Source: a virus. Taken from it: 64,000 bases of DNA. Shown in pieces: positions 1 through 64,000 of this stretch. The stretch is from positions 32,001 through 96,000 of the IMG/VR virus record IMGVR_UViG_3300044712_000815; one strand, 5' to 3'. The notes under the pieces were generated by a model. It made no database searches and was not told the DNA's origin. It was given only the letters and a program-made list of their open reading frames with translations. Numbering within the stretch: the first letter of the stretch is position 1; each line of letters opens with the position of its first letter. The position numbers and the translations under genes are program-made.

Positions 1-46
1 ATACATTCAGCAACATAAAAGTTCGAGAAACAAAAATCGTATTCTG
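1..46 (+). ncRNA. CAGCAA-bulge stem motif, copy 1 (5' arm truncated by window edge)
   Basis: ATAC-att-CAGCAA at 1-13 pairs with GTAT(TCTG) at 39-46; same architecture as copies at 71 and 461. Confidence 0.55.
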
Positions 47-70
47 TTAATTTAAAATATTTACTCATAA

Positions 71-274
71 AGAATACATACTGCAAATCATAAACTAAAT
101 ATGATAAACAGTGACTATGATGATGGTAGTGTTTTGAAACTTTTTTAGTTTTTCACTAAGTTACATCATCAATTAAAACCTATCCCAAGGGGATATGGAG
201 AAGGTCTTAACTAAACAAAAAAATTAAAAAGAAAGTTTACCGTTCGGTTTTTGAGAAAAACCGATTGTATTCTG
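71..274 (+). ncRNA. ~200-nt multibranch structured RNA closed by a CUGCAA-bulge stem (copy 2)
   Basis: AGAATAC (71-77) pairs with GTATTCT (267-273); ata-CTGCAA follows the 5' arm; internal hairpins at 87-105, 118-171, 173-210, 212-239, 244-264; no ORF. Confidence 0.55.
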
Positions 275-293
275 TTGAGGATTTTGATTTTTA

Positions 294-363
294 GCTTAGA
301 TTAGGATGTTGGCTTGGAAGCAGCCATTCATTTAAAGAGTACGTAACAGTTCACTAGTCAAGC
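294..363 (+). ncRNA. Free-standing 23S rRNA GTPase-associated centre (L11-binding domain, H43-H44) mimic
   Basis: TAGGATGTTGGCTTGGAAGCAGCCATTCATTTAAAGAGTACGTAACAGTTCACTAG matches 23S nt ~1051-1108 (E. coli numbering); closed by its own stem GCTT(A)GATTAG/CTAGTCAAGC; flanks are not rRNA. Confidence 0.85.
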
Positions 364-404
364 AACAATTATTAGTTTTGATTATTCATACTAATAGTTA
401 AGTT

Positions 405-450
405 AAATCCCAACTATTTATGTAAAAATTATAGTTGGGATTTTTTTTTT
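405..450 (+). terminator. Intrinsic terminator ending the ncRNA cassette
   Basis: AAATCCCAACTAT / ATAGTTGGGATTT 13-bp stem followed by T tract. Confidence 0.8.
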
Positions 451-460
451 ATTAATTCCT

Positions 461-494
461 AGATTACTAACAGCAAAAATAAAAATGTAATCTG
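461..494 (+). promoter_or_regulatory. CAGCAA-bulge stem motif, copy 3, in the 5' leader of the TROVE-like gene
   Basis: AGATTAC-taa-CAGCAA...GTAATCTG; compensatory change relative to AGAATAC/GTATTCT; just upstream of an AGGAGG SD (506-511). Confidence 0.6.
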
Positions 495-515
495 GACAAA
501 AAATTAGGAGGTATT

Positions 516-1910
516 ATGAACTCAAATGCAAAATTAGTTAATGTAACTAGACAAAAAGACAGTTATACCAAAAATGGTATGGTAACAAATTCAACTTCGT
601 TGAATTCAAATGTGGATATGTTTTTCTTAGCGGGTGCTTCGAGAAATATCTCAGAAAAAGATATTGAATTTCTTTTTCAAAAATCAATAGTGGAAAACCC
701 TTTAGTGGCACTAAAACTTATGTTTTGGGCAAGAGACCCAAGAGGTGGTGCGGGTGAAAGAAGATTTTTCAGGATTTGTTCTAAATTCTTGAATAAGAAC
801 TATTTATCATATCTTGAAAAAAATATCAATTTAATACCTGAATATGGTCGTTGGGATGATATATTTGAACTTGATAGTGATGTTATATTACCATTAATCA
901 AAGATGGTTTAGATAAAGAAAATGGTTTGCTTGCAAAATGGTTACCACGTCAAGGAGAATTTGCGAATAAAGTTCGTAAATTTATGAAACTTAGTCCAAA
1001 GGATTATCGTAAACTTATTGTTGGTTTGTCAAATACAATCGAACAAAAAATGTGTGCAAAAGAATGGGATGCGATCACATATAAATCAGTGCCATCATGC
1101 GCACTGAATAAATATAGAAAGGCATTCTATAAAAATGATGCAAATCGTTTTACAGAATATATTTCATTGGTTAATGAAGGTAAAGAAGAAATTAAAGCAG
1201 GTGTTTTATTTCCACATCAATTATATCAAGCATATAAAAAAGGTGAAGATAAAAATGCTGTAGAAGCACAATGGAAAAATTTACCAGATTTTATGGTTGA
1301 TTCAGAAGAAAGAATTATACCAGTATGTGATGTGTCAGGTTCTATGACTAGTAATAATGGTCTTCCAATGTCAGTATCAGTGTCATTGGGTTTATATATT
1401 TCAGAAAGAAATAGAAGTATATTTAAAGATGCATTTATAACATTTTCAGCATCACCAAAAATGCAATATTTAAAAGGTTCTTTTTATGAAAGAATAAGAC
1501 AATTGGAAACTGCTGAATGGGGTATGAATACTAATTTGGAAGCTGTATATAGTTTAATATTAACTAAAGCTATTCAAAATAGATTAACCGAAGATGATAT
1601 GCCAACAAAAATTCTTATAATTTCGGATATGGAATTTGATAGTTGCGCTCAAAATAATTCAGATTCTGCATTTTCGATGATAAATAGAATGTATTCTGAT
1701 GCTGGCTATAAAATGCCACAGATCGTTTTTTGGAATGTAAATGGTAGATTGGGTAATGTTCCAACAAATGCACAAACAAAAAATGTTGGTTTGGTTTCAG
1801 GATTCAGTCCAGCAATATTGAAATCAATATTACAAGGTAGTATTGATACACCAGAAAGCTTAATGTTGCGAACAATAAATAGTGAAAGGTACGAACCTAT
1901 TACAATATAA
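516..1910 (+). CDS. DUF2828-family TROVE/Ro60-like protein with C-terminal vWA domain
   Basis: RDPRGGAGER, YGRWDD, AKWLPR motifs; vWA MIDAS DVSGSM...ISDMEFD; IVFWNV; SGFSP. Confidence 0.8.
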   Translation: MNSNAKLVNVTRQKDSYTKNGMVTNSTSLNSNVDMFFLAGASRNISEKDIEFLFQKSIVENPLVALKLMFWARDPRGGAGERRFFRICSKFLNKNYLSYLEKNINLIPEYGRWDDIFELDSDVILPLIKDGLDKENGLLAKWLPRQGEFANKVRKFMKLSPKDYRKLIVGLSNTIEQKMCAKEWDAITYKSVPSCALNKYRKAFYKNDANRFTEYISLVNEGKEEIKAGVLFPHQLYQAYKKGEDKNAVEAQWKNLPDFMVDSEERIIPVCDVSGSMTSNNGLPMSVSVSLGLYISERNRSIFKDAFITFSASPKMQYLKGSFYERIRQLETAEWGMNTNLEAVYSLILTKAIQNRLTEDDMPTKILIISDMEFDSCAQNNSDSAFSMINRMYSDAGYKMPQIVFWNVNGRLGNVPTNAQTKNVGLVSGFSPAILKSILQGSIDTPESLMLRTINSERYEPITI

Positions 1911-1915
1911 AAATG

Positions 1916-1944
1916 AAAAAGAGGATGTTAATCCTCTTTTTTTT
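1916..1944. terminator. Intrinsic terminator (bidirectional-type)
   Basis: AAAAAGAGGA-tgttaa-TCCTCTTTTT plus T tract. Confidence 0.75.
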
Positions 1945-2006
1945 AATATATCGTAAAATAATAAAAATGAAAAATTATATGGCGGTTTAGATTTAGAAGA
2001 ATAAAT

Positions 2007-2037
2007 TTTGTAATTATTAAAAATATATGTATCTTTG
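2007..2037 (+). promoter_or_regulatory. Bacteroidota primary-sigma promoter (-33 TTTG / -7 TAnnTTTG)
   Basis: TTTG (2007-2010), 19-nt spacer, TATCTTTG (2030-2037), upstream of prs. Confidence 0.65.
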
Positions 2038-2060
2038 CATTCTAATTTAAATCAACAAAT

Positions 2061-3080
2061 ATGGCAGTTAAAATTTTTTCAACTTCAAAATCAAAATATT
2101 TGGGTCAACATATTGCTAAGTCATACGGGGTTGACATAAGTAGTAGTGAGTTTAAAATCTTTTCGGATGGTGAATTTTGTCCACGTTTAGATGAAAGTGT
2201 TAGGGGTGATAAGGTGTTTATAGTAGCATCCCTATATTCATCTTATCATGAAGCTGAAGAAGTGATAAGAATGATACCAGAAGAAAAACAAAAAGAAGCG
2301 AAAGCGATATTAAAAACACTTATTTCTTCATCATCTACTGTATTTGAATTACTACAAATGATTGATGCCGCAAAAAGGGCATCAGCGAAAGATATAGTTG
2401 CTGTTATTCCATATTTTGGTTGGGCTAGACAAGATCGTAAAGACAAACCACGTGTACCAATTACTGCTAAGTTGTTAGCAAATATGATAACTGATGCTGG
2501 TGCAACCCGGCTAATTACTATGGACCTTCATGCTGATCAAATACAAGGTTTTTTTGATATTCCTGTTGATGCATTAAAAAGTTCTTATGTATTTGTTCCA
2601 TATATTCAATCATTGAATCTTAAAAACTTGGTTATTGGATCACCTGATGAAGGTGGTGGAAAAAGGGCAAAAAAATATGCTGAACGACTTGATACAAGAT
2701 TCATTTTGATGAATAAAGAAAGAAAAGAAGCAAATATTATCAAAGAAATGGAACTTATCGGTGATGTGAATGGATGCGATGTTGTTTTTATTGATGATAT
2801 TATTGATACTGCGGGGACGATAACCACTGCTGCTGATATATTGATGGATAAAAAAGGTGCAAAAAGTGTTAGGGCTTGTATTGCACATCCTGTCTTATCT
2901 GGTCCTGCTTATGAACGTATTGAAAAATCAAAAATTACCGAAATTATAGTTACTGATACTATCCCACTAAATTCTTATATCAAATCGGATAAAATACGAG
3001 TATTATCTATTGCTGATTTATTTTCACGTGCAATTATGCGAATGAATACAAATGAATCAATATCTAATCTATATGAATAA
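2061..3080 (+). CDS. prs: Ribose-phosphate pyrophosphokinase
   Basis: FSDGE, PYFGWARQDRK, DLHADQIQGFF, SPDEGG, DDIIDTAGT motifs. Confidence 0.95.
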   Translation: MAVKIFSTSKSKYLGQHIAKSYGVDISSSEFKIFSDGEFCPRLDESVRGDKVFIVASLYSSYHEAEEVIRMIPEEKQKEAKAILKTLISSSSTVFELLQMIDAAKRASAKDIVAVIPYFGWARQDRKDKPRVPITAKLLANMITDAGATRLITMDLHADQIQGFFDIPVDALKSSYVFVPYIQSLNLKNLVIGSPDEGGGKRAKKYAERLDTRFILMNKERKEANIIKEMELIGDVNGCDVVFIDDIIDTAGTITTAADILMDKKGAKSVRACIAHPVLSGPAYERIEKSKITEIIVTDTIPLNSYIKSDKIRVLSIADLFSRAIMRMNTNESISNLYE

Positions 3081-3441
3081 ATATAGTTATTCGAAAATAA
3101 TTAATGTGTTTTTTTTATTATTTGTTGGTATTTTTTATTCTTGTAATCAAAATGATAAGATAATTACGAGCGAAAAAATCATTACTGATGTGTACATAAC
3201 AGATGTATTTAAAGCAAAATATTCTAAAATTCAAGGATATATCTATTATAATAATATCAAACTAGAAATAGACAATGGTAATTCAGGATATTATTACAAA
3301 AATTATAGTATAAAAGCTGGTCAAAAAATTAAACGCTCGGTTATAGTATATCAAAGATATTATTTTACAACTGACCCATATAAGAATGATATTATATTGT
3401 CAACATCGGATATTGATTTTTCAGATTTTGTTATACAGTAA
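3073..3441 (+). CDS. Putative lipoprotein
   Basis: Hydrophobic N-terminus ending FYSC; start at 3073 overlaps the prs stop. Confidence 0.55.
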   Translation: MNKYSYSKIINVFFLLFVGIFYSCNQNDKIITSEKIITDVYITDVFKAKYSKIQGYIYYNNIKLEIDNGNSGYYYKNYSIKAGQKIKRSVIVYQRYYFTTDPYKNDIILSTSDIDFSDFVIQ

Positions 3442-3463
3442 AATAGTAAATAATTAACTACTT

Positions 3464-3497
3464 AAAAAGGCATATTGGAAACAATATGCCTTTTTTT
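3464..3497. terminator. Intrinsic terminator
   Basis: AAAAAGGCATATTG-gaaa-CAATATGCCTTTTT. Confidence 0.8.
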
Positions 3498-3546
3498 ATT
3501 AAACAAATTAAAAAAAACCAACTAAAAAAGTAAAATAAGATAAAAC

Positions 3547-3900
3547 ATGAAAACAAAAACATTTATTAGTAAACAAGAAATAAATACTACCGCTTTGGTA
3601 GAAGTCAAAATAACATTTAATGATATTGTAGATATTATATCAAGTTGTGATTATATTGAAAAATCTGAAATTAGAAATATTATTGGTAATGATTATGATG
3701 ATTTAGATTTTGATGAAGTTTATTCAATAGTTAATAATTTTAATTTTTCTAAACATGAATTGGAAGAAATGAAAAATATTATTTATGGTGAAGTTGATAA
3801 ATCATTATACGATGATTTAAAAAATAAAGTTATGAAAGTTGCTTTAGAAAAATATGATCTTGATGAATTGCAAAGGAGATTGGATATAAAATATTATTAA
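3547..3900 (+). CDS. Hypothetical protein
   Basis: ORF with A-rich leader after a promoter-like site. Confidence 0.6.
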   Translation: MKTKTFISKQEINTTALVEVKITFNDIVDIISSCDYIEKSEIRNIIGNDYDDLDFDEVYSIVNNFNFSKHELEEMKNIIYGEVDKSLYDDLKNKVMKVALEKYDLDELQRRLDIKYY

Positions 3901-3912
3901 AAATAAAAACGT

Positions 3913-4128
3913 ATGAAATTAGTTGACAAAATTAAAATGCTATTTGGGTACACTTATGTAGTGAATTTAAATACGTGGGAAATACACAATTTGAAAAATA
4001 CACACGAAAATTGTAATATCGAATTAATGACCCATAAAAAAATTATAACAAAAAACCAATTACACATATATTTAGAAGATGGTTATAATGGTTGTAGATG
4101 GTGTTTAAAAGAATATAATAAAGAATAA
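3913..4128 (+). CDS. Small Cys/His (Zn-binding-like) protein
   Basis: H...C and GCRWC motifs. Confidence 0.55.
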   Translation: MKLVDKIKMLFGYTYVVNLNTWEIHNLKNTHENCNIELMTHKKIITKNQLHIYLEDGYNGCRWCLKEYNKE

Positions 4129-4151
4129 AGAATAAAAAATAAATAAATATT

Positions 4152-4610
4152 ATGGATGAATGTCAAAGAGAAATAGCAACAGTATTAAATAGATACTGTA
4201 AAGAAAATGATAGTAATACACCAGATTTTATATTAGCTACATATTTGATGGATTGTTTAAACGCATTTAATAGTGCTGTAAGTTCAAGAGAAAAATGGTA
4301 CAATATCGAATCAAAACCAGGGAAAGGTACAAAAATAAATAATAAATTGGAAGATGAAATTGTAGAAGAAAATGGTGGTGCATTTATTAATTCAAATTTA
4401 GTTGAAACTACAAAATTGGTTACAGTATTTGAAATACATGATAAAAAGGAAGTTAATATATTTGAAGAAGATGAAATTGTTGATGAAGCCAAAGTGGATA
4501 TTGTAGAAAAAAAACAAATTAATGTTTTCGATGTAGATGAAGAAATTTCAGAAGAAACTAAAAACATTGAAACAAAAAACGAAGATGTTAATGATTTTTG
4601 GAATTCATAA
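4152..4610 (+). CDS. Hypothetical phage protein with acidic tail
   Basis: ENDSNTPDFILATYL N-terminal motif; repeated acidic segments. Confidence 0.6.
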   Translation: MDECQREIATVLNRYCKENDSNTPDFILATYLMDCLNAFNSAVSSREKWYNIESKPGKGTKINNKLEDEIVEENGGAFINSNLVETTKLVTVFEIHDKKEVNIFEEDEIVDEAKVDIVEKKQINVFDVDEEISEETKNIETKNEDVNDFWNS

Positions 4611-4661
4611 AATAAATTAAATAGGAACAATAGATTTTTATATATACATAAAAAAGTATAT

Positions 4662-5996
4662 ATGAAAAATAAAGTTATATGTGAAGTTTGTGGAAAAGAA
4701 GAAATGGTTTTTCCGTGTAGATCAAAAAACTATAAAACTTGTTCAAAAAAGTGTCTTGGTGAATACAATAAAGGAAAACTAAATTCTGTTTGTTGTGTAT
4801 GTGAAAAAGAATTTCACATTAAACCATATAGGACAAATAGAATAACAAATAAATTTGGAATAACGTGTTCTAAAAAATGTTCAAATAAATTAAAAGAAAA
4901 AATGTATATGGGAAGAGAAAATCCAAATACTAAGTATAAAAACTTAGATGATGACTTCTTTAAAGAAGTAAAAACTGAAGATAAAGCATATTTATTGGGA
5001 TGGATCGCTAGTGATGGCTCAATTAATCATAATAGTATACAAATCGCTATTAACAAAAAAGATTTATTATGTTTAGAAATATTGAGGGATATAATATGCA
5101 TAGATTTACCAATTAGTAATAAATCTACTGATTTAAAAATGTTAACTATATCATCAACAACCATTTCAAATGATGTGTGTAAATTATTAAATATTTTACC
5201 CGAAAAAAAATCAGATATCGTTTGTTTTCCAGATTTAGAAAATGATGATTTAAAATGGGCTTTTTTAAGGGGTTTTTTTGATGGTGATGGATCAATTCAT
5301 AATATAACAGAAACACATTATACACCGAGTTGTACTATAACATCCACATCTATAAATATGCGTAATTCTATTATGGAATTTTGTAAAATTCCTTGTAATG
5401 AATATGGTATAAATTTAAGTTGGTGTGGAAACAACGCATTGGATTTTTTAAATAAAATATATAAAAATTCTAAATTTAGGTTGGCTAGAAAATATGAATT
5501 ATATTTAGATATTTCAACATGGGTTCCATCTGTTTCGTATAGTAGATATTATAAGAATGAACATTGTAAATGGGCAAAAACAAGAAAAGATGCTGTTTCA
5601 CCATCTAAAGAAAGGGCATCGGATTCAGGATATGATTTAGTTCTTTTGGAAAAAATAAAAACTGTTGGAAAAGTTGAATTTTATGATACTGGAATAAAAG
5701 TTAAACCAAATTTTGGTTATTATTTTCAAATTGTGCCAAGAAGTTCAATTAGTAAAACTGGATATATGCTTGCAAATTCAGTAGGAATAATAGATAGAAC
5801 ATATTTAGGTAATATTATTGTTGCACTAATCAAAATTGATGAAACTGCACCAGATTTAGTTTTACCATTACGAATGGTACAAATGATTCCAACACCTATT
5901 GTACATTTTGAACTTGAAGAAGTAGAAAGTTTTGATGTAAACGAAACTGAACGTGGTGAAGGTGGATTTGGATCAACCAATAAAAAAGAAAAATAA
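4662..5996 (+). CDS. dut: Zn-finger + double LAGLIDADG endonuclease fused to dUTPase
   Basis: CxxC/CSKKC fingers; LLGWIASDG and FLRGFFDGDG; dUTPase motifs SGYDL, PRSSISK, GIIDRTYLG, RGEGGFGST. Confidence 0.85.
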   Translation: MKNKVICEVCGKEEMVFPCRSKNYKTCSKKCLGEYNKGKLNSVCCVCEKEFHIKPYRTNRITNKFGITCSKKCSNKLKEKMYMGRENPNTKYKNLDDDFFKEVKTEDKAYLLGWIASDGSINHNSIQIAINKKDLLCLEILRDIICIDLPISNKSTDLKMLTISSTTISNDVCKLLNILPEKKSDIVCFPDLENDDLKWAFLRGFFDGDGSIHNITETHYTPSCTITSTSINMRNSIMEFCKIPCNEYGINLSWCGNNALDFLNKIYKNSKFRLARKYELYLDISTWVPSVSYSRYYKNEHCKWAKTRKDAVSPSKERASDSGYDLVLLEKIKTVGKVEFYDTGIKVKPNFGYYFQIVPRSSISKTGYMLANSVGIIDRTYLGNIIVALIKIDETAPDLVLPLRMVQMIPTPIVHFELEEVESFDVNETERGEGGFGSTNKKEK

Positions 5997-6016
5997 ATTT
6001 AAAAAGAAAAACCTGA

Positions 6017-6352
6017 TTAATAATCAGGTTTTTCTTTGTTAAAATATGTATTGTCTTTTAGTGCATCAAATCCCTTTTCTAATTTTTCACACAAATTTTT
6101 AAAATTTACAACTTCTTTAAGTTCTAATCTAAACCATTCATTTTTTATTTTTCTATATTTATAATGATTCTGAAGTGATCGTTCTAATTTTTGATTATAT
6201 TCAGATTCATATTTACAAACTTCACGAATTTTATCTTTATTTCCCGTTTGTAATCCACTAATCCGCTTTGAAATATTTGGATTTCTAGTGAAACCTATTT
6301 TATAAACGGTTTCATCATTGTCTGTGCTTTCTAATAAATAAATATATCCCAT
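6017..6352 (-). CDS. GIY-YIG / T5orf172-domain protein
   Basis: GYIYL, YKIGFT, RISGLQTGN, EWF. Confidence 0.8.
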   Translation of the reverse strand: MGYIYLLESTDNDETVYKIGFTRNPNISKRISGLQTGNKDKIREVCKYESEYNQKLERSLQNHYKYRKIKNEWFRLELKEVVNFKNLCEKLEKGFDALKDNTYFNKEKPDY

Positions 6353-6415
6353 AACATATATATTTATTTATTTGGGTCAAAAATATGATTTATATTAATT
6401 ATATATATATATATT

Positions 6416-6901
6416 ATGATGAAAATGGCAACTACTATATTGGAATTTTTAATGGAAAATAAAAAATTTAATTCTTTTTTTATTCAATATGATTATGATA
6501 AATTCGTTTATCATATTACATCTAAATCAGTAGAAAAGAAAATATTGAAAAATGGTTTTATGACAGGATTTGAATTAGGTATTTCAGAAAAAAGAAAAGC
6601 GATATTTTGTTCTGATTTAGATGTTAATTATGGTTTATATGCAAGAAATAAAGAAGGTGAAACATATGAAGGTGATGAAATTGGTAAAATTAAAATAAAT
6701 TTAAATGGTTTAAAACTTTTAAATATGACATATATAAATAATGATGGTGAATATGAAAATTATAATAAATATAAAAACTTAAATGTTAAAGGTGAACTAG
6801 ATCAAATACCATTTAACATTGATGGCACAATATCATTTTTAGATGATGGCAGAATATATGAAGTAGCATTAAAAAAAGAAATAGCTAATAGAATTATTTA
6901 A
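6416..6901 (+). CDS. ADP-ribosyltransferase-fold-like protein, putative internal head protein
   Basis: VYHITS...ILKNGF...AIFCS, C-terminal YEVAL; N-terminus TILEFLMEN. Confidence 0.45.
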   Translation: MMKMATTILEFLMENKKFNSFFIQYDYDKFVYHITSKSVEKKILKNGFMTGFELGISEKRKAIFCSDLDVNYGLYARNKEGETYEGDEIGKIKINLNGLKLLNMTYINNDGEYENYNKYKNLNVKGELDQIPFNIDGTISFLDDGRIYEVALKKEIANRII

Positions 6902-6983
6902 AATCTTTCAAAAAGGTTCTATTCGTCCAATAATTTCTATTACCATATATGTATCTGATTAGTTGTTCATCATTTTTATTTTA

Positions 6984-8120
6984 TCATTTCAAATCGTTAA
7001 ATCTTTTAATATGGTGAATTTGCTTTTCAGGATATTTTGGGTCAATAGTAATTTCACCACCAAGTCTCATTTTTGCATTATATGCATCTGTTTTGCTAGG
7101 GTTTTCAATTATTATTTTGCCTGGTTCTTGTTCTATTTTACCATCTTCATATGTTTCTAATTCAGTTGCATCTAAATTAATATCAATAAAACTATCCATA
7201 GGATCACCAACAGATTCATTTGTATTACAAAATTCAGTTTCAAAATCGGATAAATTCATCGAATCAATTACTTGTTCTACATATCCATTATTATTATCTA
7301 TTTTATATGTTGTATATATAACAACATCATTTGAACTTATTTTTACATATAAGCCATATTTTATTTTATCACCATATTTATTGTATATGATATTTGATAT
7401 ATGTTTAGGATTACAAACATGTTCTAACCAATCTATTGTTATACCAGGTTCACCTATAATTTTCAAATTTGAATCATAATATAATAATCCTTCATTTATT
7501 TTGAATTCTTCTTTAACGAAAGATTCGAATTTTTTTATTTTTTTCATGATATAATTATTTTTTTCTTGTATTTTTGGTTGTACCACAATATTTTGTTGTT
7601 GTGATGCAGGTTGGGTACTATGAACTTTAACAGTGTCGGGTTGTGCTGGTGCTTGTGCTTGAACTTGGGCTACTTGTTTTTGCTGTTGTTCTTGTTGATC
7701 TTCTTTTTTTGCTATAATTTCATCATTATTATATTCAATAACCTTTGGATCAATTTCAACATCAATAAATTGACCACCACGTATTTCTCCCGCTAAAATT
7801 TTGCCTTTAAAAAAATGACCATTATATATAATACCCGATTTAAATGTTCCATTTCGCCATGTTCCATTATAAAATACACCATTTTGCCATGTTCCATATT
7901 TCCATTCACCATCACGCCAAACACCAAAATACCAATCACCATTATACCAAATACCACCATTCCAAACTAATGTATCTTGGAATATTTCAAGTCTAGCATT
8001 TTTTATTTCTGCATTAACCATCCAATTGAATTTATTCTTAACTAGAATTTCATCAATTTTCCATTGGTCTGTATATGTTTCACCGTTGTATTTTAATTCA
8101 GTATATCTTAATTCATGCAT
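6984..8120 (-). CDS. GxWxx-repeat protein fused via Q-rich linker to a second module (internal start 7547)
   Basis: WNGGIWYNGDWYFGVWRDGEWKYGTWQNG 5-aa periodicity; internal MKKIKKFESF with A-rich leader. Confidence 0.6.
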   Translation of the reverse strand: MHELRYTELKYNGETYTDQWKIDEILVKNKFNWMVNAEIKNARLEIFQDTLVWNGGIWYNGDWYFGVWRDGEWKYGTWQNGVFYNGTWRNGTFKSGIIYNGHFFKGKILAGEIRGGQFIDVEIDPKVIEYNNDEIIAKKEDQQEQQQKQVAQVQAQAPAQPDTVKVHSTQPASQQQNIVVQPKIQEKNNYIMKKIKKFESFVKEEFKINEGLLYYDSNLKIIGEPGITIDWLEHVCNPKHISNIIYNKYGDKIKYGLYVKISSNDVVIYTTYKIDNNNGYVEQVIDSMNLSDFETEFCNTNESVGDPMDSFIDINLDATELETYEDGKIEQEPGKIIIENPSKTDAYNAKMRLGGEITIDPKYPEKQIHHIKRFNDLK

Positions 8121-8231
8121 ATTAAAAATTAATACTTTTTTATTATATATAAAAAATTGAAATTAAAAAATTAAACTTTTTTTGATGGAACCACAATGAT
8201 ATAATATATACAAGAAAATAATAAAAGTAAT

Positions 8232-9041
8232 ATGTCAGATAATGCTTATGTAGATAAAATAACAGGTGAACAAGTTAGAATTATAAGTGAAAATGATACA
8301 TTTTATGTATTAGATAATACAGTCAGTATTAAAAAAGATGTTTTTTCCAAAAAGTATGAAAAAGATAGTGGTGCGGTTGATGTAAATAGTTTTTTCAATA
8401 CTAAACCAACAAATGACCCATTATTAAATGTTGCTCAGCAACTTTTAAATATGGATACTAGTAAAATTTCAGATAATCCAAATATTGGTGGCACACAAGT
8501 AAAATATGTTGAAAAACCCATGGTTATTGCTGACAGTTCTATGTCTCAAGCTGTTGTAAAACAGCCACAAATGGAAGCACCCATTCAATTAACAAAAGAA
8601 CAACGAGAAGCAATGTTGGAACAATTTAGAAATACTATGGAAGGTGCTAAAGTGCCGATTGTTCAACAAAAATATAATAATTATGATGATGAAGATGAAA
8701 GGTTATTAAATGGTGATAATCCACAACCAAATAATATTCAAATACCAAAAGAACCTGTCAATCCATTGGAAAGTATGTTTAAGATGTTTAAGAATAATTA
8801 TACAGTAAAATTAAATTTGAATTTTGACGAAAAAATACCAAATCCTAATTTTATTGGAATGGTACAAGATAACGTTGAAGCTGATGCTATTGATTATTAT
8901 GCAAATTTGATATCAAAAAAAATATTATCTGATCCAAATATACTTAAAGATGAAATTTATAAACAACTTAAAGCTATTATTAATAAAGAATTGGGTATCG
9001 AAGAAGAAATTACAGAAATTAAAGAAGAAAAAAAAGAATAA
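8232..9041 (+). CDS. Hypothetical protein
   Basis: 269-aa ORF after an AATATATA late-type motif. Confidence 0.7.
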   Translation: MSDNAYVDKITGEQVRIISENDTFYVLDNTVSIKKDVFSKKYEKDSGAVDVNSFFNTKPTNDPLLNVAQQLLNMDTSKISDNPNIGGTQVKYVEKPMVIADSSMSQAVVKQPQMEAPIQLTKEQREAMLEQFRNTMEGAKVPIVQQKYNNYDDEDERLLNGDNPQPNNIQIPKEPVNPLESMFKMFKNNYTVKLNLNFDEKIPNPNFIGMVQDNVEADAIDYYANLISKKILSDPNILKDEIYKQLKAIINKELGIEEEITEIKEEKKE

Positions 9042-9043
9042 CT

Positions 9044-9436
9044 ATGGAAGATATAGAAAAAATAAATACTATTCGTAGAAAATATAACGAATATAATATG
9101 AAATTATATAAAATGTCAGGTGATTTAGCTGATTATTATATTGACAGGGCAATAGAATCTGATGATTATTCGGATATTTCTGGATTTTTGATTGATTTAT
9201 TTTCAGGAACAAAAATTTTTGATATTAGATATTTAATTACTAAATATAAAGAATTTGGATTAAATGATAAAATTGAAGATGTTGATTTTGATATTAAAGA
9301 ATGGTTTAGTATTAAAAATGAACTAGATGAATTAACAAAAAAATCAATAGGTGATTTTAATCATACTGTGAATATGAATGAAGATGAATATATTCAATAT
9401 ATGATTGATAAAAAGAAAAAAGAATTAGATCAATGA
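9044..9436 (+). CDS. Hypothetical protein
   Basis: ORF in tight operon. Confidence 0.6.
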   Translation: MEDIEKINTIRRKYNEYNMKLYKMSGDLADYYIDRAIESDDYSDISGFLIDLFSGTKIFDIRYLITKYKEFGLNDKIEDVDFDIKEWFSIKNELDELTKKSIGDFNHTVNMNEDEYIQYMIDKKKKELDQ

Positions 9437-9804
9437 TTTCTGAACAATACATTAATGAAGCCAAACGTATACGTAGAATATATTTGCAAAACATTAGGGA
9501 AATTGTTAAACAAGAACCAAAGGTGATCGAAAGAAGAAATGTTGCACGTAAAATTCAAGAAGAAATGGAAATTACTGTACATTCAGATGTCAATGATTTA
9601 AGAAAGTCATTAGAATTAAATAGTAGATTATTAGTGTTAGAAAAAGAAATCAACGCAATACAAGATATTATTAGACCATTCTACGATAATATTGAAAAAT
9701 TGAAAAATGATACGGATAGATTATATTTATCAATAAAAGAAAAATATCCAGATTTAGATATAGATACTATCCAAGAAGAAATAATATCAAATTTAGATGA
9801 ATGA
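9433..9804 (+). CDS. Coiled-coil hypothetical protein
   Basis: ATGA overlap; heptad-like pattern. Confidence 0.6.
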   Translation: MISEQYINEAKRIRRIYLQNIREIVKQEPKVIERRNVARKIQEEMEITVHSDVNDLRKSLELNSRLLVLEKEINAIQDIIRPFYDNIEKLKNDTDRLYLSIKEKYPDLDIDTIQEEIISNLDE

Positions 9805-10267
9805 AAAAAATGAAAAAAAAGAATTGATACAGTCGATATATAATAGAATTGATAATGATATTAAAAATAACAGATTGTTAATTGCGGAATTGGTTCAGAA
9901 AAAATATGGATCAACTGTTGATGTTGATGATTTTTTTAATTTACACAAAAAATCTTTATCTAGTTTTGCTGAAAAAATTGATCCTAACGAAATTGAAACA
10001 TTTTGTGAAGATGATTGCACAATAGTTAAAATTATACCACAAATTATAATAGATAATCCAATAAGAGATGTTAAAGATTATATTCCAGAAAAAATTTATT
10101 TTGGTGATGATTCAGAAAAAATTGGATACAAATCATTCCAATATTTTTGTAGTATTTTTAACAATAAACTCATTTTGGTAAATCTTGATGATGATGAAAT
10201 TATAATAACGGGTGATGATATAAGTATTAAAATGGAAGAAATAATTAAAAAAGTAACAGAATTATAA
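9797..10267 (+). CDS. Hypothetical protein
   Basis: Overlapping operon ORF followed by terminator hairpin at ~10276-10310. Confidence 0.6.
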   Translation: MNEKNEKKELIQSIYNRIDNDIKNNRLLIAELVQKKYGSTVDVDDFFNLHKKSLSSFAEKIDPNEIETFCEDDCTIVKIIPQIIIDNPIRDVKDYIPEKIYFGDDSEKIGYKSFQYFCSIFNNKLILVNLDDDEIIITGDDISIKMEEIIKKVTEL

Positions 10268-10302
10268 AATAAGCAAAAAATAAAAGAGAACTATGTTCTC
10301 TT

Positions 10303-10404
10303 TTATTTTTTCTTTTTGTCTTGTTTTTTGGCGTTATTTTTAGGATTTTTATTATCCTGTTTTTTATTGTCCTTGCCTTGTGCTTTTGATTTTGATTTTT
10401 TCAT
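10303..10404 (-). CDS. 33-aa Lys-rich basic peptide (not in ORF track)
   Basis: MKKSKSKAQGKDNKKQDNKNPKNNAKKQDKKKK; TAATATATA late-type motif upstream; stop lies in a terminator hairpin. Confidence 0.55.
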   Translation of the reverse strand: MKKSKSKAQGKDNKKQDNKNPKNNAKKQDKKKK

Positions 10405-10484
10405 AATATTTATTTTTTTCATATATATTATTAAAAAATAATAAAAAAGTTCAGGGCATTTAATTATTAAATTGTCTTATTATT

Positions 10485-10943
10485 ATGAAAAAAATCATTT
10501 TATTTATTTTATTGATATTCACACTATGTAATTGTGTTACTATAAAAAATTATTATTGGCAATATAGTGAATATGATCTTATTAGACGTAATAGTTTATA
10601 TTTTATTCAATTAACTGTTAATAATAAAACTGCATTATTTCTTATAGATAGTGGATCAAGTAAATCATTTTTAGATATAACACAATATGATAAGTATGAA
10701 TTTATGTACATTGATAAACCCATCGAAAGATATATTGGAATTGGTGGATTTCAGAATATTTATACTGTTTTTGGTTATGAAATTAAAGAAATGTTTGTCC
10801 CGATGTTAGGAATCAATTTAGAAGAATTGAATCCATATTTTAAATCCGATAATATAAAAATAACAGGAATTATAGGTTCTGAATATTTATTGACTAGAAA
10901 TGCGGTAATTGATTATGAAAATAATAAACTTTATCTAAAATAG
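10485..10943 (+). CDS. Exported retropepsin-like aspartyl protease
   Basis: Signal peptide MKKIILFILL...C; FLIDSGSS and GIIGSEYL motifs. Confidence 0.75.
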   Translation: MKKIILFILLIFTLCNCVTIKNYYWQYSEYDLIRRNSLYFIQLTVNNKTALFLIDSGSSKSFLDITQYDKYEFMYIDKPIERYIGIGGFQNIYTVFGYEIKEMFVPMLGINLEELNPYFKSDNIKITGIIGSEYLLTRNAVIDYENNKLYLK

Positions 10944-10967
10944 TAAATATAAAAAAGAAAAAACAAT

Positions 10968-11207
10968 ATGAAATTACCACTAGAGTCAGAAAATCCAACT
11001 GGATTACATGGAAGATATATCGTTGAAAAAGTAAATGGCGAACCAATTGATGAAAATGCTGAATATTTTATTCTTAGGTTAGATAAATATGGTAGCGACC
11101 CAAAACATATTGCAGCATGTAGAAAAGCAATATTAACTTATGCTGATGAAATTAAAGATCACTTACCTAAATTATCAAAAGATTTAATTGAAAGATATGG
11201 CAACTAA
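10968..11207 (+). CDS. Small hypothetical phage protein
   Basis: YFILRLD...DP...A...YA pattern; AAAC-N18-TATA promoter at 10926-10951. Confidence 0.6.
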   Translation: MKLPLESENPTGLHGRYIVEKVNGEPIDENAEYFILRLDKYGSDPKHIAACRKAILTYADEIKDHLPKLSKDLIERYGN

Positions 11208-11373
11208 TTTACACAATATCACAGAAGAAATTCTACAAAAAAATGGCATAAGATCAATTTCTATTATTAGTGAAGCATCATGGAAACCTATGATGCGAAT
11301 TAAATATTTAAATGGTAGTGAAAATAAAATATATGATAAGGAAATTGATAAATTTTTAAAAGAATTAAAATAG
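11197..11373 (+). CDS. Hypothetical protein
   Basis: Short ORF overlapping the previous stop. Confidence 0.45.
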   Translation: MATNLHNITEEILQKNGIRSISIISEASWKPMMRIKYLNGSENKIYDKEIDKFLKELK

Positions 11374-11376
11374 AAA

Positions 11377-11402
11377 AAACTTAATAAAAGAATATTACTA
11401 TA
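11377..11402 (+). promoter_or_regulatory. AAAC-N18-TATA promoter (representative copy, tmRNA)
   Basis: Identical spacing found at nine sites just upstream of genes. Confidence 0.6.
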
Positions 11403-11417
11403 TAGATTACGTTCTTT

Positions 11418-11779
11418 GGGGATGACTGGTTTAGACAGTTTTGTGAAATATGGTTATCAGCAGGTATCGCATCATCTAATAAGCGATTAATAAATTATGG
11501 GTAAAAACAATAAATGGCAAAGCACATACGCATATCGCTACTTCAAGATCAACTTATGCAGTTACTAGAACTGCAGTTGAAGCCGAAGTTTCTGTAGCCT
11601 AATCAGAAAATCTAGAAATCTTTTAGTAAACTATTTTGGGATCGCCAAAAATGTTTAGTGGATTTAATATTTACCATCAAAAAAATTATTTATTTTGTTT
11701 CAATTAGAAAATTGAAAATAAACCTGTAGAAGATGCTAAAAGACATTATTGGACCCGAGTTCGAATCTCGGCATCTCCA
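11418..11779 (+). ncRNA. ssrA: tmRNA with 28-codon tag (11516-11602)
   Basis: Acceptor stem GGGGATG/CATCTCC-A with G3.U70; T-arm CCGAG-TTCGAAT-CTCGG; ATAAAT-GGC resume context; CCA not encoded; terminator at ~11801-11832. Confidence 0.9.
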
Positions 11780-11836
11780 CTAACTTAGCCATAAAAGCAT
11801 AAAAAGCATAATTAATTATATTATGCTTTTTTAGTT

Positions 11837-12049
11837 TTAAATCAATTCAATAGACACATTATCTATTGGATATTTTAATCTGATAGTAGATTCAGTATGT
11901 TTTTCAAACCCTAAATTTCCAACAACAATAGCATATTTTCCTTGAATATAAAATCCTTTTGCATAATAATCTAATCCGAATGGTGTTGGAAAATCTGATT
12001 TTTTTATTTTGACGTGAATTCCCGTGATTTCGTTTAATTTTTGCATCAT
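11837..12049 (-). CDS. Hypothetical protein
   Basis: Overlapping minus-strand operon. Confidence 0.5.
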   Translation of the reverse strand: MMQKLNEITGIHVKIKKSDFPTPFGLDYYAKGFYIQGKYAIVVGNLGFEKHTESTIRLKYPIDNVSIELI

Positions 12050-12312
12050 TTTAATGGTTTTATTCTTTTTTCTTTTTTGTGTGGTTTAATTATTTCTACA
12101 AATTCAAAATCTGTATTGTTTTTCAGTGCATTTTCATCGTTTTTGTGCCATTCTTGAACTGTTTTCATTCCATATGAAAGTATTTTTGTATATTCATATA
12201 ACTTATATCCAAATAACATTTTAATCTTTTCAGATATTATCGAATAAAAAAAATAAAATCCTAAAAAATAAAATCCGGCTAAAACTATTAAAAATATTCC
12301 TACTAGTGTCAT
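12046..12312 (-). CDS. Small membrane protein
   Basis: N-terminal hydrophobic helix. Confidence 0.55.
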   Translation of the reverse strand: MTLVGIFLIVLAGFYFLGFYFFYSIISEKIKMLFGYKLYEYTKILSYGMKTVQEWHKNDENALKNNTDFEFVEIIKPHKKEKRIKPLK

Positions 12313-12539
12313 AATGTTTTAATTTTAAGTGTATATGTTTTTAATGAAAAATTACCTGATAATTTTTTATCAGTATCAATAATATTTTTGTTATATAATC
12401 TTCTAGCGACATTTTGAGATATATCAACAGAATCACAATAAAAATATGCAGTGAAAGAACAACTTCCTCGGTGTGGATAATGAATTTGAACTGTTATTTT
12501 GTCAATATTATCTATTATTATTTGTTCATTTTTTGTCAT
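12309..12539 (-). CDS. Hypothetical protein (start 12539)
   Basis: ATG just downstream of a minus-strand TATATTTG promoter at 12544-12551. Confidence 0.5.
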   Translation of the reverse strand: MTKNEQIIIDNIDKITVQIHYPHRGSCSFTAYFYCDSVDISQNVARRLYNKNIIDTDKKLSGNFSLKTYTLKIKTL

Positions 12540-12582
12540 TTTACAAATATAAATAATTTTTTTAATATATAAAAATAAAAAA

Positions 12583-13110
12583 ATGTTTAAACTTAAAACA
12601 TTTAACAAATTTAATGAAGGTGTTGGGGATAAATATGCTAAACGTGCATTTAATCTACCTGACATAGAAGAAGATTTTGAAAAAGAATATAAAAATACAT
12701 TATATGATGAACAACCATTTGGATATTCTAAAAGTTTTTCAAAAGTCCAACAAGGTGTTGCAATTTATAAAAATCCAAAAACATTAAAAAAATTTGATGA
12801 AGAAGTTAGAGCAATTTTAGATAAAGATGGTAATATTTATGTCGCAATTAAAGATGGTATGTTTGATCATGGGATGATAGCATATGGTGTCGGTTTTGCA
12901 AAAGATAGAATTGGTATTTATAAAGATTTAGATAATTATGTGTTATTGTGTAGAATATATAATAAAAATTCGTTTGGATTAAGTGATAGTAGCGATAGTT
13001 ATGCTAATATAAGTGATGATAATAGAAAAAAAATAAATGAAATATTATATAAAGCCAAAATTAAAAATCCACAATATAATTTTTATGATAAATTTTATCA
13101 AGAATTTTGA
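12583..13110 (+). CDS. Putative internal head protein
   Basis: N-terminus LKTFNKFNEG; late motif at 12563-12571. Confidence 0.6.
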   Translation: MFKLKTFNKFNEGVGDKYAKRAFNLPDIEEDFEKEYKNTLYDEQPFGYSKSFSKVQQGVAIYKNPKTLKKFDEEVRAILDKDGNIYVAIKDGMFDHGMIAYGVGFAKDRIGIYKDLDNYVLLCRIYNKNSFGLSDSSDSYANISDDNRKKINEILYKAKIKNPQYNFYDKFYQEF

Positions 13111-13146
13111 TTTTGATTTTTTTATATATAAAAGAAAAAATAAATT

Positions 13147-13416
13147 ATGGCATTAGAACTTCAAAGAATAGACCCATATAATGAAACCGGAACAACAATA
13201 TATTATGGTTATGCTACCGCAGGTACACAAGATACTGATCCATTGTGGTCGATTAAAAGAAAAAGTATTGTAGCTAATGTTGCAAAATTTGAATACCCAT
13301 ATATATCAGGTACAACGTTAGCAAATACATATCCAGCAATTGATGTAAGCAATGTAACATATTTACAGTTGTCTGGATTAAATTGGAATGAAAGAACAGG
13401 TTATACCTATAAATAA
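13147..13416 (+). CDS. Small virion-associated-like protein
   Basis: IYYGYA...WSIKR...WNERTGYTY pattern; late motif upstream. Confidence 0.55.
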   Translation: MALELQRIDPYNETGTTIYYGYATAGTQDTDPLWSIKRKSIVANVAKFEYPYISGTTLANTYPAIDVSNVTYLQLSGLNWNERTGYTYK

Positions 13417-13430
13417 AAAAAGAACTTAAT

Positions 13431-13638
13431 ATGAGACATTTGAAATTATTTGATATAAATTTGATATTAGTATTTGGTAGTGATTATGAATATAAGAAAG
13501 CTATTGATTTTTTTGAAAATGATAGTCAATTTTCACCTGACAAATATGATGATGAATTTGGAAGTATATCATTTTCATGCACTAATCAAGAAGACGCTGA
13601 TGCAACTGGATGAAGATGATGAAGAAAATGAAGAATAA
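13431..13638 (+). pseudogene. Frameshifted or deleted small gene
   Basis: ORF stops at 13613 but an acidic tail DEDDEENEE-stop continues in another frame to 13638. Confidence 0.4.
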
Positions 13639-13639
13639 T

Positions 13640-13978
13640 TTGAAACATTTGAAACATTTTGAAAACTTTAAAGATAATTTAGTTGGTTTTAGAATACCTA
13701 ATTATGCACTATCTTATATAATAAATAATGATCCATCATCATTAAGTGATGAAGAAAAAGAAGAAATAGATGTTTTTTGTCAAAATGTTGCAGATGAATA
13801 TGGTAATGCCAATTTTTTATCAGGTGATGAAGAAGATGATAATTTGGGATTTTGCCAAACGAATGATATAAATATCTTGGGTGATAATTGTGTAAGATTA
13901 TATATCAAACCAAATACACCAGAAGAAATTAAAAAAATGAAATTAAATAAAAAAGTAAAAAAATATAATATAATATAA
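13640..13978 (+). CDS. Putative internal head protein
   Basis: TTG start, KHLKHFENF N-terminus, KKYNII C-terminus. Confidence 0.55.
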   Translation: MKHLKHFENFKDNLVGFRIPNYALSYIINNDPSSLSDEEKEEIDVFCQNVADEYGNANFLSGDEEDDNLGFCQTNDINILGDNCVRLYIKPNTPEEIKKMKLNKKVKKYNII

Positions 13979-13995
13979 AAAATAAATAACAAAAT

Positions 13996-14305
13996 ATGAA
14001 ACATATTGATAAATTTAATGAAAGATTGGAAGATGATAATCTAAATGAAATTGATAAAATTGATGAATATCCTTGTATAGTAGAGGTGGCAAATAACAAA
14101 GAAGATTTTTTTGATTTTGAGAAAAAAAAAGTTCGAGTATGTATAGGAAAACTTGGTAAAAAATTTGTTTGTATTAAATTAGAAAACAGGTTCTCAGAAG
14201 ATGCAAAAATACACATTAACTCAATTAAAACAAGGTATAGAATCTGGTGGTATAAGTGGTTTGGTTTTATATTTTTTTAACTATGCCAGAAAAACAAACA
14301 TATAA
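13996..14305 (+). pseudogene. Small gene with probable frameshift near 14226-14230
   Basis: MKHIDKFNE start; after NSIK an alternative frame reads QGIESGGISGLVLYFFNYARKTNI-stop. Confidence 0.4.
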
Positions 14306-14342
14306 AAAACATATAAAAAACATATAAAAAACATATAAAAAA
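14299..14342. repeat. Tandem repeat (CATATAAAAAA)x4
   Basis: Four perfect 11-bp units. Confidence 0.9.
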
Positions 14343-14354
14343 TAAATAAAGAAT

Positions 14355-15119
14355 ATGAAAAAATTTAGTAATATAAATGAAAGTGTAGAAACAAAATATG
14401 AATTGAAGGATTCATTAAGGAATGAAATTTATTCATTAATTGAAAATTCTATTTCTATTAAAATTTCAAATGAAGATTCATTAGACAAAGATATAAGTAT
14501 CAATGGCAAAGAAGAATTAGTTGAAAAAATTAAAAGTTTGATTGATGATGTTCGGATCAAAGAAAGAACAATGACATTGGAACACGTTAAAACTAACGTA
14601 TACAGAAATTTTGATATGAAATGGTTAAATGAACAAATTGATGGTTTACAAAAAATTAAAATTGGTTCGGATTTCGTATTAAAAGAAAATATTAATGATG
14701 CACAAGCTAATGATCAATTTAAAGCTGATGCACTTAATTATTTTGCTAAAAGATTAAATGAAATTGGAAACATTAATGGTTATGATTTTGATCATGATCC
14801 ATCTGATGGAATATTTAAATTTGTAAATGACAGAAAAGGAATTGTAGTAAAAGCTACACCATTCTATAATGATAAAAATGGAATACCTATCGAAGTTTGT
14901 GATATTAAAAAAGAAGATACCCATTATTTTATTCAACAAAGAGCGTTTAATACCGAAGAAGTATTATTTGAAGAATATTTTAAAATAATGTCCAATTTCT
15001 TAATTCATGATGATGAATGGATGAAAAAAGTTGATAATGCAAATGAAATGGATGATGATGGATATCACGTAAGTGAAACCCCACCTAAAGATACAGATTA
15101 CCGTAACATAACAATATAA
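14355..15119 (+). CDS. Putative internal head protein
   Basis: MKKFSNINES start; internal LKEN site. Confidence 0.6.
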   Translation: MKKFSNINESVETKYELKDSLRNEIYSLIENSISIKISNEDSLDKDISINGKEELVEKIKSLIDDVRIKERTMTLEHVKTNVYRNFDMKWLNEQIDGLQKIKIGSDFVLKENINDAQANDQFKADALNYFAKRLNEIGNINGYDFDHDPSDGIFKFVNDRKGIVVKATPFYNDKNGIPIEVCDIKKEDTHYFIQQRAFNTEEVLFEEYFKIMSNFLIHDDEWMKKVDNANEMDDDGYHVSETPPKDTDYRNITI

Positions 15120-15146
15120 ATAAAAAAGAGGCAAATGCCTCTTTTT

Positions 15147-15575
15147 TTATTGGATGGTAATTGTTGTGCCTTCTTTTTTTTCTTCCTTAAATTTTGGTGC
15201 AGTAAGTACTAAAATACCATCAGTCATTGTTGCTGATATTTCATTTTTTACTACATCTTTAGGAATAGTGAAACTTCTTTCAAAACTAGATTTGCGAAAT
15301 TCTTTTCTGTAATAACCATCAAACTTATCTTCTTTTTTATCTTCAACCACAGAAGATATTTTTAAAACATCATCATTCAATTCAATTTTAATATCTTCTT
15401 TTTTTAATCCTGGTGCAGATAGTTCAATGGAATATTCATTTTCTTTTTCGTACACATTAATCAAACCACAATTACCACGACCTTCAAATAATGTTGTAAC
15501 ATAATTTACATCATCATCACCAAAAAACCTTTTTGCAAAGTCCATAAATGGACTGACTATTAAATTTTTATTCAT
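15147..15575 (-). CDS. Hsp20 / alpha-crystallin small heat-shock protein
   Basis: ELSAPGLKKEDI, FERSFTIP, ISATMTDGILVLTAPK. Confidence 0.92.
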   Translation of the reverse strand: MNKNLIVSPFMDFAKRFFGDDDVNYVTTLFEGRGNCGLINVYEKENEYSIELSAPGLKKEDIKIELNDDVLKISSVVEDKKEDKFDGYYRKEFRKSSFERSFTIPKDVVKNEISATMTDGILVLTAPKFKEEKKEGTTITIQ

Positions 15576-15627
15576 AATTTATATATTTATTTTTTATTTA
15601 GGATTATTCCTAATACTAGTTAAAATG

Positions 15628-15697
15628 TCAAGACTTGTGCCATTTTTAAAAATATGTATTTTTGTCACGTTTATTTTATTTTATAGACAAAATGTCA
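15628..15697 (-). promoter_or_regulatory. Sigma54-like promoter and TGACA/TGTCA upstream sites for hsp20
   Basis: Minus strand TGGCAC-AAGTC-TTGA (15642-15628); TGACA-TTT-TGTCT (15697-15685); TGACA (15667-15663). Confidence 0.5.
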
Positions 15698-15742
15698 TTA
15701 TATAAAAATGAAACTTTTTTTAATTATATTATTATAAGTAAT

Positions 15743-16231
15743 ATGGAAAATATTATATTCACAATTCAAGATAAAGTTTATCTAAATCTATTTAGGTTAC
15801 AAGATGATTTAAACTATTGGAAAGCACACAACAAAAAGATTGTTTTTACAAACGGTTGTTTTGATATTTTACATCGTGGTCATATTGAATATTTAATTAA
15901 CGCCAAAGAACTTGGTGACATATTAATTATTGGTTTAAATTCTGATAATTCAGTTAAAAAACTTAAAGGTGATAATAGACCGATCAATGATCAAATGTCA
16001 AGGGCGTTGATTTTAGCATCATTGATGTTTGTTGATGCTGTTGTAATTTTTGATGAAGAAACCCCGTTAAATCTCATTAAAATGGTTAATCCTGACATAT
16101 TAGTTAAGGGTAGTGATTATATTTCAGAAGATATTGTTGGATATGATTTTGTTAAAGAAAATGATGGTGAAATATTAACAATAGATTTGGTTCAAGGGTT
16201 TTCAACAACTGATATAATTAAAAAATTATAA
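15743..16231 (+). CDS. rfaE2: D-glycero-beta-D-manno-heptose 1-phosphate adenylyltransferase
   Basis: FTNGCFDILHRGH, GLNSDNSVKKLKG..RP, FDEETP, KGSDY, STT; start inferred at 15743, after the promoter. Confidence 0.88.
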   Translation: MENIIFTIQDKVYLNLFRLQDDLNYWKAHNKKIVFTNGCFDILHRGHIEYLINAKELGDILIIGLNSDNSVKKLKGDNRPINDQMSRALILASLMFVDAVVIFDEETPLNLIKMVNPDILVKGSDYISEDIVGYDFVKENDGEILTIDLVQGFSTTDIIKKL

Positions 16232-16233
16232 AT

Positions 16234-16464
16234 TTAAATTATTTTTTTAACTTTTAACATTTTCACTATTTCTGTTGCTGCTTTAGTTACAGATGTCGGA
16301 TCTTTTTCCATGCTATCATCATCTGAATATGGTACATTTCGTAAATCTACTTCATCATAAATAATTGCTTCTATTTGATTGATAAGTTCTTCAAATTTAT
16401 ACAAATAAAAATCTTCTTCTTCTAAAATTTCTGTAAATTTTTTTATGTGGGTTAAATCTTTCAT
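16234..16464 (-). CDS. Putative internal head protein
   Basis: HIKKFTEILEE N-terminus. Confidence 0.5.
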   Translation of the reverse strand: MKDLTHIKKFTEILEEEDFYLYKFEELINQIEAIIYDEVDLRNVPYSDDDSMEKDPTSVTKAATEIVKMLKVKKII

Positions 16465-16624
16465 ATACGTTTTTATTTTATATATTTATATATTTATATA
16501 TTAATTATTTTTTACAAAATTTTTTTATTTCAGTTATTGCATATTTTTCTATTGGTAAATCATCCAATGAATAATACCATGGGTGATCTGATATTAAAAC
16601 TATATTCAAATGTTTTAATATATT

Positions 16625-17164
16625 TCATATATTATACTTTTTCATTTTTCTATCAATATCCCATTTTATATAAGATGGTGTTTCTTTTATTTTTCCATCA
16701 GTTAAAAATATTAATTCGTTTATTAAATTATCCCAATTAGATAGATGCATTACTACGTTATTCCAATTTCCACTTTTTTCATATTTTTCTGTCATATCCA
16801 TAAAGGCTTCTTTAGTATCAATATTGATATCGGTATCATTAACTATTTCATTGGTTTCCCTATTAACGAATAATTTTATATATGACCCATTTGGTAATCC
16901 AGGTAATTCTTTTCTTAATGGCTGATGAATTTTGGTTGAATCGTTTGAATTTTCTAAATAATAAGTTATTAAATTGGTTATATCATTTGATACATCAGAT
17001 AATTCTATTTCTTTTCCTTTAAGATAACATCGAATTCTAATAAATCCAATTTTTTTAAAATAATAATATGATCTAAATTCATAACCATGTTTAATAAATT
17101 CTGTTCGTGGGCAAGACCAAGTTATTTTTTTTATTAAATTTTCAAAATATTTGATATATTTCAT
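16625..17164 (-). CDS. Putative internal head protein
   Basis: MKYIKYFEN start; KKYNI end. Confidence 0.6.
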   Translation of the reverse strand: MKYIKYFENLIKKITWSCPRTEFIKHGYEFRSYYYFKKIGFIRIRCYLKGKEIELSDVSNDITNLITYYLENSNDSTKIHQPLRKELPGLPNGSYIKLFVNRETNEIVNDTDINIDTKEAFMDMTEKYEKSGNWNNVVMHLSNWDNLINELIFLTDGKIKETPSYIKWDIDRKMKKYNI

Positions 17165-17460
17165 TGATAAATTTTGATTTTTTTTGTGCCATTTTCAAAT
17201 TGTTTGTTCCAAACGGTTCTAGTTTTGTCATCTTTAAAGTCATCAAAAGCGATCCAAACCTTTTTCTTAACATATCCACCAATATTATCAATAATATAAC
17301 CTTTTGCTTTTATTATATTTTTTTTATCTTCAGATGTAATTATTTTAAAATCCGTTATTAAAGTTTTTGGATTATCCTTTAAGTCTTTTATAATTATTTT
17401 ATAATCAACTGTAATATATTTACCCGTTTCTTCTAATATAAACTGCTCGTAATTTTTCAT
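17161..17460 (-). CDS. Putative internal head protein
   Basis: MKNYEQFILEE closely resembles the T4 capsid-targeting sequence. Confidence 0.6.
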   Translation of the reverse strand: MKNYEQFILEETGKYITVDYKIIIKDLKDNPKTLITDFKIITSEDKKNIIKAKGYIIDNIGGYVKKKVWIAFDDFKDDKTRTVWNKQFENGTKKIKIYQ

Positions 17461-18212
17461 AAATTTATTTCTTTTTCAATTCCAATAGCATGAAATGGTA
17501 TTGTGTCATATGTATAATAAGAATTGTTCATTTTGGTATCTTTATAAAGTTTAAAAAAAGGTAAAGATGATAATTCTATTTTTAATATAACCCAATTATC
17601 TAAATTTGGTATATGTTGTTCACCAATATTTCTATATTTTTTCTTTAAAAAAATTCTTTTTTCGGGTATAAAATTACATAATTCATTTATATCAGATGAC
17701 AAATATAATCTATCTAAATCGTTTGATACCATATGTTGGGATTTAGGAATTAATCCTTTTAATTTAATTTTTTTAATATAAAAATCTTTTAATGTTAAAT
17801 GATATAATATCAATGGTGTATTTTCAGGTATGTCAAATATTTTATTAAAATACAAAATAATATTGTTGTTACCGCCTTTTAAAGATAAACTATCAATTTT
17901 AAATCCATTATCATCAACTGCTAATGATATAAAATATCCTAATGTGTTATTTAAGTTTGTAATTTTTTTAGTTAAATCAAATATGTTTTTTTTAGATAAT
18001 TCAGATTTATCAAAGTATAATGAAATATATTCATCATTTTTTATATCAATAAAAATATATTCATCATTTAAATATGATAACATTAAATTATTTAATTTTT
18101 CTTTAAATATATCATAAGTTGCAGAATATATTAATCCTTCTTTCATAGATAGATATGTAAGATGATGAAATAAATCAAAATCATCATTAAAATATTTTAA
18201 ATGATTTAACAT
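17457..18212 (-). CDS. ART / RNA 2'-phosphotransferase-fold-like protein
   Basis: LYHLT...IKLKGLIP...RLYLS...ILKI...YTYDTIP. Confidence 0.5.
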   Translation of the reverse strand: MLNHLKYFNDDFDLFHHLTYLSMKEGLIYSATYDIFKEKLNNLMLSYLNDEYIFIDIKNDEYISLYFDKSELSKKNIFDLTKKITNLNNTLGYFISLAVDDNGFKIDSLSLKGGNNNIILYFNKIFDIPENTPLILYHLTLKDFYIKKIKLKGLIPKSQHMVSNDLDRLYLSSDINELCNFIPEKRIFLKKKYRNIGEQHIPNLDNWVILKIELSSLPFFKLYKDTKMNNSYYTYDTIPFHAIGIEKEINL

Positions 18213-18229
18213 AATGTATATATAAAATA

Positions 18230-19204
18230 TTAAATTTTGATATTATCATATAATATTTGTTGATATCCAAAGGGTAAATATTTACTATCTAATCTAGTTA
18301 ATTGCCTGGATGTTTTTATATTTTCAATTACTTTACAGGTAAAATCAAATTCATTATTTTTTTTATAAATAGAAAGTATATCAGTAAGATTATCAATAAA
18401 ATCATCGGAATCAAAATTAATTTCATTTGGATATTTTTGCTTATACATAGAATAAACTGTTTCTGACCCTTTAATACCTATTCCTTTTTTTTCTGCTGTG
18501 AATTTTGCAACACTTAAAATATTATCACCAATATCACCAGCAACAATCTTTTTAAAATAAGATTCTTCTTTATTTACAGATACGATTTTAGCCCGGCTTG
18601 ATATTTTGTCAAAATAATTAAGAAAATCTATGTCATAATTTAAATCAAAAATATCACCTTCAGTAGTATCTTCAATATGTTTTAGAAAAATTTGATAATT
18701 TTCTGGCATAAAAATTTTTTCATCTTGAAATTTGTGGTTATAAATCATATTTATATAGTTATCTGTTGTACTATAACCTAATAATTGATGAAGGTCACTA
18801 TCATTTGATATTATTATATTAGACATTCCTTCTTTATTTGATTCTGTCACAATGTGTGCTATAATATCATCACCTTCAAATGGGTCTATTTGATATAATA
18901 AACAATTATATCTTCTTTTAATATTTTCTTTGAACTTATCGAATGTATCAAATACAAATTCCCAATCTATATCTTCATTTTTTATTCGTTTGCCTTTATA
19001 TTCAGTATATATGTCTTTTCTCCAACTTCTTTTACTATCGGATATAAAATATATTTTATTGAAAGGATAAGCATTAGTTATATTATTAAAATCATTTAAT
19101 AGTAATGTTTCTAAATCACCATAAAGTGTTTTTAATCTGTGTAATATAAATACTGCACGATATAAAAAATAATTTCCATCTAATATATTATTAAAATTAA
19201 TCAT
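18230..19204 (-). CDS. RNase H / 5'-3' (flap) exonuclease, T4 rnh-like
   Basis: LDGNY, SWRKDIYTEYKGKR, EGDDII, SNDSDLHQL, GDIGDNI. Confidence 0.85.
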   Translation of the reverse strand: MINFNNILDGNYFLYRAVFILHRLKTLYGDLETLLLNDFNNITNAYPFNKIYFISDSKRSWRKDIYTEYKGKRIKNEDIDWEFVFDTFDKFKENIKRRYNCLLYQIDPFEGDDIIAHIVTESNKEGMSNIIISNDSDLHQLLGYSTTDNYINMIYNHKFQDEKIFMPENYQIFLKHIEDTTEGDIFDLNYDIDFLNYFDKISSRAKIVSVNKEESYFKKIVAGDIGDNILSVAKFTAEKKGIGIKGSETVYSMYKQKYPNEINFDSDDFIDNLTDILSIYKKNNEFDFTCKVIENIKTSRQLTRLDSKYLPFGYQQILYDNIKI

Positions 19205-19269
19205 ATTTAATTTTGTTTTTTATTATATATGTTATTTTTTCAATTATGTTTAATAATATATAAGTCTAT

Positions 19270-19941
19270 ATGAAAATTAAGTTTACTGAATTTATTACCG
19301 AAGATGTTGCATATCATGGATCACCTTATGATTTTGATTATTTTACATCTAATATGATAGGGCAAGGTGAAGGTGCTTCTGGTTGGGGTTATGGTTTATA
19401 TTTTTCAGAAGATATTGATGATGCAAAGGATTATGCAAGAAAATTAGAACGTGAAAAAGGTGAAGCTAGATTATATAAAGTGAGAATACCAAATAAAGAT
19501 AAATATCTAAATACTTCTTTGGGTGTATCAGATCAAAGTCAATATGTTAAAGACAGTTTAATGAAAATGTCAAATAAAAAGAAAATAAAAATATTAGCCC
19601 AACATAATGACTTTGATTTTGTACAATTCAAAAATGATATTGATAATGAAATATCTGAATATTCATTTGATATAGATAGTGTTGAATATAAAGAACATTT
19701 GCAAGAAACATTAGATTATGAATTTATGAACATTGGTAATGATTTATATAGCATTTTAAAAGAATTAAATCCAAATTGGAATAGTGATGATGAGTATTAT
19801 GCATCAAATTTCTTATATGAACTTGGAATTAAAGGTAATATACATAAAGAATTTGGATATTGGAATTATGTAGTATTTAATGATGATGATATCCAAATAC
19901 TCAAAAAAACCAAACCCAAATTCAATAACATTTTTAATTAA
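19270..19941 (+). CDS. ADP-ribosyltransferase-like (ART-PolyVal-type) putative internal head protein
   Basis: AYHGS.YDFDYF...GWGYGLYFS...AKDYA; C-terminal GIKG...YVVFND; N-terminus KFTEFITE. Confidence 0.6.
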   Translation: MKIKFTEFITEDVAYHGSPYDFDYFTSNMIGQGEGASGWGYGLYFSEDIDDAKDYARKLEREKGEARLYKVRIPNKDKYLNTSLGVSDQSQYVKDSLMKMSNKKKIKILAQHNDFDFVQFKNDIDNEISEYSFDIDSVEYKEHLQETLDYEFMNIGNDLYSILKELNPNWNSDDEYYASNFLYELGIKGNIHKEFGYWNYVVFNDDDIQILKKTKPKFNNIFN

Positions 19942-20218
19942 CGATGTAAGTCATATGTCCAGCATTTGGTTGTCCATCAATATTGGTATAAGTGTAATAA
20001 ATTTCAATAGATTCCAATTCATTTGGCATTCTTTCAACTTTTCCCGTTGTTTCGTTAATTTTCATATTTTCTTTATATACAAATTTGACTGCGGGTTCTT
20101 CACCTAGTAAATTTTTTAATCCCTTTTTAATGTCACCAGTACCTGCATGGGTTAGATTTATATTATTATAAATATAATCATTAATTGCTTTTTCTTTAAA
20201 ATTTTTAATATCATCCAT
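19934..20218 (-). CDS. Hypothetical protein
   Basis: Clean ORF with late-type motif upstream. Confidence 0.6.
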   Translation of the reverse strand: MDDIKNFKEKAINDYIYNNINLTHAGTGDIKKGLKNLLGEEPAVKFVYKENMKINETTGKVERMPNELESIEIYYTYTNIDGQPNAGHMTYIVN

Positions 20219-20265
20219 AATTTTTAATTATTTTTTAATGTATTTTACACATTTATTGTATATAT

Positions 20266-20656
20266 TTAAATGTCAAAGTTCGTTAATTCATGTGGATATG
20301 GAACATATCTGAAATCACGAATTGAACTATGATATATATTCTTTTGTTCACCTTTAATTGGATGAATATATTTACCACTTTCATTTGCTGTATAACAATA
20401 TGTACTATCTACCATCACGATTGCAACTACCACCACCAAAATAAAATAATTTACCACCAATACATTCATGTAAATTATCAATTGCACTTATTACAAATAT
20501 ATTTCCCGTACATCCAACTATCACATCACCAACATTAGGGGTCCATTTTTGTTGTATTTTTTTGTTAAATATACATTCAAGTAAGTATTTTTTATTCAAC
20601 CCCTTAAATGTATCTGGTAAGTAAAATTTTAAATCTTCTATTTTAAATTTTTTCAT
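20266..20656 (-). pseudogene. Gene split by a frameshift near 20405-20412
   Basis: ...YFGGGSCNRDG(R-stop) continues in another frame as DSTYCYTANESGK...HELTNFDI. Confidence 0.5.
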
Positions 20657-20658
20657 AT

Positions 20659-21621
20659 TTATTTATTTATAGCTTCTTTTATATCTGTTATATAAGATAT
20701 TAGGTGTATAATTGGATCAATAGTTTCTGTGTATCTTTCATTATATGATCTTTGTAAATTTACAAGTGTAGCACCAGTTCTTATTAGTTTATCATTATCA
20801 AAAGACATAATTCGATTAAATAATGGTCTTCCTAAAGCTTTCATTAATTCTAATGGATTATCTTGGAAATTGCTAACAACAAAATTGTAATTTTCTTCGA
20901 TATTATTTCTACCATTTAACATGAAGTCAAATATATCAGTATAATTAGAAGAATTCATATTTTGAAGTTGCATTGTATTTTTTGTAATGAATACTTCTTG
21001 AAGTTTTTGTGTAGCACTTCTAAGATCAGGAAAACTTAACATTATTAGTTTTTTGATTTCATCATCAGATATTGTCATTTTAACATTATTTGCAATTGCT
21101 TTCAAATATTTAAAATACCAAGTTTGTAAATATTCAATTTCTTCTTTATTTTTTGGATTGAAATCTACTTTAGTGAATCTTGATATGATTTTATCATCAA
21201 TTTTTTCGATAAAATTTGTTGTTAATATAAATCTGACATGTTGGAAAGTATCAGAAAAACCTTTTAACGCTTTTTGATATTCACCAGAAACCCCATCGAA
21301 TTCATCAAGAAAAATTGTTTTTAGTGTATCTTTTGGCATAAATGGATTAAGACTTTTACAATGATTTTGTAATTGATCCCTTAAAATATTTACACTAGTG
21401 TCTTGTGAAGCATTAAATTCAATATTATCTGTATCTTTACATAATATTTTTGCTAATGTAGTTTTACCCGTTCCTGGTGTATCGCTATAAAAAATCATAT
21501 TTGTTTTTATACCATCTTTTACCAATTCACGGATTCGTGGTAGTAGAATAATCGGAATTTCACCTTTAGTGCTTTCTAAATTTGTTGGTTGGTACTTATA
21601 CCAGAACATTTTATCTTTCAT
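20659..21621 (-). CDS. Sliding-clamp loader AAA+ subunit (gp44/RFC-like)
   Basis: KYQP, Walker A PGTGKTT, NAS, Walker B FLDEFD, SRF, PDLR. Confidence 0.9.
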   Translation of the reverse strand: MKDKMFWYKYQPTNLESTKGEIPIILLPRIRELVKDGIKTNMIFYSDTPGTGKTTLAKILCKDTDNIEFNASQDTSVNILRDQLQNHCKSLNPFMPKDTLKTIFLDEFDGVSGEYQKALKGFSDTFQHVRFILTTNFIEKIDDKIISRFTKVDFNPKNKEEIEYLQTWYFKYLKAIANNVKMTISDDEIKKLIMLSFPDLRSATQKLQEVFITKNTMQLQNMNSSNYTDIFDFMLNGRNNIEENYNFVVSNFQDNPLELMKALGRPLFNRIMSFDNDKLIRTGATLVNLQRSYNERYTETIDPIIHLISYITDIKEAINK

Positions 21622-21753
21622 ATTATCTTTAAATTAATTTCCTAATATATTATGAAAATTAATAAAGGTTTAAAAAATGAAAGGCATCACCCAAATGGAT
21701 GATGCCTTTTTTAACAATTAACAACTATGAATGGGACAAAATCCCAAAAATGT

Positions 21754-22068
21754 TTATAGTTTATTTTTATTACGAAGTTTATTAATTCTTCTAAGTTTTA
21801 ATTTTCGTAATGTTCTAATATCTGTAATTTCTATTATTTCAAAATTTTTGTATTTTTTTAATTCATATTTTGTGGGATTTAATTGGGTAGTTAATAATAA
21901 TATAACTCGTTCACAATTTTTCTTATATTTCCATTGTTGGGCATTTTTGATATTTTTTGTTTTTGTAAAAAAATATCCAGAAAAATTTGATGTAAACTTT
22001 TTGATATATTCATCAACACTAGTTGATTCATTTATTGCCTTTATAATAAATAATCTTTCACTTTTCAT
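21754..22068 (-). CDS. Hypothetical basic protein
   Basis: ORF ending RKLKLRRI; terminator hairpin at ~21680-21712. Confidence 0.5.
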   Translation of the reverse strand: MKSERLFIIKAINESTSVDEYIKKFTSNFSGYFFTKTKNIKNAQQWKYKKNCERVILLLTTQLNPTKYELKKYKNFEIIEITDIRTLRKLKLRRINKLRNKNKL

Positions 22069-22130
22069 TTAACAAACATATAATTTTTCTAGAAGAAATA
22101 AAATTAATATATAAGAAAAAAATATTTTTA

Positions 22131-22970
22131 ATGCATATAGATGAAAAATACAATTATGATGACAATTTTGTTAGGATGACAACTATTGCATTGTGTAAAA
22201 CACTTGGTACTAAAATAAGATGGATAAATCGTTATTCGAATGGTAAAAAAATTAGAGTGTTGATACCATTTTATACTAGTTTTGCTGGTCAGGAAAGAGT
22301 TATGTTGGATGCTTTTGTAGATGATACCGCAAGTACAAGGGTGGAATTAAATACTGATCAAAAACAACGTGGAATTGTGACATTCAAAGGTGGTTCACAG
22401 CGAGATGATGAAGTTGCTAACCCAAACGAATATTTATCAAAAGAAACAAAAATAAACGATGAATTAAAATCTATTATTAGTAGAACAAGAGCTGTTCCAA
22501 TATCTCTTAATTATGATATTCAAATTAGATTAGATAATGAATGGGAAGTTGATACGTGTTATTCTAAAATATTAGATGTTTTTCATAATTATAGATTTTT
22601 TTATATTAATTATTTTGGATTAAAAATAGATGCATTTTTTAAATTTCCTACAGATACCGGAATTGAAATACCACGTGAAATAAATATATCAAGCGATAAT
22701 ATAATAACTATGAAATTTCAATTAGAAGTTATTACATATTATCCAGTATTTACAGTTTTAAGTGATGATTATGAAATATGTGATAATGATGATCAAATAG
22801 ATTGGAACTTTTTAGGTATTAATAAACCTGATGGTAGTGGTGTTCCAAGCTCAATGGGTGAATTGAAACGTGCATATTGGTATAATAATTTAGTTGATAA
22901 TAAATCTAAAGAAGTTTTAATTAAAGAAAAAGAAGAACAACGAAATAATGAAATAAATAATATGGAATGA
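22131..22970 (+). CDS. Tail completion / terminator protein (gp15-like)
   Basis: IRVLIP and AVPISLNYDIQI patterns; late motif; structural context. Confidence 0.55.
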   Translation: MHIDEKYNYDDNFVRMTTIALCKTLGTKIRWINRYSNGKKIRVLIPFYTSFAGQERVMLDAFVDDTASTRVELNTDQKQRGIVTFKGGSQRDDEVANPNEYLSKETKINDELKSIISRTRAVPISLNYDIQIRLDNEWEVDTCYSKILDVFHNYRFFYINYFGLKIDAFFKFPTDTGIEIPREINISSDNIITMKFQLEVITYYPVFTVLSDDYEICDNDDQIDWNFLGINKPDGSGVPSSMGELKRAYWYNNLVDNKSKEVLIKEKEEQRNNEINNME

Positions 22971-23506
22971 AATATTTAAAAGAATTTAAAATATACAATA
23001 ATATTAACAATTTTGATGATGTATATCCCGAACCAATAGATTATTATCAAATTCCATTTTCATTATATGATAATGGAATTTGTATTGAAGGTGAAGATGA
23101 TTATGTGTTGTGTTTTGATAATCATTTTGTTTATGATTATATAAGTGATGTTGATATAGAAAAACATTTAAAAAAAGATTTAAATGATATTGATATATCA
23201 ACTGATTGGACCAATATCAAAAATCATAGTAAAAAATTTGAATTTGAAACCGCATATACAAATAAAGAAAAACATGAATTACGAATTGCTAAATTAATAC
23301 AAGAAATTAAATTGGGTAAAAAAATTAGACCAATTTCAATGTTTTTTGATGAACGGGCATATCAACACGATATTAAAAATTATATTGAAGATGGAAATCA
23401 TAGAATACGTGCTTTGCAATATTCAAAATATGATTATTTTCCTGCATATTTATATGGTAATTTTTCAAAGTTTTTGATTGATTATTTAAATAAAAAGAAG
23501 ATTTAA
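22967..23506 (+). CDS. ParB/Srx-like domain protein
   Basis: RPI...IEDGNHRIRAL; MKYLKEF N-terminus. Confidence 0.6.
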   Translation: MKYLKEFKIYNNINNFDDVYPEPIDYYQIPFSLYDNGICIEGEDDYVLCFDNHFVYDYISDVDIEKHLKKDLNDIDISTDWTNIKNHSKKFEFETAYTNKEKHELRIAKLIQEIKLGKKIRPISMFFDERAYQHDIKNYIEDGNHRIRALQYSKYDYFPAYLYGNFSKFLIDYLNKKKI

Positions 23507-23718
23507 TCTTCTTTTTTTATTGTACGCATTTTGTTGAATGGTTTACCATTAATTGTAATATCACCTTTATCATTCGTATTAATAGATTTAACTTTTATTT
23601 TCTTATTTTTAAATTTTCCAGAAAATATTTCATCTCCTAATTTTATTTTCATTTTCACTTTACCATCTAATGATATTGATAATGATGAATATTCTTCAAA
23701 TGTTTTTATAGTTTTCAT
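23503..23718 (-). CDS. Small putative internal head protein (start 23718)
   Basis: MKTIKTFEEY; GKFKNKK. Confidence 0.55.
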   Translation of the reverse strand: MKTIKTFEEYSSLSISLDGKVKMKIKLGDEIFSGKFKNKKIKVKSINTNDKGDITINGKPFNKMRTIKKED

Positions 23719-23758
23719 ATTATTATATATTAAATTTTTTATAAAAAATAAATCTATC

Positions 23759-23788
23759 AAAAAATGATATTTTTTCTTTAATATATAA
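23759..23788 (+). promoter_or_regulatory. Extended late promoter
   Basis: AAAAA.TGRTAT-N10-ATATATAA, also present before the protease and capsid genes. Confidence 0.55.
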
Positions 23789-23860
23789 CTTAGAAAAGAA
23801 TTAAAAAATTAAAAAGTATGCAAGATATAGCATAGAAAAATAAAAAATAATAAAATTAAT

Positions 23861-25147
23861 ATGAAAAATTTGAAGTACGATTTATTCAATTTTAAAAAAG
23901 ATTTACCAATTGAAGATTCTGAATTAAGTGTAATTACCGAAAGATATATCAGTAATTATGATAAATTTTCTGAAAAAGAATTGGTTGCTTCTTTAAAAGA
24001 AACATTATCACCATTTGCATGGGATAATAAAGTTACAAAGCTTGTTGAATCATTTGAAGATGAAATTAAAAGTGACCCTTTGAATTATAACTTAAAAGAT
24101 TTATACAAAAAAATTGAAAGAAAAAATTATGGTCAAATGTATCGTCCAGCATTAAGTTCTATTCTTAATATAATTAATCAGTCGGACACAGATACAAAGA
24201 TGTCATCAATTGTAAATGAATTGGTGATTCATGATTGGATTCCGGAAGTAAAAATGTTTTTGAATGGTTATATGAATAATCCTATTCAAAGACAAAATTT
24301 AGTAAATTCAGGTAAAGCATCAAAAGTTTTTACTTTAGTTGAAAAGGTAGAAGATGGTAATATGGTATTTATGAAAGATCGTTGGTTTTTAATCAATCAA
24401 GATGAAGTTAAACAAACATTGGTGGAAAATCACATTAAAGACATTGAAAAAATTAGAGAATTTAGAATTTTAGAAAAAGTAATGACAATTGGTGACATCA
24501 AAGAAGATTCTATTTCATTTAGATTAGATGAAAATTTGGTTTTGAGTATTTCAACTAAAAACGATAAAGATGTTTTTTTAAATGAAGAAAAATTAGATAA
24601 AGAAACAACATTAGAAAATTTATTTCAATCAAAAATAATTCCATGGCTTAAAAAGGATTATTATGTATTATCAACAACTGCAGCTAACAATATTGATAAA
24701 TTTGTAGATTTAGATATTGCACTTAAAATCGAAAACACATTGTTCCCACATTTAGAATGTTATGTTATTAATTATAATGATAAAATGTATGTATATAATA
24801 ATGATGCAAGAACAGGTTCTGCTTTCTATGAATATAATTCTGCAAACGATTTGATTAATGATATTCAAAAAGAATTAGATTATGATCTTACTAAATTTTT
24901 AGATAATAAATTATCAAAAGAAGTAAAACATTTAAGAGCATTGGAAGATAAAGAAATGGAAATCAAAGAAGCAATTAAAGAAATTGATGAAAGTTTAGCA
25001 TTATTGAAAGAAAACGAAACCTTAGTGAATGAAGATGAAAATTTGAAAAAAGCATTTGAAAATTTGTTGATTTCTAAACATGAACTTTATAAAAATTTGG
25101 GTATAATCAAAGCAGACAAAGTTAAAGCAAAAAGAATGATCATATAA
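23861..25147 (+). CDS. Probable head-associated structural protein
   Basis: Shares an extended late promoter with the protease and capsid genes; many LxE sites; coiled-coil end. Confidence 0.6.
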   Translation: MKNLKYDLFNFKKDLPIEDSELSVITERYISNYDKFSEKELVASLKETLSPFAWDNKVTKLVESFEDEIKSDPLNYNLKDLYKKIERKNYGQMYRPALSSILNIINQSDTDTKMSSIVNELVIHDWIPEVKMFLNGYMNNPIQRQNLVNSGKASKVFTLVEKVEDGNMVFMKDRWFLINQDEVKQTLVENHIKDIEKIREFRILEKVMTIGDIKEDSISFRLDENLVLSISTKNDKDVFLNEEKLDKETTLENLFQSKIIPWLKKDYYVLSTTAANNIDKFVDLDIALKIENTLFPHLECYVINYNDKMYVYNNDARTGSAFYEYNSANDLINDIQKELDYDLTKFLDNKLSKEVKHLRALEDKEMEIKEAIKEIDESLALLKENETLVNEDENLKKAFENLLISKHELYKNLGIIKADKVKAKRMII

Positions 25148-25339
25148 AATTATTTGATTTAAATATTATGAAAAGGTTTCAGCAATGAAACCTTTTATTT
25201 TTTAACATAAATAATATTATGTTAAATTTTATAAACTTTTACAATTTAATATAATATATATTATGTTAATAGGCATAAAGGTATTTTACTTATATTTAAA
25301 GGCATTCAGTAATTATTTTATACAAAAAAAATATAATAT

Positions 25340-25714
25340 ATGGCAAAATACATAGATGATGATTATTTTTATTACGAAATTAAATTGAGTTTGGGTAAAG
25401 GAAAATTAACACGAAATTCAGAAAAAATGATTATCAAAATAGGTGAAGAAATGATAAAAAAATTCGAACGAAAATATAAAACACCAGATGATAAATTTGA
25501 TTGTATGCAACAAGGTATTTTAATGATGTTACAAAATTGGCAAGGTTTTAATGAAAAAAAATATTCTTCTGCTTTTCCATATTTTTCGGAAATTTGTAAG
25601 CGAGGCATTGCAGCTGGTTTGAATACACTTTATCAAAAAAAGAATAATCAAGATTCACCAAAAATGATAAGTTTGAGTCATTCAAATGATGGCAAAGGAT
25701 TACATAACTTATAA
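25340..25714 (+). CDS. Late-transcription sigma factor (gp55-like)
   Basis: Short sigma region-2-like protein: DCMQQGILMMLQNWQGFNEKKYSSAFPYFSEI. Confidence 0.7.
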   Translation: MAKYIDDDYFYYEIKLSLGKGKLTRNSEKMIIKIGEEMIKKFERKYKTPDDKFDCMQQGILMMLQNWQGFNEKKYSSAFPYFSEICKRGIAAGLNTLYQKKNNQDSPKMISLSHSNDGKGLHNL

Positions 25715-25755
25715 TTCAGCTTAGATTTTTTTATATATACGATAAAAAATAAATT

Positions 25756-26022
25756 ATGGCATTAAAAGATTGGGTTAGAAATGATGGATATTTTGATAAA
25801 ACCCCAGGATTGTCATATACACCATTATATACTAATGATGAAACATTCATTATGTTAGTTCGTGATATACAATTTCAAGATGTCAAAGGTGGTGGATTTA
25901 CATCATTTCCAACATTGTATGATATAGCATCAGCTAATAGGGGTCGAACATATATTCCTATTACAGATAATACTAAACTTATTCAAGATCCACCAAATCC
26001 AAATGCGTTAAGAAAACATTAA
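25756..26022 (+). CDS. Hypothetical late protein
   Basis: Late motif at 25731-25739. Confidence 0.6.
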   Translation: MALKDWVRNDGYFDKTPGLSYTPLYTNDETFIMLVRDIQFQDVKGGGFTSFPTLYDIASANRGRTYIPITDNTKLIQDPPNPNALRKH

Positions 26023-26037
26023 AAAAAATTATTTATT

Positions 26038-26568
26038 ATGTCATTAAATCCAGGCAAATTAGGAAATGTTCGAAATAGTAAAGGTAAGAATAAATATAAC
26101 CAAGGACATTTTATTCCACAAAATGTTGAAAAATATATAGGTCAAACACCAATACAATATCGTAGTTCTTGGGAATTTGCATTTTGTAAATTTTGTGATT
26201 TAAATGAAAAAATTGTAAAATGGAGTACAGAGAGTGTAATTATAACTTATCAAATGGTAAATAAAATTGGTCAAACAGAAACACACCGCTATATTCCTGA
26301 TTTTTGGGTGGAAATGATATCACCAAATGATCCCGAAAAATATGATCGAATGGTAATCGAAATTAAACCAAAAAGTGAAACGGTGCCACCAAATCCACCA
26401 AAGAAAGAAACAATGAAAATGCTTGAAAATTATGAATATTCATTGGTAACATATAAAAAAAATCTTCATAAATGGGCATATGCTAAAGAATGGTGTGAAA
26501 AACGAAATATGAAATTTGTTATAATAACTGAAGATCATCTTAGAATGAGTGGGTTAATACCGAAATAA
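26038..26568 (+). CDS. Head completion nuclease (gp4 / TnsA-N-like)
   Basis: KYIG...YRSSWE...KWSTE...RYIPDF...IEIKP...KWAYA...ITE. Confidence 0.85.
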   Translation: MSLNPGKLGNVRNSKGKNKYNQGHFIPQNVEKYIGQTPIQYRSSWEFAFCKFCDLNEKIVKWSTESVIITYQMVNKIGQTETHRYIPDFWVEMISPNDPEKYDRMVIEIKPKSETVPPNPPKKETMKMLENYEYSLVTYKKNLHKWAYAKEWCEKRNMKFVIITEDHLRMSGLIPK

Positions 26569-26577
26569 TGAAATATT

Positions 26578-27342
26578 ATGGAATTTATAGATGAAGTATA
26601 TGCATTATATGGGCAATATAACAATAACATTAAATTGATTAAAGATGAATCGACATTGATGTTATTTACAAATATTTTAAAAAATCCAAGCAATCAAGTT
26701 AGACCAACAAATATTAAATTATTACAAATTGGTAAATTTTATATTATCAGATACAATTATAATGGTAATAAGTTATGGTGTCCAATTTTAACTGTTACAC
26801 CATTAAAAAACAATAATGAAGAAGGTTTTTTAGAAAGACAACTAAAAATAATAAATAATAAAAATATACTTTATGTTGTAAATTTTGATTATTTACCAAT
26901 TAAATATAAAGCGATATTTATTGATGCAATATTAAAAAACAATTCAGATAGATGCAGTAAAAATAAAGATAAAATCGCTAATGGTGGAACAGTTAAAGAT
27001 GAATTCAATTTTAAAGTTGATTGGGTTTATACATTCCTTAAAAGTAATGGAAATTATAATTATGCTATTACGGCATTTGATATAACCAAAATTGATAAAA
27101 TATTTGAAATATCTTCAACTATATTAAACAGGTTTATGTTCTTAGATACATATTATATTAATAATAAATTGATGTATGAAACGTTAAATAACATCACTAA
27201 TGATCAACTTCGAAATGAATTTTCAAATAAAATTAAGATATATGAAGAAATTTTAAAATTATATGAAACTGATCTTGAAAAATTTTACAAATCATTAAGA
27301 AACTTTGAAAAAAGTTTAAAATTGATTGATAATATTAGTTAA
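26578..27342 (+). CDS. DNA end-protector (gp2-like)
   Basis: IGKFYIIRY...PIL...VNFDYLP pattern; adjacent to gp4. Confidence 0.5.
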   Translation: MEFIDEVYALYGQYNNNIKLIKDESTLMLFTNILKNPSNQVRPTNIKLLQIGKFYIIRYNYNGNKLWCPILTVTPLKNNNEEGFLERQLKIINNKNILYVVNFDYLPIKYKAIFIDAILKNNSDRCSKNKDKIANGGTVKDEFNFKVDWVYTFLKSNGNYNYAITAFDITKIDKIFEISSTILNRFMFLDTYYINNKLMYETLNNITNDQLRNEFSNKIKIYEEILKLYETDLEKFYKSLRNFEKSLKLIDNIS

Positions 27343-29614
27343 ACATTATTTTAAAGACCGAATTCTTCACTTTTAACAAATACAATCCATGCTTTATGTT
27401 CAAATTATTTAAATTTAATGAACCATTCACTTTACCATTAAAAACTTTCTGACCTTCAATATTATATATAACAACATTATCTTTATCAGTAATATTATCA
27501 AAATGAATATAATCATTAGTTGGATTTGGATATATTTTAATAGATATTTCATTTTTTACTACATTAACACCAACATTATTAAATACATCTACTTCATTTA
27601 ATGCACTCCATTCATCATTGTGTTTAATTCTAGCTTTTATGTGTGTTGTTCCAACAAGTTCAATAATTTCATTATTGATTGCTTTTTTTGCCAATGGATT
27701 TATTTGACCACCAATCATTCTAGGATCAGAATTATCAGTAGTATAATAAATATCACCGATCATACCAACCAAATAAATTTGATTATATACATTATTATTG
27801 ACTTTTTTATTGTTTAATAATATTTTAGGTGGATCAATTGTTGGATATAATCCTGCATCAATTAACTGTTGTAATACAATATCTGTTCTATATGGAAAAT
27901 AATTATTATACAGATCATTAATTTGATTTTTCCAATCATCTTTAGTAAATGTTGTACCTCTAGTATCACCCCAACGAGCAGATTCACCAATGATAGCTAT
28001 TTCAATTTCATTAATTCTTTTTTGAAATCTATCCATTGCAACATCGGGTGTAAATACACCATCATTAAAAAATGTTTTATAAATTCTATCAGCAATTCGC
28101 ATTCTATATTCACTATTTGAAGATAGTTTATAATGTAACCATTGTGGATGAAAATCAGTAACTGTGGGAGGTTCACCACCAATATTCATATCTATTTCTA
28201 CCCTGTTTTTATTCACATCATCCAATGTTGATTCACCATCGTGATTAAAGAATACAAATCCCTTAGCTTTATCAATTCGATTGTCTACCGCATAAAAATT
28301 ATTTGGTTGGTTATCCCTCGATGTAGTAGAAGGTGCATCATAATTGCCAGTATAAAAAATAATCAACATATAATCAATTAAATTGTCAACATCGACTAAT
28401 ACTTCACTGTCATTTGTTTTTCCATTTTCATCTTTACCTTCAATAGCAAAATAATTTGCATTATTTTTAAATCCTTCATTACACATATTATAAATATGTT
28501 GCCACGAATCAAAACTACCATATTTTGCACTAACTGAAAATTTGACAGCTAATATTTCTTCATTAGCTTTTATTACATCATAATCACTTTCATCACCACC
28601 AAAATAACTTTTAGTATAATGATCATCAACTCTTTCTTGGGTTTGATATAATCCCCAATACATACCATTTAAGTATAGGTGATAATATCGGCTTCGGGTA
28701 TAGGGTCTACCCATATCACGTTGTGTATCACGAGAAAATACATCACGATTATATGTACTTAATGGATCACCTTGATTCCACGAATGATTTTGATCACAAC
28801 GAAGGTCAATCTTATCAAATTTATTAACACCTTCATCATCAAATAAAGAATATTTTAATTTTCCTACACCATATTTACTTTTGAATTCTAAATGAAACCC
28901 ATGTTTAGGGTATCCAATACACCAAGGATTAACACCGTGTCTACTCCAACCACCACGTATACTTAATCCACAATTTACATTAAACCCAGTTTCACCATTT
29001 GGATTTAATAATTCAACTGAACAAAATCGTTCCCATTTTTCACTATCGTATTGAATAATATCACCATCATTAAAACCATTTTCAGCATTTACATAAATGC
29101 CTGTTTTTGGATCAAAAAGATTTTTTAAATCTGTAACTATTGATATAGATGGAATAGCTTTAAGTGCATTAATCAAATCCGAATTATTAATTTTAGGATT
29201 CAATCCAAGATAAATTAATTGATCATTCACCATGGAAGTTGTTGGAAATCCACCTTCTGGTTTTGTTTGATTAATAACTTCATTTAAAAAAACATAAGTT
29301 TGTGTTAATGGAAACAAAACTGAATCTTTCTTTAATGATGCCCTTACAATGTAACAAGGTGTTTTTGGCCGATCAATATTACTTTTTGGATCAATGGTTA
29401 ATGAAACTGTTTTTCCACCATTTTTAACTGATAGTGATGTTTGTGGATTACTACCATCAATTGTATAAACTATCGTATAAGAATCATCAGGCACATTCAT
29501 TTTCAATTCAAATGAATTGATATAAAATCCACCATTATGATCAAATATAACTTGTGGTGTAGCAAATACACTTATATTAAGTGTCAGAAATAAAATTATC
29601 AAAAGTTTATTCAT
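27335..29614 (-). CDS. CotH-family kinase with signal peptide, FN3-associated domains and T9SS C-terminal sorting domain
   Basis: YTIDGSNP; IRGGWSR; LYLNGMYWGLY..QE; GNYD...NNFY...HDGE; C-terminal IYPNPT...IYNIEGQKV...GLYLLKV. Confidence 0.85.
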   Translation of the reverse strand: MNKLLIILFLTLNISVFATPQVIFDHNGGFYINSFELKMNVPDDSYTIVYTIDGSNPQTSLSVKNGGKTVSLTIDPKSNIDRPKTPCYIVRASLKKDSVLFPLTQTYVFLNEVINQTKPEGGFPTTSMVNDQLIYLGLNPKINNSDLINALKAIPSISIVTDLKNLFDPKTGIYVNAENGFNDGDIIQYDSEKWERFCSVELLNPNGETGFNVNCGLSIRGGWSRHGVNPWCIGYPKHGFHLEFKSKYGVGKLKYSLFDDEGVNKFDKIDLRCDQNHSWNQGDPLSTYNRDVFSRDTQRDMGRPYTRSRYYHLYLNGMYWGLYQTQERVDDHYTKSYFGGDESDYDVIKANEEILAVKFSVSAKYGSFDSWQHIYNMCNEGFKNNANYFAIEGKDENGKTNDSEVLVDVDNLIDYMLIIFYTGNYDAPSTTSRDNQPNNFYAVDNRIDKAKGFVFFNHDGESTLDDVNKNRVEIDMNIGGEPPTVTDFHPQWLHYKLSSNSEYRMRIADRIYKTFFNDGVFTPDVAMDRFQKRINEIEIAIIGESARWGDTRGTTFTKDDWKNQINDLYNNYFPYRTDIVLQQLIDAGLYPTIDPPKILLNNKKVNNNVYNQIYLVGMIGDIYYTTDNSDPRMIGGQINPLAKKAINNEIIELVGTTHIKARIKHNDEWSALNEVDVFNNVGVNVVKNEISIKIYPNPTNDYIHFDNITDKDNVVIYNIEGQKVFNGKVNGSLNLNNLNIKHGLYLLKVKNSVFKIMFN

Positions 29615-29621
29615 TGCTATT

Positions 29622-30002
29622 TTAATTGTTTTTATTTAAACATAACGTATTTATATCAACAATATTAGAAAATCCTAAAAAATCTGGATTATCATTTACC
29701 CTAACCATTGGAAACATATCCATATCAGAAATATAACATTCAGTTCTGTTTTGGGGAAGATCATTTTTATATTTGTATAATTTTTTCCCAACAAAAATAT
29801 CATCTTTTGTTATTTCATAGAGTTCGATAATATCTTTGATTTTTTTAATAGTTGAAAATATTTTTCCAAAGTATTCAAATCTTTCATTTTCATCCATATG
29901 TTCCCAATTGTCCCATTCATCACCAAAATAACCTTCTGATTCAGAAATATTCCATCTCATTTCAGGAAGTGAAGTTATCAATGTTTTTAATTTGTCTATC
30001 AT
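29622..30002 (-). CDS. Hypothetical protein
   Basis: Minus-strand operon ORF. Confidence 0.55.
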   Translation of the reverse strand: MIDKLKTLITSLPEMRWNISESEGYFGDEWDNWEHMDENERFEYFGKIFSTIKKIKDIIELYEITKDDIFVGKKLYKYKNDLPQNRTECYISDMDMFPMVRVNDNPDFLGFSNIVDINTLCLNKNN

Positions 30003-30005
30003 AAT

Positions 30006-30365
30006 CTAATTGTAGTTGTAGTAATTTTCTTTATTTAATTTTAGTATTTTTATTAGAAATTGAATAGTTTTTTCATAGAGTTCATCTTTATTCTCAGATT
30101 TTTTAAAAAAATCATTGAATTCTAATACTAACCTATCATATTGCTGAAATGTTAAATCAGTATTTCCAAATAATTTATAAAGTAAAATTTGATATGTGAT
30201 CAATGCAAAATATCTCCCATCATAATTTTTTTGAAAATCAATTGCAATATCATCAATACTCGGATAAATTGGTGAAAAATATTTAGACCATAGTGTTATT
30301 GTGGTTTTTTCACCTTCAACAATACTATTGTATTTTTCGAAATTAGGAACTACTAAGTGACCCAT
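30006..30365 (-). CDS. Hypothetical protein
   Basis: Preceded by minus-strand TATATTTG (30390-30397). Confidence 0.55.
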   Translation of the reverse strand: MGHLVVPNFEKYNSIVEGEKTTITLWSKYFSPIYPSIDDIAIDFQKNYDGRYFALITYQILLYKLFGNTDLTFQQYDRLVLEFNDFFKKSENKDELYEKTIQFLIKILKLNKENYYNYN

Positions 30366-30484
30366 AAATTGTTGTTTTAAATTATGCTACAAATATACGA
30401 ATTTTTATTGAAATAACAATGAAATAATAAATAAAATAAAGGAAACCAAATCTTTTAATATATATGAAAAAATAATATTTAAAA

Positions 30485-32242
30485 ATGGCAACATATAATC
30501 GCTATAATCAACCAAATTCAATGTATGAATTTGGAAAAGGTAATACTGGAAAAAGTTTTGGTAACAAATTATTAAGAAGGTTAAGTAATTTTGGTATGGA
30601 TGATCAGGAAATGGTAGTTAAAAATAGTCAAGCTGTTGGTGCATTTCAAGATACTAGTAACTTACTATATGAACCAGGCACAAATATGTATGATTTATTT
30701 ACTAAAAAAGTAATATCTAAAATATTAGAAAAAAAATCAATTGCATATTTAGATCGAAGATATCTAGATAAAAGAAAAATTTTACATCAATATGCAATTA
30801 AAGAAGAAATTAAAGATTATATAACAAGGATATCAGAAGAAGCTATTAACTATGATGATGATAATTATTTTTGTAGTGTTACAGATTTACCTGAAATGTA
30901 TGATCAATCAATTAGGATAAAATATCAAGAAAATTTTAAGAAAATTTATAATTCTTTCGGTTTTAATGATGGTCTTACTGCATGGAATTATATGAAAACA
31001 TTTTTGATAGATGGGTTTTTGGCATATGAACTTGTTTATGATGATGATCAAAAAAATATTATTGATCTTAATTTATTGGATCCATTAACATTAATTGTTG
31101 CTGCTGAACCGGGAACTGGAACTGTAGTTTGGATTCAAAATCCAGATTTACCACAATTAAGAAGGGTTTTATTAGATGCAAATATTGTTTACATATCATA
31201 TTCGAATAATTTGGACTATGATGAAACAAGTTATGTTGAAGGTCTTATTAAACCATATAACCAACTTAAATTATTAGAATTTACAAAGTTGATGTATAAT
31301 TTAAATCAAGCATCAATTTATAAAAAATTTATTATACCTGTTGATGGATTAACACGACAACAAGGTGAACAACAAATCACACAATTGATGAGTGAATATC
31401 ATGAAGACATTGAATGGGATGATAGAACAGGGATACCATATATTAATGGTTCAACAAAAATCCCACATTCAAAAGATATTTGGTTGCCAAAATCAGATAA
31501 TGGTGGATCACCAGAAGTTGAAATTATTCAGCCACAACAAGCTGAGTTAAATGAAGATGTAACATTACAATGGTTTTATAAAGGATTAAAACGTGCATCA
31601 AAAATGCCTTTTTCTAGATTGGATGAAGATCAAGGTGGTGGAAATTTTTATGATGATACTGCATCAATTACTATGGATGAAATCAGATTCAAAACTTTTG
31701 TTAATCGTTTAAGAACATTATTTAAAGAAGTTTTAGTTAAACCGTTGAAAATTCAAATGGTTTTAGATTTTCCTGAATTAGAAAAAGATAAATTATTTGA
31801 TAGTTATATTAAAATTAAATTTAATTCAAATGATTTATTCGAAGAATGGAAATATTTAAATAATTTATCAAAAAGAGCTGAAATAGCATCAACATTATCT
31901 TCTAATTTAGTGGATGCTGATGGAAAACCATACTTGAGTATTGAATTTTTAATCAGAAAAATAATGAAATTTACTGATGAAGATATTGAATTAAATAACA
32001 AATATAAAACAATGAGTGGTGCGGCATCTCCGGGTGCAGGTGCAGGTGGCGGTTTTGGTGGTGGCGGTGGCGGCCTAGGTGGAGCACAAATGGGTGGTGA
32101 AATGCCTGGTGGAGCACAAATGGGTGGTGAAATGCCTGGTGGAGCACAAATGGGTGGTGGAGCACAAGGTGGTGGAGCACAAGGTGGTGGAGCACAAGGT
32201 GGTGGAGCACAAGGTGGTGGAGCACAAGGTGCTGAATTTTAA
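30485..32242 (+). CDS. Portal protein (T4 gp20-like) with Gly-rich tail
   Basis: FLIDG, LDP, SYVEGLIKPYNQLKLLE, DIWLP, ASKMPFSRL, ITMDEIRFKTFVNRLR. Confidence 0.92.
   Translation: MATYNRYNQPNSMYEFGKGNTGKSFGNKLLRRLSNFGMDDQEMVVKNSQAVGAFQDTSNLLYEPGTNMYDLFTKKVISKILEKKSIAYLDRRYLDKRKILHQYAIKEEIKDYITRISEEAINYDDDNYFCSVTDLPEMYDQSIRIKYQENFKKIYNSFGFNDGLTAWNYMKTFLIDGFLAYELVYDDDQKNIIDLNLLDPLTLIVAAEPGTGTVVWIQNPDLPQLRRVLLDANIVYISYSNNLDYDETSYVEGLIKPYNQLKLLEFTKLMYNLNQASIYKKFIIPVDGLTRQQGEQQITQLMSEYHEDIEWDDRTGIPYINGSTKIPHSKDIWLPKSDNGGSPEVEIIQPQQAELNEDVTLQWFYKGLKRASKMPFSRLDEDQGGGNFYDDTASITMDEIRFKTFVNRLRTLFKEVLVKPLKIQMVLDFPELEKDKLFDSYIKIKFNSNDLFEEWKYLNNLSKRAEIASTLSSNLVDADGKPYLSIEFLIRKIMKFTDEDIELNNKYKTMSGAASPGAGAGGGFGGGGGGLGGAQMGGEMPGGAQMGGEMPGGAQMGGGAQGGGAQGGGAQGGGAQGGGAQGAEF
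32078..32230 (+). repeat. Coding tandem repeats in portal tail (30-bp GGAQMGGEMP x2; 15-bp GGGAQ x5)
   Basis: Direct inspection. Confidence 0.9.
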
Positions 32243-32258
32243 AAAATAATTTTAAAAT

Positions 32259-32771
32259 ATGTCATTAGATAGAAGAATAGTATCAATATTATATTACAAT
32301 AATATATTTGATGTAAATAAAGTAGAAGAATTTATTGGAGAAAAGAATAATTTTTATGAAATAAAAATTGGTGGCAAAATAAAAAAACTTGAAATTCCAA
32401 GTAAAGAATATAATCCTGAAAATTATTTCAATGATCTTAATAATGTTACGTTTGAAAAAAGAACTTTTATAATTCCGGTAAGTGATATATCAGAACAAGA
32501 TGCAAAAGAATCAATCAAACAATTAATGAAAGAATATAATGACGATATAGAATTGAATCAATTTGATATTGTTGTTGATGATATTAAAGAAAATAAAAAA
32601 TTAAAAGCAACTGAATCATTTGAAAAAGATTTAAAAAATTCTGAAATTGAAAAGAAAACAATTTTAGAAAAAAGCAAGAAATCAAATCCAAAAATATCTA
32701 GTAAAAAAATTCAAATTGTAGATTCAAAAAAAATTGATGATGATCTTGATGATTTCATAAATATATTATAA
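32259..32771 (+). CDS. Protein containing a copy of the portal clip-region segment
   Basis: FIIPVSDISEQDAKESIKQLMKEYNDDIE vs portal FIIPVDGLTRQQGEQQITQLMSEYHEDIE (15/29 identical). Confidence 0.65.
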   Translation: MSLDRRIVSILYYNNIFDVNKVEEFIGEKNNFYEIKIGGKIKKLEIPSKEYNPENYFNDLNNVTFEKRTFIIPVSDISEQDAKESIKQLMKEYNDDIELNQFDIVVDDIKENKKLKATESFEKDLKNSEIEKKTILEKSKKSNPKISSKKIQIVDSKKIDDDLDDFINIL

Positions 32772-32836
32772 TAGCAAAAAAACCAGTTAATTAACTGGTT
32801 TTTTTATTTTAAATATCAGATTATTTCAAAAGTAGA

Positions 32837-32866
32837 AAAAAGTGGTATTTTTTTACAAATATATAA
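32837..32866 (+). promoter_or_regulatory. Extended late promoter
   Basis: TGGTAT-N10-ATATATAA. Confidence 0.55.
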
Positions 32867-32885
32867 AGAAAAAATTATAAAAATT

Positions 32886-35234
32886 ATGAAACCAGTCCTT
32901 ATTGTAGAACATTGTATGGATGGTCTAAAATTAAAACCCGTAAATGAATCTCAAGATCCAAAAAAAGGTTATATTTTAAGTGGTACTTTCACCGAATTCA
33001 ATATTAAGAATAGGAACGATCGAGTTTATACTGCTGAAAAATTTTTACCACATCTTGATGAGTTATTGGCTCGTAAGAAACAGATGACCGTTGTTTATGG
33101 GGAATTTGACCACCCAGATGTGTTTGACACTTCATTATCAAGGGTTTCGCACACAATCGAAAACGCATTTTATGTTAAAGAATCAAATTTAGTAAAAGGT
33201 GAAATTAGATTACTCAATACACATTGGGGTAAAGAAGCGAAAGCACTTGTGGATGATGGTTGTCCAATTTTTGTATCATCTAGAGCTGCTGGTATCACAG
33301 AATCTGATGGTACTGTAACTGTTAAAAAACTTTTTACTTATGATGCCGTTGCTGACCCCGGTTTTTCATCAGCTAGAATGGAAGTTAAATCTATAAATGA
33401 AAGTTTAGGATTTAATGAAACCGCAAACTTTAGGATATATGATATATCTGACGAGTCAAAAATAAATGAATTATTTAGTATGAATCCAAATGACTTTGTA
33501 TCAAAAAAACACATGGTCGAGTATTCAAAGTATCTAACAAAGGAAATAGAAGATTTTAAAAGTACAATTAATGAAGCTATTAAAACAAAAAGTAATTATG
33601 ATCCTTCAAAGTTAGACCAAATGTTTACTTACTATGAAACTCTACATGAACAACAAACAAAAGTTGCAAAATATTTAGATTATCTTTCTGAAAAATTGCA
33701 AATTGTTGTAAATGAAAACGTCCAGTTGAAAAAAACAACAACAAAATTAATTGAACACAATGATTATCTTGCAGAAAATCTTGAAAAAGTAGGTAACTAC
33801 ACAGAATATATTGCAGAAAATCTTGACAAATCTATCGAATATGGTAAATATATTGCAGAAACCTTAGACAAAAATATCGACTTTTCTGAATACATTGCTG
33901 AACACGTAGATAAAAATATCAAATATTCAGAATACATTGCTGAAAATCTTGATAAAACAATAGATTATTCAGAATACATTGCTGAAAATCTTGATAAAAC
34001 AATAGATTATTCAGAATACATTGCTGAAAATCTTGATAATTCAATAGTATATGCAGAATATATTGCTGAAAATCTTGATAACAATATTGCATATTCAGAA
34101 TATATCGCTGAACATGTTGACAATAATATTTCATATTCGGAATATATCGCTGAAAATCTTGATGATTCAATGGCTTACACTAATTATATTGCTGAAAGTC
34201 TTGATAAAACAATTGAAAGATCAAAACTTCTTACAGAACAATTAAAAAATGGTAAAGTTCTTGAAAATTTCGATTTTATTAAAGATGAAGATATAAAAGG
34301 TGATGTAGATAAATATTATGAAGATGCAATTCCAACAGCAAATGCAGAAGAAACAGTAGATCAACCAATCACACCAGCAGAAGGTACAGAACCAGCAGAA
34401 GCTCCAGCAGAAGGTGCTCCAGCAGAAGGTGCAGAAGAAGTTCCAGCAGAAGGTGCAGAAGAAGTTCCAGCAGAAGGTGCAGAAGAAGTTCCAGCAGAAC
34501 TACCAACCGAAGAACCAAATGTTCAAGGTGAAGGTGGTGAAATAACTCCAGGTGAAACAGTTGCAATTGGTGATCAAACAGGTGAAGTTCTTGCCACTAA
34601 TCCACAAACAGGTATAATTGTAGTACAATTAGATACACAAGAAGAACCTGTTGAAGTTCAAGAATCAAAAGTTACCAGACTTGGTAGCAAATTAAGACTT
34701 GTCGAAAAGTCATTAAAAGAAAATCTAAATACATTGATCCAAGAAACTAAAAAACGTAAAGCTTCTGAAGATGATCAACCAAATTTCTTAATGTTCTTAA
34801 CTGAAAAACGTAAAGCAGCTTATTATTCATTGTCAAACGAAGACAAAACTAAGGTAAAAATCGCACTAAAAGAAAGCGAAGGAAAATACACTAGTGAAGC
34901 CCAAGTTATCGCAATTATAAATGAAGCTTTATCACCAAAAAGAAAATCATTTGATGAATTATTGCTTGATGCAATGCCATCTGAATTAAAACCTATATGG
35001 GAAAAATTAGATGCAAATGTCCAAGGTCAAATCCTTGCTACATCAAGATTATATAATGCATTGGATTCAGAACAAAAATTTGAAAGTTTTTGGTTAAGTA
35101 GAGACCTCGCACGTTACACAAACGAAAAACCTGCAAAACAATTAATCACTGAAAATCATATCGTAGATGATTCTAAATTAACTGAATCACAGATAGATCG
35201 TTTCAAATCAGTATTTAATAAATTGAATTCTTAA
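32886..35234 (+). CDS. Prohead protease (gp21-like) fused to scaffold/core domain
   Basis: NRNDRVY, GEFDHP, VSH, VSSRAAG, TYDAVADPGF; long coiled-coil repeat region. Confidence 0.9.
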   Translation: MKPVLIVEHCMDGLKLKPVNESQDPKKGYILSGTFTEFNIKNRNDRVYTAEKFLPHLDELLARKKQMTVVYGEFDHPDVFDTSLSRVSHTIENAFYVKESNLVKGEIRLLNTHWGKEAKALVDDGCPIFVSSRAAGITESDGTVTVKKLFTYDAVADPGFSSARMEVKSINESLGFNETANFRIYDISDESKINELFSMNPNDFVSKKHMVEYSKYLTKEIEDFKSTINEAIKTKSNYDPSKLDQMFTYYETLHEQQTKVAKYLDYLSEKLQIVVNENVQLKKTTTKLIEHNDYLAENLEKVGNYTEYIAENLDKSIEYGKYIAETLDKNIDFSEYIAEHVDKNIKYSEYIAENLDKTIDYSEYIAENLDKTIDYSEYIAENLDNSIVYAEYIAENLDNNIAYSEYIAEHVDNNISYSEYIAENLDDSMAYTNYIAESLDKTIERSKLLTEQLKNGKVLENFDFIKDEDIKGDVDKYYEDAIPTANAEETVDQPITPAEGTEPAEAPAEGAPAEGAEEVPAEGAEEVPAEGAEEVPAELPTEEPNVQGEGGEITPGETVAIGDQTGEVLATNPQTGIIVVQLDTQEEPVEVQESKVTRLGSKLRLVEKSLKENLNTLIQETKKRKASEDDQPNFLMFLTEKRKAAYYSLSNEDKTKVKIALKESEGKYTSEAQVIAIINEALSPKRKSFDELLLDAMPSELKPIWEKLDANVQGQILATSRLYNALDSEQKFESFWLSRDLARYTNEKPAKQLITENHIVDDSKLTESQIDRFKSVFNKLNS
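33760..34210 (+). repeat. 42-bp / 14-aa coding repeats (consensus SEYIAENLDKxIxY), about 11 units
   Basis: Direct inspection of DNA and protein. Confidence 0.9.
34413..34498 (+). repeat. 24-bp coding repeat (PAEGAEEV x3)
   Basis: CCAGCAGAAGGTGCAGAAGAAGTT tandem. Confidence 0.85.
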
Positions 35235-35241
35235 AAATAGA

Positions 35242-35274
35242 AAAAAATGATATTTTTTTAAGAATATATAAATA
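35242..35274 (+). promoter_or_regulatory. Extended late promoter of the capsid gene
   Basis: TGATAT-N10-ATATATAA; includes T4-type TATAAATA at 35267-35274. Confidence 0.6.
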
Positions 35275-35326
35275 CTGTAAAAACTAAAGACATTATGTCT
35301 TTAACAAAAAAAATAAAGAAAAACAA

Positions 35327-37168
35327 ATGAATTTAATAGTAGACAATCAAAAAGCTATCGCAAAATGGAAACCTGTTTTGGAATCTCTAGGTGTTGATGA
35401 TCCTTACAGAATGAAATGGATGGCAGAGTACGCTGAAATGCACTCATTAAATGAAAACGTAGCTTATAGTACACTTGGTAACCTTAATGGTATGGGTGCT
35501 ATTCAAGCTGCACAACCATCAGCAACTCCAGGTTTAGTTTGGGGTGATTATGGTGCTGGTACTCCAGGTGGAATTGGTTCTGGTGATATTGGTCAGAATT
35601 TACTTCCAGTTTCAATGAAAATTGCTGCACAAACTATTGGTTTGGATTTAGTAGCTGTTAAACCAGCTTCATCACCAAAAGTTGATATGTTATTCGTAGA
35701 TTTCAAATATGATAACTTAAATGATAGCACATTGAAAGACGAAAGACCAATTATGTTCCAATTGAACTTATCAGGTGGTCTTACAACTTTGAACACAGCT
35801 TTAAAAGCAGCTATGGCAACTAAATTAGATGCTAATTCACAACCAGTAAGAGAAAAAATCGGTGGTTTAACTAATCCTATTTTTGTACACTTATCAGGTG
35901 GTACTTTAACAGTAAACAATACAACAGCTAACGTTGGTGCAACTAGTACATTGGCAGCTTATTTCTTAAAAGGTGCTCCTGTTACTGCTCCAATTATTCA
36001 AGGATTTGATCCAACATTGACCAATTATCCAGCTAATGGTACAAGCCCAGCAAAAGAAGGTTGGTTAGAATTTTTAGGATGGTCAAGAATTAATGGTTAT
36101 CCAATGTTTAGATGTTTCCGTCAATTTAACACAGGTGCAAATAACGCAGGTTTCGGTTTTGTTGATGATAGAAATACTTTCCCAACAGCAGCATATCCAA
36201 TCGTAGATATGTTAAACTCTAGTGTATCAATGCAAATTGCTACAACAGCAGCAGTTGTAACCGAAGTACCTTTAACAGGTGCAACTATTCAATTGGTTTC
36301 ATTGCTTGAAGATCATATTCCTGGTTTTTCAGCAGGTTGGTACTTAAACAAACCTATGACAAGAGATGAAGATGAAAGAACTTATCCAAACGTAATTGGA
36401 CCAGACATTTTCACAAAAACAATCCAAGTTGGTGATGTTGAAATTAGTTCAAGCTTAAAACGTACTCAAATTGAAGATATTAAAGCTGCAACAGGTATGG
36501 ATATCGTTCAAAAACTTGAATCAGTTCTTGTAAATGAACTTACTCAAACTATTAGCAAACAAATTATTTCTAAAGTAACTGAAATGGCTGACAAAAACCG
36601 TACAGCATGGACAACACCAAAAGACACTTTAGGTAATCCTAAATTTGACTTTAACGTTGATACATATTTAGCAGTTGGTGCAGCTACCCCAGGTGGTGAA
36701 ACTACTCATAGTATTCAAAGAAAATTGATTGCAAAAATCAATAACGCTTCTAACTTCATCGCAACTGAAGGTCGTGTTGGACCAGCTCAATACCTTGTAA
36801 CCAATGGTAATTTAGCATCAGTTATTCAAGATGTTGCTGGTTATACCCTTAACCCAGTAAAAGCTAACTTAAACGCTAATGGTCAATTATTCCCTATGGG
36901 TAATGTTGGTAATATTAGTATTTATGTTGACCCTTACCAAAGATGGGATGACAACAGAATCTTCTTAGGTCGTAAAAATAGTGTTGAACAACCAGGTTTG
37001 GTATTCGTACCTTATTTGATGGCACAGTCAATTCAACTTATTTCAGAAGCAACTTGGGCTCCAAGAATGTTGATTAGAAGCCGTTATGCAGTTGCAGACA
37101 TTGGATTCTTTCCTTGGAAACAATTTATGACTATAGTTGTTACAGACAGCGCAGGTGTACTTATCTAA
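35327..37168 (+). CDS. Major capsid protein (gp23-like)
   Basis: KWKPVLE, IAAQTIGLDLVAVKP, EDIKA, NELTQTI, IYVDPY, PGLVFVPY, SRYA; biased codon usage; terminator at ~37189-37221. Confidence 0.92.
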   Translation: MNLIVDNQKAIAKWKPVLESLGVDDPYRMKWMAEYAEMHSLNENVAYSTLGNLNGMGAIQAAQPSATPGLVWGDYGAGTPGGIGSGDIGQNLLPVSMKIAAQTIGLDLVAVKPASSPKVDMLFVDFKYDNLNDSTLKDERPIMFQLNLSGGLTTLNTALKAAMATKLDANSQPVREKIGGLTNPIFVHLSGGTLTVNNTTANVGATSTLAAYFLKGAPVTAPIIQGFDPTLTNYPANGTSPAKEGWLEFLGWSRINGYPMFRCFRQFNTGANNAGFGFVDDRNTFPTAAYPIVDMLNSSVSMQIATTAAVVTEVPLTGATIQLVSLLEDHIPGFSAGWYLNKPMTRDEDERTYPNVIGPDIFTKTIQVGDVEISSSLKRTQIEDIKAATGMDIVQKLESVLVNELTQTISKQIISKVTEMADKNRTAWTTPKDTLGNPKFDFNVDTYLAVGAATPGGETTHSIQRKLIAKINNASNFIATEGRVGPAQYLVTNGNLASVIQDVAGYTLNPVKANLNANGQLFPMGNVGNISIYVDPYQRWDDNRIFLGRKNSVEQPGLVFVPYLMAQSIQLISEATWAPRMLIRSRYAVADIGFFPWKQFMTIVVTDSAGVLI

Positions 37169-37273
37169 TTGATAATCACAATACTTTTAAAAAAGAAGGA
37201 ATTTATTCCTTCTTTTTTTTTGTTTATTGATATTAATATAAACTTTTGCGCTATTAAAATTTATATATAGTAT

Positions 37274-39250
37274 ATGATTTTAATAGACAAAATACAAATA
37301 ACTGTAACCAATAAAAATGTTGGTTATTATAATCAATTGGGTTATAATGTAAAATCTGGTGATATTATTGATGTTAATATTAATCATTTGCCAAAAACTT
37401 CCAAATTAATAATTGATGTTTCCTGTGATGAATGTAACAGAAAATATAATATATCATACTATTCATATTTAAGAAATATCAAAAATGAAATATATCACTG
37501 CAAAAAATGTTCTGGGATTCGATCAAAAGAAACAAATTTAAAAAAATATGGAGTTGATCATCCATTAAAATTAGAAGAATTTAAAGAAAAAACGAAAGAA
37601 ACTAATTTAAAAAAATATGGTGTAGAATATTCTATGCAAAATAAAGAAATTAGGGAAAAATCAAAAATCACAATAAATGAAAAGTATGGATCATTAGAAT
37701 ATATGTCAACAGATGATTTTAAAGAAAAATCAAAAATAACATTAAATAAAATATATGGGGTAGATTATCCACTACAGAATAATTCAATAAAAATTAAGGT
37801 TGAAAATACTTGTTTAGACCGATATTTAGCTAAATCACCATTTGAATCATATTTTATTAAGGATAAAATATCTAACACAAAAAAAGAAAGATATAATGAT
37901 GAATTTTATAATAATAGGATAAAATATAAACATACGTGTTTAGAAAAATTTGGATTTGAAAATCCAATGCAAAATGAATCAATAAAACAAAAATTATCTA
38001 ATATCATATTTGAAAAATATGGTGTATATTATCCATCGCAAAATGAATTAATTTATCAGAAAATGTTAAAAAATGGTTTACATATTTTTAAATATAAAGA
38101 TTCAGATATTTTTTATCAAGGAAAATATGAATTGGATTTTTTAAATAAATACTATGATAAAATAGATTTAAAAAGAGGCAAATCTATAAAATATATTTTT
38201 GATAATAAAGAATATACATATTATCCGGATTTTTATTTAGAAGATTTAAATTTGATAATAGAAATAAAATCATCATTTTGGTTTAATAAACACCATATTA
38301 AAAATTTGGAAAAACAAAAAAAATGCAAAGAAAATGGATTTAATTTTATATTTATAATAGATAAAAAATATGAAATATTTGATAAAATGATTGAACATAT
38401 AGTATATAATAAAGAACATTCTTGGCAATATGATTTAAGATTAAAATTATTAAAAGAAGATATAAAAAAAATTAATTTTAATTATGAAAATTTGAAAATA
38501 TCAGATTTTAATTTCGAATTTATAGAAAAAAATGATATTAGAACTAAAGAAATAGTCGAATTTATAAAAAAATATGAATGGCTTGGTAAAATGCCAAATA
38601 GACCCACACATAGGTTTATTGCGACATACAACAATATATTAGCTGGTGTTATTGTAATGTCAACACCAAATTCTTTTTCGATGATGTTGGGTGAAAATAC
38701 ACAAAATATAGAAAAACTCATTAGTAGAGGTGCTTGTGCATCTTGGACACCAAAAAATTTAGCTAGTTCATTATTAATGTGGTCCATTAATTGGATGGTT
38801 AAAAATACCGAATTTAGATTGTTTGAAGCATATGCTGACCCCGAAGCAAAAGAACTTGGCACTATATATCAAGCTTGTAATTTTTATTATGTTGGCGATA
38901 ATTTTGGTTCTGATAAATTATATTTTGATGTAGAAAAAGATAATGGGTGGGTTAACAATAGAAGTTTTAGAAAATTAAATTTTTATAAATCTTTCTTAAA
39001 AAAGAATAATATTGATTGGAATGATAATTGGAACAAAAAAACAACAATACTTTGGAATAATATACCAAGTGGTATTGTAGATATTATGAAAAAATATTCA
39101 TTAGAATGTATGAACAATTGTCTAGTTAGAAAGCCAAAAAATAAACATAAATATGCATATGTTATTGGTAATAGTAAGAAAGAAACTAAGATATTAAGAA
39201 AAAAGTTTGAAACTATAAATAAAATTTATAATTATCCAAAAAATAGATAA
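37274..39250 (+). CDS. Putative homing endonuclease (KYG repeats + PD-(D/E)xK) fused to Mom-like GNAT DNA-modification domain
   Basis: TNLKKYGV repeats; YYPDFYL..IIEIKS; C-terminal LAGVIVM, ISRGAC, NLASSLL, AYADP...GTIYQACNFYYVG. Confidence 0.7.
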   Translation: MILIDKIQITVTNKNVGYYNQLGYNVKSGDIIDVNINHLPKTSKLIIDVSCDECNRKYNISYYSYLRNIKNEIYHCKKCSGIRSKETNLKKYGVDHPLKLEEFKEKTKETNLKKYGVEYSMQNKEIREKSKITINEKYGSLEYMSTDDFKEKSKITLNKIYGVDYPLQNNSIKIKVENTCLDRYLAKSPFESYFIKDKISNTKKERYNDEFYNNRIKYKHTCLEKFGFENPMQNESIKQKLSNIIFEKYGVYYPSQNELIYQKMLKNGLHIFKYKDSDIFYQGKYELDFLNKYYDKIDLKRGKSIKYIFDNKEYTYYPDFYLEDLNLIIEIKSSFWFNKHHIKNLEKQKKCKENGFNFIFIIDKKYEIFDKMIEHIVYNKEHSWQYDLRLKLLKEDIKKINFNYENLKISDFNFEFIEKNDIRTKEIVEFIKKYEWLGKMPNRPTHRFIATYNNILAGVIVMSTPNSFSMMLGENTQNIEKLISRGACASWTPKNLASSLLMWSINWMVKNTEFRLFEAYADPEAKELGTIYQACNFYYVGDNFGSDKLYFDVEKDNGWVNNRSFRKLNFYKSFLKKNNIDWNDNWNKKTTILWNNIPSGIVDIMKKYSLECMNNCLVRKPKNKHKYAYVIGNSKKETKILRKKFETINKIYNYPKNR

Positions 39251-39281
39251 ACAAATATGAAAAGTATTCATATAAATATAT

Positions 39282-40088
39282 ATGGATAAAATTAATATAA
39301 TTATCTTTTCGAAAGATAGAGCTTGTCAACTCGAATTATTTTTGCGATCAATGAAATTTTATTTCAAAGAATTTGATCAACATATTATTAATGTTTTGTA
39401 TACATATTCTGATAATACATTTAAAGATGGATATGATAAATTATTTTGTATACATAATGATGATAATATAAATTACATAAAAGAAAACGAATATCCATTC
39501 AAAAAATATGTTATATCACTATTAAATCAAGAAAATCCATATACTATATTTTTTGTAGATGATATTATATTTAAAAATAATTTTACATTAGATTGTAAAC
39601 AATTTGAATTGTTTACACACAACGATGATATTTTAACATTATCACTAAGACTACATCCACATTTGACTTATTGTTATGCTGCAAGTCACGTAATGAATCC
39701 ACCAAAGTTTGATTCTGATTTATTATTTAAATGGTATGGATCAGAAGGTGATTATGGTTATCCGATGTCGCTTGATGGTCATTTTTTCAGAACAAGTGAT
39801 ATTTTAACACTCACCACAATGATTAATTTCAATAATCCAAATTCATATGAAAGTATGTTGGCTTGTTATCCGATAAACAGAATGAAAATGCTTTGTTTTG
39901 AAGATTCGATAATTATAAATAATCCTATTAATAAAGTACAACACTTCAACAATAATGTACATGGTAATATATCAGCAGAATATTTAAATGATATGTTTTT
40001 AGATGGAAATATTATTGATTTTGAATATTTTAAAGAAATAAAAAATATTTCTTGTCATCAAGAAACAAAAATAAATTTTATAAAATGA
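39282..40088 (+). CDS. GT-A fold glycosyltransferase
   Basis: IIFSKDRACQL, FFVDD, YPMSLDGH. Confidence 0.7.
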   Translation: MDKINIIIFSKDRACQLELFLRSMKFYFKEFDQHIINVLYTYSDNTFKDGYDKLFCIHNDDNINYIKENEYPFKKYVISLLNQENPYTIFFVDDIIFKNNFTLDCKQFELFTHNDDILTLSLRLHPHLTYCYAASHVMNPPKFDSDLLFKWYGSEGDYGYPMSLDGHFFRTSDILTLTTMINFNNPNSYESMLACYPINRMKMLCFEDSIIINNPINKVQHFNNNVHGNISAEYLNDMFLDGNIIDFEYFKEIKNISCHQETKINFIK

Positions 40089-40234
40089 TAAGTTTAAAAA
40101 AGAAATATTGGTATAAAACTAATATTTATGTTTGTGTATTATGTGGTATTGAAAAAAAACATAAAACACGAGTTTATTCTGAAAAAGAAAAGGGTATAGT
40201 GTTGCACGATGATATATGTTGGGAACACCTTTAA
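40085..40234 (+). CDS. Small Zn-finger-like protein
   Basis: CVLCG...CWEH; ATGA overlap. Confidence 0.45.
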   Translation: MISLKKKYWYKTNIYVCVLCGIEKKHKTRVYSEKEKGIVLHDDICWEHL

Positions 40235-40248
40235 AAAAAATAAAAAAT

Positions 40249-40860
40249 ATGTTAGAAATAATAAAAAAATATGAATTAGAATATTATTTAAAAATTCTTA
40301 TAACTGAAAATGAAGGTAATAATAACTATTATCACAATTTTCAACATATAACAACAGTAATGATGAATGTTTATCATATAGCATTACATGAAGATTTATC
40401 CCGAAAAAAAATCAGATTATTATTAATTGCTGCATTGTTTCACGATTTCAATCATTCTGGTGGAAAATTAAATGATTCTGAAAACATAAAATTAGCTATT
40501 GAAGCATTTGAAAAATATAGTAAAGAATCAGATAAACACAATAAATTTATTATTGATATTATTAAATGTACACAATATCCATACAATGTTGAAGAAGATG
40601 AAAATTTAACAAAATGCCAAAAAATTATAAGAGATGCAGATTGCTTACATAGTATTGAAGATAATTTTATTCAGCAAATTTTGTTCGGATTAAGTAAAGA
40701 AAGTGGTGGTAATTTAACTATAACAACATTAAAAAATCAAATAAAATTTATGGAAGAATTAAAAGTATTTACTTCTACTGGAAAATCTAAATATAAATCA
40801 AATTTATCTAAAAAAATTAATGATTGTAAATATTTAATTAAAATTTTAAATGGAAAATAA
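40249..40860 (+). CDS. HD-domain phosphohydrolase
   Basis: YHNFQH, AALFHDFNH, IRDAD. Confidence 0.85.
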   Translation: MLEIIKKYELEYYLKILITENEGNNNYYHNFQHITTVMMNVYHIALHEDLSRKKIRLLLIAALFHDFNHSGGKLNDSENIKLAIEAFEKYSKESDKHNKFIIDIIKCTQYPYNVEEDENLTKCQKIIRDADCLHSIEDNFIQQILFGLSKESGGNLTITTLKNQIKFMEELKVFTSTGKSKYKSNLSKKINDCKYLIKILNGK

Positions 40861-41095
40861 TATAGAAATTTTAAATGATCTATCAGATAAAATATTTGAA
40901 GATGCAATAAAAAATGGAATTCTTTCTGATATAGAAAGTGATAAAAATTATGCTGGATATTTTATGTATATGTATAGTATTAATAATATACACTATTTTA
41001 AACATAAAATGACTAGAAAATATGGTTATGATTATGATACAATAATGGAAGCGTGTAATTTGTGGTATGCATCAAGAAAAAAAACAATATTATGA
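40850..41095 (+). CDS. Hypothetical protein
   Basis: Overlapping ORF. Confidence 0.5.
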   Translation: MENNIEILNDLSDKIFEDAIKNGILSDIESDKNYAGYFMYMYSINNIHYFKHKMTRKYGYDYDTIMEACNLWYASRKKTIL

Positions 41096-41898
41096 AAAAT
41101 AAAATTAAAATAATAGATCATATGTTTGCCCATGCGAAATATAGTACGGATTATCAAGAATCTGAATATATTGATTGGGATAGAACACCAATATTACCAA
41201 CTGATGATACGATATTCTATACAGATTATAGTTTAGATCAGGTTAGATCAAATAAAACAACATATGCTTGGTTATTGGAATCACCAGATATAACAACACA
41301 ATCATATAATTGGATTTCTAATAATAACAAAAAATTTACCAAAGTTTTAACACATAGCAAAGAATTATTAGATCGGGGCGAAAATTTTATATTTTGCCCT
41401 ACTGGTGGTTGTTGGATTAAACCCGAAGATCAAAAAATATATGAAAAAACAAAAATAATTTCAATAATTGCATCAGCAAAAAGAATGACCCGTGGTCATT
41501 TGTTAAGACATCAAGCTATTCAACAATTTAAAAATATTGATGTATATGGTAGAGGATATAATCCAATTGATTATAAATTAGATGGATTAAAAGATTATGC
41601 ATTTTCTTTAACTATTGAAAATACAAAAAAAGATTATTATTTCACAGAAAAATTAATTGATTGCTTTATGACAGGAACAGTACCTATATATTGGGGATGT
41701 CCATCAATAGACAAAATATTTCATCCTGATGGTATGATATTTTTTGATAATGTTGATGAACTTGATAATATATTAAACAATTTGTCTTTAGATAAATATA
41801 ATTCAATGAAAGATGCAATTTTATATAATTTTTTTATGGCAAAACAATATAGAATAGCAGAAGATTATATTTATAAAAAAATAATAAATAAAATATGA
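41092..41898 (+). CDS. GT10-like (fucosyltransferase-family) glycosyltransferase
   Basis: YAFSLTIEN...YFTEKLIDCF..GTVPIYWG. Confidence 0.8.
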   Translation: MKNKIKIIDHMFAHAKYSTDYQESEYIDWDRTPILPTDDTIFYTDYSLDQVRSNKTTYAWLLESPDITTQSYNWISNNNKKFTKVLTHSKELLDRGENFIFCPTGGCWIKPEDQKIYEKTKIISIIASAKRMTRGHLLRHQAIQQFKNIDVYGRGYNPIDYKLDGLKDYAFSLTIENTKKDYYFTEKLIDCFMTGTVPIYWGCPSIDKIFHPDGMIFFDNVDELDNILNNLSLDKYNSMKDAILYNFFMAKQYRIAEDYIYKKIINKI

Positions 41899-42206
41899 AA
41901 TTAGGTGAATTTATAGAAAAATTTAGTCACAATAATTTGATTAGACTTGTGTATAAACACAAAGGTGGAAATGAAATTGTATTAGAAACGTGGGATGATG
42001 TTTCAATGGATTGGGAAGTAAATAAAGGGAAAGGTAAAAATAGACATTATATAAATAATGAAGTGCTTGGATTGGCTTCAATTTGTGGGATAGGTCATTA
42101 TCCTGAAGCAATAAATATTATTATTGAAAGATTAGATAATCAACCATTTATTGATGAAATTATTGATGAAAGTAATTATAATTGTACTATGAATAATTAT
42201 GAATGA
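41895..42206 (+). CDS. Hypothetical protein
   Basis: ATGA overlap. Confidence 0.55.
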   Translation: MKLGEFIEKFSHNNLIRLVYKHKGGNEIVLETWDDVSMDWEVNKGKGKNRHYINNEVLGLASICGIGHYPEAINIIIERLDNQPFIDEIIDESNYNCTMNNYE

Positions 42207-42960
42207 TTTTAAAAAAATAATGGACAATTATATTAACAATAGTCCAATATGGACTATGTTAGAAGATAATTTCAATAAATATTATATTGAAGATCAAAAA
42301 ACTATAAATATACCAAAAAAAATACATCAAACTTGGTTGGGTAGTAAAATTCCAGATAAATATACTAGGATTATTGAAACTTGGAAGGAAAAAAATCCAG
42401 ATTGGGAATATAAGTTGTGGACTGATGATGATATTGAAAGTTTCAAATTGGAAAATATTGAAAGTTTTAATAAAATAAATAATCTTGGGGCAAAAACTGA
42501 CATTTTAAGATATGAAATATTATATAGAGAAGGTGGGTTGTATATAGATACGGATTTTGAATGTTTAAAAAGTTTTAACGATTTAATATATTTAGATTTA
42601 TTTTCAGGTACAGGTCATGTTGATGTTCCTGAAGTTTTTAATGGCCTTATTGCGTGTAAACCTGGTCATCAATTGATGCGAAAATTAATTGATGATATAA
42701 AGGTTATTGATACTAATGATTTTAATAAAATAATATCATTAACAGGACCTAAATATTTTTCTAGTAAATTATTCGAATGGATTAAAGATAATCCTACTGA
42801 TAAAATTGTTGTTTTTCCGACTAAATTTTTTTATCCATTTCCAGCTGAACATAGATTTATGATTAGAAATGATGATGAAAATAGTCGTAATATAGTTAAC
42901 CAATTTAATACGGAAAAATCATATTGTACCCATTTATGGTATACTAGTTGGCAAAAATAA
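42199..42960 (+). CDS. GT32 / DXD-motif glycosyltransferase
   Basis: IPKKIHQTW, DILRYEILYREGGLYIDTD, TGP, HLWYTSW. Confidence 0.88.
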   Translation: MNDFKKIMDNYINNSPIWTMLEDNFNKYYIEDQKTINIPKKIHQTWLGSKIPDKYTRIIETWKEKNPDWEYKLWTDDDIESFKLENIESFNKINNLGAKTDILRYEILYREGGLYIDTDFECLKSFNDLIYLDLFSGTGHVDVPEVFNGLIACKPGHQLMRKLIDDIKVIDTNDFNKIISLTGPKYFSSKLFEWIKDNPTDKIVVFPTKFFYPFPAEHRFMIRNDDENSRNIVNQFNTEKSYCTHLWYTSWQK

Positions 42961-42968
42961 TTAAAATT

Positions 42969-43301
42969 ATGAAATATTTTAAAAAATTATTATTAAAATA
43001 TATTGGAAAAATAGAATATATTGTTACAATAACTAATACGGGTGGTGAAATTGAAAAATATTGTTTTTATAAAACAAAAGATCTTGATGTTTTTGTAAAT
43101 GAAATTAATGCTGAAATATATTGGATGGTAGAAAAAATAGAAAAAATTAAAAGATTTGATTTTAAATATAATAAAGAAATAATACATACCCCATTGTGGT
43201 TTCAAAATACTTTTACAGAAAAATATAAATTGGATGATTGTGAATATAGCTTTTTTATGGGCGATGATAGTTTACAAAATATTAAACGTACAAACCGATG
43301 A
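42969..43301 (+). CDS. Hypothetical protein
   Basis: Operon ORF. Confidence 0.5.
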   Translation: MKYFKKLLLKYIGKIEYIVTITNTGGEIEKYCFYKTKDLDVFVNEINAEIYWMVEKIEKIKRFDFKYNKEIIHTPLWFQNTFTEKYKLDDCEYSFFMGDDSLQNIKRTNR

Positions 43302-43528
43302 AAAATGACCAAATGGAAAATGTAAAAGAAAAAATTGAAAGACTTGGGGAAATATGTGGAGCTGCAAGTATGATGAAAATTGGTGAAGAATTAAAAAACG
43401 AACAAGAAATTATAATAAATTACTTAAAGGTAATGAATGTTATTGAAATTGGTATTGATGGTAGGGGATTTTATTTTACTGATGAAAAATATACGGATTT
43501 ATTTTTAGAATATCGTGATAATTTTTAA
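43298..43528 (+). CDS. Hypothetical protein
   Basis: Operon ORF. Confidence 0.5.
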   Translation: MKNDQMENVKEKIERLGEICGAASMMKIGEELKNEQEIIINYLKVMNVIEIGIDGRGFYFTDEKYTDLFLEYRDNF

Positions 43529-43533
43529 AGGAT

Positions 43534-43995
43534 ATGGGTGAAAAAATTATCGACTATATAAAAAATCCAGAATCAATTTTAGATGATAATAATATTGATA
43601 TTGAAATAAGAAAATTGTGTTTTCTTTTTAATAAGTATGGTTTGAGAACACAATTTTCTTGTATTGGTCACGAATTAGATGTCTTAGGTAAGAAAGAAAA
43701 AAATAGAAAATCTCATATTATTTTTGATGATAATATAACAAATGATGATATATCTAAATTGTTAAATAATATACATTTAATTGAAAGAGATAAAATTATA
43801 ATAGCGAAAGATAAATATATTGAATTTCCTGTTGATATTGGTAATTTTGGTTCTTGGATAAGGATTTTAAATAATGAAGCAAAAACAAATCAAACTTGGG
43901 AATTAACATATAATGATAATATTGATTTTCGAAATAAAATTATAAAAAAATTAGAATATTGTTTAACAAAATTGATAGAATTAAAAAATAAATAA
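43534..43995 (+). CDS. Protein with TYW3-like TxxSCxGH motif
   Basis: DIEI...N..GLRTQFSCIGH. Confidence 0.5.
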   Translation: MGEKIIDYIKNPESILDDNNIDIEIRKLCFLFNKYGLRTQFSCIGHELDVLGKKEKNRKSHIIFDDNITNDDISKLLNNIHLIERDKIIIAKDKYIEFPVDIGNFGSWIRILNNEAKTNQTWELTYNDNIDFRNKIIKKLEYCLTKLIELKNK

Positions 43996-43999
43996 AAAT

Positions 44000-44824
44000 A
44001 TGGATTTTATTATAGGTGAAAAATTTATCAATGTGGGAGATTCAATATTTTCAACAAATCGTGTTGAAATTAATAATGAAGATTACAATAAACGTGTTAA
44101 TACGTTTGATACAGAAAAGTTAACTGATATCAATATCGTATATCTTCATACAATGTATAAAAATCAATTTTTTCATAGAATAAAAAATTTAGACAATAAA
44201 TTTGTTGTAGTTACACATAATAGTGACTTGAATATAAACGAAGTTGATAATTTACCAAATAATGTGATAAAATGGTTCGCACAAAATGTTAATTGTGTTG
44301 ATGATAGATTAGAATCTATTCCAATAGGATTAGAAAACAGTATTTGGTATTCATACATTGAAAAACCAAAAAAAATATCTAATAAACTAAATGAAAATAA
44401 AAAAATACAAAATTTAGTATATATGAACCACAATATTGCCACTAATGAAAAAGAACGGATAATTCCATATAGAATATTAAACGATAAATCATATGTGACT
44501 ACTGAATTATGTTCAAATGGTGTAGATTATGAGAACTACATTAATAAAATATATAATCACAAATTTATTATTAGTCCAGAAGGAAATGGTATTGATTGTC
44601 ACAGAACATGGGAAATTTTATATTTAAATTCTATCCCAATTCAAAAAAAGAATATAAATAATCAATATTATACAGATTTACCAATTTGTTTTGTTGATAG
44701 TTGGGAAGATGTAACCGAAGATTTTTTAAATAAAGAATATGATAGAATAATTAATTCAAAATGGAATTTAGATAAATTAAAAATGACATATTGGATTGAT
44801 AAAATTCAGAAATACAAAAAATAA
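44000..44824 (+). CDS. Exostosin/GT47-like glycosyltransferase
   Basis: THNSD, WFAQN, IPIGLEN, KFIISPEGNGIDCHRTWE. Confidence 0.7.
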   Translation: MDFIIGEKFINVGDSIFSTNRVEINNEDYNKRVNTFDTEKLTDINIVYLHTMYKNQFFHRIKNLDNKFVVVTHNSDLNINEVDNLPNNVIKWFAQNVNCVDDRLESIPIGLENSIWYSYIEKPKKISNKLNENKKIQNLVYMNHNIATNEKERIIPYRILNDKSYVTTELCSNGVDYENYINKIYNHKFIISPEGNGIDCHRTWEILYLNSIPIQKKNINNQYYTDLPICFVDSWEDVTEDFLNKEYDRIINSKWNLDKLKMTYWIDKIQKYKK

Positions 44825-44834
44825 TTAAAATATT

Positions 44835-45365
44835 ATGAAAATAGGAGACAAAGTTGTAATTGACAAAGAATATTATGTTCAAAAACACAAAGAAATATAT
44901 CCTGAATGGGAATGTGATGGATTAACAAACGATAAAGAACTACTTGGATATAAGCAATTTATTATAGATGGTAGAGAATTATTAGTTGTAAATATATCAG
45001 CAATGAATTATCGTTTAGATTCTTGGTCACACGATAAATATGTAATATATATTCATTTTTTAAGTGATGATGGTATTAAATTTATGACACAATATGATTT
45101 TATTAAGGATGATAGTAAAGAAATACCAAATATAACCTCAATATCTGATTTGAATATAGAACCTAGAAAAAATACGAATATAGAAAATATCATAAAATTA
45201 TTAAAAGAAAAAAAATCAACAAGAAAATCTACTGAAGATAGGATTATAAATGATATTAGATCAAACAAAGATATATATAAACCTGACCTAGAAGCCATTT
45301 TTGCGTTATCTGTAACAATAACAGCTTTAGAAGAACTATTAATATTAGAAGAACAAAATCACTAA
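44835..45365 (+). CDS. Hypothetical protein
   Basis: Operon ORF. Confidence 0.55.
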   Translation: MKIGDKVVIDKEYYVQKHKEIYPEWECDGLTNDKELLGYKQFIIDGRELLVVNISAMNYRLDSWSHDKYVIYIHFLSDDGIKFMTQYDFIKDDSKEIPNITSISDLNIEPRKNTNIENIIKLLKEKKSTRKSTEDRIINDIRSNKDIYKPDLEAIFALSVTITALEELLILEEQNH

Positions 45366-46010
45366 ATGGAAAAATATATTGAAAAATTATTAGATATAAT
45401 AGACTACAATGATGGTTTTTATATAGAATGTGGTGCTAATGATGGTGTCACACAAAGTTATACTTATGAATTAGAAAAACGAAATTGGAAAGGGATTTTG
45501 ATTGAACCATCAGCAACAGCATATTATAAATGTATTAGTAATAGATCGAAAGAAAATTTATTTTATAATTGTGCATTAGTATCAGATAATAAAACAGAAA
45601 TTATTGGTGATTTTGATGGAAGTTGTATGGCAAGTGTTAATGGTGAAAGATTGGGTAGAAACAATTTGTTTACTGTTAAGTGTCGAACACTTACATCAAT
45701 TTTAGATGAACTTAAAACTGAAATTAATGGTCTTATTGGTTCAGAAGAATTACTAAATAAAATTAATAATATTGATTTATTTAGTTTAGATGTAGAAGGA
45801 TATGAATTAGAAGTATTAAAGGGATTGGATTTTTCTAAATATAGTCCCAAATATTTATTAATTGAAATTTATAGTAAAGATTATGATGAAATATTCAATT
45901 TTTTGAAAAAAAACAACTATGAATATGTTTTAAGTACAACAAACTTTAATAAAATTGATAATCCTTTTTGGGATGGTACACATAATGATTATTTATTCAA
46001 AAAAATATAA
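45366..46010 (+). CDS. FkbM-family methyltransferase
   Basis: IECGANDG, GILIEP, DLFSLDVEGYE. Confidence 0.9.
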   Translation: MEKYIEKLLDIIDYNDGFYIECGANDGVTQSYTYELEKRNWKGILIEPSATAYYKCISNRSKENLFYNCALVSDNKTEIIGDFDGSCMASVNGERLGRNNLFTVKCRTLTSILDELKTEINGLIGSEELLNKINNIDLFSLDVEGYELEVLKGLDFSKYSPKYLLIEIYSKDYDEIFNFLKKNNYEYVLSTTNFNKIDNPFWDGTHNDYLFKKI

Positions 46011-46013
46011 AAT

Positions 46014-46703
46014 ATGCCAAATATATTTATAGTTCATTATAAAAAATTAATAGAAAGAAAAGATTATCTAAAATCAGCTTTACATTTTTTTGTAGAAAGA
46101 AATAAATGTGAATTTGTTGAAAATTTTGATCGAGATTTGATCGAAACATATGATACCATGTATCATAAAAATATTGAACTTTGGAAAGAACGAATATCCG
46201 GAATTTATATAAATGAACCAGAATATAGGGATTTAAAACCTTCTGAAATTTGTAATTCATTATCCCATATTGATGCTATGAAACGTATGTTAAATCAGAA
46301 TTTACCACGTGCGATAATTCTAGAAGATGATGTGATAGTTAATGATGATTTTTTAGAAAAAATATATAATTTAATTCGTATTTTACCTAATGATTATGAT
46401 TTCGCATTTTTTGGAACATCGTATGATATGTCACAATTAGATAATATAACATTTAATGAATCAATACAATATGATCAAAATTTATATAAGAAAAAAATTG
46501 GTATAACTAGATGTGTGGATGCATATATTGTTAGTGAAAAAGGTGCGAAAAAAATAGTTAATGAAATTAGTGAGATTTGTTTACCATTTGATTTTGAATT
46601 AAATTATTTCTTTAAAAAATTAAATATGAACGTTTATTGGTATGATCCAGGTTTTATTTCCCAAGGAAGTCAAACGGGACAATATAAAAGTTCTATACGA
46701 TAA
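46014..46703 (+). CDS. GT25 glycosyltransferase
   Basis: ERK, EICNSLSH, ILEDD, AYIVSEKGAKK, PFD. Confidence 0.8.
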   Translation: MPNIFIVHYKKLIERKDYLKSALHFFVERNKCEFVENFDRDLIETYDTMYHKNIELWKERISGIYINEPEYRDLKPSEICNSLSHIDAMKRMLNQNLPRAIILEDDVIVNDDFLEKIYNLIRILPNDYDFAFFGTSYDMSQLDNITFNESIQYDQNLYKKKIGITRCVDAYIVSEKGAKKIVNEISEICLPFDFELNYFFKKLNMNVYWYDPGFISQGSQTGQYKSSIR

Positions 46704-46717
46704 AAAAATATAAAAAT

Positions 46718-47095
46718 ATGGCAGTTATTGCGGTTGATTTTGATGGGACATGTGTTACGCACGAATATCCTAGAATTGGTAAAGATATTGGTGCTGTGCC
46801 AGTATTAAAAAAATTAATTGATGCTGGACATCAGTTAATATTATTTACTATGCGAAGTGGTAAAGAATTACAAGATGCTGTAGATTGGTTTATTAATAAT
46901 AATATAGTGTTATATGGCATAAACATAAATCCAGAACAATCATCTTGGACAAAAAGTAATAAGGCTTATGCCCATCTTTATATTGATGATGCTGGGATTG
47001 GGTGTCCATTAATTTTTGATGATAATATAGCAAGAAGACAGTTTGTTGATTGGGTGAAAGTTGAAGAAATATTAAAACAAAAAAGGTTATTATGA
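46718..47095 (+). CDS. HAD-superfamily phosphatase (BT0820-like)
   Basis: IAVDFDGT, LFTMR, K..A.LYIDD. Confidence 0.85.
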   Translation: MAVIAVDFDGTCVTHEYPRIGKDIGAVPVLKKLIDAGHQLILFTMRSGKELQDAVDWFINNNIVLYGININPEQSSWTKSNKAYAHLYIDDAGIGCPLIFDDNIARRQFVDWVKVEEILKQKRLL

Positions 47096-47493
47096 AAAAT
47101 AAGTATAGTTTGAAAGAAATTAATTATAGTAGATATAGTACGATAAAAATAAGTACAGATCAACAATTGAAAACGGATAAAGAAGTTAAATATTTAACTG
47201 ATGAACAAATTAAAAATGGTGAACAAGGAATAATTTTTGTACCTTGGATACTAAAAGAACATACGACTGAATCTTTAAAGGATTATAATTCTTTTATGAA
47301 AAAGTATAGAAAACAACATGAAGTATGTCCAAAATGTGGGGCAAAAGAACACATTACAACACTTATGGGTTATCCAATGTATTCGGATAGACGAGAAGAA
47401 TATAAGGATTTAAATTCATGTTTATGTGTGTGTGGTGATGTTCATTCGTGTCACGATAGAATATCTATTAAAGAATTTAAAAATAAAATATAA
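47092..47493 (+). CDS. Zn-ribbon protein with short capsid-like motif
   Basis: CPKCG...CLCVCG..H..HDR; GIIFVPWIL resembles capsid GLVFVPYLM. Confidence 0.55.
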   Translation: MKNKYSLKEINYSRYSTIKISTDQQLKTDKEVKYLTDEQIKNGEQGIIFVPWILKEHTTESLKDYNSFMKKYRKQHEVCPKCGAKEHITTLMGYPMYSDRREEYKDLNSCLCVCGDVHSCHDRISIKEFKNKI

Positions 47494-47495
47494 TT

Positions 47496-47711
47496 ATGGA
47501 TGCAAATGAAATTTTAAACGAATATTTAAATCTTGATATAAAAGAAAAAATTAGATTTAAAGTATTAATGAATGATTATGATAAATTAGAAAAACTTGAA
47601 AAAAGAATAGAAATTGCTAAAACACTTACTAATATAGTAAATGAAAACGGTGAATCATATTTAAGTTCAGATTGGGTTAAAACCAATATATTAAAAATAA
47701 AAAATGGATAA
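47496..47711 (+). CDS. Miniature paralogue of the portal C-terminal (crown) region
   Basis: LEKLEKRIEIAKTLT-NIVNENGESYLSSDWVKTNILKI vs portal LNNLSKRAEIASTLSSNLVDADGKPYLSIEFLIRKIMKF (17/39 identical). Confidence 0.7.
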   Translation: MDANEILNEYLNLDIKEKIRFKVLMNDYDKLEKLEKRIEIAKTLTNIVNENGESYLSSDWVKTNILKIKNG

Positions 47712-47865
47712 GTTTAAAATTACATATTGGAAACACAATAAACTAAACCCAATGTCGAAATGTTTTGAAGTAATTGATGCAATAAATAAAAATAATGCAT
47801 TTGATATTTTTATGAATAAATATTCAGGTTCATATTATTATATTATAAAAATAGATTTGATATGA
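47704..47865 (+). CDS. 53-aa hypothetical protein (not in ORF track)
   Basis: MDKFKITYWKH...IIKIDLI; fills the gap and overlaps both neighbours. Confidence 0.45.
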   Translation: MDKFKITYWKHNKLNPMSKCFEVIDAINKNNAFDIFMNKYSGSYYYIIKIDLI

Positions 47866-48725
47866 TATATTTTTACAACAATTTTCATAATGGTGATATT
47901 CATTATTCAAGAACATTTGTTAAGGATATTATGAATAAGTTGGGTAATAATGATTATTGTTATTTGCATAATTGTGATCCAAATATATTAAGAGATATTT
48001 CAAATTTAAAGCACAATAATTCATTTATTAGTTTTGATAATTGGAATTTAATAAGTGATTACCCAATAAAGCATAATTCGCAAATATTAAGAACTGAATA
48101 TGATATATTTATAAACACTTGGGTTGGTCAAAAAGATATGTCTTATATACATCTAGATAAAGATATATCATGTTCACTATATGCACATTATAATTTATAT
48201 AAAGATATTTATGATGAATTATCTATACCAATAGAAGATATAGAATATTATATTCCTGAAATAAACTTTAATAACATTAATAAATCTAGTATTGATAATT
48301 TTATATCTAGTAATAATTTTGAAAAAATCATTTTAATTGCTAATAATATTCCACGTACTGTTAGAATGGATTTAGATTTGAATATATTAGCAGATAAATT
48401 ATCTATTGACTATCCCAATATTTTAATAGCATTAACAAATGAAACAAATTTAATAAAAAATAATATTTTATATCTTGGAAATTTAATACCAGAACCAAAT
48501 TTAAATGAAATAAGTTATTTTTCTAAATTTTGTGATATTATCGTTGGTTTTCCATCGGGTCCATATATTTTTACTATGATAAAAGATAATTTATTTGATA
48601 TAAATAAAACTTTTATTACAATTTCGGATAATATATATGATTCATATTATTTTGAAAGCAAATCAAAAATGTTGCATTTACTAGATCATAATATGGTTAA
48701 TTTATATGAATTAATAAAATTTTGA
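47862..48725 (+). CDS. Putative GT-B fold glycosyltransferase
   Basis: HNGDIHYSR; CDIIVGFPSGP, GT9-like C-terminal motif. Confidence 0.5.
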   Translation: MIYFYNNFHNGDIHYSRTFVKDIMNKLGNNDYCYLHNCDPNILRDISNLKHNNSFISFDNWNLISDYPIKHNSQILRTEYDIFINTWVGQKDMSYIHLDKDISCSLYAHYNLYKDIYDELSIPIEDIEYYIPEINFNNINKSSIDNFISSNNFEKIILIANNIPRTVRMDLDLNILADKLSIDYPNILIALTNETNLIKNNILYLGNLIPEPNLNEISYFSKFCDIIVGFPSGPYIFTMIKDNLFDINKTFITISDNIYDSYYFESKSKMLHLLDHNMVNLYELIKF

Positions 48726-48730
48726 TAAAA

Positions 48731-48913
48731 ATGGAAACTAAAAAAGAAATCGAAAAAGGATTTGTGAATGTTCATATTGACATTACAACAAAACAAGTTT
48801 ATGTATCAAATCATCCATATCCAACTATAGAAGAAGCAGAAATGGGAATTTTTTGTGGATTTGGGATAGAAAAAGTTGGTTGTTTTGAGATAGAATATAC
48901 GAAATACGAATAA
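48731..48913 (+). CDS. Hypothetical protein
   Basis: Operon ORF. Confidence 0.45.
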   Translation: METKKEIEKGFVNVHIDITTKQVYVSNHPYPTIEEAEMGIFCGFGIEKVGCFEIEYTKYE

Positions 48914-48914
48914 T

Positions 48915-49139
48915 ATGAAAAATAAAAATATGTACAAAGCATTTAAAATTACAAAAAAGTATAGACTGACTTTTAATAAGTTCAAAAAGTCAGCTAAAAA
49001 CGATAAGTCTATTTGTGTTTATTCGACTGGAATACGAAATTGGGTAGCAGATGATAGCTTTAACTATTCAATCGTACTTGGAACATTTAGAATAATATTT
49101 TCAATTGAAAGAATTCAACGTGGATGTTGTAATGGTTAA
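48915..49139 (+). CDS. Hypothetical protein
   Basis: Operon ORF. Confidence 0.45.
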   Translation: MKNKNMYKAFKITKKYRLTFNKFKKSAKNDKSICVYSTGIRNWVADDSFNYSIVLGTFRIIFSIERIQRGCCNG

Positions 49140-49160
49140 CAAAAATAAAAATAGTAAATA

Positions 49161-49349
49161 ATGAATGATTTGAAAAATAATCAATTATATGGCTACATTA
49201 TGATATTTGATAAACCAGATTTGAACGGAATTGCAATTTCAAAAAAAGCGATTAATTTAGATGACTTTGAACAAATGAAAAAACGTGGTGATATTATAGA
49301 TTATGAAATTGATGAAAAAGGAATAAAAATTACAAAAAATTACATTTGA
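49161..49349 (+). CDS. Small protein weakly resembling the prohead protease N-terminus
   Basis: LYGYIMIFDKPDLNG vs LSGTFTEFNIKNRND. Confidence 0.45.
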   Translation: MNDLKNNQLYGYIMIFDKPDLNGIAISKKAINLDDFEQMKKRGDIIDYEIDEKGIKITKNYI

Positions 49350-50107
49350 ATTATATGAAAGAATATTATTCAACTAGAAACTTTAATGAAGAAACATTAA
49401 ATAAAATTTTTTCAACATTAAAAAAGTGGACAGAATTCATCCAAAATACAACAAATTTTTCATTTATAAAATTTGGTGATGGTGAATTTTACTGTATGAT
49501 GGGTGAAGAAGGTGAAAATTGTGATCATCATCCATATTCAAAAGAATTAGCTGTTAAGTTGTATGATGCTTGGTACTTTTTTAATACATTAGAATACATA
49601 TATATTGCAGAATGGGCAGGACATAAACCGGATATGAATTGTGCAACAATATCTGAAAGATTTCAATTAGATTTGATTTCTAAAACAGATATTAAAGTTA
49701 ATTTTGTTAATTATGAAATACTATTACAAAATACGTTATGTGAAGACAAATTTAATTTTTTAAAATCTATAAAAGATTCAAATAGAAAAAAAATATTTGT
49801 TGGCCCAAATAGATTACAGGGGGTTAATGATTTTTTGAATGTAGATACATTTATAAACATACCATTAATTAACACATTTGCAAAATATGATGAAATATTA
49901 CCAACAATTTTAAATGAAATTGAAGATAATAGTATATTTTTATTTTCGTGTGGCTTACCATCAAAATCTTTTATTCATAAAATATTAGAAAAAAATAATA
50001 ATGTGACTTGTTTAGATTTTGGTAGTGGATTTGATTCAATGTTTGTTGGACACACTAGAGAAGGTCAAATTGATGGAAATTATGTAAAAAATTATTACAA
50101 TCTATAA
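49346..50107 (+). CDS. GT-D fold (DUF1792-like) glycosyltransferase
   Basis: SFIKFGDGE; FSCGLPSK; LDFGSGFD. Confidence 0.7.
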   Translation: MNYMKEYYSTRNFNEETLNKIFSTLKKWTEFIQNTTNFSFIKFGDGEFYCMMGEEGENCDHHPYSKELAVKLYDAWYFFNTLEYIYIAEWAGHKPDMNCATISERFQLDLISKTDIKVNFVNYEILLQNTLCEDKFNFLKSIKDSNRKKIFVGPNRLQGVNDFLNVDTFINIPLINTFAKYDEILPTILNEIEDNSIFLFSCGLPSKSFIHKILEKNNNVTCLDFGSGFDSMFVGHTREGQIDGNYVKNYYNL

Positions 50108-50286
50108 TGGTACAAGTTACAACAGGTGGTGGTTATACACCCAAAAAATTAACAGATAAAGAAAAAATAAAAGAACTTATTGAACTTTGTTCTATGGTTG
50201 AATCAGAAAATGTAAAATATAGAAAAGATATAGAAAATCTAAAAAATGAAATAAATTTATTAAAAAATAGATATGATAGTTTATGA
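50107..50286 (+). CDS. 59-aa coiled-coil protein (not in ORF track)
   Basis: MVQVTTGGGYTPKK...NRYDSL; TAATG and ATGA overlaps. Confidence 0.5.
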   Translation: MVQVTTGGGYTPKKLTDKEKIKELIELCSMVESENVKYRKDIENLKNEINLLKNRYDSL

Positions 50287-51098
50287 ATGAAGTAATTTTT
50301 TATGAAATAGAAAAAGAAAAATGGTGTGAAGTAAGATATTTAGATGCCGTTATAAGTTATTTAAATAAAAAAATAACAAACTATTCAATAATAGTAACAC
50401 CCAATCAACACACTTTACCTAATACTAAATTTGCGAAAATAATAGTAATATTAACAGGTGATGAATTGGGATTTTTTAGTTCACAAAATTATAATAATCC
50501 GAATATTGTTAAAATATTTAGATTTTTTAATAGAATAGGTAGATATGATGAAAAATTTATATATCCTATTCCACCTGGATATAATTGGACTATGCATAAT
50601 GATTATAGTAAGCAAATGATCAAAATGTATCCTGAGAAAAAATTATCAGAAAGAAAATATGATATTTCATTTCTTGGACAACCATTACCTTGTAGAATTG
50701 AATTATTTAATATTTTAAATCAATTATCAAGCAAATATAATGTATTAAGTAGTGTAAGTCCATCTTTTAGAACGGGTGTTCATATTGATGATTATTATAA
50801 AATAATGGGTGATACAAAGATCGCATTAGCACCAGATGGAACATCAGTAGATACGTTTAGATATGTTGAAGCATTTGGTAGTGGCTGTGTAGTAATTACT
50901 ACAAAAAAAGATGATATTTGGTATTATAGAAATTCACCCACAGTTTTTATTAATTCTTGGTCTGAATTAAATGATAAGCTTATCGAAAATATTTTATCTA
51001 TGGATTTAGAAGAATTATATGATAAAAATTTAAAATATTATAAAGAAATATTATCAGAGGAAGCTGTTGCTAATTATATATATATAAATTTGATATAA
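50283..51098 (+). CDS. Exostosin/GT47-like glycosyltransferase
   Basis: GDE, RKYDISFLGQ, TKIALAPDG..VDTFRYVEAFGSGC. Confidence 0.7.
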   Translation: MNEVIFYEIEKEKWCEVRYLDAVISYLNKKITNYSIIVTPNQHTLPNTKFAKIIVILTGDELGFFSSQNYNNPNIVKIFRFFNRIGRYDEKFIYPIPPGYNWTMHNDYSKQMIKMYPEKKLSERKYDISFLGQPLPCRIELFNILNQLSSKYNVLSSVSPSFRTGVHIDDYYKIMGDTKIALAPDGTSVDTFRYVEAFGSGCVVITTKKDDIWYYRNSPTVFINSWSELNDKLIENILSMDLEELYDKNLKYYKEILSEEAVANYIYINLI

Positions 51099-51103
51099 AA
51101 TAA

Positions 51104-51475
51104 ATGAAAAATGTAAAAGAATATTTAGATAAAAATCTTTTTGTGGTAGGTGAAACATCATGTACATTAAAAAGTAATGGTCATTATTGTGTTTGTGGAT
51201 CGTGGAAATATCCAAAAAAATGGAATGGTCATTCTATTTTTTATAAATCATCAGATGAAGATAAAAAAAATTCTAAAGATGAACCAGATCATATTTCTAT
51301 TTGTATTAATAATGAAGTCGTAATAGTTAGTAATATGTGTGTTAATGGTATATGGAGTAAATATCATTATCTACAAATGTATGAACATATACCAAGAAAT
51401 GAAAGATGCACAAGTGATGAAATAATCAAATATATAGATGAATTTTTTCAATTAATAAAACAAAATGAAAAATAA
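51104..51475 (+). CDS. Hypothetical protein
   Basis: Last ORF of the operon. Confidence 0.5.
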   Translation: MKNVKEYLDKNLFVVGETSCTLKSNGHYCVCGSWKYPKKWNGHSIFYKSSDEDKKNSKDEPDHISICINNEVVIVSNMCVNGIWSKYHYLQMYEHIPRNERCTSDEIIKYIDEFFQLIKQNEK

Positions 51476-51476
51476 A

Positions 51477-51845
51477 TTACTTATTAAATAATCGTTTAGA
51501 TATTTTTTTCCATCTTGATTCTTCGTGTGGTGTTAATGAACCACGATTTTGCAGTTTAATAAACTTATCGTGTTCTTGTTTTAATTCTTCCATTGACATA
51601 TCATCAATATGTTTTTCTTTATAATTTTCATTGACAAATGTATCAAAATTACAAATTAATGATTCTTTCTTTTTTCTAGATTTCTTTTTTTCTCTATCAT
51701 ATATGGATGTGCAAATAGCATAAGCTTGTTTTGACTTTTTCTTTTTTGACTTTGTTGTCAAAGTTTCGGGTTCATTATGATATATATGTGATATACACCT
51801 TGGAATGAATTTATTTTTTGTTTCTTTTTTTCTTGGTTCAGGCAT
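51477..51845 (-). CDS. Basic hypothetical protein
   Basis: MPEPRKKE..KFIPRC...QAYAIC; internal FDTFVNE. Confidence 0.6.
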   Translation of the reverse strand: MPEPRKKETKNKFIPRCISHIYHNEPETLTTKSKKKKSKQAYAICTSIYDREKKKSRKKKESLICNFDTFVNENYKEKHIDDMSMEELKQEHDKFIKLQNRGSLTPHEESRWKKISKRLFNK

Positions 51846-51854
51846 TTTAAAAGA

Positions 51855-52256
51855 TTATTTTAATGTACTAAGTTTAGATAAACCATAATATATGTCAATT
51901 ATCCTTACTCGAAGACATCCCATTGATTGAGAATTATATACGGCAGATGTTGAAGGTTTTTGGAGTAAACAAGTAATCCAAATTTCTTGACCACGTTTAA
52001 CTTGTTTAAGACTCAAATCGGTATTAAGAACTGGACCACCAGCAATTTCATCTAGTTTTTTTATTTCATTTTCGTCCGTGATCATACCAGTTATTTGAAT
52101 AATTTCTACAGGTTCTTTGATCTTTTTATATTCACCATTGTCAAGTTTAGATATTGCAATAATATCATCGGATAAAGGTTGAAATTCTTTATCTTTTTCA
52201 AAGTTTTTATTTTTTGTATCTTTGAAATCGTTAAATTTTGTTGTTATATCACTCAT
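51855..52256 (-). CDS. Putative internal head protein
   Basis: ITTKFNDF N-terminus. Confidence 0.55.
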   Translation of the reverse strand: MSDITTKFNDFKDTKNKNFEKDKEFQPLSDDIIAISKLDNGEYKKIKEPVEIIQITGMITDENEIKKLDEIAGGPVLNTDLSLKQVKRGQEIWITCLLQKPSTSAVYNSQSMGCLRVRIIDIYYGLSKLSTLK

Positions 52257-52264
52257 TATTAATA

Positions 52265-52498
52265 TTATTTTCCAAGTGATATTAAAATTGAATCTAATTT
52301 TTCATGTATTAAAAGCATTTTAGCAATATAATCAAAAGTATTATTAGGATTATTTGATTGTTCAATAGCGATATCATCTATCAATATTTTAATATCATCT
52401 ATTTTTTTTAAATTATCTTTCATATAACCACTGAATTTATTTGCAATTTCAGTATTTTCTTTTATCAAGTCTTCATCTAGTGTTGTAAATTTTTTCAT
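52265..52498 (-). CDS. Putative internal head protein
   Basis: MKKFTTLDEDLIKE. Confidence 0.5.
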   Translation of the reverse strand: MKKFTTLDEDLIKENTEIANKFSGYMKDNLKKIDDIKILIDDIAIEQSNNPNNTFDYIAKMLLIHEKLDSILISLGK

Positions 52499-52773
52499 AT
52501 TTCTGTGAATTTTTTTATGTCTGTTGGATCGAATAAAACTTCTGAATCTTCTAGATCAATTTCTTTTATTTCAGGATTATCAACTTTAACAAATTTATAA
52601 GATGTTAATTCATCCAATATTACATCTTCAGTAACTTCATCATCTGTAAATTTATTAACAATATTATGAATATCATGTAATGTTAAGACATAAACACCTT
52701 CTTCTGAATCTTCAATTTCTATTGTCATTGATTCATCTAATTTATAGTTTGTAAAATTTATAATTTCTTCCAT
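52495..52773 (-). CDS. Acidic putative internal head protein
   Basis: IINFTNYKLDES; ends IKKFTEI. Confidence 0.5.
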   Translation of the reverse strand: MEEIINFTNYKLDESMTIEIEDSEEGVYVLTLHDIHNIVNKFTDDEVTEDVILDELTSYKFVKVDNPEIKEIDLEDSEVLFDPTDIKKFTEI

Positions 52774-52774
52774 T

Positions 52775-53218
52775 TTAGTTTCTTATTTTATATTCTTTTA
52801 ATAGATATTCTTTATATTTATCAATTAGTTTATCAATCAAAAATTCATTATTAAATTTTTTATTATCAATATCATAAACTAAGTTATCATTAATTTTAAT
52901 ATTGATATTATTTTCATATTCATTTTTATATACAGATAATTTAGCATATATTTTATCATTGTTTGATAAATCAATTGTAATATATGTTCTATATATTAAA
53001 TTAATATTTTTAAAATCTTTTTTATCAAAATAACCACCAATTTTCTTTATTCTTATTGGTTTTGGATTATTTTTTCTTTTATATGTTATTATTGATAATT
53101 CATCTTTTATTTTGTTTATTAATTTTGTATTTTCATCTTCAATATCAAATTCTATATCTGAAATATCTAATTTTTCTAATATTTCTTTAAATCTTGTTAT
53201 CATACTATTGTTTTTCAT
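52775..53218 (-). CDS. Putative internal head protein
   Basis: MITRFKEILE. Confidence 0.5.
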   Translation of the reverse strand: MKNNSMITRFKEILEKLDISDIEFDIEDENTKLINKIKDELSIITYKRKNNPKPIRIKKIGGYFDKKDFKNINLIYRTYITIDLSNNDKIYAKLSVYKNEYENNINIKINDNLVYDIDNKKFNNEFLIDKLIDKYKEYLLKEYKIRN

Positions 53219-53224
53219 TTAATT

Positions 53225-53614
53225 TTATGAATTTGGTAAAACAAAATCATTTGTTACTTGATTTGGATTAGAAGCTGGTGAATAATCTGTACTCATCGGT
53301 TGTTCAGATGTCCATTGTGGTTTGAGTGGGGTATTTATCATATCCGAATTATTATCATCGTGATCTTTTGGATTGATGATCATGTCTGCCCTTGCTTCGA
53401 TTGGTTCTTGGTTTGGAAATGGGTTTCCTTCAACATTAAACCAAAACTTATAACCATTTGTGCCATTATTTTGTATTTTAACTGGAACAACTTCTCTTTT
53501 ATCTGTGCCTGGTATTTTGTATAATATATACACAATTTCACCATCTTTAAATCCGTTTATTTGTTGTTGTTCATATATAAATTCTTCGAATATTTTAAAT
53601 CTTGTAATTATCAT
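53225..53614 (-). CDS. Putative internal head protein
   Basis: MIITRFKIFEEF. Confidence 0.55.
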   Translation of the reverse strand: MIITRFKIFEEFIYEQQQINGFKDGEIVYILYKIPGTDKREVVPVKIQNNGTNGYKFWFNVEGNPFPNQEPIEARADMIINPKDHDDNNSDMINTPLKPQWTSEQPMSTDYSPASNPNQVTNDFVLPNS

Positions 53615-53622
53615 AATATTAA

Positions 53623-53922
53623 TTATTTTTTTAGGTATTGTTTTAATTTCATTAAATTATCATATTCATCATTTTCAAATTCGTGTTCAACATCATATGT
53701 TCCTTCCAATTTAGCTGATATAACATCATAAAATATATTGAATACATATTCTGTTAAATCAATACCATAATGTGTAATACTACCAAAAGCACCAATTAAT
53801 GTTGAAAAATCATTCAACACATATGATATTTTATGTTTAGGAATATCAAGTTGATTTTCATAAAAATTTATTATTTCTTTTTCTGTCATATTATTTTCAA
53901 ACAATTTAAAATTTGTTATCAT
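53623..53922 (-). CDS. Putative internal head protein
   Basis: MITNFKLFEN. Confidence 0.55.
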   Translation of the reverse strand: MITNFKLFENNMTEKEIINFYENQLDIPKHKISYVLNDFSTLIGAFGSITHYGIDLTEYVFNIFYDVISAKLEGTYDVEHEFENDEYDNLMKLKQYLKK

Positions 53923-53924
53923 AA

Positions 53925-54272
53925 TTAAAAATCATTTTTTATTTCTTCTGTTTGTGCTGTTATTTGAACCATATTACCATCAGCCCAATCATAAATATCA
54001 TCCCAAATAGCCATACTACTTTCAACATTATCTTTCTTTTCAGATAATTTTGTAATTAATTCTTGCAATTTGTTCCAAGAATCATTTGATGTTTGTTTTA
54101 TTATTAAATTCTTTTGATTATTCAAAAAACTAATATATTTAGCATTAAATGAAATTAAATCATTTACGTTTTCAAATATTGATTCATTCCAAATTTTAGA
54201 AATATCTAATTTTAATTTCCAATCATCTTCCTTTTTTTCAAATAATTTATATTTAGTAATCATATTAAACAT
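53925..54272 (-). CDS. Putative internal head protein
   Basis: MITKYKLFE; C-terminal IYDWAD. Confidence 0.55.
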   Translation of the reverse strand: MFNMITKYKLFEKKEDDWKLKLDISKIWNESIFENVNDLISFNAKYISFLNNQKNLIIKQTSNDSWNKLQELITKLSEKKDNVESSMAIWDDIYDWADGNMVQITAQTEEIKNDF

Positions 54273-54368
54273 ATATATAAAAAATATTAAATGAAAATAT
54301 TAATTAATATATAATGTATGGTTTTTAACTTTTAAAAATTAATATATACAAAAAATAACAAATTTATC

Positions 54369-54848
54369 GTGCCAAATATAATTAGAATTAGAGATTTAAT
54401 AAATGAAACAGATTTAAATGGGGTTATTATACCAATTGATAAAACTGGTTATACTTATAATGCACAACAAATTGGTATTCTAGATTTAAAAGATTTTATT
54501 TTATCTGGATTTACTGGTGGAACATCTGGTGGTGGTGGTACTAGTGGAACTTCTGGTGTTGATGGATTGGATGGTGAAGATGGAACTACACCATGTATAT
54601 CAGTTAATTCGAATATTATAACAATTGTTATGTTAACGACGACAACAACGACAACAACACTAGCACCAACGACGACTACGACAACGACATATATTGGACC
54701 AGCAACGACGACTACGACAACGACATATATTGGACCAGCGACAACGACAACAACAACAACTGTTGCTATAACAACGACGACAACAACTCAGTATCCGTAT
54801 GGATTTTCAGATAATTTTGAACCAATTGGATTAAATAACTTATTATAA
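54369..54848 (+). CDS. Thr-rich mucin-like / GTSG-repeat virion protein
   Basis: GTSGTSGVDG segment; poly-Thr tracts; ends FEPIGLNNLL. Confidence 0.7.
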   Translation: MPNIIRIRDLINETDLNGVIIPIDKTGYTYNAQQIGILDLKDFILSGFTGGTSGGGGTSGTSGVDGLDGEDGTTPCISVNSNIITIVMLTTTTTTTTLAPTTTTTTTYIGPATTTTTTTYIGPATTTTTTTVAITTTTTTQYPYGFSDNFEPIGLNNLL

Positions 54849-54863
54849 AAATAGAAAAATATT

Positions 54864-55259
54864 ATGGCAGTAAAAATTACAATTACAAATGCGGGTGGAA
54901 ATATAAGCGATTTTTTAGATATTTATACAAATGAAACGGGATCGTTTCAATTATTACCTGAATTAGCAAATATTCCGAAATCTAGCTTATTGGTAGGATA
55001 TACTTTTACACCACCTGTTGGAACAACAGGTTACCGTGTTATAGATCAATTTTGTTATTCTGTACTTGAACTTTATTGTGCAACGACTACTACAACGACA
55101 ACAACTATTGCACCTGCTACTACAACGACAACAACTATTGCACCTGCTACTACAACGACAACAACTATTGCACCTGCTACTACAACGACAACATCAACTT
55201 ATCCATATTATCCGTTGAATGAAAGTTTTGAACCAATTGGATTAAATAACTTATTATAA
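54864..55259 (+). CDS. Thr-rich mucin-like virion protein
   Basis: 30-bp repeats encoding TTTTTTIAPA; ends FEPIGLNNLL; terminator at ~55262-55285. Confidence 0.7.
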   Translation: MAVKITITNAGGNISDFLDIYTNETGSFQLLPELANIPKSSLLVGYTFTPPVGTTGYRVIDQFCYSVLELYCATTTTTTTTIAPATTTTTTIAPATTTTTTIAPATTTTTSTYPYYPLNESFEPIGLNNLL

Positions 55260-55377
55260 CAAAAGCCCATTTTTAAGTGGGCTTTATTATTTATAATATA
55301 TAAATTTTATCAACAAATAAAATAAAAAAGAATATATTATACATAATGTATATTATGTTAAAAAATAATTAAAATTT

Positions 55378-56013
55378 ATGTTAAATCCAAAAATTAGTGT
55401 AATAATGGCATCATTTTTATTACCATATCCAAATTCAGCAACCAATCGAGATAAAAAATTTGTTCGTGCAGTAAATAGTTTTAAAAAACAATCTTATTCA
55501 AATAAAGAATTAATTATTGTTTCTGATGGTTGTCCATTAACAGTTGAATTGTATAATAAATTTTTCATCAATGATTCAAATATTAAATTGATAAAAATAC
55601 CCAAACAAGAATTATATTCTGGTGGTATGAGAAATGCTGCACTTGAAATAGCTGATGGAGATATTATTAGCTATTTAGATACAGATGATGTTCTTGGTGC
55701 AAATCATTTACAGTTAATTGTTGATGAATTTGATTTGGATAAATATGATTTTGTATATTATGATGATTTGTTGGTTCTCGATAGCACATTTAAGAAATTT
55801 TATCATAGAATAGTTGAACCTCGTTGGGCTAGTATCGGAACAAGTTCAATAAGTCATAAAAATATGAAAGATATGAAGAAATTGTGGTCAACTGGCTATG
55901 GTCACGACTGGTTAACTATGTTTAAATTGGTGAGTATGGGTCTGAAATACAAAAAATTGAATAAAATTTCTGAATATTTGGTTTGTCATTATGGAAATGG
56001 TGGGGATTTTTGA
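55378..56013 (+). CDS. GT2 glycosyltransferase
   Basis: ISVIMAS, ELIIVSDG, RNAALEIADGDIISYLDTDD, GHDW. Confidence 0.88.
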   Translation: MLNPKISVIMASFLLPYPNSATNRDKKFVRAVNSFKKQSYSNKELIIVSDGCPLTVELYNKFFINDSNIKLIKIPKQELYSGGMRNAALEIADGDIISYLDTDDVLGANHLQLIVDEFDLDKYDFVYYDDLLVLDSTFKKFYHRIVEPRWASIGTSSISHKNMKDMKKLWSTGYGHDWLTMFKLVSMGLKYKKLNKISEYLVCHYGNGGDF

Positions 56014-56234
56014 TTCATTTTTTTAAATAATTTATTAATTTTCGAAACAGGTGAAAATCATTATATATTAGATTGTGATTATGTTTTTAATGATAAGTTA
56101 AAGAATATAAATTTTTTATTGAATAAAATAAATCATAATTTAAAAAATAGTGAAGAAATAATAAATGAACTTAAGATATTAAGACTACGAGAAGAACGAA
56201 AACTAAAACTAAAAAAGATAAAAGAGATATGTTA
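55991..56234 (+). pseudogene. Small gene frameshifted in a T7 tract (56018-56024)
   Basis: MEMVGIFDSF joins LNNLLIFETGEN...REERKLKLKKIKEIC only with a frame change. Confidence 0.35.
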
Positions 56235-56780
56235 AACACGTTAAAAAAATTAGCTTATATATCATTAAAAGAAACTGAAAACTTAGATGATGTTAATATT
56301 ATTTATGTTGAACATAATGGTGGTGTTTTTACAAAAAAAATGCGATGTGATTTTTTTGAAATTGATAATTTAAATACATTACCTGATGCTGTTGAACAAT
56401 TATTTATTGATAAAATTATATCAATGGTTAAACCAATTTATGTTAATTTAAAAGAAACTAAAGCAGCAATTAATACATATTTTGATGCAATAAAACCAAT
56501 AAACGATAAACATAAAAATACCGACAGATTTATCATTTTTTCCAATGATATAAATAAAGAATTTATAAATGAAACATTTGAATATCCGGTACATATACTT
56601 GCATCAGAATATTTAGATGATAATTTGGTTATATTCGGATACAAAACAAAAGTAGATCAACCTGGAATAGTATTAGTTACTAATAAAGAAGGAATAAAAC
56701 ATAAGAATAAAATACGATTAACTGTAAATGATATTGGTTATCATTCCAATAAAGCGTATTATGTTTTAAAAATAAAATAA
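56229..56780 (+). CDS. Truncated paralogue of the major capsid protein
   Basis: DDNLVIFGYKTKVDQPGIVLV vs capsid DDNRIFLGRKNSVEQPGLVFV (11/21); RLTVNDIGY vs RYAVADIGF. Confidence 0.65.
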   Translation: MLNTLKKLAYISLKETENLDDVNIIYVEHNGGVFTKKMRCDFFEIDNLNTLPDAVEQLFIDKIISMVKPIYVNLKETKAAINTYFDAIKPINDKHKNTDRFIIFSNDINKEFINETFEYPVHILASEYLDDNLVIFGYKTKVDQPGIVLVTNKEGIKHKNKIRLTVNDIGYHSNKAYYVLKIK

Positions 56781-56783
56781 TAT

Positions 56784-57554
56784 ATGAAAAAAGAATTTTA
56801 CGTACATAGTACCGATGATTTGGTAAATTTGGAAAATGATGCTGATATTTTAAAAACAAATTGGGTAAAAAGATTTGATGTTAAATACCCCGAATCGGTA
56901 ATATATCATGAAATATATAATAGGGAAGATTACTTTCAAGGTGATTGTATTATAAACCCTGGTGATATTGTAATTGATTGTGGTGGAAATGTAGGAATAT
57001 TTTCAGCATTGGCAATTGATATGGGTGCTTCACGTGTGCTATCATTTGAACCATTTCCAAATAATTTTGAATTAAATAAAAAGAACAATCCAAATGTCGA
57101 AGTTTTTAATTTTGCGGTATCCAACAAAAGTGGTGAAATTATCGAATTATTATATACACATACAGGCAATGGTGGGCATACTATAATGGAATCGGAAATC
57201 ATAAGAACACCAAATCATTTTCAACATAAAAATATTTTTGTAAAAACTATAACATTAGATGATATTATATCAGAAAATTTTATTGATCATGTTGATTTTT
57301 TAAAAATTGATACAGAAGGTGCAGAATTAAAAATTTTAGAAGGTTTGTCTGATAATAATTTAGATAAAATTAAAAGTATATCATTAGAATACCACCATAG
57401 TGTATTTAATTATGATGATAATATTTATAATAAATTTCAAGAAAGATTTATTAAACGTGGATTTAATGTATTTACTTGGATATTGGATAAATATACTAGG
57501 ATGGTTTATATAAATAAAGGTGATGTTTTCACATTAAATAAAAAACACATATAG
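56784..57554 (+). CDS. FkbM-family methyltransferase
   Basis: VIDCGGNVGIFS, SFEP, DFLKIDTEGAE, LEYH. Confidence 0.9.
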   Translation: MKKEFYVHSTDDLVNLENDADILKTNWVKRFDVKYPESVIYHEIYNREDYFQGDCIINPGDIVIDCGGNVGIFSALAIDMGASRVLSFEPFPNNFELNKKNNPNVEVFNFAVSNKSGEIIELLYTHTGNGGHTIMESEIIRTPNHFQHKNIFVKTITLDDIISENFIDHVDFLKIDTEGAELKILEGLSDNNLDKIKSISLEYHHSVFNYDDNIYNKFQERFIKRGFNVFTWILDKYTRMVYINKGDVFTLNKKHI

Positions 57555-57614
57555 ATTAGAAAACTTTTTATTTTTTTTTTCTTATAAAAATTATATTAAC
57601 GGAAAAAATATAAT

Positions 57615-57851
57615 ATGAAAACTATTGAAATTTACGAAAAAACCGAAACATCCAAATTACAAGAAATGTTAAAAACCTATGAACAATGTTTGGAAGAATC
57701 AGAATTAAAATTAGCTAGTATAAAATGTGGTATGAGTCTTTTTTTGTCTAATGAACGTGAAGAATTAAATAAAAAAATAATAGATTATGAAATAGATGTT
57801 AGTCTAATTCGAATGGAATTGAATAAAAGACTGTGGAAAGAAAAAGAATGA
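57615..57851 (+). CDS. Hypothetical coiled-coil protein
   Basis: AAAC-N18-TATA promoter upstream. Confidence 0.55.
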   Translation: MKTIEIYEKTETSKLQEMLKTYEQCLEESELKLASIKCGMSLFLSNEREELNKKIIDYEIDVSLIRMELNKRLWKEKE

Positions 57852-57907
57852 TAAATTATCATTCTTTTTTTATTTTATGGTGTTGTATTTTTTATATATA
57901 CGATATT

Positions 57908-59194
57908 ATGATATTTGATAATATTTGGTTTATAAACAAAGCAACGGAAATACACGGGAATAAATACGATTATTCCTTAGTTAATTATGTTAATTTACGA
58001 ACTAAAGTTAAAATAATTTGTCCTATTCATGGTGAATTTGAACAGACACCAGATAAACATTTTCGTAAACGGGGATGTCAAAAATGTGGTGGATCAAAAA
58101 AATTAACAACAGATGAATTTATAATAAAAGCTAAAAATATACATAATGATAAGTATGATTATTCTTTAGTTAATTATAATGATTCACACAATAAAGTTAA
58201 AATAATTTGTCCTATTCATGGTGAATTTGAACAATTATCATATGTTCATCTAAACGGAAATGGTTGTCCAAAATGTGGTTATGATAGAAATAATTTTGTT
58301 GAAAATGCTAAAAAAATATATGGAAATAAATTTGATTATTCCTTAGTTGATTATAAAAACACATACACGAAAGTAAAAATTATTTGTCCAATTCACGGTG
58401 AACTTGAACAATTCCCCCAATCACATTTAGATTATGGTTGTGTTTTGTGTAATAGAAAAAATGAATTTATACAAAATGCTAAATTAATACACAACGACAA
58501 ATATGATTATTCTTTAGTTGAATATTTTGATGAATATACTAACGTTAAAATAATTTGTCCAACCCATGGGGGATTTGATCAATTACCGAAATATCATATT
58601 CGAGGTAATGGTTGTAAAAAATGTTCAGATGATGTTAAACGATTAGATACTAATGAATTTATTATGAGAGCTAAAAAAATTCATGGTGATAAATATGATT
58701 ATTCGTTAGTATATTATGTTGGTGCATTTGATAAGGTTAAGATTATTTGTCCTATACATGGTGAATTTGAACAAAGAGCGTGTGAACATATAAACAATGA
58801 TCGTGGATGTCCATTTTGTAAAGAAAGTTTAGGTGAACGAGAAATTGCTAAATTTTTAACCGATTCTAATATTTTATATGTTCGACAAAAAAAGTTTAAA
58901 GATTGTATAAATATATTAGTATTACCATTTGATTTTTATTTACCTAAATATAATATATGTGTTGAATTTGATGGAATACAACATTATATCCCAATAAAGT
59001 ATTTTGGTGGGATTAAAAAATTGATATATACACAAAATAATGATAAAATTAAAACTGATTTTTGTATAAAAAATAATATTCAATTAATTAGAATTAAATA
59101 TGATGATGATATTTTACAAAAACTTGAAAATGAATTATCTAATATTAAAAATAAAAATATAATATATGGCAACACCACTTTTTCGGTCGTTTAA
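57908..59194 (+). CDS. Putative homing endonuclease: five Zn-binding (DUF723/CapR-like) repeats + Vsr/DUF559-type nuclease
   Basis: Repeats KYDYSLV.Y....KVKIICPIHGEFEQ...H...GCxxC; SLGE, LPFDFYL, VEFDGIQH, LIRIKY. Confidence 0.8.
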   Translation: MIFDNIWFINKATEIHGNKYDYSLVNYVNLRTKVKIICPIHGEFEQTPDKHFRKRGCQKCGGSKKLTTDEFIIKAKNIHNDKYDYSLVNYNDSHNKVKIICPIHGEFEQLSYVHLNGNGCPKCGYDRNNFVENAKKIYGNKFDYSLVDYKNTYTKVKIICPIHGELEQFPQSHLDYGCVLCNRKNEFIQNAKLIHNDKYDYSLVEYFDEYTNVKIICPTHGGFDQLPKYHIRGNGCKKCSDDVKRLDTNEFIMRAKKIHGDKYDYSLVYYVGAFDKVKIICPIHGEFEQRACEHINNDRGCPFCKESLGEREIAKFLTDSNILYVRQKKFKDCINILVLPFDFYLPKYNICVEFDGIQHYIPIKYFGGIKKLIYTQNNDKIKTDFCIKNNIQLIRIKYDDDILQKLENELSNIKNKNIIYGNTTFSVV

Positions 59195-61865
59195 AAATAG
59201 GGGGACCTCATTTTTTGCGTTTCCGAGTGCAGCTAGTGATTTAAATTTATCAAACTATAATGATATGTATAGTTTGAATTTCACTAAATTTGCATTATTA
59301 AATATTCCAAGACAAGTTGATGGATCACCAAATCCAATAGATGGGATTATGGATTTTTTACCAAAAAGTAATGAAGATGGTGTAGCACCATTTTATACTG
59401 ATGATCCAAATTATACAACACCAGTAAAATTGTCGGATCAATTAGTAGAATCATTAAGAAATTATGTTGCTAATTATGATACTTCTATACATGAAAGTAG
59501 ATTAACATCTAATTCAGATTTTTATAATATAAGTGAAAGATATACACCAACTGAACCAATTTTTTGGAAATGGTGTAGAAAATTAAACTTAATTGATTTT
59601 GAACCTGCTGTTCATAGGGTTGATTGGGAAAAAAATATGTCAGATTTTGATAATCCAAATGCATCAACTATAACAAATGTCGATTATTTTAGGAAATATT
59701 TATGGAAAGAAAGAGAAGTAATAGATTATCAAACAACATGGTTCGAAGAAAGTAATGATTATACGTATAATAGTGAAAGAACCCCATTATTTATAATAAA
59801 TGAAATTGCTAAATTTAAAAAAGGTGATGAAGTTATATTAAAAAGTAATACCGCTAATGATCAATCAAAATTGTCTAATGGTACAGAAATTGTAACATTT
59901 GGCGATATTTATACTATTGGAAAGATTGAATTTACAGGTAATACTACAAAAATTTGGTTAGATGTTAAATTTAATAGTGGTGGTGAAAATGATTTAAGCA
60001 CAACATATGTTTATTTAAATTATAATAGATTAATTCAATATGTTGGTGAAATTAATCAAATAACAAATATACAAACAGCAACTAGGGTTGGTCAAGAAGT
60101 AACAGCATATATACCACATCAAGGTGGTAGAACACCAACAGTTCTTTTTGGAATTAGAGACAACAATAATTATAAACCAAACTTAGAAATTCCTATTCTT
60201 GCTGATGAAATACAAACAGAAATTGTTGGTGCAGAAAGTTTAAATTCCCCAATAAGAACAAATCCACAAGATTATCCAGGATCATTTTATGGACAATTTG
60301 ATACTGCAAATAATACATATTTATGTTCAAATGGTGACCGTATGAGATATCAGGGTGATTATTATGGTGTAACATTAACAGATAATACGGGATTAAATGC
60401 TGAAGATTATATTGAAAAATTAACAGATTTTAATTCTGATAATATAGATGGTGTTTTTCTCGATGTGGATAAGAATCATTATTATAAAATGAAAATTCCT
60501 AATTTAAAATGTGATAATTTTGATGAATTTAGTTCAATTTCAATTAATGGAAAAGCACCAGATGATTTTGATTTTAATGCAATTTTGTGGTATTATGAAT
60601 TAGTTGAAAGAGATCAAAATAATAATTATCATTCGTATGTAAATCTATATGGTATCGAATTTTTAAATAATCCAGAAAATGATGATGACAATTATGGTAC
60701 ATTAATTACACCTTATCATAAATTAGTTACTAATGGTGAACATGACGGATTATCATATATGTTTAATTTAAATCTACATTATAATATTGATAATGATGTT
60801 CAACCAATGACATATGATCCTAGTACAATTTATAATATGTTTGGATTCGAAATGTATAATGAAATGATGAGAAGATTTTATCAGGTAAATGAAAATTTTG
60901 TTAATATCATATCGGAATTTGTTCGAATAAATATGGAAGTTCAGGAAATGAAAAGTTTAATTTATTCACAAACTAGTATGGATGATTTGAAATCTAGAAT
61001 GAAAAATATGGAAGAACTTTTAAAATTATATGCTACCAATCAATTTGTTGATTCTGATACCGCAAAAATTTCGGTTGATTATTCTGGTATTTATCCAAAA
61101 TTAAAAATGAATGTTGTGTCTGTTGAATATGATGAAATCAAAAATATAAGTTTAACTGATACATATAATTATAATTTTGCAAACACAGGATCATCATATC
61201 CAATTGCGATGTCATTTACAAGTAATATGTTACTGAACCTAATAAATGATAATTCTTTTAATCCAAGTGGCAATACTATTGTTATGTTGGATAGAGATCT
61301 TAAAAATAAGCAAAAATTAGATATAATAATTAAACCGGAATATGCACAATATGCACAAAGATTATATCTTAATATGATGTTTAAACAAAATAGTATATTA
61401 ACTGAAATAAATATTTTTGATGTAATATTACCAAAAGATTTAATATCATATAATATTGTAACACCTGAATTATCCACGTTTAATGATAGTTTCTATTTAA
61501 ATGAAAACATTTATGTTAATTGTACTGATGTTAGAACAGGATACACTTCATGTTCTACTGGTTATACTGAAATAATTTTAACTGAAGATTTATTCAGAAC
61601 GGGAAATACAATTTATGTACAAAATTTATATTTTAAAGCAACAGATGGAAGTATAATAGATTATAGTGGTGCGTATAATGTGGTAAGTAAAATTGGTATT
61701 ACATTAGCGATTAATTTACCAATTAGTGAAATTTGCGGTTATCAATTGGTTGGACAACCAAGGGTCAGTTTTTATCGAGGATTACAAATATCATTAATGA
61801 GAATAAGTGATGATGATTCGACAACATTTGCGCAACGTTATAATGTAACATATAAAATAATTTAA
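59166..61865 (+). CDS. Large virion structural protein (baseplate region)
   Basis: 899 aa; FTKFALLNIP, FWKW, FDFNAILWYY, NLYGI; lies upstream of the baseplate wedge. Confidence 0.6.
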   Translation: MATPLFRSFKNRGTSFFAFPSAASDLNLSNYNDMYSLNFTKFALLNIPRQVDGSPNPIDGIMDFLPKSNEDGVAPFYTDDPNYTTPVKLSDQLVESLRNYVANYDTSIHESRLTSNSDFYNISERYTPTEPIFWKWCRKLNLIDFEPAVHRVDWEKNMSDFDNPNASTITNVDYFRKYLWKEREVIDYQTTWFEESNDYTYNSERTPLFIINEIAKFKKGDEVILKSNTANDQSKLSNGTEIVTFGDIYTIGKIEFTGNTTKIWLDVKFNSGGENDLSTTYVYLNYNRLIQYVGEINQITNIQTATRVGQEVTAYIPHQGGRTPTVLFGIRDNNNYKPNLEIPILADEIQTEIVGAESLNSPIRTNPQDYPGSFYGQFDTANNTYLCSNGDRMRYQGDYYGVTLTDNTGLNAEDYIEKLTDFNSDNIDGVFLDVDKNHYYKMKIPNLKCDNFDEFSSISINGKAPDDFDFNAILWYYELVERDQNNNYHSYVNLYGIEFLNNPENDDDNYGTLITPYHKLVTNGEHDGLSYMFNLNLHYNIDNDVQPMTYDPSTIYNMFGFEMYNEMMRRFYQVNENFVNIISEFVRINMEVQEMKSLIYSQTSMDDLKSRMKNMEELLKLYATNQFVDSDTAKISVDYSGIYPKLKMNVVSVEYDEIKNISLTDTYNYNFANTGSSYPIAMSFTSNMLLNLINDNSFNPSGNTIVMLDRDLKNKQKLDIIIKPEYAQYAQRLYLNMMFKQNSILTEINIFDVILPKDLISYNIVTPELSTFNDSFYLNENIYVNCTDVRTGYTSCSTGYTEIILTEDLFRTGNTIYVQNLYFKATDGSIIDYSGAYNVVSKIGITLAINLPISEICGYQLVGQPRVSFYRGLQISLMRISDDDSTTFAQRYNVTYKII

Positions 61866-61866
61866 A

Positions 61867-62520
61867 TTGATGGATATATTAGTTGGTGATTTAGTAAATA
61901 AAATTAAAACTGTTTTTGATTCAACAAAGGTTCTTTCAGTTGAAAGTACTAATGAAAAAATAAATTCAGATGAATTAAGATTGGTAATATCTATGAATAA
62001 AATATTATATGATGATGTAAATATTATTTATACTAAAATACTATTTGTGATAGATAACAATAAAACAAAACTAACAAAAAATTATTTTTCATATTTATAT
62101 GACATTAATTGTGAATATATTAGAATAGATTTTAATGATTTGGATGATTTTTCAACAAAAATAACTAATATATTTAAAGAAAATAAATTTGGTGAAGATA
62201 TTAAAATTTTATCAAAGTTAATTAAATCACCATCAACATTAATTAATACTTGGTTTAAAGAAAATAAAATTACCGATTTGTCTGTAACTAATTTTGAAGT
62301 GGAAAAAATTCCAATTATGCCTTGTGATTTAATGGAATTTAAATTTATTATTGATTTAAATAATAATCAAAATGGAAAATTGAATATATCAAAAAAAGGA
62401 AAAAATAAATATGTATTTAAATTTGAATTTTTAGATAATATATATGAAGATGAAGAAAGTAATTTGAATCATTTAGTTGAAACGATAGGAAACAATTTAA
62501 AAAATAAACTTAAAATGTAA
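61867..62520 (+). CDS. Hypothetical protein
   Basis: Operon ORF. Confidence 0.6.
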   Translation: MMDILVGDLVNKIKTVFDSTKVLSVESTNEKINSDELRLVISMNKILYDDVNIIYTKILFVIDNNKTKLTKNYFSYLYDINCEYIRIDFNDLDDFSTKITNIFKENKFGEDIKILSKLIKSPSTLINTWFKENKITDLSVTNFEVEKIPIMPCDLMEFKFIIDLNNNQNGKLNISKKGKNKYVFKFEFLDNIYEDEESNLNHLVETIGNNLKNKLKM

Positions 62521-62521
62521 A

Positions 62522-63016
62522 ATGATTAAGCTTTTTGATAATTTTATACAAACTCAATTATTTTTTCATTCTAGTGAAACTAAGTTTGATAAATTTAATT
62601 TTTCATATGTTAATGGTGTTGGATTAAAATATGGATATGGTATTTATTTTTCAAAAGATCGTAATCATGCAAAAATTTATCATTCTAATTTTTTATATAC
62701 ATGCAAATTAAATACTAATAATTTTGTTGATTGGTCGGATTATATTTCTGATAATACATTAAAAAAAATAAAGCCGATTTTAAAAAAATTAGACATTAAA
62801 TTAAATAAATATGATAAGTGTTTTTCAACAATATATTTAAAAATAAAAAATAGAATATTGGACTTAAGATATCCTAATGATATTTATGATAATAATGCAG
62901 CTAAAGATACAACACAATTATTATTGAATGTTGGTATTAATGGAACATATTTCGAAAATGAATATTGTGTATTTGATCCAAATGATATTTTAATATTAAA
63001 AATTGAAAAAATTTAA
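62522..63016 (+). CDS. ADP-ribosyltransferase-like (ART-PolyVal-type) protein
   Basis: FHSSETKFDKF...YGYGIYFS...AKIY; GINGT...EYCVFDP; MIKLFDNF N-terminus. Confidence 0.6.
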   Translation: MIKLFDNFIQTQLFFHSSETKFDKFNFSYVNGVGLKYGYGIYFSKDRNHAKIYHSNFLYTCKLNTNNFVDWSDYISDNTLKKIKPILKKLDIKLNKYDKCFSTIYLKIKNRILDLRYPNDIYDNNAAKDTTQLLLNVGINGTYFENEYCVFDPNDILILKIEKI

Positions 63017-63035
63017 AAAATAAATTTAAAATGTA

Positions 63036-64000
63036 ATGGCAAGAAGTACAAAACTTAACAGGGTTTTTAATAGAATTGAATTAAATTATACAAATTTAAC
63101 AAATCAAGTAATAAATTGGTTGAGTTCTGCATATAATAAATCAAGTATTCTTTTTAATTCCGCATCACCATATGGTCAAATATTAGAAGTAGTTAAAGAA
63201 GTTTTTCTTCAAAACATATTATATTTGAAAAATGTTGTTAGACAATTGGACATTGATCAAACAGTTACACCAAAAATGATCAAAATGATTTCGAGGATAT
63301 CAGGACACAATCCATCAAGGGCAATGTCTGCAAAAGGTACACTTAAATTTAAACTTAAACAAGGTATAAATATTGATCAACTCGTTTCTGGTGGGCAAGT
63401 AATAATTTACGATAATACATTAGTAAAAAATAAAACAAATAGTTTATATTATTCAATAAAAATCGGAACAGATAAGAACTATTACCCTCTAACACCAGGT
63501 TGTCAATTTTTTGTAAATATTATACAAGGAAAATATGAAACACAAACGTTTACTGGTACAGGTAAATATTCCCAATCATTTCAAGTTTCAGTTAGTAATA
63601 ATGTAACAATTGATAATTTTGATTATCAGATTACATTAAATGGCATTAATTTAGAAATTAAAGATCATATTTATGATATGCTAGAAAATGAATATGCTTG
63701 TGTTACACGAACTGGGTTTAATGGAGATTTAGATATTTATTTTGGTAATGGCATAAATGGAATTATACCACCAATTGGTTCTATAATAAAAGTGACATAT
63801 TTATTATCTAATGGATTAATTGGAAATATTTTAAATAATAAAGTTAATGATTTTTATTTTATAGATGATATTTATGATAGTGATGGAAATATATTACAAC
63901 CATCAGCACTTTTTGATATTTTTGTGGAAACTGATATAAAATTTGCAAGTAATGGTGAAAGTGTAGAATACACAAAAAGTGTTGTTCCTTATGTATCAAG
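63036..64000 (+). CDS. Baseplate wedge subunit (gp6-like), runs off the window
   Basis: Hand translation MARSTKLNRVF...SRISGHNPSRAMSAKG...IYFGNGINGIIPPIGSIIKVTYLLSNG. Confidence 0.8.
   Translation, partial: MARSTKLNRVFNRIELNYTNLTNQVINWLSSAYNKSSILFNSASPYGQILEVVKEVFLQNILYLKNVVRQLDIDQTVTPKMIKMISRISGHNPSRAMSAKGTLKFKLKQGINIDQLVSGGQVIIYDNTLVKNKTNSLYYSIKIGTDKNYYPLTPGCQFFVNIIQGKYETQTFTGTGKYSQSFQVSVSNNVTIDNFDYQITLNGINLEIKDHIYDMLENEYACVTRTGFNGDLDIYFGNGINGIIPPIGSIIKVTYLLSNGLIGNILNNKVNDFYFIDDIYDSDGNILQPSALFDIFVETDIKFASNGESVEYTKSVVPYVS

Follow-up and report, generated by a model that had tools for sequence, protein, structure and literature searches.

A stand-alone copy of the uL11-binding domain of 23S rRNA in a large uncultured phage, with a tentative role as a trans-acting decoy

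An uncultured phage of very large size, whose host is of Bacteroidota type, encodes a stand-alone copy of the uL11-binding domain of 23S rRNA, made up of the top of H42 together with H43 and H44. The copy lies at positions 294–363 (+) of the window, the 64,000-nucleotide stretch of DNA analysed here, which corresponds to bases 32001–96000 of a 159,264-base IMG/VR virus record. The phage genome has a G+C content of about 24%, and CheckV places the completeness of the record at 22%, which suggests a genome of several hundred kb. Our best explanation, put forward tentatively, is that the element is a captured host-type GTPase-associated centre (GAC) whose fold has been under selection and which acts in trans as a decoy, with uL11 as its likeliest partner.

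The match to rRNA spans positions 300–361 (+), where the Rfam model LSU_rRNA_bacteria scores 51.3 bits (gathering score 50, E 1.3e-14) over model positions 1092–1152 with a posterior probability of 1.00, and where none of the consensus helices contains a pair flagged as non-standard. Searches of both the window and the record recovered no other rRNA in the 64 kb or in the whole 159 kb, and by simple motif searches the GAC copy at 294–363 is the sole one in the record. The element and the features that follow it are:

294–363 (+): the whole self-closed GAC-like RNA domain, 70 nt, from folds and the Rfam match
300–361 (+): the stretch matching bacterial 23S rRNA (Rfam LSU_rRNA_bacteria), about 1051–1110 in E. 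coli numbering
306–331 (+): the equivalent of H43 (1057–1081) with the 1067 loop, identical to the 23S rRNA of at least 120 species
337–352 (+): the equivalent of H44 (1087–1102) with the 1095 loop, with A341–U350 in place of G1091–C1100
369–397 (+): an additional AT-rich hairpin, lying 3' of the domain and 5' of the terminator, read from the sequence and absent in the sister copy L261
405–450 (+): an intrinsic terminator, a 13-bp stem (AAATCCCAACTAT/ATAGTTGGGATTT) and then a T run, conserved in related phages

The minimum-energy and centroid folds both contain a closing stem formed by 294–304 and 354–363 with A298 bulged, which lengthens the closing helix of the three-way junction (1051–1055/1104–1108) to 10 bp. 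The conserved 1065–1073 loop of H43 is retained as in Bacteroidota 23S rRNA, G316 standing at position 1067 and U328 being the extra U typical of Bacteroidota, and the GUAAYA loop of H44 (A1095) is exactly that of the host; the 1067 and 1095 loops are thus both intact. The arms of the terminator pair 405–417 with 431–443, and its T run extends to 450. The thermodynamic signal of the fold is modest (z −1.5 to −2.5), and a sigma-70-type scan before the window's copy gave nothing above chance and no recognisable promoter. The original prediction had described a 23S block of about 58 nt, bounded like the autonomously folding L11-binding domain (H43–H44), sealed by its own stem with one bulged A, followed by a terminator and accompanied by no other rRNA in the window. 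Each of these points holds, with the hairpin at 369–397 intervening before the terminator and the lack of other rRNA extending to the whole record.

The phage element agrees with the GAC domain of 23S rRNA in sequence, in secondary structure, in the two conserved loops and in the junction UUUAAAG, but it lies outside any 23S rRNA, alone on a phage, carries A1091–U1100 and is unable to sit in a ribosome. A closer parallel in form is the 58–60-nt laboratory fragment used in uL11 and thiostrepton studies, since in both of them the cut lies at the domain boundary and a foreign stem closes the domain again. The laboratory fragment comprises nt 1050–1109 with altered terminal pairs and U1061A, a change that stabilizes the GAC fold (PMC1802607). 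The C-terminal domain of uL11 binds the conserved 58-nt domain mainly on H43, at 1058–1065 and from 1075 onward (PMC1802607), and the H43 nucleotides named as this interface fall in the invariant part of the element.

The sequence of the element points to its source. An exact 29-mer that includes G1067 and the extra U after U1078 is present in 23S genes from at least 120 species; nearly all of these are Bacteroidota, chiefly Flavobacteriia, Sphingobacteriia, Chitinophagia and Bacteroidia, and the rest include some cyanobacteria. As changes specific to the mimic, both G1067 and the extra U can be rejected, since they represent the normal state of Bacteroidota 23S rRNA; the original prediction had noted this likeness for G1067. 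Over the 50-nt core from G1055 to C1104, the sole differences from Flavobacteriia-type 23S rRNA are G1091A and C1100U, which together make up a single base pair (A341 and U350 in the window). G and C occupy these positions in 120/120 Bacteroidota-type 23S genes fetched, whereas the A1091–U1100 variant was found in none of these true 23S genes and in none of 401 Flavobacteriales genomes, so that it can be rejected as a normal variant of 23S rRNA. The proposal that the pair is a compensatory double change is upheld: the A–U pair is specific to the element. From the secondary structure we estimate roughly that, if two changes were placed at random among about 50 positions, they would strike the same one of about 14 pairs in about 1% of cases. 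However, G-to-A and C-to-T are also the directions of change expected in a genome of 24% G+C.

Traces of host H42 are visible on both sides of the core. The 3' flank reads GTCAAGCAA against GTCGAGCGG in the host, with three G-to-A changes within GTCGAGCGG just beyond the domain. The 5' flank, GCTTAGA(-CAG)TTAGG, can be aligned with GCTTAGACAGCTAGG of Polaribacter- and Xanthomarina-type 23S rRNA, and the missing CAG turns an internal loop of the host into a continuous stem. We read this as the probable capture of about nt 1041–1115 of a Flavobacteriia-like 23S rRNA, followed by trimming. We likewise read the flanks as having drifted from G to A, as expected of an AT-rich genome, while the core changed at the compensatory pair only. 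Because closeness to host 23S rRNA means that the capture may be recent, the argument from conservation is weakened.

Sister copies were sought in viral and metagenome contigs, and three further contexts with the A1091–U1100 core were found. All four isolated compact copies (the window, L261, L168 and L259) carry the A–U variant, and they have four different closing stems, every one of which pairs on folding. L261 is the same locus as the window and near-identical to it, with the lysozyme gene, the slot and the Ro60-like gene described below; its closing stem is re-registered, the hairpin at 369–397 is absent and G1071 has been lost, which may be decay or an assembly error. L168, the same as L260 from a second assembly, is a different phage contig in which the stem is GACAUUGAGG/CCUCAAUGUC and the core carries U1061A, C1064U and U1094C. 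In L259 the core is 100% identical to that of the window, whereas the 13-bp closing stem is entirely different (U1053–A1106 is flipped to A–U and A1051–U1108 is changed to C–G). A promoter-like TTTG-20 nt-TAATATTG (also TTGACA-17-TAATAT) stands 7 nt 5' of the L259 stem and a terminator follows directly 3', a compact gene layout; the locus is flanked by bacterial tsaD and by an integrated element encoding a rolling-circle Rep, a serine recombinase, an ABC exporter and a patatin.

These copies bear on whether the element is an accident. The original prediction had argued against a chance capture or an assembly chimera, and the chimera is now ruled out, since L261 is an independent metagenome contig of the same locus and L168/L260 is a sister recovered in two assemblies. 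A comparison of relatives had been proposed as a check: L261, L168 and L259 hold the core with new, paired stems, and the GAC motif is absent from the five closest-relative contigs (75–79% identical in the Ro60-like protein; contigs 5–21% complete). That the core stays invariant while the flanks change, and that the boundaries coincide with the domain edges in contexts independent of one another, argues for selection on the fold.

Isolated domains of this kind are not confined to the compact copies, and the existence of a wider, convergent family counts in favour of the explanation put forward here. Using a loose H43 pattern, isolated H43-like RNAs were found in at least 119 viral contigs other than the window's, none of which has more than 90 nt of similarity to real 23S or rRNA loci. 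Among 82 distinct sequences, the pair 1058–1080 is G–C in 36, U–A in 25, A–U in 18, C–G in 2 and G–U in 1, with no mismatches, and position 1061 is free (A in 26/82). The closing pairs 1051–1054/1105–1108 are paired in 33–38 of 38 sequences, as against 12–19 of 38 when the partner is slid by one. The block UUUGGCGUAAYAGCACAC occurs within 400 nt, past an insert of 84–360 nt, in 47 of 87 distinct family sequences; the same block pattern is found in 3/83 upstream control stretches. Many family members begin directly after a tRNA gene. The GAC-like RNAs have no constant protein neighbour, the genes beside them encoding homing endonucleases, RNase H, TerD and, in a few cases, Ro60-like proteins.

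The family and the window copy are both stand-alone forms of H43, the junction and the H44 loop, with their own closing helix and on mobile elements. The family differs in usually having the insert, which is structured and lies between U1090 and G1091, in having A at 1101, and in lacking the extra U. Conversely, the window copy has no insert, is host-like at the extra U, C1097 and U1101 (it reads AGTTCAC as in host 23S rRNA, not the family block with A1101) and retains traces of host H42. No tRNA gene is present in the 64-kb window; the nearest is 6.6 kb upstream in the record, where an array of 15 tRNA genes lies 6.6–12 kb from the element. The absence of the insert, the host-like sites and the H42 traces make an independent capture the more economical reading, and by its sequence the window copy looks like a separate, minimal capture from the host. 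A GenBank match in Paenibacillus phage Pd_22F (L344, MZ092003.1, locus 1273–4378) was rejected as an isolated element, being a full 23S plus 5S stretch, unannotated and beside a serine recombinase; in a phage record given as a complete genome, this rRNA is either host DNA or real cargo.

Rfam 15 holds no family for a free-standing GAC, the LSU model alone matching, and no description of a phage GAC, L11 or rRNA mimic was found in the literature searched. To our knowledge, no class of virus-encoded RNAs that copy a ribosomal functional centre and stand free of the ribosome has been described: the rRNA mimics that we know of are cis-acting ribosomal-protein leaders, and known phage translation mimics copy tRNA or tmRNA. 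We regard the GAC-like RNA as a new kind of mobile-element RNA, of which the window copy is the minimal, host-derived form, and the GAC-like phage family of at least 119 contigs is apparently undescribed. That the window copy seems to have arisen independently, out of host rRNA, is an argument for a free GAC being useful in its own right. At 70 nt and with the host's sequence, it mirrors the laboratory fragment and would be the simplest member for biochemistry.

In the favoured, decoy reading, a piece of a Flavobacteriia-like 23S rRNA (about nt 1041–1115) would have been captured, cut back to the part that folds autonomously and given its own sealing helix, and the domain would then have been kept by purifying selection on mobile elements of Bacteroidota-type hosts. 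The RNA would be expressed from a small-RNA slot of variable content, flanked by a lysozyme gene and a Ro60-like gene, with the intrinsic terminator behind it, and would fold like the ribosomal site and act in trans, off the ribosome. There it would bind a host protein that recognizes the GAC, most likely uL11, through the C-terminal domain that contacts H43. Such binding would withdraw uL11 from ribosomes or from their assembly and so blunt functions that depend on uL11, for instance the activation of RelA. Titration of uL11 or RelA and absorption of toxins had been put forward as possible activities in the original prediction. The transcription of the RNA, its binding partner and its physiological effect are what we infer from the sequence and its comparison. 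A host partner is probable, because no constant phage protein adjoins the GAC-like RNAs and the virus record contains no gene for uL11, bL12 or bS21. Against a decoy it can be said that a small RNA must compete with tens of thousands of ribosomes for uL11. If the RNA does bind uL11 or a factor that recognizes the GAC, it would give the phage a handle on GTPase recruitment, the stringent response and toxins directed at this site.

The main rival to the uL11 decoy, possible but on the unlikely side, is that the RNA serves as a sink: a toxin or a defence effector directed against the GAC (an ADP-ribosyltransferase, nuclease or glycosidase) would bind or modify it instead of ribosomes. Phage tRNAs are thought to offset tRNA-targeting defences, and the sink is likened to them; in the wider family the RNA often stands directly after a tRNA gene, and the record's own tRNA array lies nearby. 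The intact 1067 and 1095 loops would suit such a target, the accessory and patchy spread among close relatives is typical of counter-defence cargo, and a compact copy is also found on an integrated element. Yet we know of no anti-phage system that targets the GAC, none was found in the literature searched, and no cognate gene is linked to the GAC-like RNAs. A bacterial toxin that modifies H44 is documented, namely Tre23, which ADP-ribosylates nt 1095–1098 within a fragment spanning 1043–1123 (PMC8661411); it is, however, an interbacterial T6SS toxin and not a phage defence.

As for its surroundings, the element occupies a non-coding region of 690 nt, with a phage-lysozyme-type gene on one side and a 464-aa gene on the other. 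The features of this region and its downstream neighbour are:

62–280 (+): a conserved upstream non-coding domain, from RNAalifold on six relatives
266–285 (+): the conserved 5' border of the variable small-RNA slot (TGTATTCTGTTGAGGATTTT), from an alignment of relatives
462–494 (+): a hairpin GAUUAC-UAACAGCAA...-GUAAUC-UG in the leader of the Ro60-like gene, related to stems at −4 to 46 and 71 to 273
516–1910 (+): the gene for a 464-aa Ro60-fold protein (Pfam DUF2828 and DUF7788)

Six related phage loci have in common the upstream RNA domain, the border GTATTCTGTTGAGGATTT and the terminator. The contents of the slot between them differ: the window and L261 have the GAC there, and L001/L014, L002, L003 and L265 have small RNAs of four other types. 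BLAST against rRNA loci and sensitive Rfam scans revealed no likeness of these other RNAs to rRNA or to known families, and the idea that they are further rRNA or tRNA mimics was rejected, the matches being of a generic hairpin-plus-terminator kind only (Qrr 41 bits, NsiR1 30 bits). The differing contents, and the relatives' contigs that lack the GAC, mark the element out as accessory cargo, carried in a slot whose content varies. Direct repeats bracket the cassette, in that GTTGAGGATTTT at 273–285 in the 5' border nearly repeats GTTGGGATTTTT at 434–446 in the 3' arm of the terminator, both on the + strand; these repeats could reflect cassette exchange or an alternative anti-terminator pairing.

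A 12-bp helix, invariant and interrupted by an internal loop (64–67/276–279 and 71–78/266–273), closes the upstream domain, so that the border at 266–285 is also the 3' strand of a long invariant helix with 64–78; the inner hairpins show some compensatory changes. A stem-loop motif, GAWUAC-WWWCWGCAA...GUAWUC-UG, is found three times on the + strand, at −4 to 46 (record positions 31997–32046), 71–273 and 462–494, and two of the copies give weak matches to the Dictyostelium Class I RNA model. The hairpin at 462–494 shows a compensatory change in L265 (GAUUGC/GCAAUC). The domain at 62–280 is a candidate partner RNA of the Ro60-like protein, and the thrice-repeated stem-loop may be a binding site for it.

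The neighbouring protein is predicted to have the Ro60 fold, an identity settled by fold search and not by sequence similarity: sequence-only searches against the PDB gave no significant match. Its AF2 model (pLDDT 84, pTM 0.81) consists of a HEAT-repeat ring and a vWA domain with a MIDAS motif, its DxSxS aligns with TROVE chains, and Foldseek returned full-length matches to phiLo Ro60 (9kop, 9l5y), Deinococcus Rsr (2nvo) and Xenopus Ro60 (1yvp) at E values of 1e-7 to 1e-4 and TM scores of 0.4–0.6, phiLo Ro60 giving 1.4e-7. The description of the adjacent protein as Ro60-like in the original prediction is therefore well founded. A profile of the Ro60-like family also matches bS21 (8fmw_U) weakly (E 0.009) over residues 161–216 of the protein, probably by chance.

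In bacteria and phages, Y RNAs are encoded within 4 kb of Ro60 genes on the same strand (PMC4201824). In the Thermus phage phiLo, two Y-like RNAs lie directly upstream of the Ro60 gene and bind both Ro60 and the host PNPase (PMC12135203). The GAC element ends 153 nt 5' of the 516–1910 gene on the same strand, well inside the 4-kb distance that applies to Y RNAs. Like YrlA, Yrn1 and phiLo Yrl1/2, it is a small structured RNA upstream of a Ro60-fold gene on the same strand, and both the Y RNAs and the element are modular and mimic an RNA of the translation apparatus. They differ in that Y RNAs mimic tRNA and carry the motif GNCGAAN0-1G in a bulged terminal stem, whereas the element is an rRNA domain, in whose intergenic region this Ro60-binding motif was not seen on reading. 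Nor were YrlA, tRNA-like RNAs or Rfam families other than LSU found in the 690-nt region, the YrlA search having covered 150–520 of the window and the 521 nt upstream at E values up to 5–10.

It is conceivable, if unlikely, that the GAC serves as an exchangeable 3' module within a Y-RNA-like transcript partnering the Ro60-like protein, the upstream helix binding the protein and the GAC tethering it, with a host exonuclease, to uL11 or to another GAC-binding factor. The predicted fold of the neighbour, the Y RNAs that adjoin other Ro60 genes, the conserved domain with its invariant helix 5' of the slot and the related stem-loops, one of them in the leader of the Ro60-like gene, all favour this arrangement. 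In L171 (= L007) and L201, moreover, a GAC-like RNA begins about 64 nt 3' of a Ro60-like gene. In L007, a 385-kb phage contig, that RNA occupies 4434–4478 directly downstream of the gene and is followed by tRNAs, and a YrlA-like match (1758–1818, 41.9 bits, below the gathering score of 69) lies upstream of the gene. Against it, a GAC-like motif was found in 0/80 further Ro60-like loci (plus or minus 4 kb), by which a general coupling of GAC-like RNAs to Ro60-like genes is rejected. In the stretches examined, L259, L168 and most of the 119 family loci have no Ro60-like neighbour; the intergenic region yielded neither the motif nor a YrlA or tRNA-like match, and the relatives' slot contents look like generic small RNAs. 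The suggestion that the element is a ligand of the Ro60-like protein therefore keeps its local adjacency and fails as a rule, given the 80 other loci, L259 and L168, and a slot that holds unrelated RNAs; the Ro60 link is a local possibility, not a general function.

In a broader version, which we consider quite unlikely, mobile elements have captured the GAC more than once, and here it is an exchangeable effector module of a Y-RNA-like cassette that tethers the phage Ro60, along with a host exonuclease, to uL11 or to uL11-free ribosomes. The insert-bearing phage family would then represent one or more captures and the host-type minimal form a separate one. If the Y-RNA-like-cassette reading were true, the phage would possess programmable targeting of parts of the translation apparatus.

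A functionless element is similarly improbable. The core is only two substitutions from host 23S rRNA, the closest relatives lack the element, L261 has lost G1071 and the slot swaps its content freely, all of which would be expected if a fragment of host rRNA had been picked up recently and neutrally in a recombination-prone slot. However, in three independent contexts the element begins and ends at the limits of the folding domain, and each time a new stem pairs; the two core changes are compensatory and common to all four copies; the flanks decay and the core does not; and covariation maintains the same fold in a large, independent family.

The mRNA leaders of ribosomal proteins (L1, L10, L20 and S15) mimic rRNA sites and act in cis on their own operons. 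Like them, the element is an RNA outside the ribosome that imitates the rRNA site of a ribosomal protein, but the leaders resemble the site in key features only, whereas the element is a near-exact copy of a full domain, on a phage and unrelated to the rplK operon. That the GAC is itself a cis-acting leader, sensing a protein such as free uL11 and switching the terminator to control read-through into the Ro60-like gene, would fit the order of domain, terminator and gene and an alternative helix, read from the sequence, between the 5' border GUUGAGGAUUU and the 5' arm of the terminator AAAUCCCAAC, but is very improbable, since the downstream gene is 75–79% conserved in relatives with unrelated slot content and L259 has its own promoter-like site and terminator ahead of an unrelated gene that starts about 280 nt on.

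Several other features were observed in the window and in related contigs. In L014 and L015 (2170–3000), the Ro60-like gene is split by an ORF-bearing insertion of about 0.85 kb, which may be an intron or an intein with a homing endonuclease. Beside the Ro60-like gene of L011, three tRNA genes (4533–5137) are 113–118 nt long, and in the one for which the alignment is shown the anticodon loop is longer by about 43 nt; they are likely intron-bearing phage tRNAs. In L004, a 465-kb phage contig, a group I intron match (5110–5318, 51.5 bits) lies about 730 nt downstream of the Ro60-like gene. Within the window, 2061–3080 (+) encodes a phage ribose-phosphate pyrophosphokinase (PRPP synthetase) with all three Pfam domains, and 4662–5996 (+) is a 444-aa ORF with a dUTPase domain (residues 312–439) and a LAGLIDADG-like domain (198–232), which may be an intein or a fused homing endonuclease. 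A phage-encoded tmRNA is present at 11418–11782 (+) (Rfam 80.3 bits, E 1.5e-29), for which ARAGORN gives the tag peptide GKAHTHIATSRSTYAVTRTAVEAEVSVA.

Follow-up and report, generated by a model that had tools for sequence, protein, structure and literature searches.

Why does a phage carry, dispersed over its genome, short open reading frames that resemble parts of its own head proteins? The question is raised by a window of 64,000 nucleotides (bases 32001-96000 of a 159,264-bp linear virus contig, 26% GC, completeness estimate 22%) in which a first-pass annotation had picked out five such ORFs and proposed that they form a systematic decoy repertoire, portal, capsid and prohead protease being classes of protein that known defences sense. 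All five ORFs are present where it placed them. The clade of this phage is one of megaphages; IMG/VR has many relatives at 84-91% portal identity, one more distant relative is a 508-kb genome that is 97% complete, and the relatives used in the comparisons are partial contigs. Sequence comparison points to the portal gene as the donor of a clip piece (in 32259) and a crown piece (47496), and to the capsid gene as the donor of 56229 and 11188 and probably of a module in 47092, while 49161 and fragments in relatives have the protease-scaffold gene as their donor class (Table 1).

Table 1. Donor genes, head-protein pieces and associated signals in the window (all on the + strand).
Feature	Coordinates	Strand	Description	Support
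Late-promoter-like motif	30457..30464	+	AATATATA, before portal gene	
Portal protein	30485..32242	+	585 aa, T4 gp20 type	phrog_213 E 1.5e-57; gp20 alignment
Post-portal gene 32259	32259..32771	+	170 aa; 50-aa clade-conserved N-terminal domain and acidic/Lys tail	
Portal-clip insert in 32259	32436..32558	+	portal ~275-312	
Terminator-like hairpin	32776..32805	+	end of portal + 32259 unit	
Prohead protease fused to scaffold	32886..35234	+	782 aa	phrog_207 E 1.4e-32
Major capsid protein	35327..37168	+	613 aa, gp23 type	phrog_138 E 1.8e-22; gp23 alignment
Capsid piece 11188	11188..11373	+	61-aa ORF, capsid residues 567-584	
ORF 47092	47092..47493	+	133 aa; N-terminal module (aa 1-56) and Cys/His zinc-ribbon-like part	
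Portal crown piece 47496	47496..47711	+	stand-alone, 71 aa, portal 443-498	
Candidate protease-like mini-protein 49161	49161..49349	+	62 aa, N-terminal strands	ESM Atlas only
Tag ORF	56119..56235	+	38 aa, little beyond the clade's R..K[LI]..[LI] tag; overlaps start of 56229	
Predicted mini-capsid 56229	56229..56780	+	minimal HK97-fold protein, 183 aa	

The all-against-all self-search of the proteome that had been suggested (BLAST, 259 ORFs) recovered the portal and capsid pieces and added a further one, 11188. Pairwise, 32259 and 47496 match the portal at E 1.9e-7 and 4e-5, and 56229 and 11188 match the capsid at 0.007 and 0.003; none of 500 shuffles scored as high as any of the four (shuffle z 9.7 for 32259, 9.0 for 47496 and 5.4 for 11188). 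HMMs built from the clade give E 7e-8 for 32259, 2e-8 for 47496, 3e-3 for 56229 and 9e-3 for 11188, and since a single reversed decoy reached 6e-4 against the capsid profile the last two calls required further support. At chance against their own proteins in the shuffle test are 47092 and 49161 (z 1.4 and 0.4), which are also not significant with the clade HMMs (E 6.1 and 7.3). Generic profile libraries overlook head fragments: PHROGs and Pfam return a head-family match for no window fragment, and phrog_138 finds only the real capsid gene in the genome. Two further ORFs of capsid-like appearance, at 51104-51475 and at 112307-112975 of the genome, gave no significant match and were set aside. 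Assembly artefacts are excluded for 47092 and 47496, because an independent run (X2) contains 46700-47912 with zero differences, apart from a gap of 44 bases (47108-47151).

The description of 32259 as a portal clip holds for aa ~62-98, which align with portal 275-310, on the BLAST, shuffle and HMM evidence, and these residues map onto the clip strand and helix of T4 gp20; the rest of the gene is an unrelated domain. An apparent N-terminal extension of the alignment with the portal does not derive from the portal, being the conserved domain of a separate gene family. A gene of this type follows the portal in most close relatives and consists of the 50-aa domain and a low-complexity tail, with a variable slot directly behind the domain that holds a clip in 2 of 26 homologs and a crown in at least 4; the remaining homologs, two close relatives among them, have neither. 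Used as sole query in a protein search, the clip insert matched only itself. It is chiefly a late core gene whose insert is optional, and we infer that the motif upstream of the portal drives both genes as a single transcription unit. The insert spans the portal clip tip, known as the terminase contact (PMC4493910), and here the tip DGLTRQQ is altered to SDISEQD.

For 47496 the label of portal crown is sound by all three measures given above, and mapping on T4 gp20 bears out both the clip and the crown assignments. Within the gp20 family, 32259 and 47496 show homology to the clip (279-358) or crown (451-524) segment, only 35-56 residues align and the complete wing-stem-clip-crown architecture is absent from both. 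Only one close homolog of 47496 was found. The crown motif occurs in three gene contexts, stand-alone in 47496, as an insert of the post-portal gene in relatives and fused to a 47092 homolog (P0021); the modules move.

The capsid origin of 56229 is upheld by its family profile, whose match to the capsid scores 95.9% in HHalign, and by a predicted HK97 fold, the pairwise match itself being weak. The predicted fold retains an A-domain and P-domain core, and fold comparison finds the N-arm, E-loop, insertion domain and long P-domain hairpin all deleted; N-arm, E-loop and the full hairpin are required in shell contacts. Through such deletions 183 aa cover gp24 residues 31-419, with capsid 562-586 swapped for a short linker. 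The lost hairpin is what 11188 matches; this piece, overlooked at first reading, has a small family in relatives, one member of which is tagged (see below). Directly 3' of it lies a phage-encoded tmRNA (window 11418-11782). The mini-capsid family comprises 30 clusters at 50% identity, its members 25-50% identical with the predicted fold intact. Compared with the T4 gp24 vertex and gp23 family (HK97 fold, PF07068), 56229 lacks N-arm, E-loop and insertion domain and is far shorter than the 390 residues of the compared gp24 chain; its gene stands at a distance from the head operon, has no late motif immediately before it and is patchily present in the clade. It is also shorter than every HK97 chain listed in the fold searches (228 residues and up). 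By predicted anatomy 56229 is a member of the HK97 fold yet neither a capsid nor a vertex protein; the other window pieces are not members of their parent families.

Of the two weaker candidates, 47092 had been credited with a capsid motif. Its match within its own proteome is at chance, as noted, but the motif G-x-x-x-x-P-W/Y is kept in 14 of 18 homolog clusters, one homolog has a Pfam Gp23 match (E 0.009), and the module recurs on an 85-aa tagged ORF in the relative G002 (E 8e-9), where the match continues into capsid-like sequence. Residues 1-56 resemble two C-terminal strands of the capsid with their order swapped, and the next-best clade matches of the motif include five capsid proteins with non-significant E-values. 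A capsid derivative is probable on these comparisons. An Acb3 match lies 3.5 kb away from one of the 47092 homologs. The protease-like character given to 49161 is not borne out by comparison with the phage's own protease, and neither Pfam nor the clade HMMs match it. ESM Atlas features place it at 0.97 with small viral clusters bearing Peptidase_S77, with a TM score of 0.73 to an S77 model, and on this single source it is probably prohead-protease-like. Catalytic motifs are absent (no His in 62 aa, no counterpart of donor H76/S132), and no relatives of it were found in viral contigs.

A fusion of a homing-endonuclease domain and a Mom-like DNA modification domain sits directly 3' of the capsid gene (37274-39250), and after the capsid gene come large clusters of glycosyltransferases and methyltransferases at 39282-51475 and 55378-57554 (GT10, GT25, GT-D-like, GT2, DXD), within which four of the fragments lie. 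A gene with a Por_Secre_tail (type IX secretion) domain in a relative (L281:14866-15486) and A-rich leaders without Shine-Dalgarno sequences in the source contig hint at a Bacteroidota host. A search for the PhoH locus found nothing.

Is the phage sampling its head genes in particular? For a census, 4.1 Mb of clade DNA yielded 206 family profiles, which were searched against 4,293 short ORFs and their reversals, giving 173 partial matches to real ORFs versus 29 to decoys. Capsid (23), protease/scaffold (6) and portal (5) matches had no decoy counterparts, while sheath, hub, wedge, RecA, helicases, SSB, SbcC/D and a putative primase gave zero fragments in the census; replication labels were checked, except those of clamp, primase and RNR, which were assigned by eye. 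The first-pass annotation would have been undone by fragments equally common for non-structural genes, and what is seen is 34 matches over 1,985 head residues versus 8 over 9,587 residues of other core genes (expected head share 0.16), at matched power: for simulated pieces of 35 aa and 45% identity the detection rate was 0.34-0.51 with head profiles and 0.25-0.76 with controls. By module type the head has 13 and others 1-4 (p <= 7e-8), although the census p-values overstate independence because matches share ancestry. Fragments also recur across relatives, and the same few donor segments are reused; the portal wing and capsid 226-275 and 326-375 are equally detectable and yield no credible fragment.

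Genes outside the head did contribute a few pieces: polymerase motif A in a single lineage, AAA and vWA domains standing alone, and a terminase piece with the tag; at least one tagged terminase ATPase piece escaped the screen. Of the non-head fragment families the most clear-cut carries DNA polymerase B motif A on 70-aa tagged ORFs (L032:4426-4638, L037:1412-1621, L033:2129-2344). Seventeen apparent terminase fragments were excluded, 14 being N-halves of a split-intein terminase, two intein-like domains and one a broken C-terminal end; HNH, transposase and split-gene matches were likewise left out of the count. In one genome (G000 98656-102397, L055) a split intein divides the large terminase within Walker A, and an endonuclease gene occupies the space between the two parts; many relatives have a split terminase too. 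A conserved family copies the mature capsid N-arm (G005 24112, G002 62681, G008 79408, G013 245316), is mostly late-class and has some members with a capsid-targeting-like N-terminus; the family may consist of true head components. Overall the clade carries a self-derived repertoire of head fragments whose donors are overwhelmingly head proteins, and partial duplication of prohead genes with cassette exchange is the origin of the persistent small modules.

A C-terminal motif, R..K[LI]..[LI], ends 499 of the 4,293 short clade ORFs versus 22 after shuffling (114 of 444 in G001, only 3 in the source contig), and is on none of six window fragments. Among tagged ORFs with an identifiable donor about 17 are head pieces versus 3 credible others, and in relatives the tag is also found on a Tad3 homolog (E 3e-35), a MazG-like protein and an L7/L12-like domain. 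Individual tagged ORFs include the L7/L12-like domain at L261:6700-7350, the terminase ATPase piece at L198:12983-13660 and the Tad3 Thoeris-inhibitor homolog, one member of alignment A4. Tagged ORFs are mostly non-late by motif. The late motif stands upstream of 111 of 214 structural genes, 1 of 42 replication genes and 647 of 4748 genes in all; as a promoter-motif proxy only, it stands directly upstream of 1 of 40 fragment genes (p 0.036) and within 3 kb of 6 of 40, and so most fragments are probably not late. The glycan operon of the window opens with a late motif 8 kb upstream of its three fragments. A sigma-70 scan was at chance level. T4 capsid-targeting-like N-termini occur on 235 short clade ORFs and are enriched for the late motif (for example window 12583, 13431 and 16625).

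Purifying selection, for which the first-pass annotation had proposed a test, is found for the 47092 module and the mini-capsid and is not demonstrated for the clip and crown pieces; constraint is seen in some pieces only. Pairwise over 35-70 codons of 25% GC DNA, and hence weak, dN/dS is 0.21 for 47092 (its module 0.24, CI 0.09-0.66), 0.40-0.66 for the mini-capsid and 0.24-0.47 for crown inserts in relatives, against 0.74 (0.24-3.40) for 47496 and 0.79 (0.35-2.09) for the clip insert, with 0.19 for the 32259 domain and 0.12 for the portal as references. Such values bear on an unlikely reading in which the pieces are by-products of gene shuffling: the head locus would yield partial copies that become joined to tags and drift, some of them weakly constrained for foldability. 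The clip and crown intervals that include 1, gain and loss among close relatives, deletion fusions such as P0021, the scarcity of homologs of 47496 and 49161, a tag on the polymerase motif-A piece and the majority of the ~500 tagged ORFs being without recognisable donor all accord with it. It sits less well with the 30 diverged mini-capsid clusters of intact predicted fold, the motif kept in 14 of 18 homologs of 47092, the non-random reuse of segments and the want of fragments from sheath, likewise an abundant late gene.

The best explanation of what the pieces do, and a tentative one, is host-facing mimicry of prohead surfaces, favoured because the retained surfaces overlap those that sensors read, because of the non-late timing and because of the company the tag keeps. 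Avs7/8/10 bind the capsid A-domain interface (10.64898/2026.01.04.697583) and CapRel the P-domain sheet and spine helix (PMC9712102), and these are among the surfaces retained, as is the Gol region (PMC3014915) in relatives. The small prohead-derived modules would be kept since each presents a parental binding surface (capsid A-domain/P-domain core, portal clip and crown helices, protease strands) while unable to build a head. Production ahead of the real proteins, or separately from them, would let the pieces occupy or divert host proteins that bind prohead components, be these immune sensors or factors like EF-Tu; at 35-55% identity they may be diverged enough to bind without activating, and the C-terminal tag shared in relatives may route the bound partner elsewhere. 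Simple fragments need not block anything, for Avs sensors are activated by truncated cores (10.64898/2026.01.04.697583), a free peptide activates defence in Gol/Lit (PMC3014915) and what CBASS senses is the activity of the protease. Defences also sense tail tube, neck, helicase and RecA, of which the census showed no fragments; tail and replication proteins that are sensed were hardly copied. The decoy claim of the first-pass annotation is thus supported in part, by clade recurrence, head donors, several constrained families and avoidance of the late motif in stand-alone fragments; that the fragments act as decoys or as one system is a proposal, and the repertoire is loose, fast-turning and spread beyond one operon.

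The donor set is that of the co-assembling prohead, which also suits a doubtful alternative, that the pieces serve the phage's own head assembly as adaptors or regulators, docking homotypically on proheads and either delivering cargo (zinc ribbon, glycan enzymes, the 32259 core domain) or tuning nucleation, size and timing. Clip and crown are subunit- and terminase-contact surfaces, though the terminase-contact tip is the part altered in 32259. T4 gene order places gp67/gp68 between portal and protease, and 32259 has that same position, is acidic and late and is predicted to be co-transcribed with the portal; the likeness drawn here is one of position, and 32259 differs by its swappable portal-derived insert. 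The gp67/gp68 pair are prohead core proteins of T4 (PMC9958956). The late-class capsid N-arm family, with its capsid-targeting-like N-termini, would fit this scheme, as would the glycan genes around four window fragments; mini-capsid orthologs in G05 and G07, however, lie outside glycan operons, the late motif is missing from most stand-alone fragments, and close relatives share the pieces only patchily.

The nearest functional precedents are DSAD1 and Ccm, and neither is a repertoire of self-fragments. Ccm of SaPIbov5 is satellite-encoded and redirects the helper's capsid (PMC8569155); it resembles the present case as a capsid-protein homolog retained for a role other than that of main shell protein, and differs in that the compared chain has 260 residues, whereas here a phage copies itself, in much smaller pieces and from three genes. 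Phage-encoded, 183 aa long and without an E-loop, 56229 is not a Ccm-type satellite-encoded near-full capsid homolog. By analogy with the action of Ccm on its helper, the pieces might be dominant-negative subunits that poison the assembly of co- or superinfecting T4-like phages; this is less probable than any other reading, since the crown piece shares 47-50% identity with portals of the clade, its own included, and self-poisoning would be expected. DSAD1 of SPbeta (anti-DSR2) occupies a sensor pocket for a virion protein without activation (PMC10973363), which is by analogy the role proposed for the fragments. A check for links to known anti-defence genes found the tag shared by Tad3 and MazG-like ORFs in relatives and Acb3 near one homolog; the window neighbours are glycosyltransferases. 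The T4 Gol peptide is a part of gp23 that activates the Lit defence (PMC3014915); fragments of capsid 88-132 in relatives cover the Gol region (own capsid 92-120 corresponds to gp23 ~94-123), but Gol has no gene to itself, and none of the window fragments clearly includes that region.

The rRNA piece reported at 294-363 is real: window 300-361 is a stand-alone copy of 23S rRNA helices 43-44 (Rfam LSU 1092-1152, E 2e-14). The copy lies just upstream of an RNA-binding protein gene (516-1910, phrog_850). A wider, improbable form of the mimicry reading would be a modular counter-defence kit in which prohead surfaces are mined, detuned and deployed as non-activating baits together with RNA and ribosomal-protein mimics, many of the baits bearing one address tag that known inhibitors also have.

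The literature searched describes neither head-fragment repertoires of self origin nor the tag. Whatever its function, 56229 as a natural 183-residue HK97 fold, as predicted, would define a minimal core of that fold. If the pieces are baits, the retained segments would map the capsid, portal and protease surfaces that bacterial immunity reads in nature, and the genes would be a small library of candidate inhibitors for Avs, CapRel and Lit-type systems. In giant phages, genes are thus also born by recurrent recycling of essential genes, with a bias to the head, into tagged mini-genes, a route found in no paper.

Follow-up and report, generated by a model that had tools for sequence, protein, structure and literature searches.

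In T4-type phages, the portal nucleates the scaffolding core and its crown lies inside the head (PMC9958956, PMC4493910). The crown of the T4 portal gp20 comprises residues 451-524, which form the helices alpha10-alpha12 (PMC4493910); portal crowns contact the DNA of full heads and shift as the pressure of packaging acts on them (PMC9958956, PMC12929629, PMC12886913). Portal crowns are poorly understood, and the roles proposed for them are headful sensing, DNA anchoring and facing the scaffolding core. The small T4 proteins gp67 and gp68 play a role in the prohead core (PMC9958956). In a distinct context, the SaPI1 protein CpmB, which is small and helical, competes with the scaffold of phage 80alpha for a site on the capsid protein (PMC5644958). 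Portals are also sensed by Avs4-type receptors, a point that the first-pass annotation of the locus described here had taken as established and that is borne out by recent work (bioRxiv 10.64898/2026.01.04.697583). A literature search yielded no description of either free-standing portal-crown proteins or portal-fragment decoys.

The portal, its phage and the mini-crown gene

The stretch of DNA analysed here, called the window (64,000 nucleotides), covers bases 32001-96000 of a 159-kb viral contig. The CheckV completeness of this contig is 22%, which implies a genome of several hundred kb. The window contains a T4-type portal gene of 585 aa (30485-32242, + strand) that is matched by PF07230 Portal_T4 (E 1e-62) and phrog_213 and that finds the T4 gp20 structures at a phmmer E of 1e-26. 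This portal shares 60% identity with its counterpart in the uncultured 735-kb phages LR756501/LR756503, and 33% with those of Lak megaphages. It ends in a repetitive Gly/Gln-rich tail of about 75 residues that is also rich in Ala (residues ~511-585; 32015-32242, +) and carries GGAQ and GGEMPGGAQM repeats. A similar C-terminal tail with different repeats is found in the portal of a related IMG/VR viral contig, L020.

The portal gene is followed by a gene of 170 aa (P0033; 32259-32771, +) that stands in place of the T4 core genes 67/68, by a protease-led gene encoding a protease-scaffold protein of 782 aa (32886-35234), and then by the gp23-type capsid gene. Between 30.5 and 64 kb, the large genes all lie on a single strand, the head genes and the small gene under study included. 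Directly 3' of the capsid gene, a 658-aa fusion (37274-39250, +) joins a homing-endonuclease-like N-terminus (DUF7487; phrog_12131) to a Mom-like DNA-modification domain. Further downstream, a 183-aa ORF (56229-56780, +) has in common with residues 541-561 of the capsid protein a 21-residue stretch, DDNxxxxGxKxxVxQPGxVxV (pairwise E 8e-5), and this pair is absent at E < 1e-3 from an all-against-all search of the contig. On the other strand, upstream of the portal, lies a gene (27335-29614, -) whose 759-aa product is CotH-kinase-like and carries a type IX secretion C-terminal sorting domain, which suggests a Bacteroidota host.

The ORF of interest, termed here the mini-crown or mini, encodes 71 aa (47496-47711, +; ATG at 47496, stop at 47709-47711) and is a free-standing paralogue of portal residues ~432-498. 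The first-pass annotation had described it as a small copy of the portal crown region located 15 kb from the portal within a glycosylation operon. Each element of this description stood: the ORF is present with significant homology, the end of the portal gene lies 15.25 kb upstream, and genes for GT-DXD, GT10, GT25, GT-D, GT2, two FkbM methyltransferases and RXYLT1-like proteins surround the mini. These form a glycosyltransferase/methyltransferase island (41062-57554, +) that is co-oriented with the head module. Within it, the mini is one of a series of closely spaced genes, all on one strand, for glycosyltransferases, FkbM methyltransferases and small proteins. The upstream ORF of 133 aa (47092-47493, +) encodes a Zn-ribbon protein and stops 2 nt before the mini start, while the start of a downstream 53-aa ORF (47704-47865, +) overlaps the mini stop, an arrangement of translational coupling. 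No terminator-like site was found near the mini between 43000 and 51500, putative promoters around it were no commoner than in shuffled sequences, and neither Rfam families nor opposite-strand ORFs were found at the locus. The Zn-ribbon ORF belongs to an unnamed family of 18 members with the pattern CPxCG...CxCxxCG..H..H. A capsid-protein piece was considered in this ORF, as GEQGxIFVPW aligns to capsid residues 555-567 in many members, and it was rejected because the alignment is never significant (pairwise E 0.1 for the ORF of the window, 0.002 for the best family member, profile E 2.9).

The likeness of the mini to the portal was recovered by several methods. By BLASTP, mini residues 18-70 match portal residues 443-498 (31811-31978, +), which span the wing end and the crown helices alpha10-alpha11, with 21 of 56 residues identical (E 5e-7); with one gap of four residues, an alignment of the whole mini places residues 1-67 on portal 432-495. 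The 17 identical residues out of 39 and the motifs KRxEIAxTL and GxxYLS reported at first pass are exact. The Smith-Waterman score of the pair is 84, against 35 +/- 5 in 2000 shuffles (maximum 61; Gumbel p 7e-6), and the portal is the best match of the mini by this method among the 501 frames of the contig. Six-frame searches from the mini to the portal and back are reciprocal (E ~1e-5), and the pair comes out at E 3.6e-4 in an all-against-all BLAST of 590 ORFs. A profile built from the small homologues only retrieves the portal at E 1e-12, and hhalign aligns the mini family with the portals over 53 columns (97.4% probability, E 9.2e-12). In parallel, PF07230 was matched independently by 5 of 23 relatives of the mini (best E 8.4e-8), and phrog_213 by two relatives. 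The first-pass annotation had named an insignificant profile alignment as grounds for giving up its proposal, and these profile results speak clearly the other way. From these comparisons, the mini ORF is homologous to a segment of the portal crown. Sequence searches of the PDB with the mini protein and with the profile gave chance-level matches only. A match of the mini to DUF515 (PF04415; E 9.5e-6) was set aside: its 24.7 bits are below the gathering score of 29, it recurs in only 2 of 23 relatives, and it is read as a compositional match to a K/E-rich helix.

The mini was placed on T4 gp20 through a phmmer alignment and the published domain limits (PMC4493910). Its residues 18-70 correspond to gp20 ~445-495, that is to alpha10 and alpha11 without alpha12, and the mini as a whole corresponds to the last wing strand followed by alpha10-alpha11 of the crown. 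It is not a full portal in the sense of PF07230, which would have clip, stem, wing and crown in ~450-600 aa at the gathering score, since it is 71 aa long and has no PF07230 match of its own; homology to the crown segment of PF07230 is what hhalign and the PF07230 and phrog_213 matches of the relatives give. The AF2 model of the mini has a pLDDT of 92.6, with helices at residues 3-11, 15-45 and 58-64 and a hairpin at 46-56. Foldseek of this model against the PDB found nothing at E <= 0.001; the T4 portal (6uzc_O) ranked 20th (TMq 0.52, rmsd 2.4 A over 48 columns, E 9.9), and a VIA comparison with the same chain gave a Z of 2.3, which is not significant, such scores being uninformative for a helical protein of 71 aa. 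The ESM Atlas offered no usable feature match for the mini, of which its model is poor.

Age, selection and distribution of the family

At the DNA level, the mini and the portal segment are 57% identical, with 38% identity at third positions, about what composition predicts, and a longest exact run of 7 nt. Third positions at the compositional level and the lack of long exact runs indicate that the copy is old. This agrees with the first-pass view of a diverged gene rather than a recent duplication, as synonymous sites are saturated, and a recent gene conversion between mini and portal was rejected on the same three measures.

An exhaustive search for the mini family among 1.8 billion representatives yielded 30 matches at E <= 1e-3, two of them spurious, namely P0004 and P0006, long repetitive surface proteins that sum weak repeat matches and were rejected as homologues. 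The family amounts to ~27 diverged clusters, mostly of intact proteins of 58-84 aa, together with some fragments and longer fused forms. Its members are characterized by an N-terminal motif, ELFxxYxxLxxxEKIxF, and a C-terminal one, LExRxxIA...ENGxPYxSxDWIxKNILK, and the mini of the window belongs among the free-standing forms by both length and motifs. No Pfam or PHROG model covers the family, all members being unnamed metagenome proteins; it is an undescribed family from giant uncultured phages with T4-type heads.

Mean pairwise identity in the family is 34%, and at least 90% of 23 homologues retain R37 and W60. Such retention of an R and a W of the core at this overall identity is not the pattern of neutral drift. 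Neutral evolution of the ORF, which the first-pass annotation had also named as grounds for dropping its proposal, does not fit with a conserved family of intact small proteins. Moreover, the positions conserved in the minis are largely those of portal crowns: R40, I43, A44, L47, G55, P57, Y58, W63, I68 and K70 (profile numbering). These data bear on the idea that the mini is a non-functional relic of a partial portal duplication that stayed open by chance. A small ORF in an AT-rich genome could arise in this way, and a dN/dS omega of 0.47, measured on 38 codons of a single close DNA pair with 4 synonymous and 8 non-synonymous changes and too small to test, is compatible with relaxed selection. 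On the contrary, the ~27 diverged clusters are mostly similar in length and intact with their motifs kept, the frame has been maintained despite synonymous saturation relative to the portal, and two in-frame deletions in a relative (L021, see below) both preserve the core. A relic is therefore hardly credible.

The portal crowns of the phage of the window and of LR756501 are 67% identical and their minis 29%; by this comparison, the mini evolves much faster than the portal crown. A tree was built from a 47-column core with 52 distinct rows (29 free minis, 15 portals and 8 modules from the gene after the portal). In it, the crowns of the portals come together in a single clade (support 96/97), free minis are far more diverse, and the mini of the window groups with P0003 and L021, away from its own portal.

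The presence of free minis among related phages is patchy. LR756501 has one mini of 95 aa, with a dUTPase-like ORF ~1.3 kb downstream. LR756500.1 carries two tandem mini-crown genes at ~150.5-150.9 kb (L013:1298-1722, -), one of 74 aa and a diverged one of 71 aa, with a thymidylate-synthase-like ORF ~0.65 kb upstream of them and the portal of that phage 78 kb away. In the complete genomes of three related giant phages, LR756502, LR756504 and LR745206, no free mini was found and the only crown was that of the portal itself. In the four cases with known context, the free-standing gene never adjoins head genes.

In the reciprocal comparison of the window with LR756501 (L005, L006), the minis agree with their own portal crown at 17/44 and 17/45 positions and with that of the other phage at 13/44 and 13/45. 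Where the two portals disagree, the mini follows its own portal 10 to 2 (5 to 1 in each direction; one-sided p ~0.02). This bias was not repeated in LR756500, and the single reciprocal pair gives a weak hint that the mini may co-vary with its cognate crown. Two minis that are each slightly closer to their own portal are what would be expected of a weapon between phages, in which the fragment would disrupt, in related phages infecting the same cell, the assembly of the portal ring or the core while sparing its own portal, and small mimics can indeed redirect capsid assembly, as in the case of CpmB (PMC5644958). Nevertheless, likeness to the phage's own portal predicts self-poisoning and the own-portal signal is tiny, making this use of the mini quite improbable.

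The portable core and its proposed place in head assembly

The part of the mini that recurs elsewhere is its core, residues 31-68 (47586-47699, +; LExRxxIAxxL...ENGxPYxSxDWIxKNILK). The new point is that this helix-hairpin-helix of ~38 residues is, as judged from the sequences that contain it, portable, as it occurs alone, in the gene after the portal and in fusions. The two relatives that document this, the metagenome sequence L021 and the viral contig L020, were found by single-protein scans; the same scans with P0015 and P0023 gave nothing useful.

The portal of L020 is 86% identical to that of the window, and the gene right after it contains a mini-type module at residues 64-98 that is 57% identical to the mini of the window (E 1e-12). 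This gene is the orthologue of 32259-32771 in the window, with which it has in common the first ~55 residues and a DDDIDDF tail. The T4 core genes 67 and 68 are flanked by those for the portal and the protease. This place is held here by 32259-32771, and the mini itself lies 15 kb downstream of it. The post-portal family counts 32 members with a conserved N-terminus, the DDDIDDF tail and a cassette-like variable middle, in which a mini-type crown module is found in at least 9 of the 32 and unrelated inserts in the others; further relatives on contigs of 56 and 61 kb have the crown module in this gene too. In the 47-column tree, the post-portal modules nest among the free minis, apart from the adjacent portal. 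The window's own version, P0033, has no crown module; its residues 3-100 resemble portal residues 230-312, a stem/clip helix (BLASTP E 2e-9; all-against-all E 5e-7). With this clip-helix piece in place of the crown module, the phage of the window has two different portal-derived small genes.

Other carriers of the core were found. L021 is syntenic with the window, with a GT25 gene followed by a 125-aa gene, and in it two in-frame deletions have fused part of the Zn-ribbon ORF to mini residues 31-68, the core being 82% identical. The fusion is present in L021 only, that is in 1 of 18 homologues of the Zn-ribbon ORF. P0023 and P0024 join the mini core to other N-terminal parts. P0015, a 256-aa protein from a 10.5-kb contig of an ENA metagenome, combines a mini-crown (residues 1-76) with a paralogue of portal residues 86-267, the rest of the portal being missing.

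Such varied contexts would suit a homology that is historical only, the helix-hairpin-helix now acting as a general oligomerisation or nucleic-acid-binding module with no relation to the portal, for example in the service of the glycosylation operon or of the Zn-ribbon neighbour. The tight coupling of the mini to glycosyltransferase and Zn-ribbon genes, the in-frame fusion in L021 and the contact of the crown with DNA in full heads are consistent with it. This explanation is unlikely, given that most of the positions kept in the minis are also kept in portal crowns, that one Zn-ribbon homologue in 18 is fused to the module, and that the net charge of the mini, read from its sequence, is about neutral and does not suggest DNA binding.

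The same piece of 38 residues is found in a likely head-assembly gene of relatives, and for this reason the mini probably imitates a contact surface of the portal. The reading that is preferred, with a probability of roughly 40%, is that the mini is a crown mimic that would engage the partners of the crown during head assembly, acting as either a small accessory or a competitor. The preference comes from the crown-conserved residues of the minis taken together with the presence of the module in a gene at the position of the core genes. The module would expose the same surface as the portal crown and could bind the partners of the crown inside the assembling prohead, candidates being adjacent crown helices in the ring of portal subunits or the portal-nucleated scaffolding core. 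The mini might then act as a small head-assembly accessory associated with the portal or the core, or modulate the contact by competition. Among the functions put forward at first pass, assembly control is favoured, the module in the gene between portal and protease of relatives being the sole functional pointer, and the proposals of a decoy, a dominant-negative fragment and an exclusion factor were left unsupported. What counts against a part in head assembly is the absence of head genes beside the free minis, their fast evolution, their patchy presence and the tandem duplicate of LR756500.

These last features fit counter-defence equally well, which is why a decoy is kept among the explanations. 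As an immune decoy or inhibitor, the crown mimic would bind a portal sensor (Avs4, Avs11 or SpbK-like) without activating it, or block the sensor, and so protect the phage. Portal sensing by Avs families is established (bioRxiv 10.64898/2026.01.04.697583), fast evolution and patchy presence are those of an arms-race gene, a tandem duplicate exists in LR756500, the mini lies outside the head module among accessory genes, and a second portal piece is found in another small gene, P0033. Yet the interfaces by which Avs sensors are described to envelop the core fold are extended (bioRxiv 10.64898/2026.01.04.697583) and a crown hairpin of 38-70 aa covers little of them, no defence or anti-defence gene was identified beside the mini, and the module is also found within a gene of the head module. 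A role as decoy thus appears rather doubtful.

Both kinds of use could be combined in a more general one, which is put forward tentatively: the portable crown module may be a general-purpose handle that docks proteins on the portal and the core for incorporation into the head, or that baits portal-sensing immunity. Possible carriers of such a handle would be the free mini, the core-like protein encoded after the portal, the Zn-ribbon protein and the paralogue of the portal N-terminus. Taken with the clip-like piece of P0033, it would amount, with similar reserve, to a systematic use, as independent genes, of selected pieces of the portal that the phage itself encodes.

Relation to described systems

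A conserved, portable and free-standing copy of two crown helices offers a way to learn what the crown binds, since the small protein can be produced by itself to serve as bait. Should the module prove to be a docking tag, it would reveal a route by which giant phages bring proteins to the portal; should it prove to be a decoy, no earlier counter-defence would be known that is made of a portal fragment. In this phage group, the gene after the portal also stands out by a cassette-like middle where portal-derived pieces occur.

Defences triggered by portals, such as Avs4 and Avs11, or SpbK with the SPbeta portal, make the portal an immune trigger that a phage has reason to mask. Reportedly, the phage protein Nip, which inhibits SpbK, is no portal fragment and targets the defence protein.

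T4 gp67 and gp68, together with the internal proteins that bear a capsid-targeting sequence, are small, non-enzymatic and fast-evolving and assemble on the core that the portal nucleates. A module related to the mini is found in a gene at the position of genes 67/68, while the mini gene itself is 15 kb from the head module. In the Pfam and PHROG searches, the mini reached no family and showed no similarity to gp67 or gp68.

Among proven systems, CpmB comes closest in its logic and is a precedent for assembly control by mimicry (PMC5644958). In the terms of such a mimic, a motif common to the mini and the portal crown is found by BLASTP, by hhalign and at the conserved positions. CpmB comes from a satellite that is a parasite of the phage, and its action on the capsid protein has been demonstrated by cryo-EM and genetics, whereas the mini is a phage's copy of its own portal.

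The closest relative is the T4-type portal crown itself (gp20 451-524; PF07230; PDB 3JA7, 6UZC). The mini is homologous to its alpha10, loop and alpha11 and to the preceding strand; the residues KR-EIA-L, G-PY-S, W/F-I and I-K are conserved in both, and the start of alpha12 (TDEEI) is present in some members of the mini family. The mini differs from the portal in being a separate protein of 71 aa without clip, stem, wing, alpha12 and C-terminal tail, in evolving far faster and in lying outside the portal clade of the tree. It is a domain paralogue of the portal, and one small enough for direct tests.
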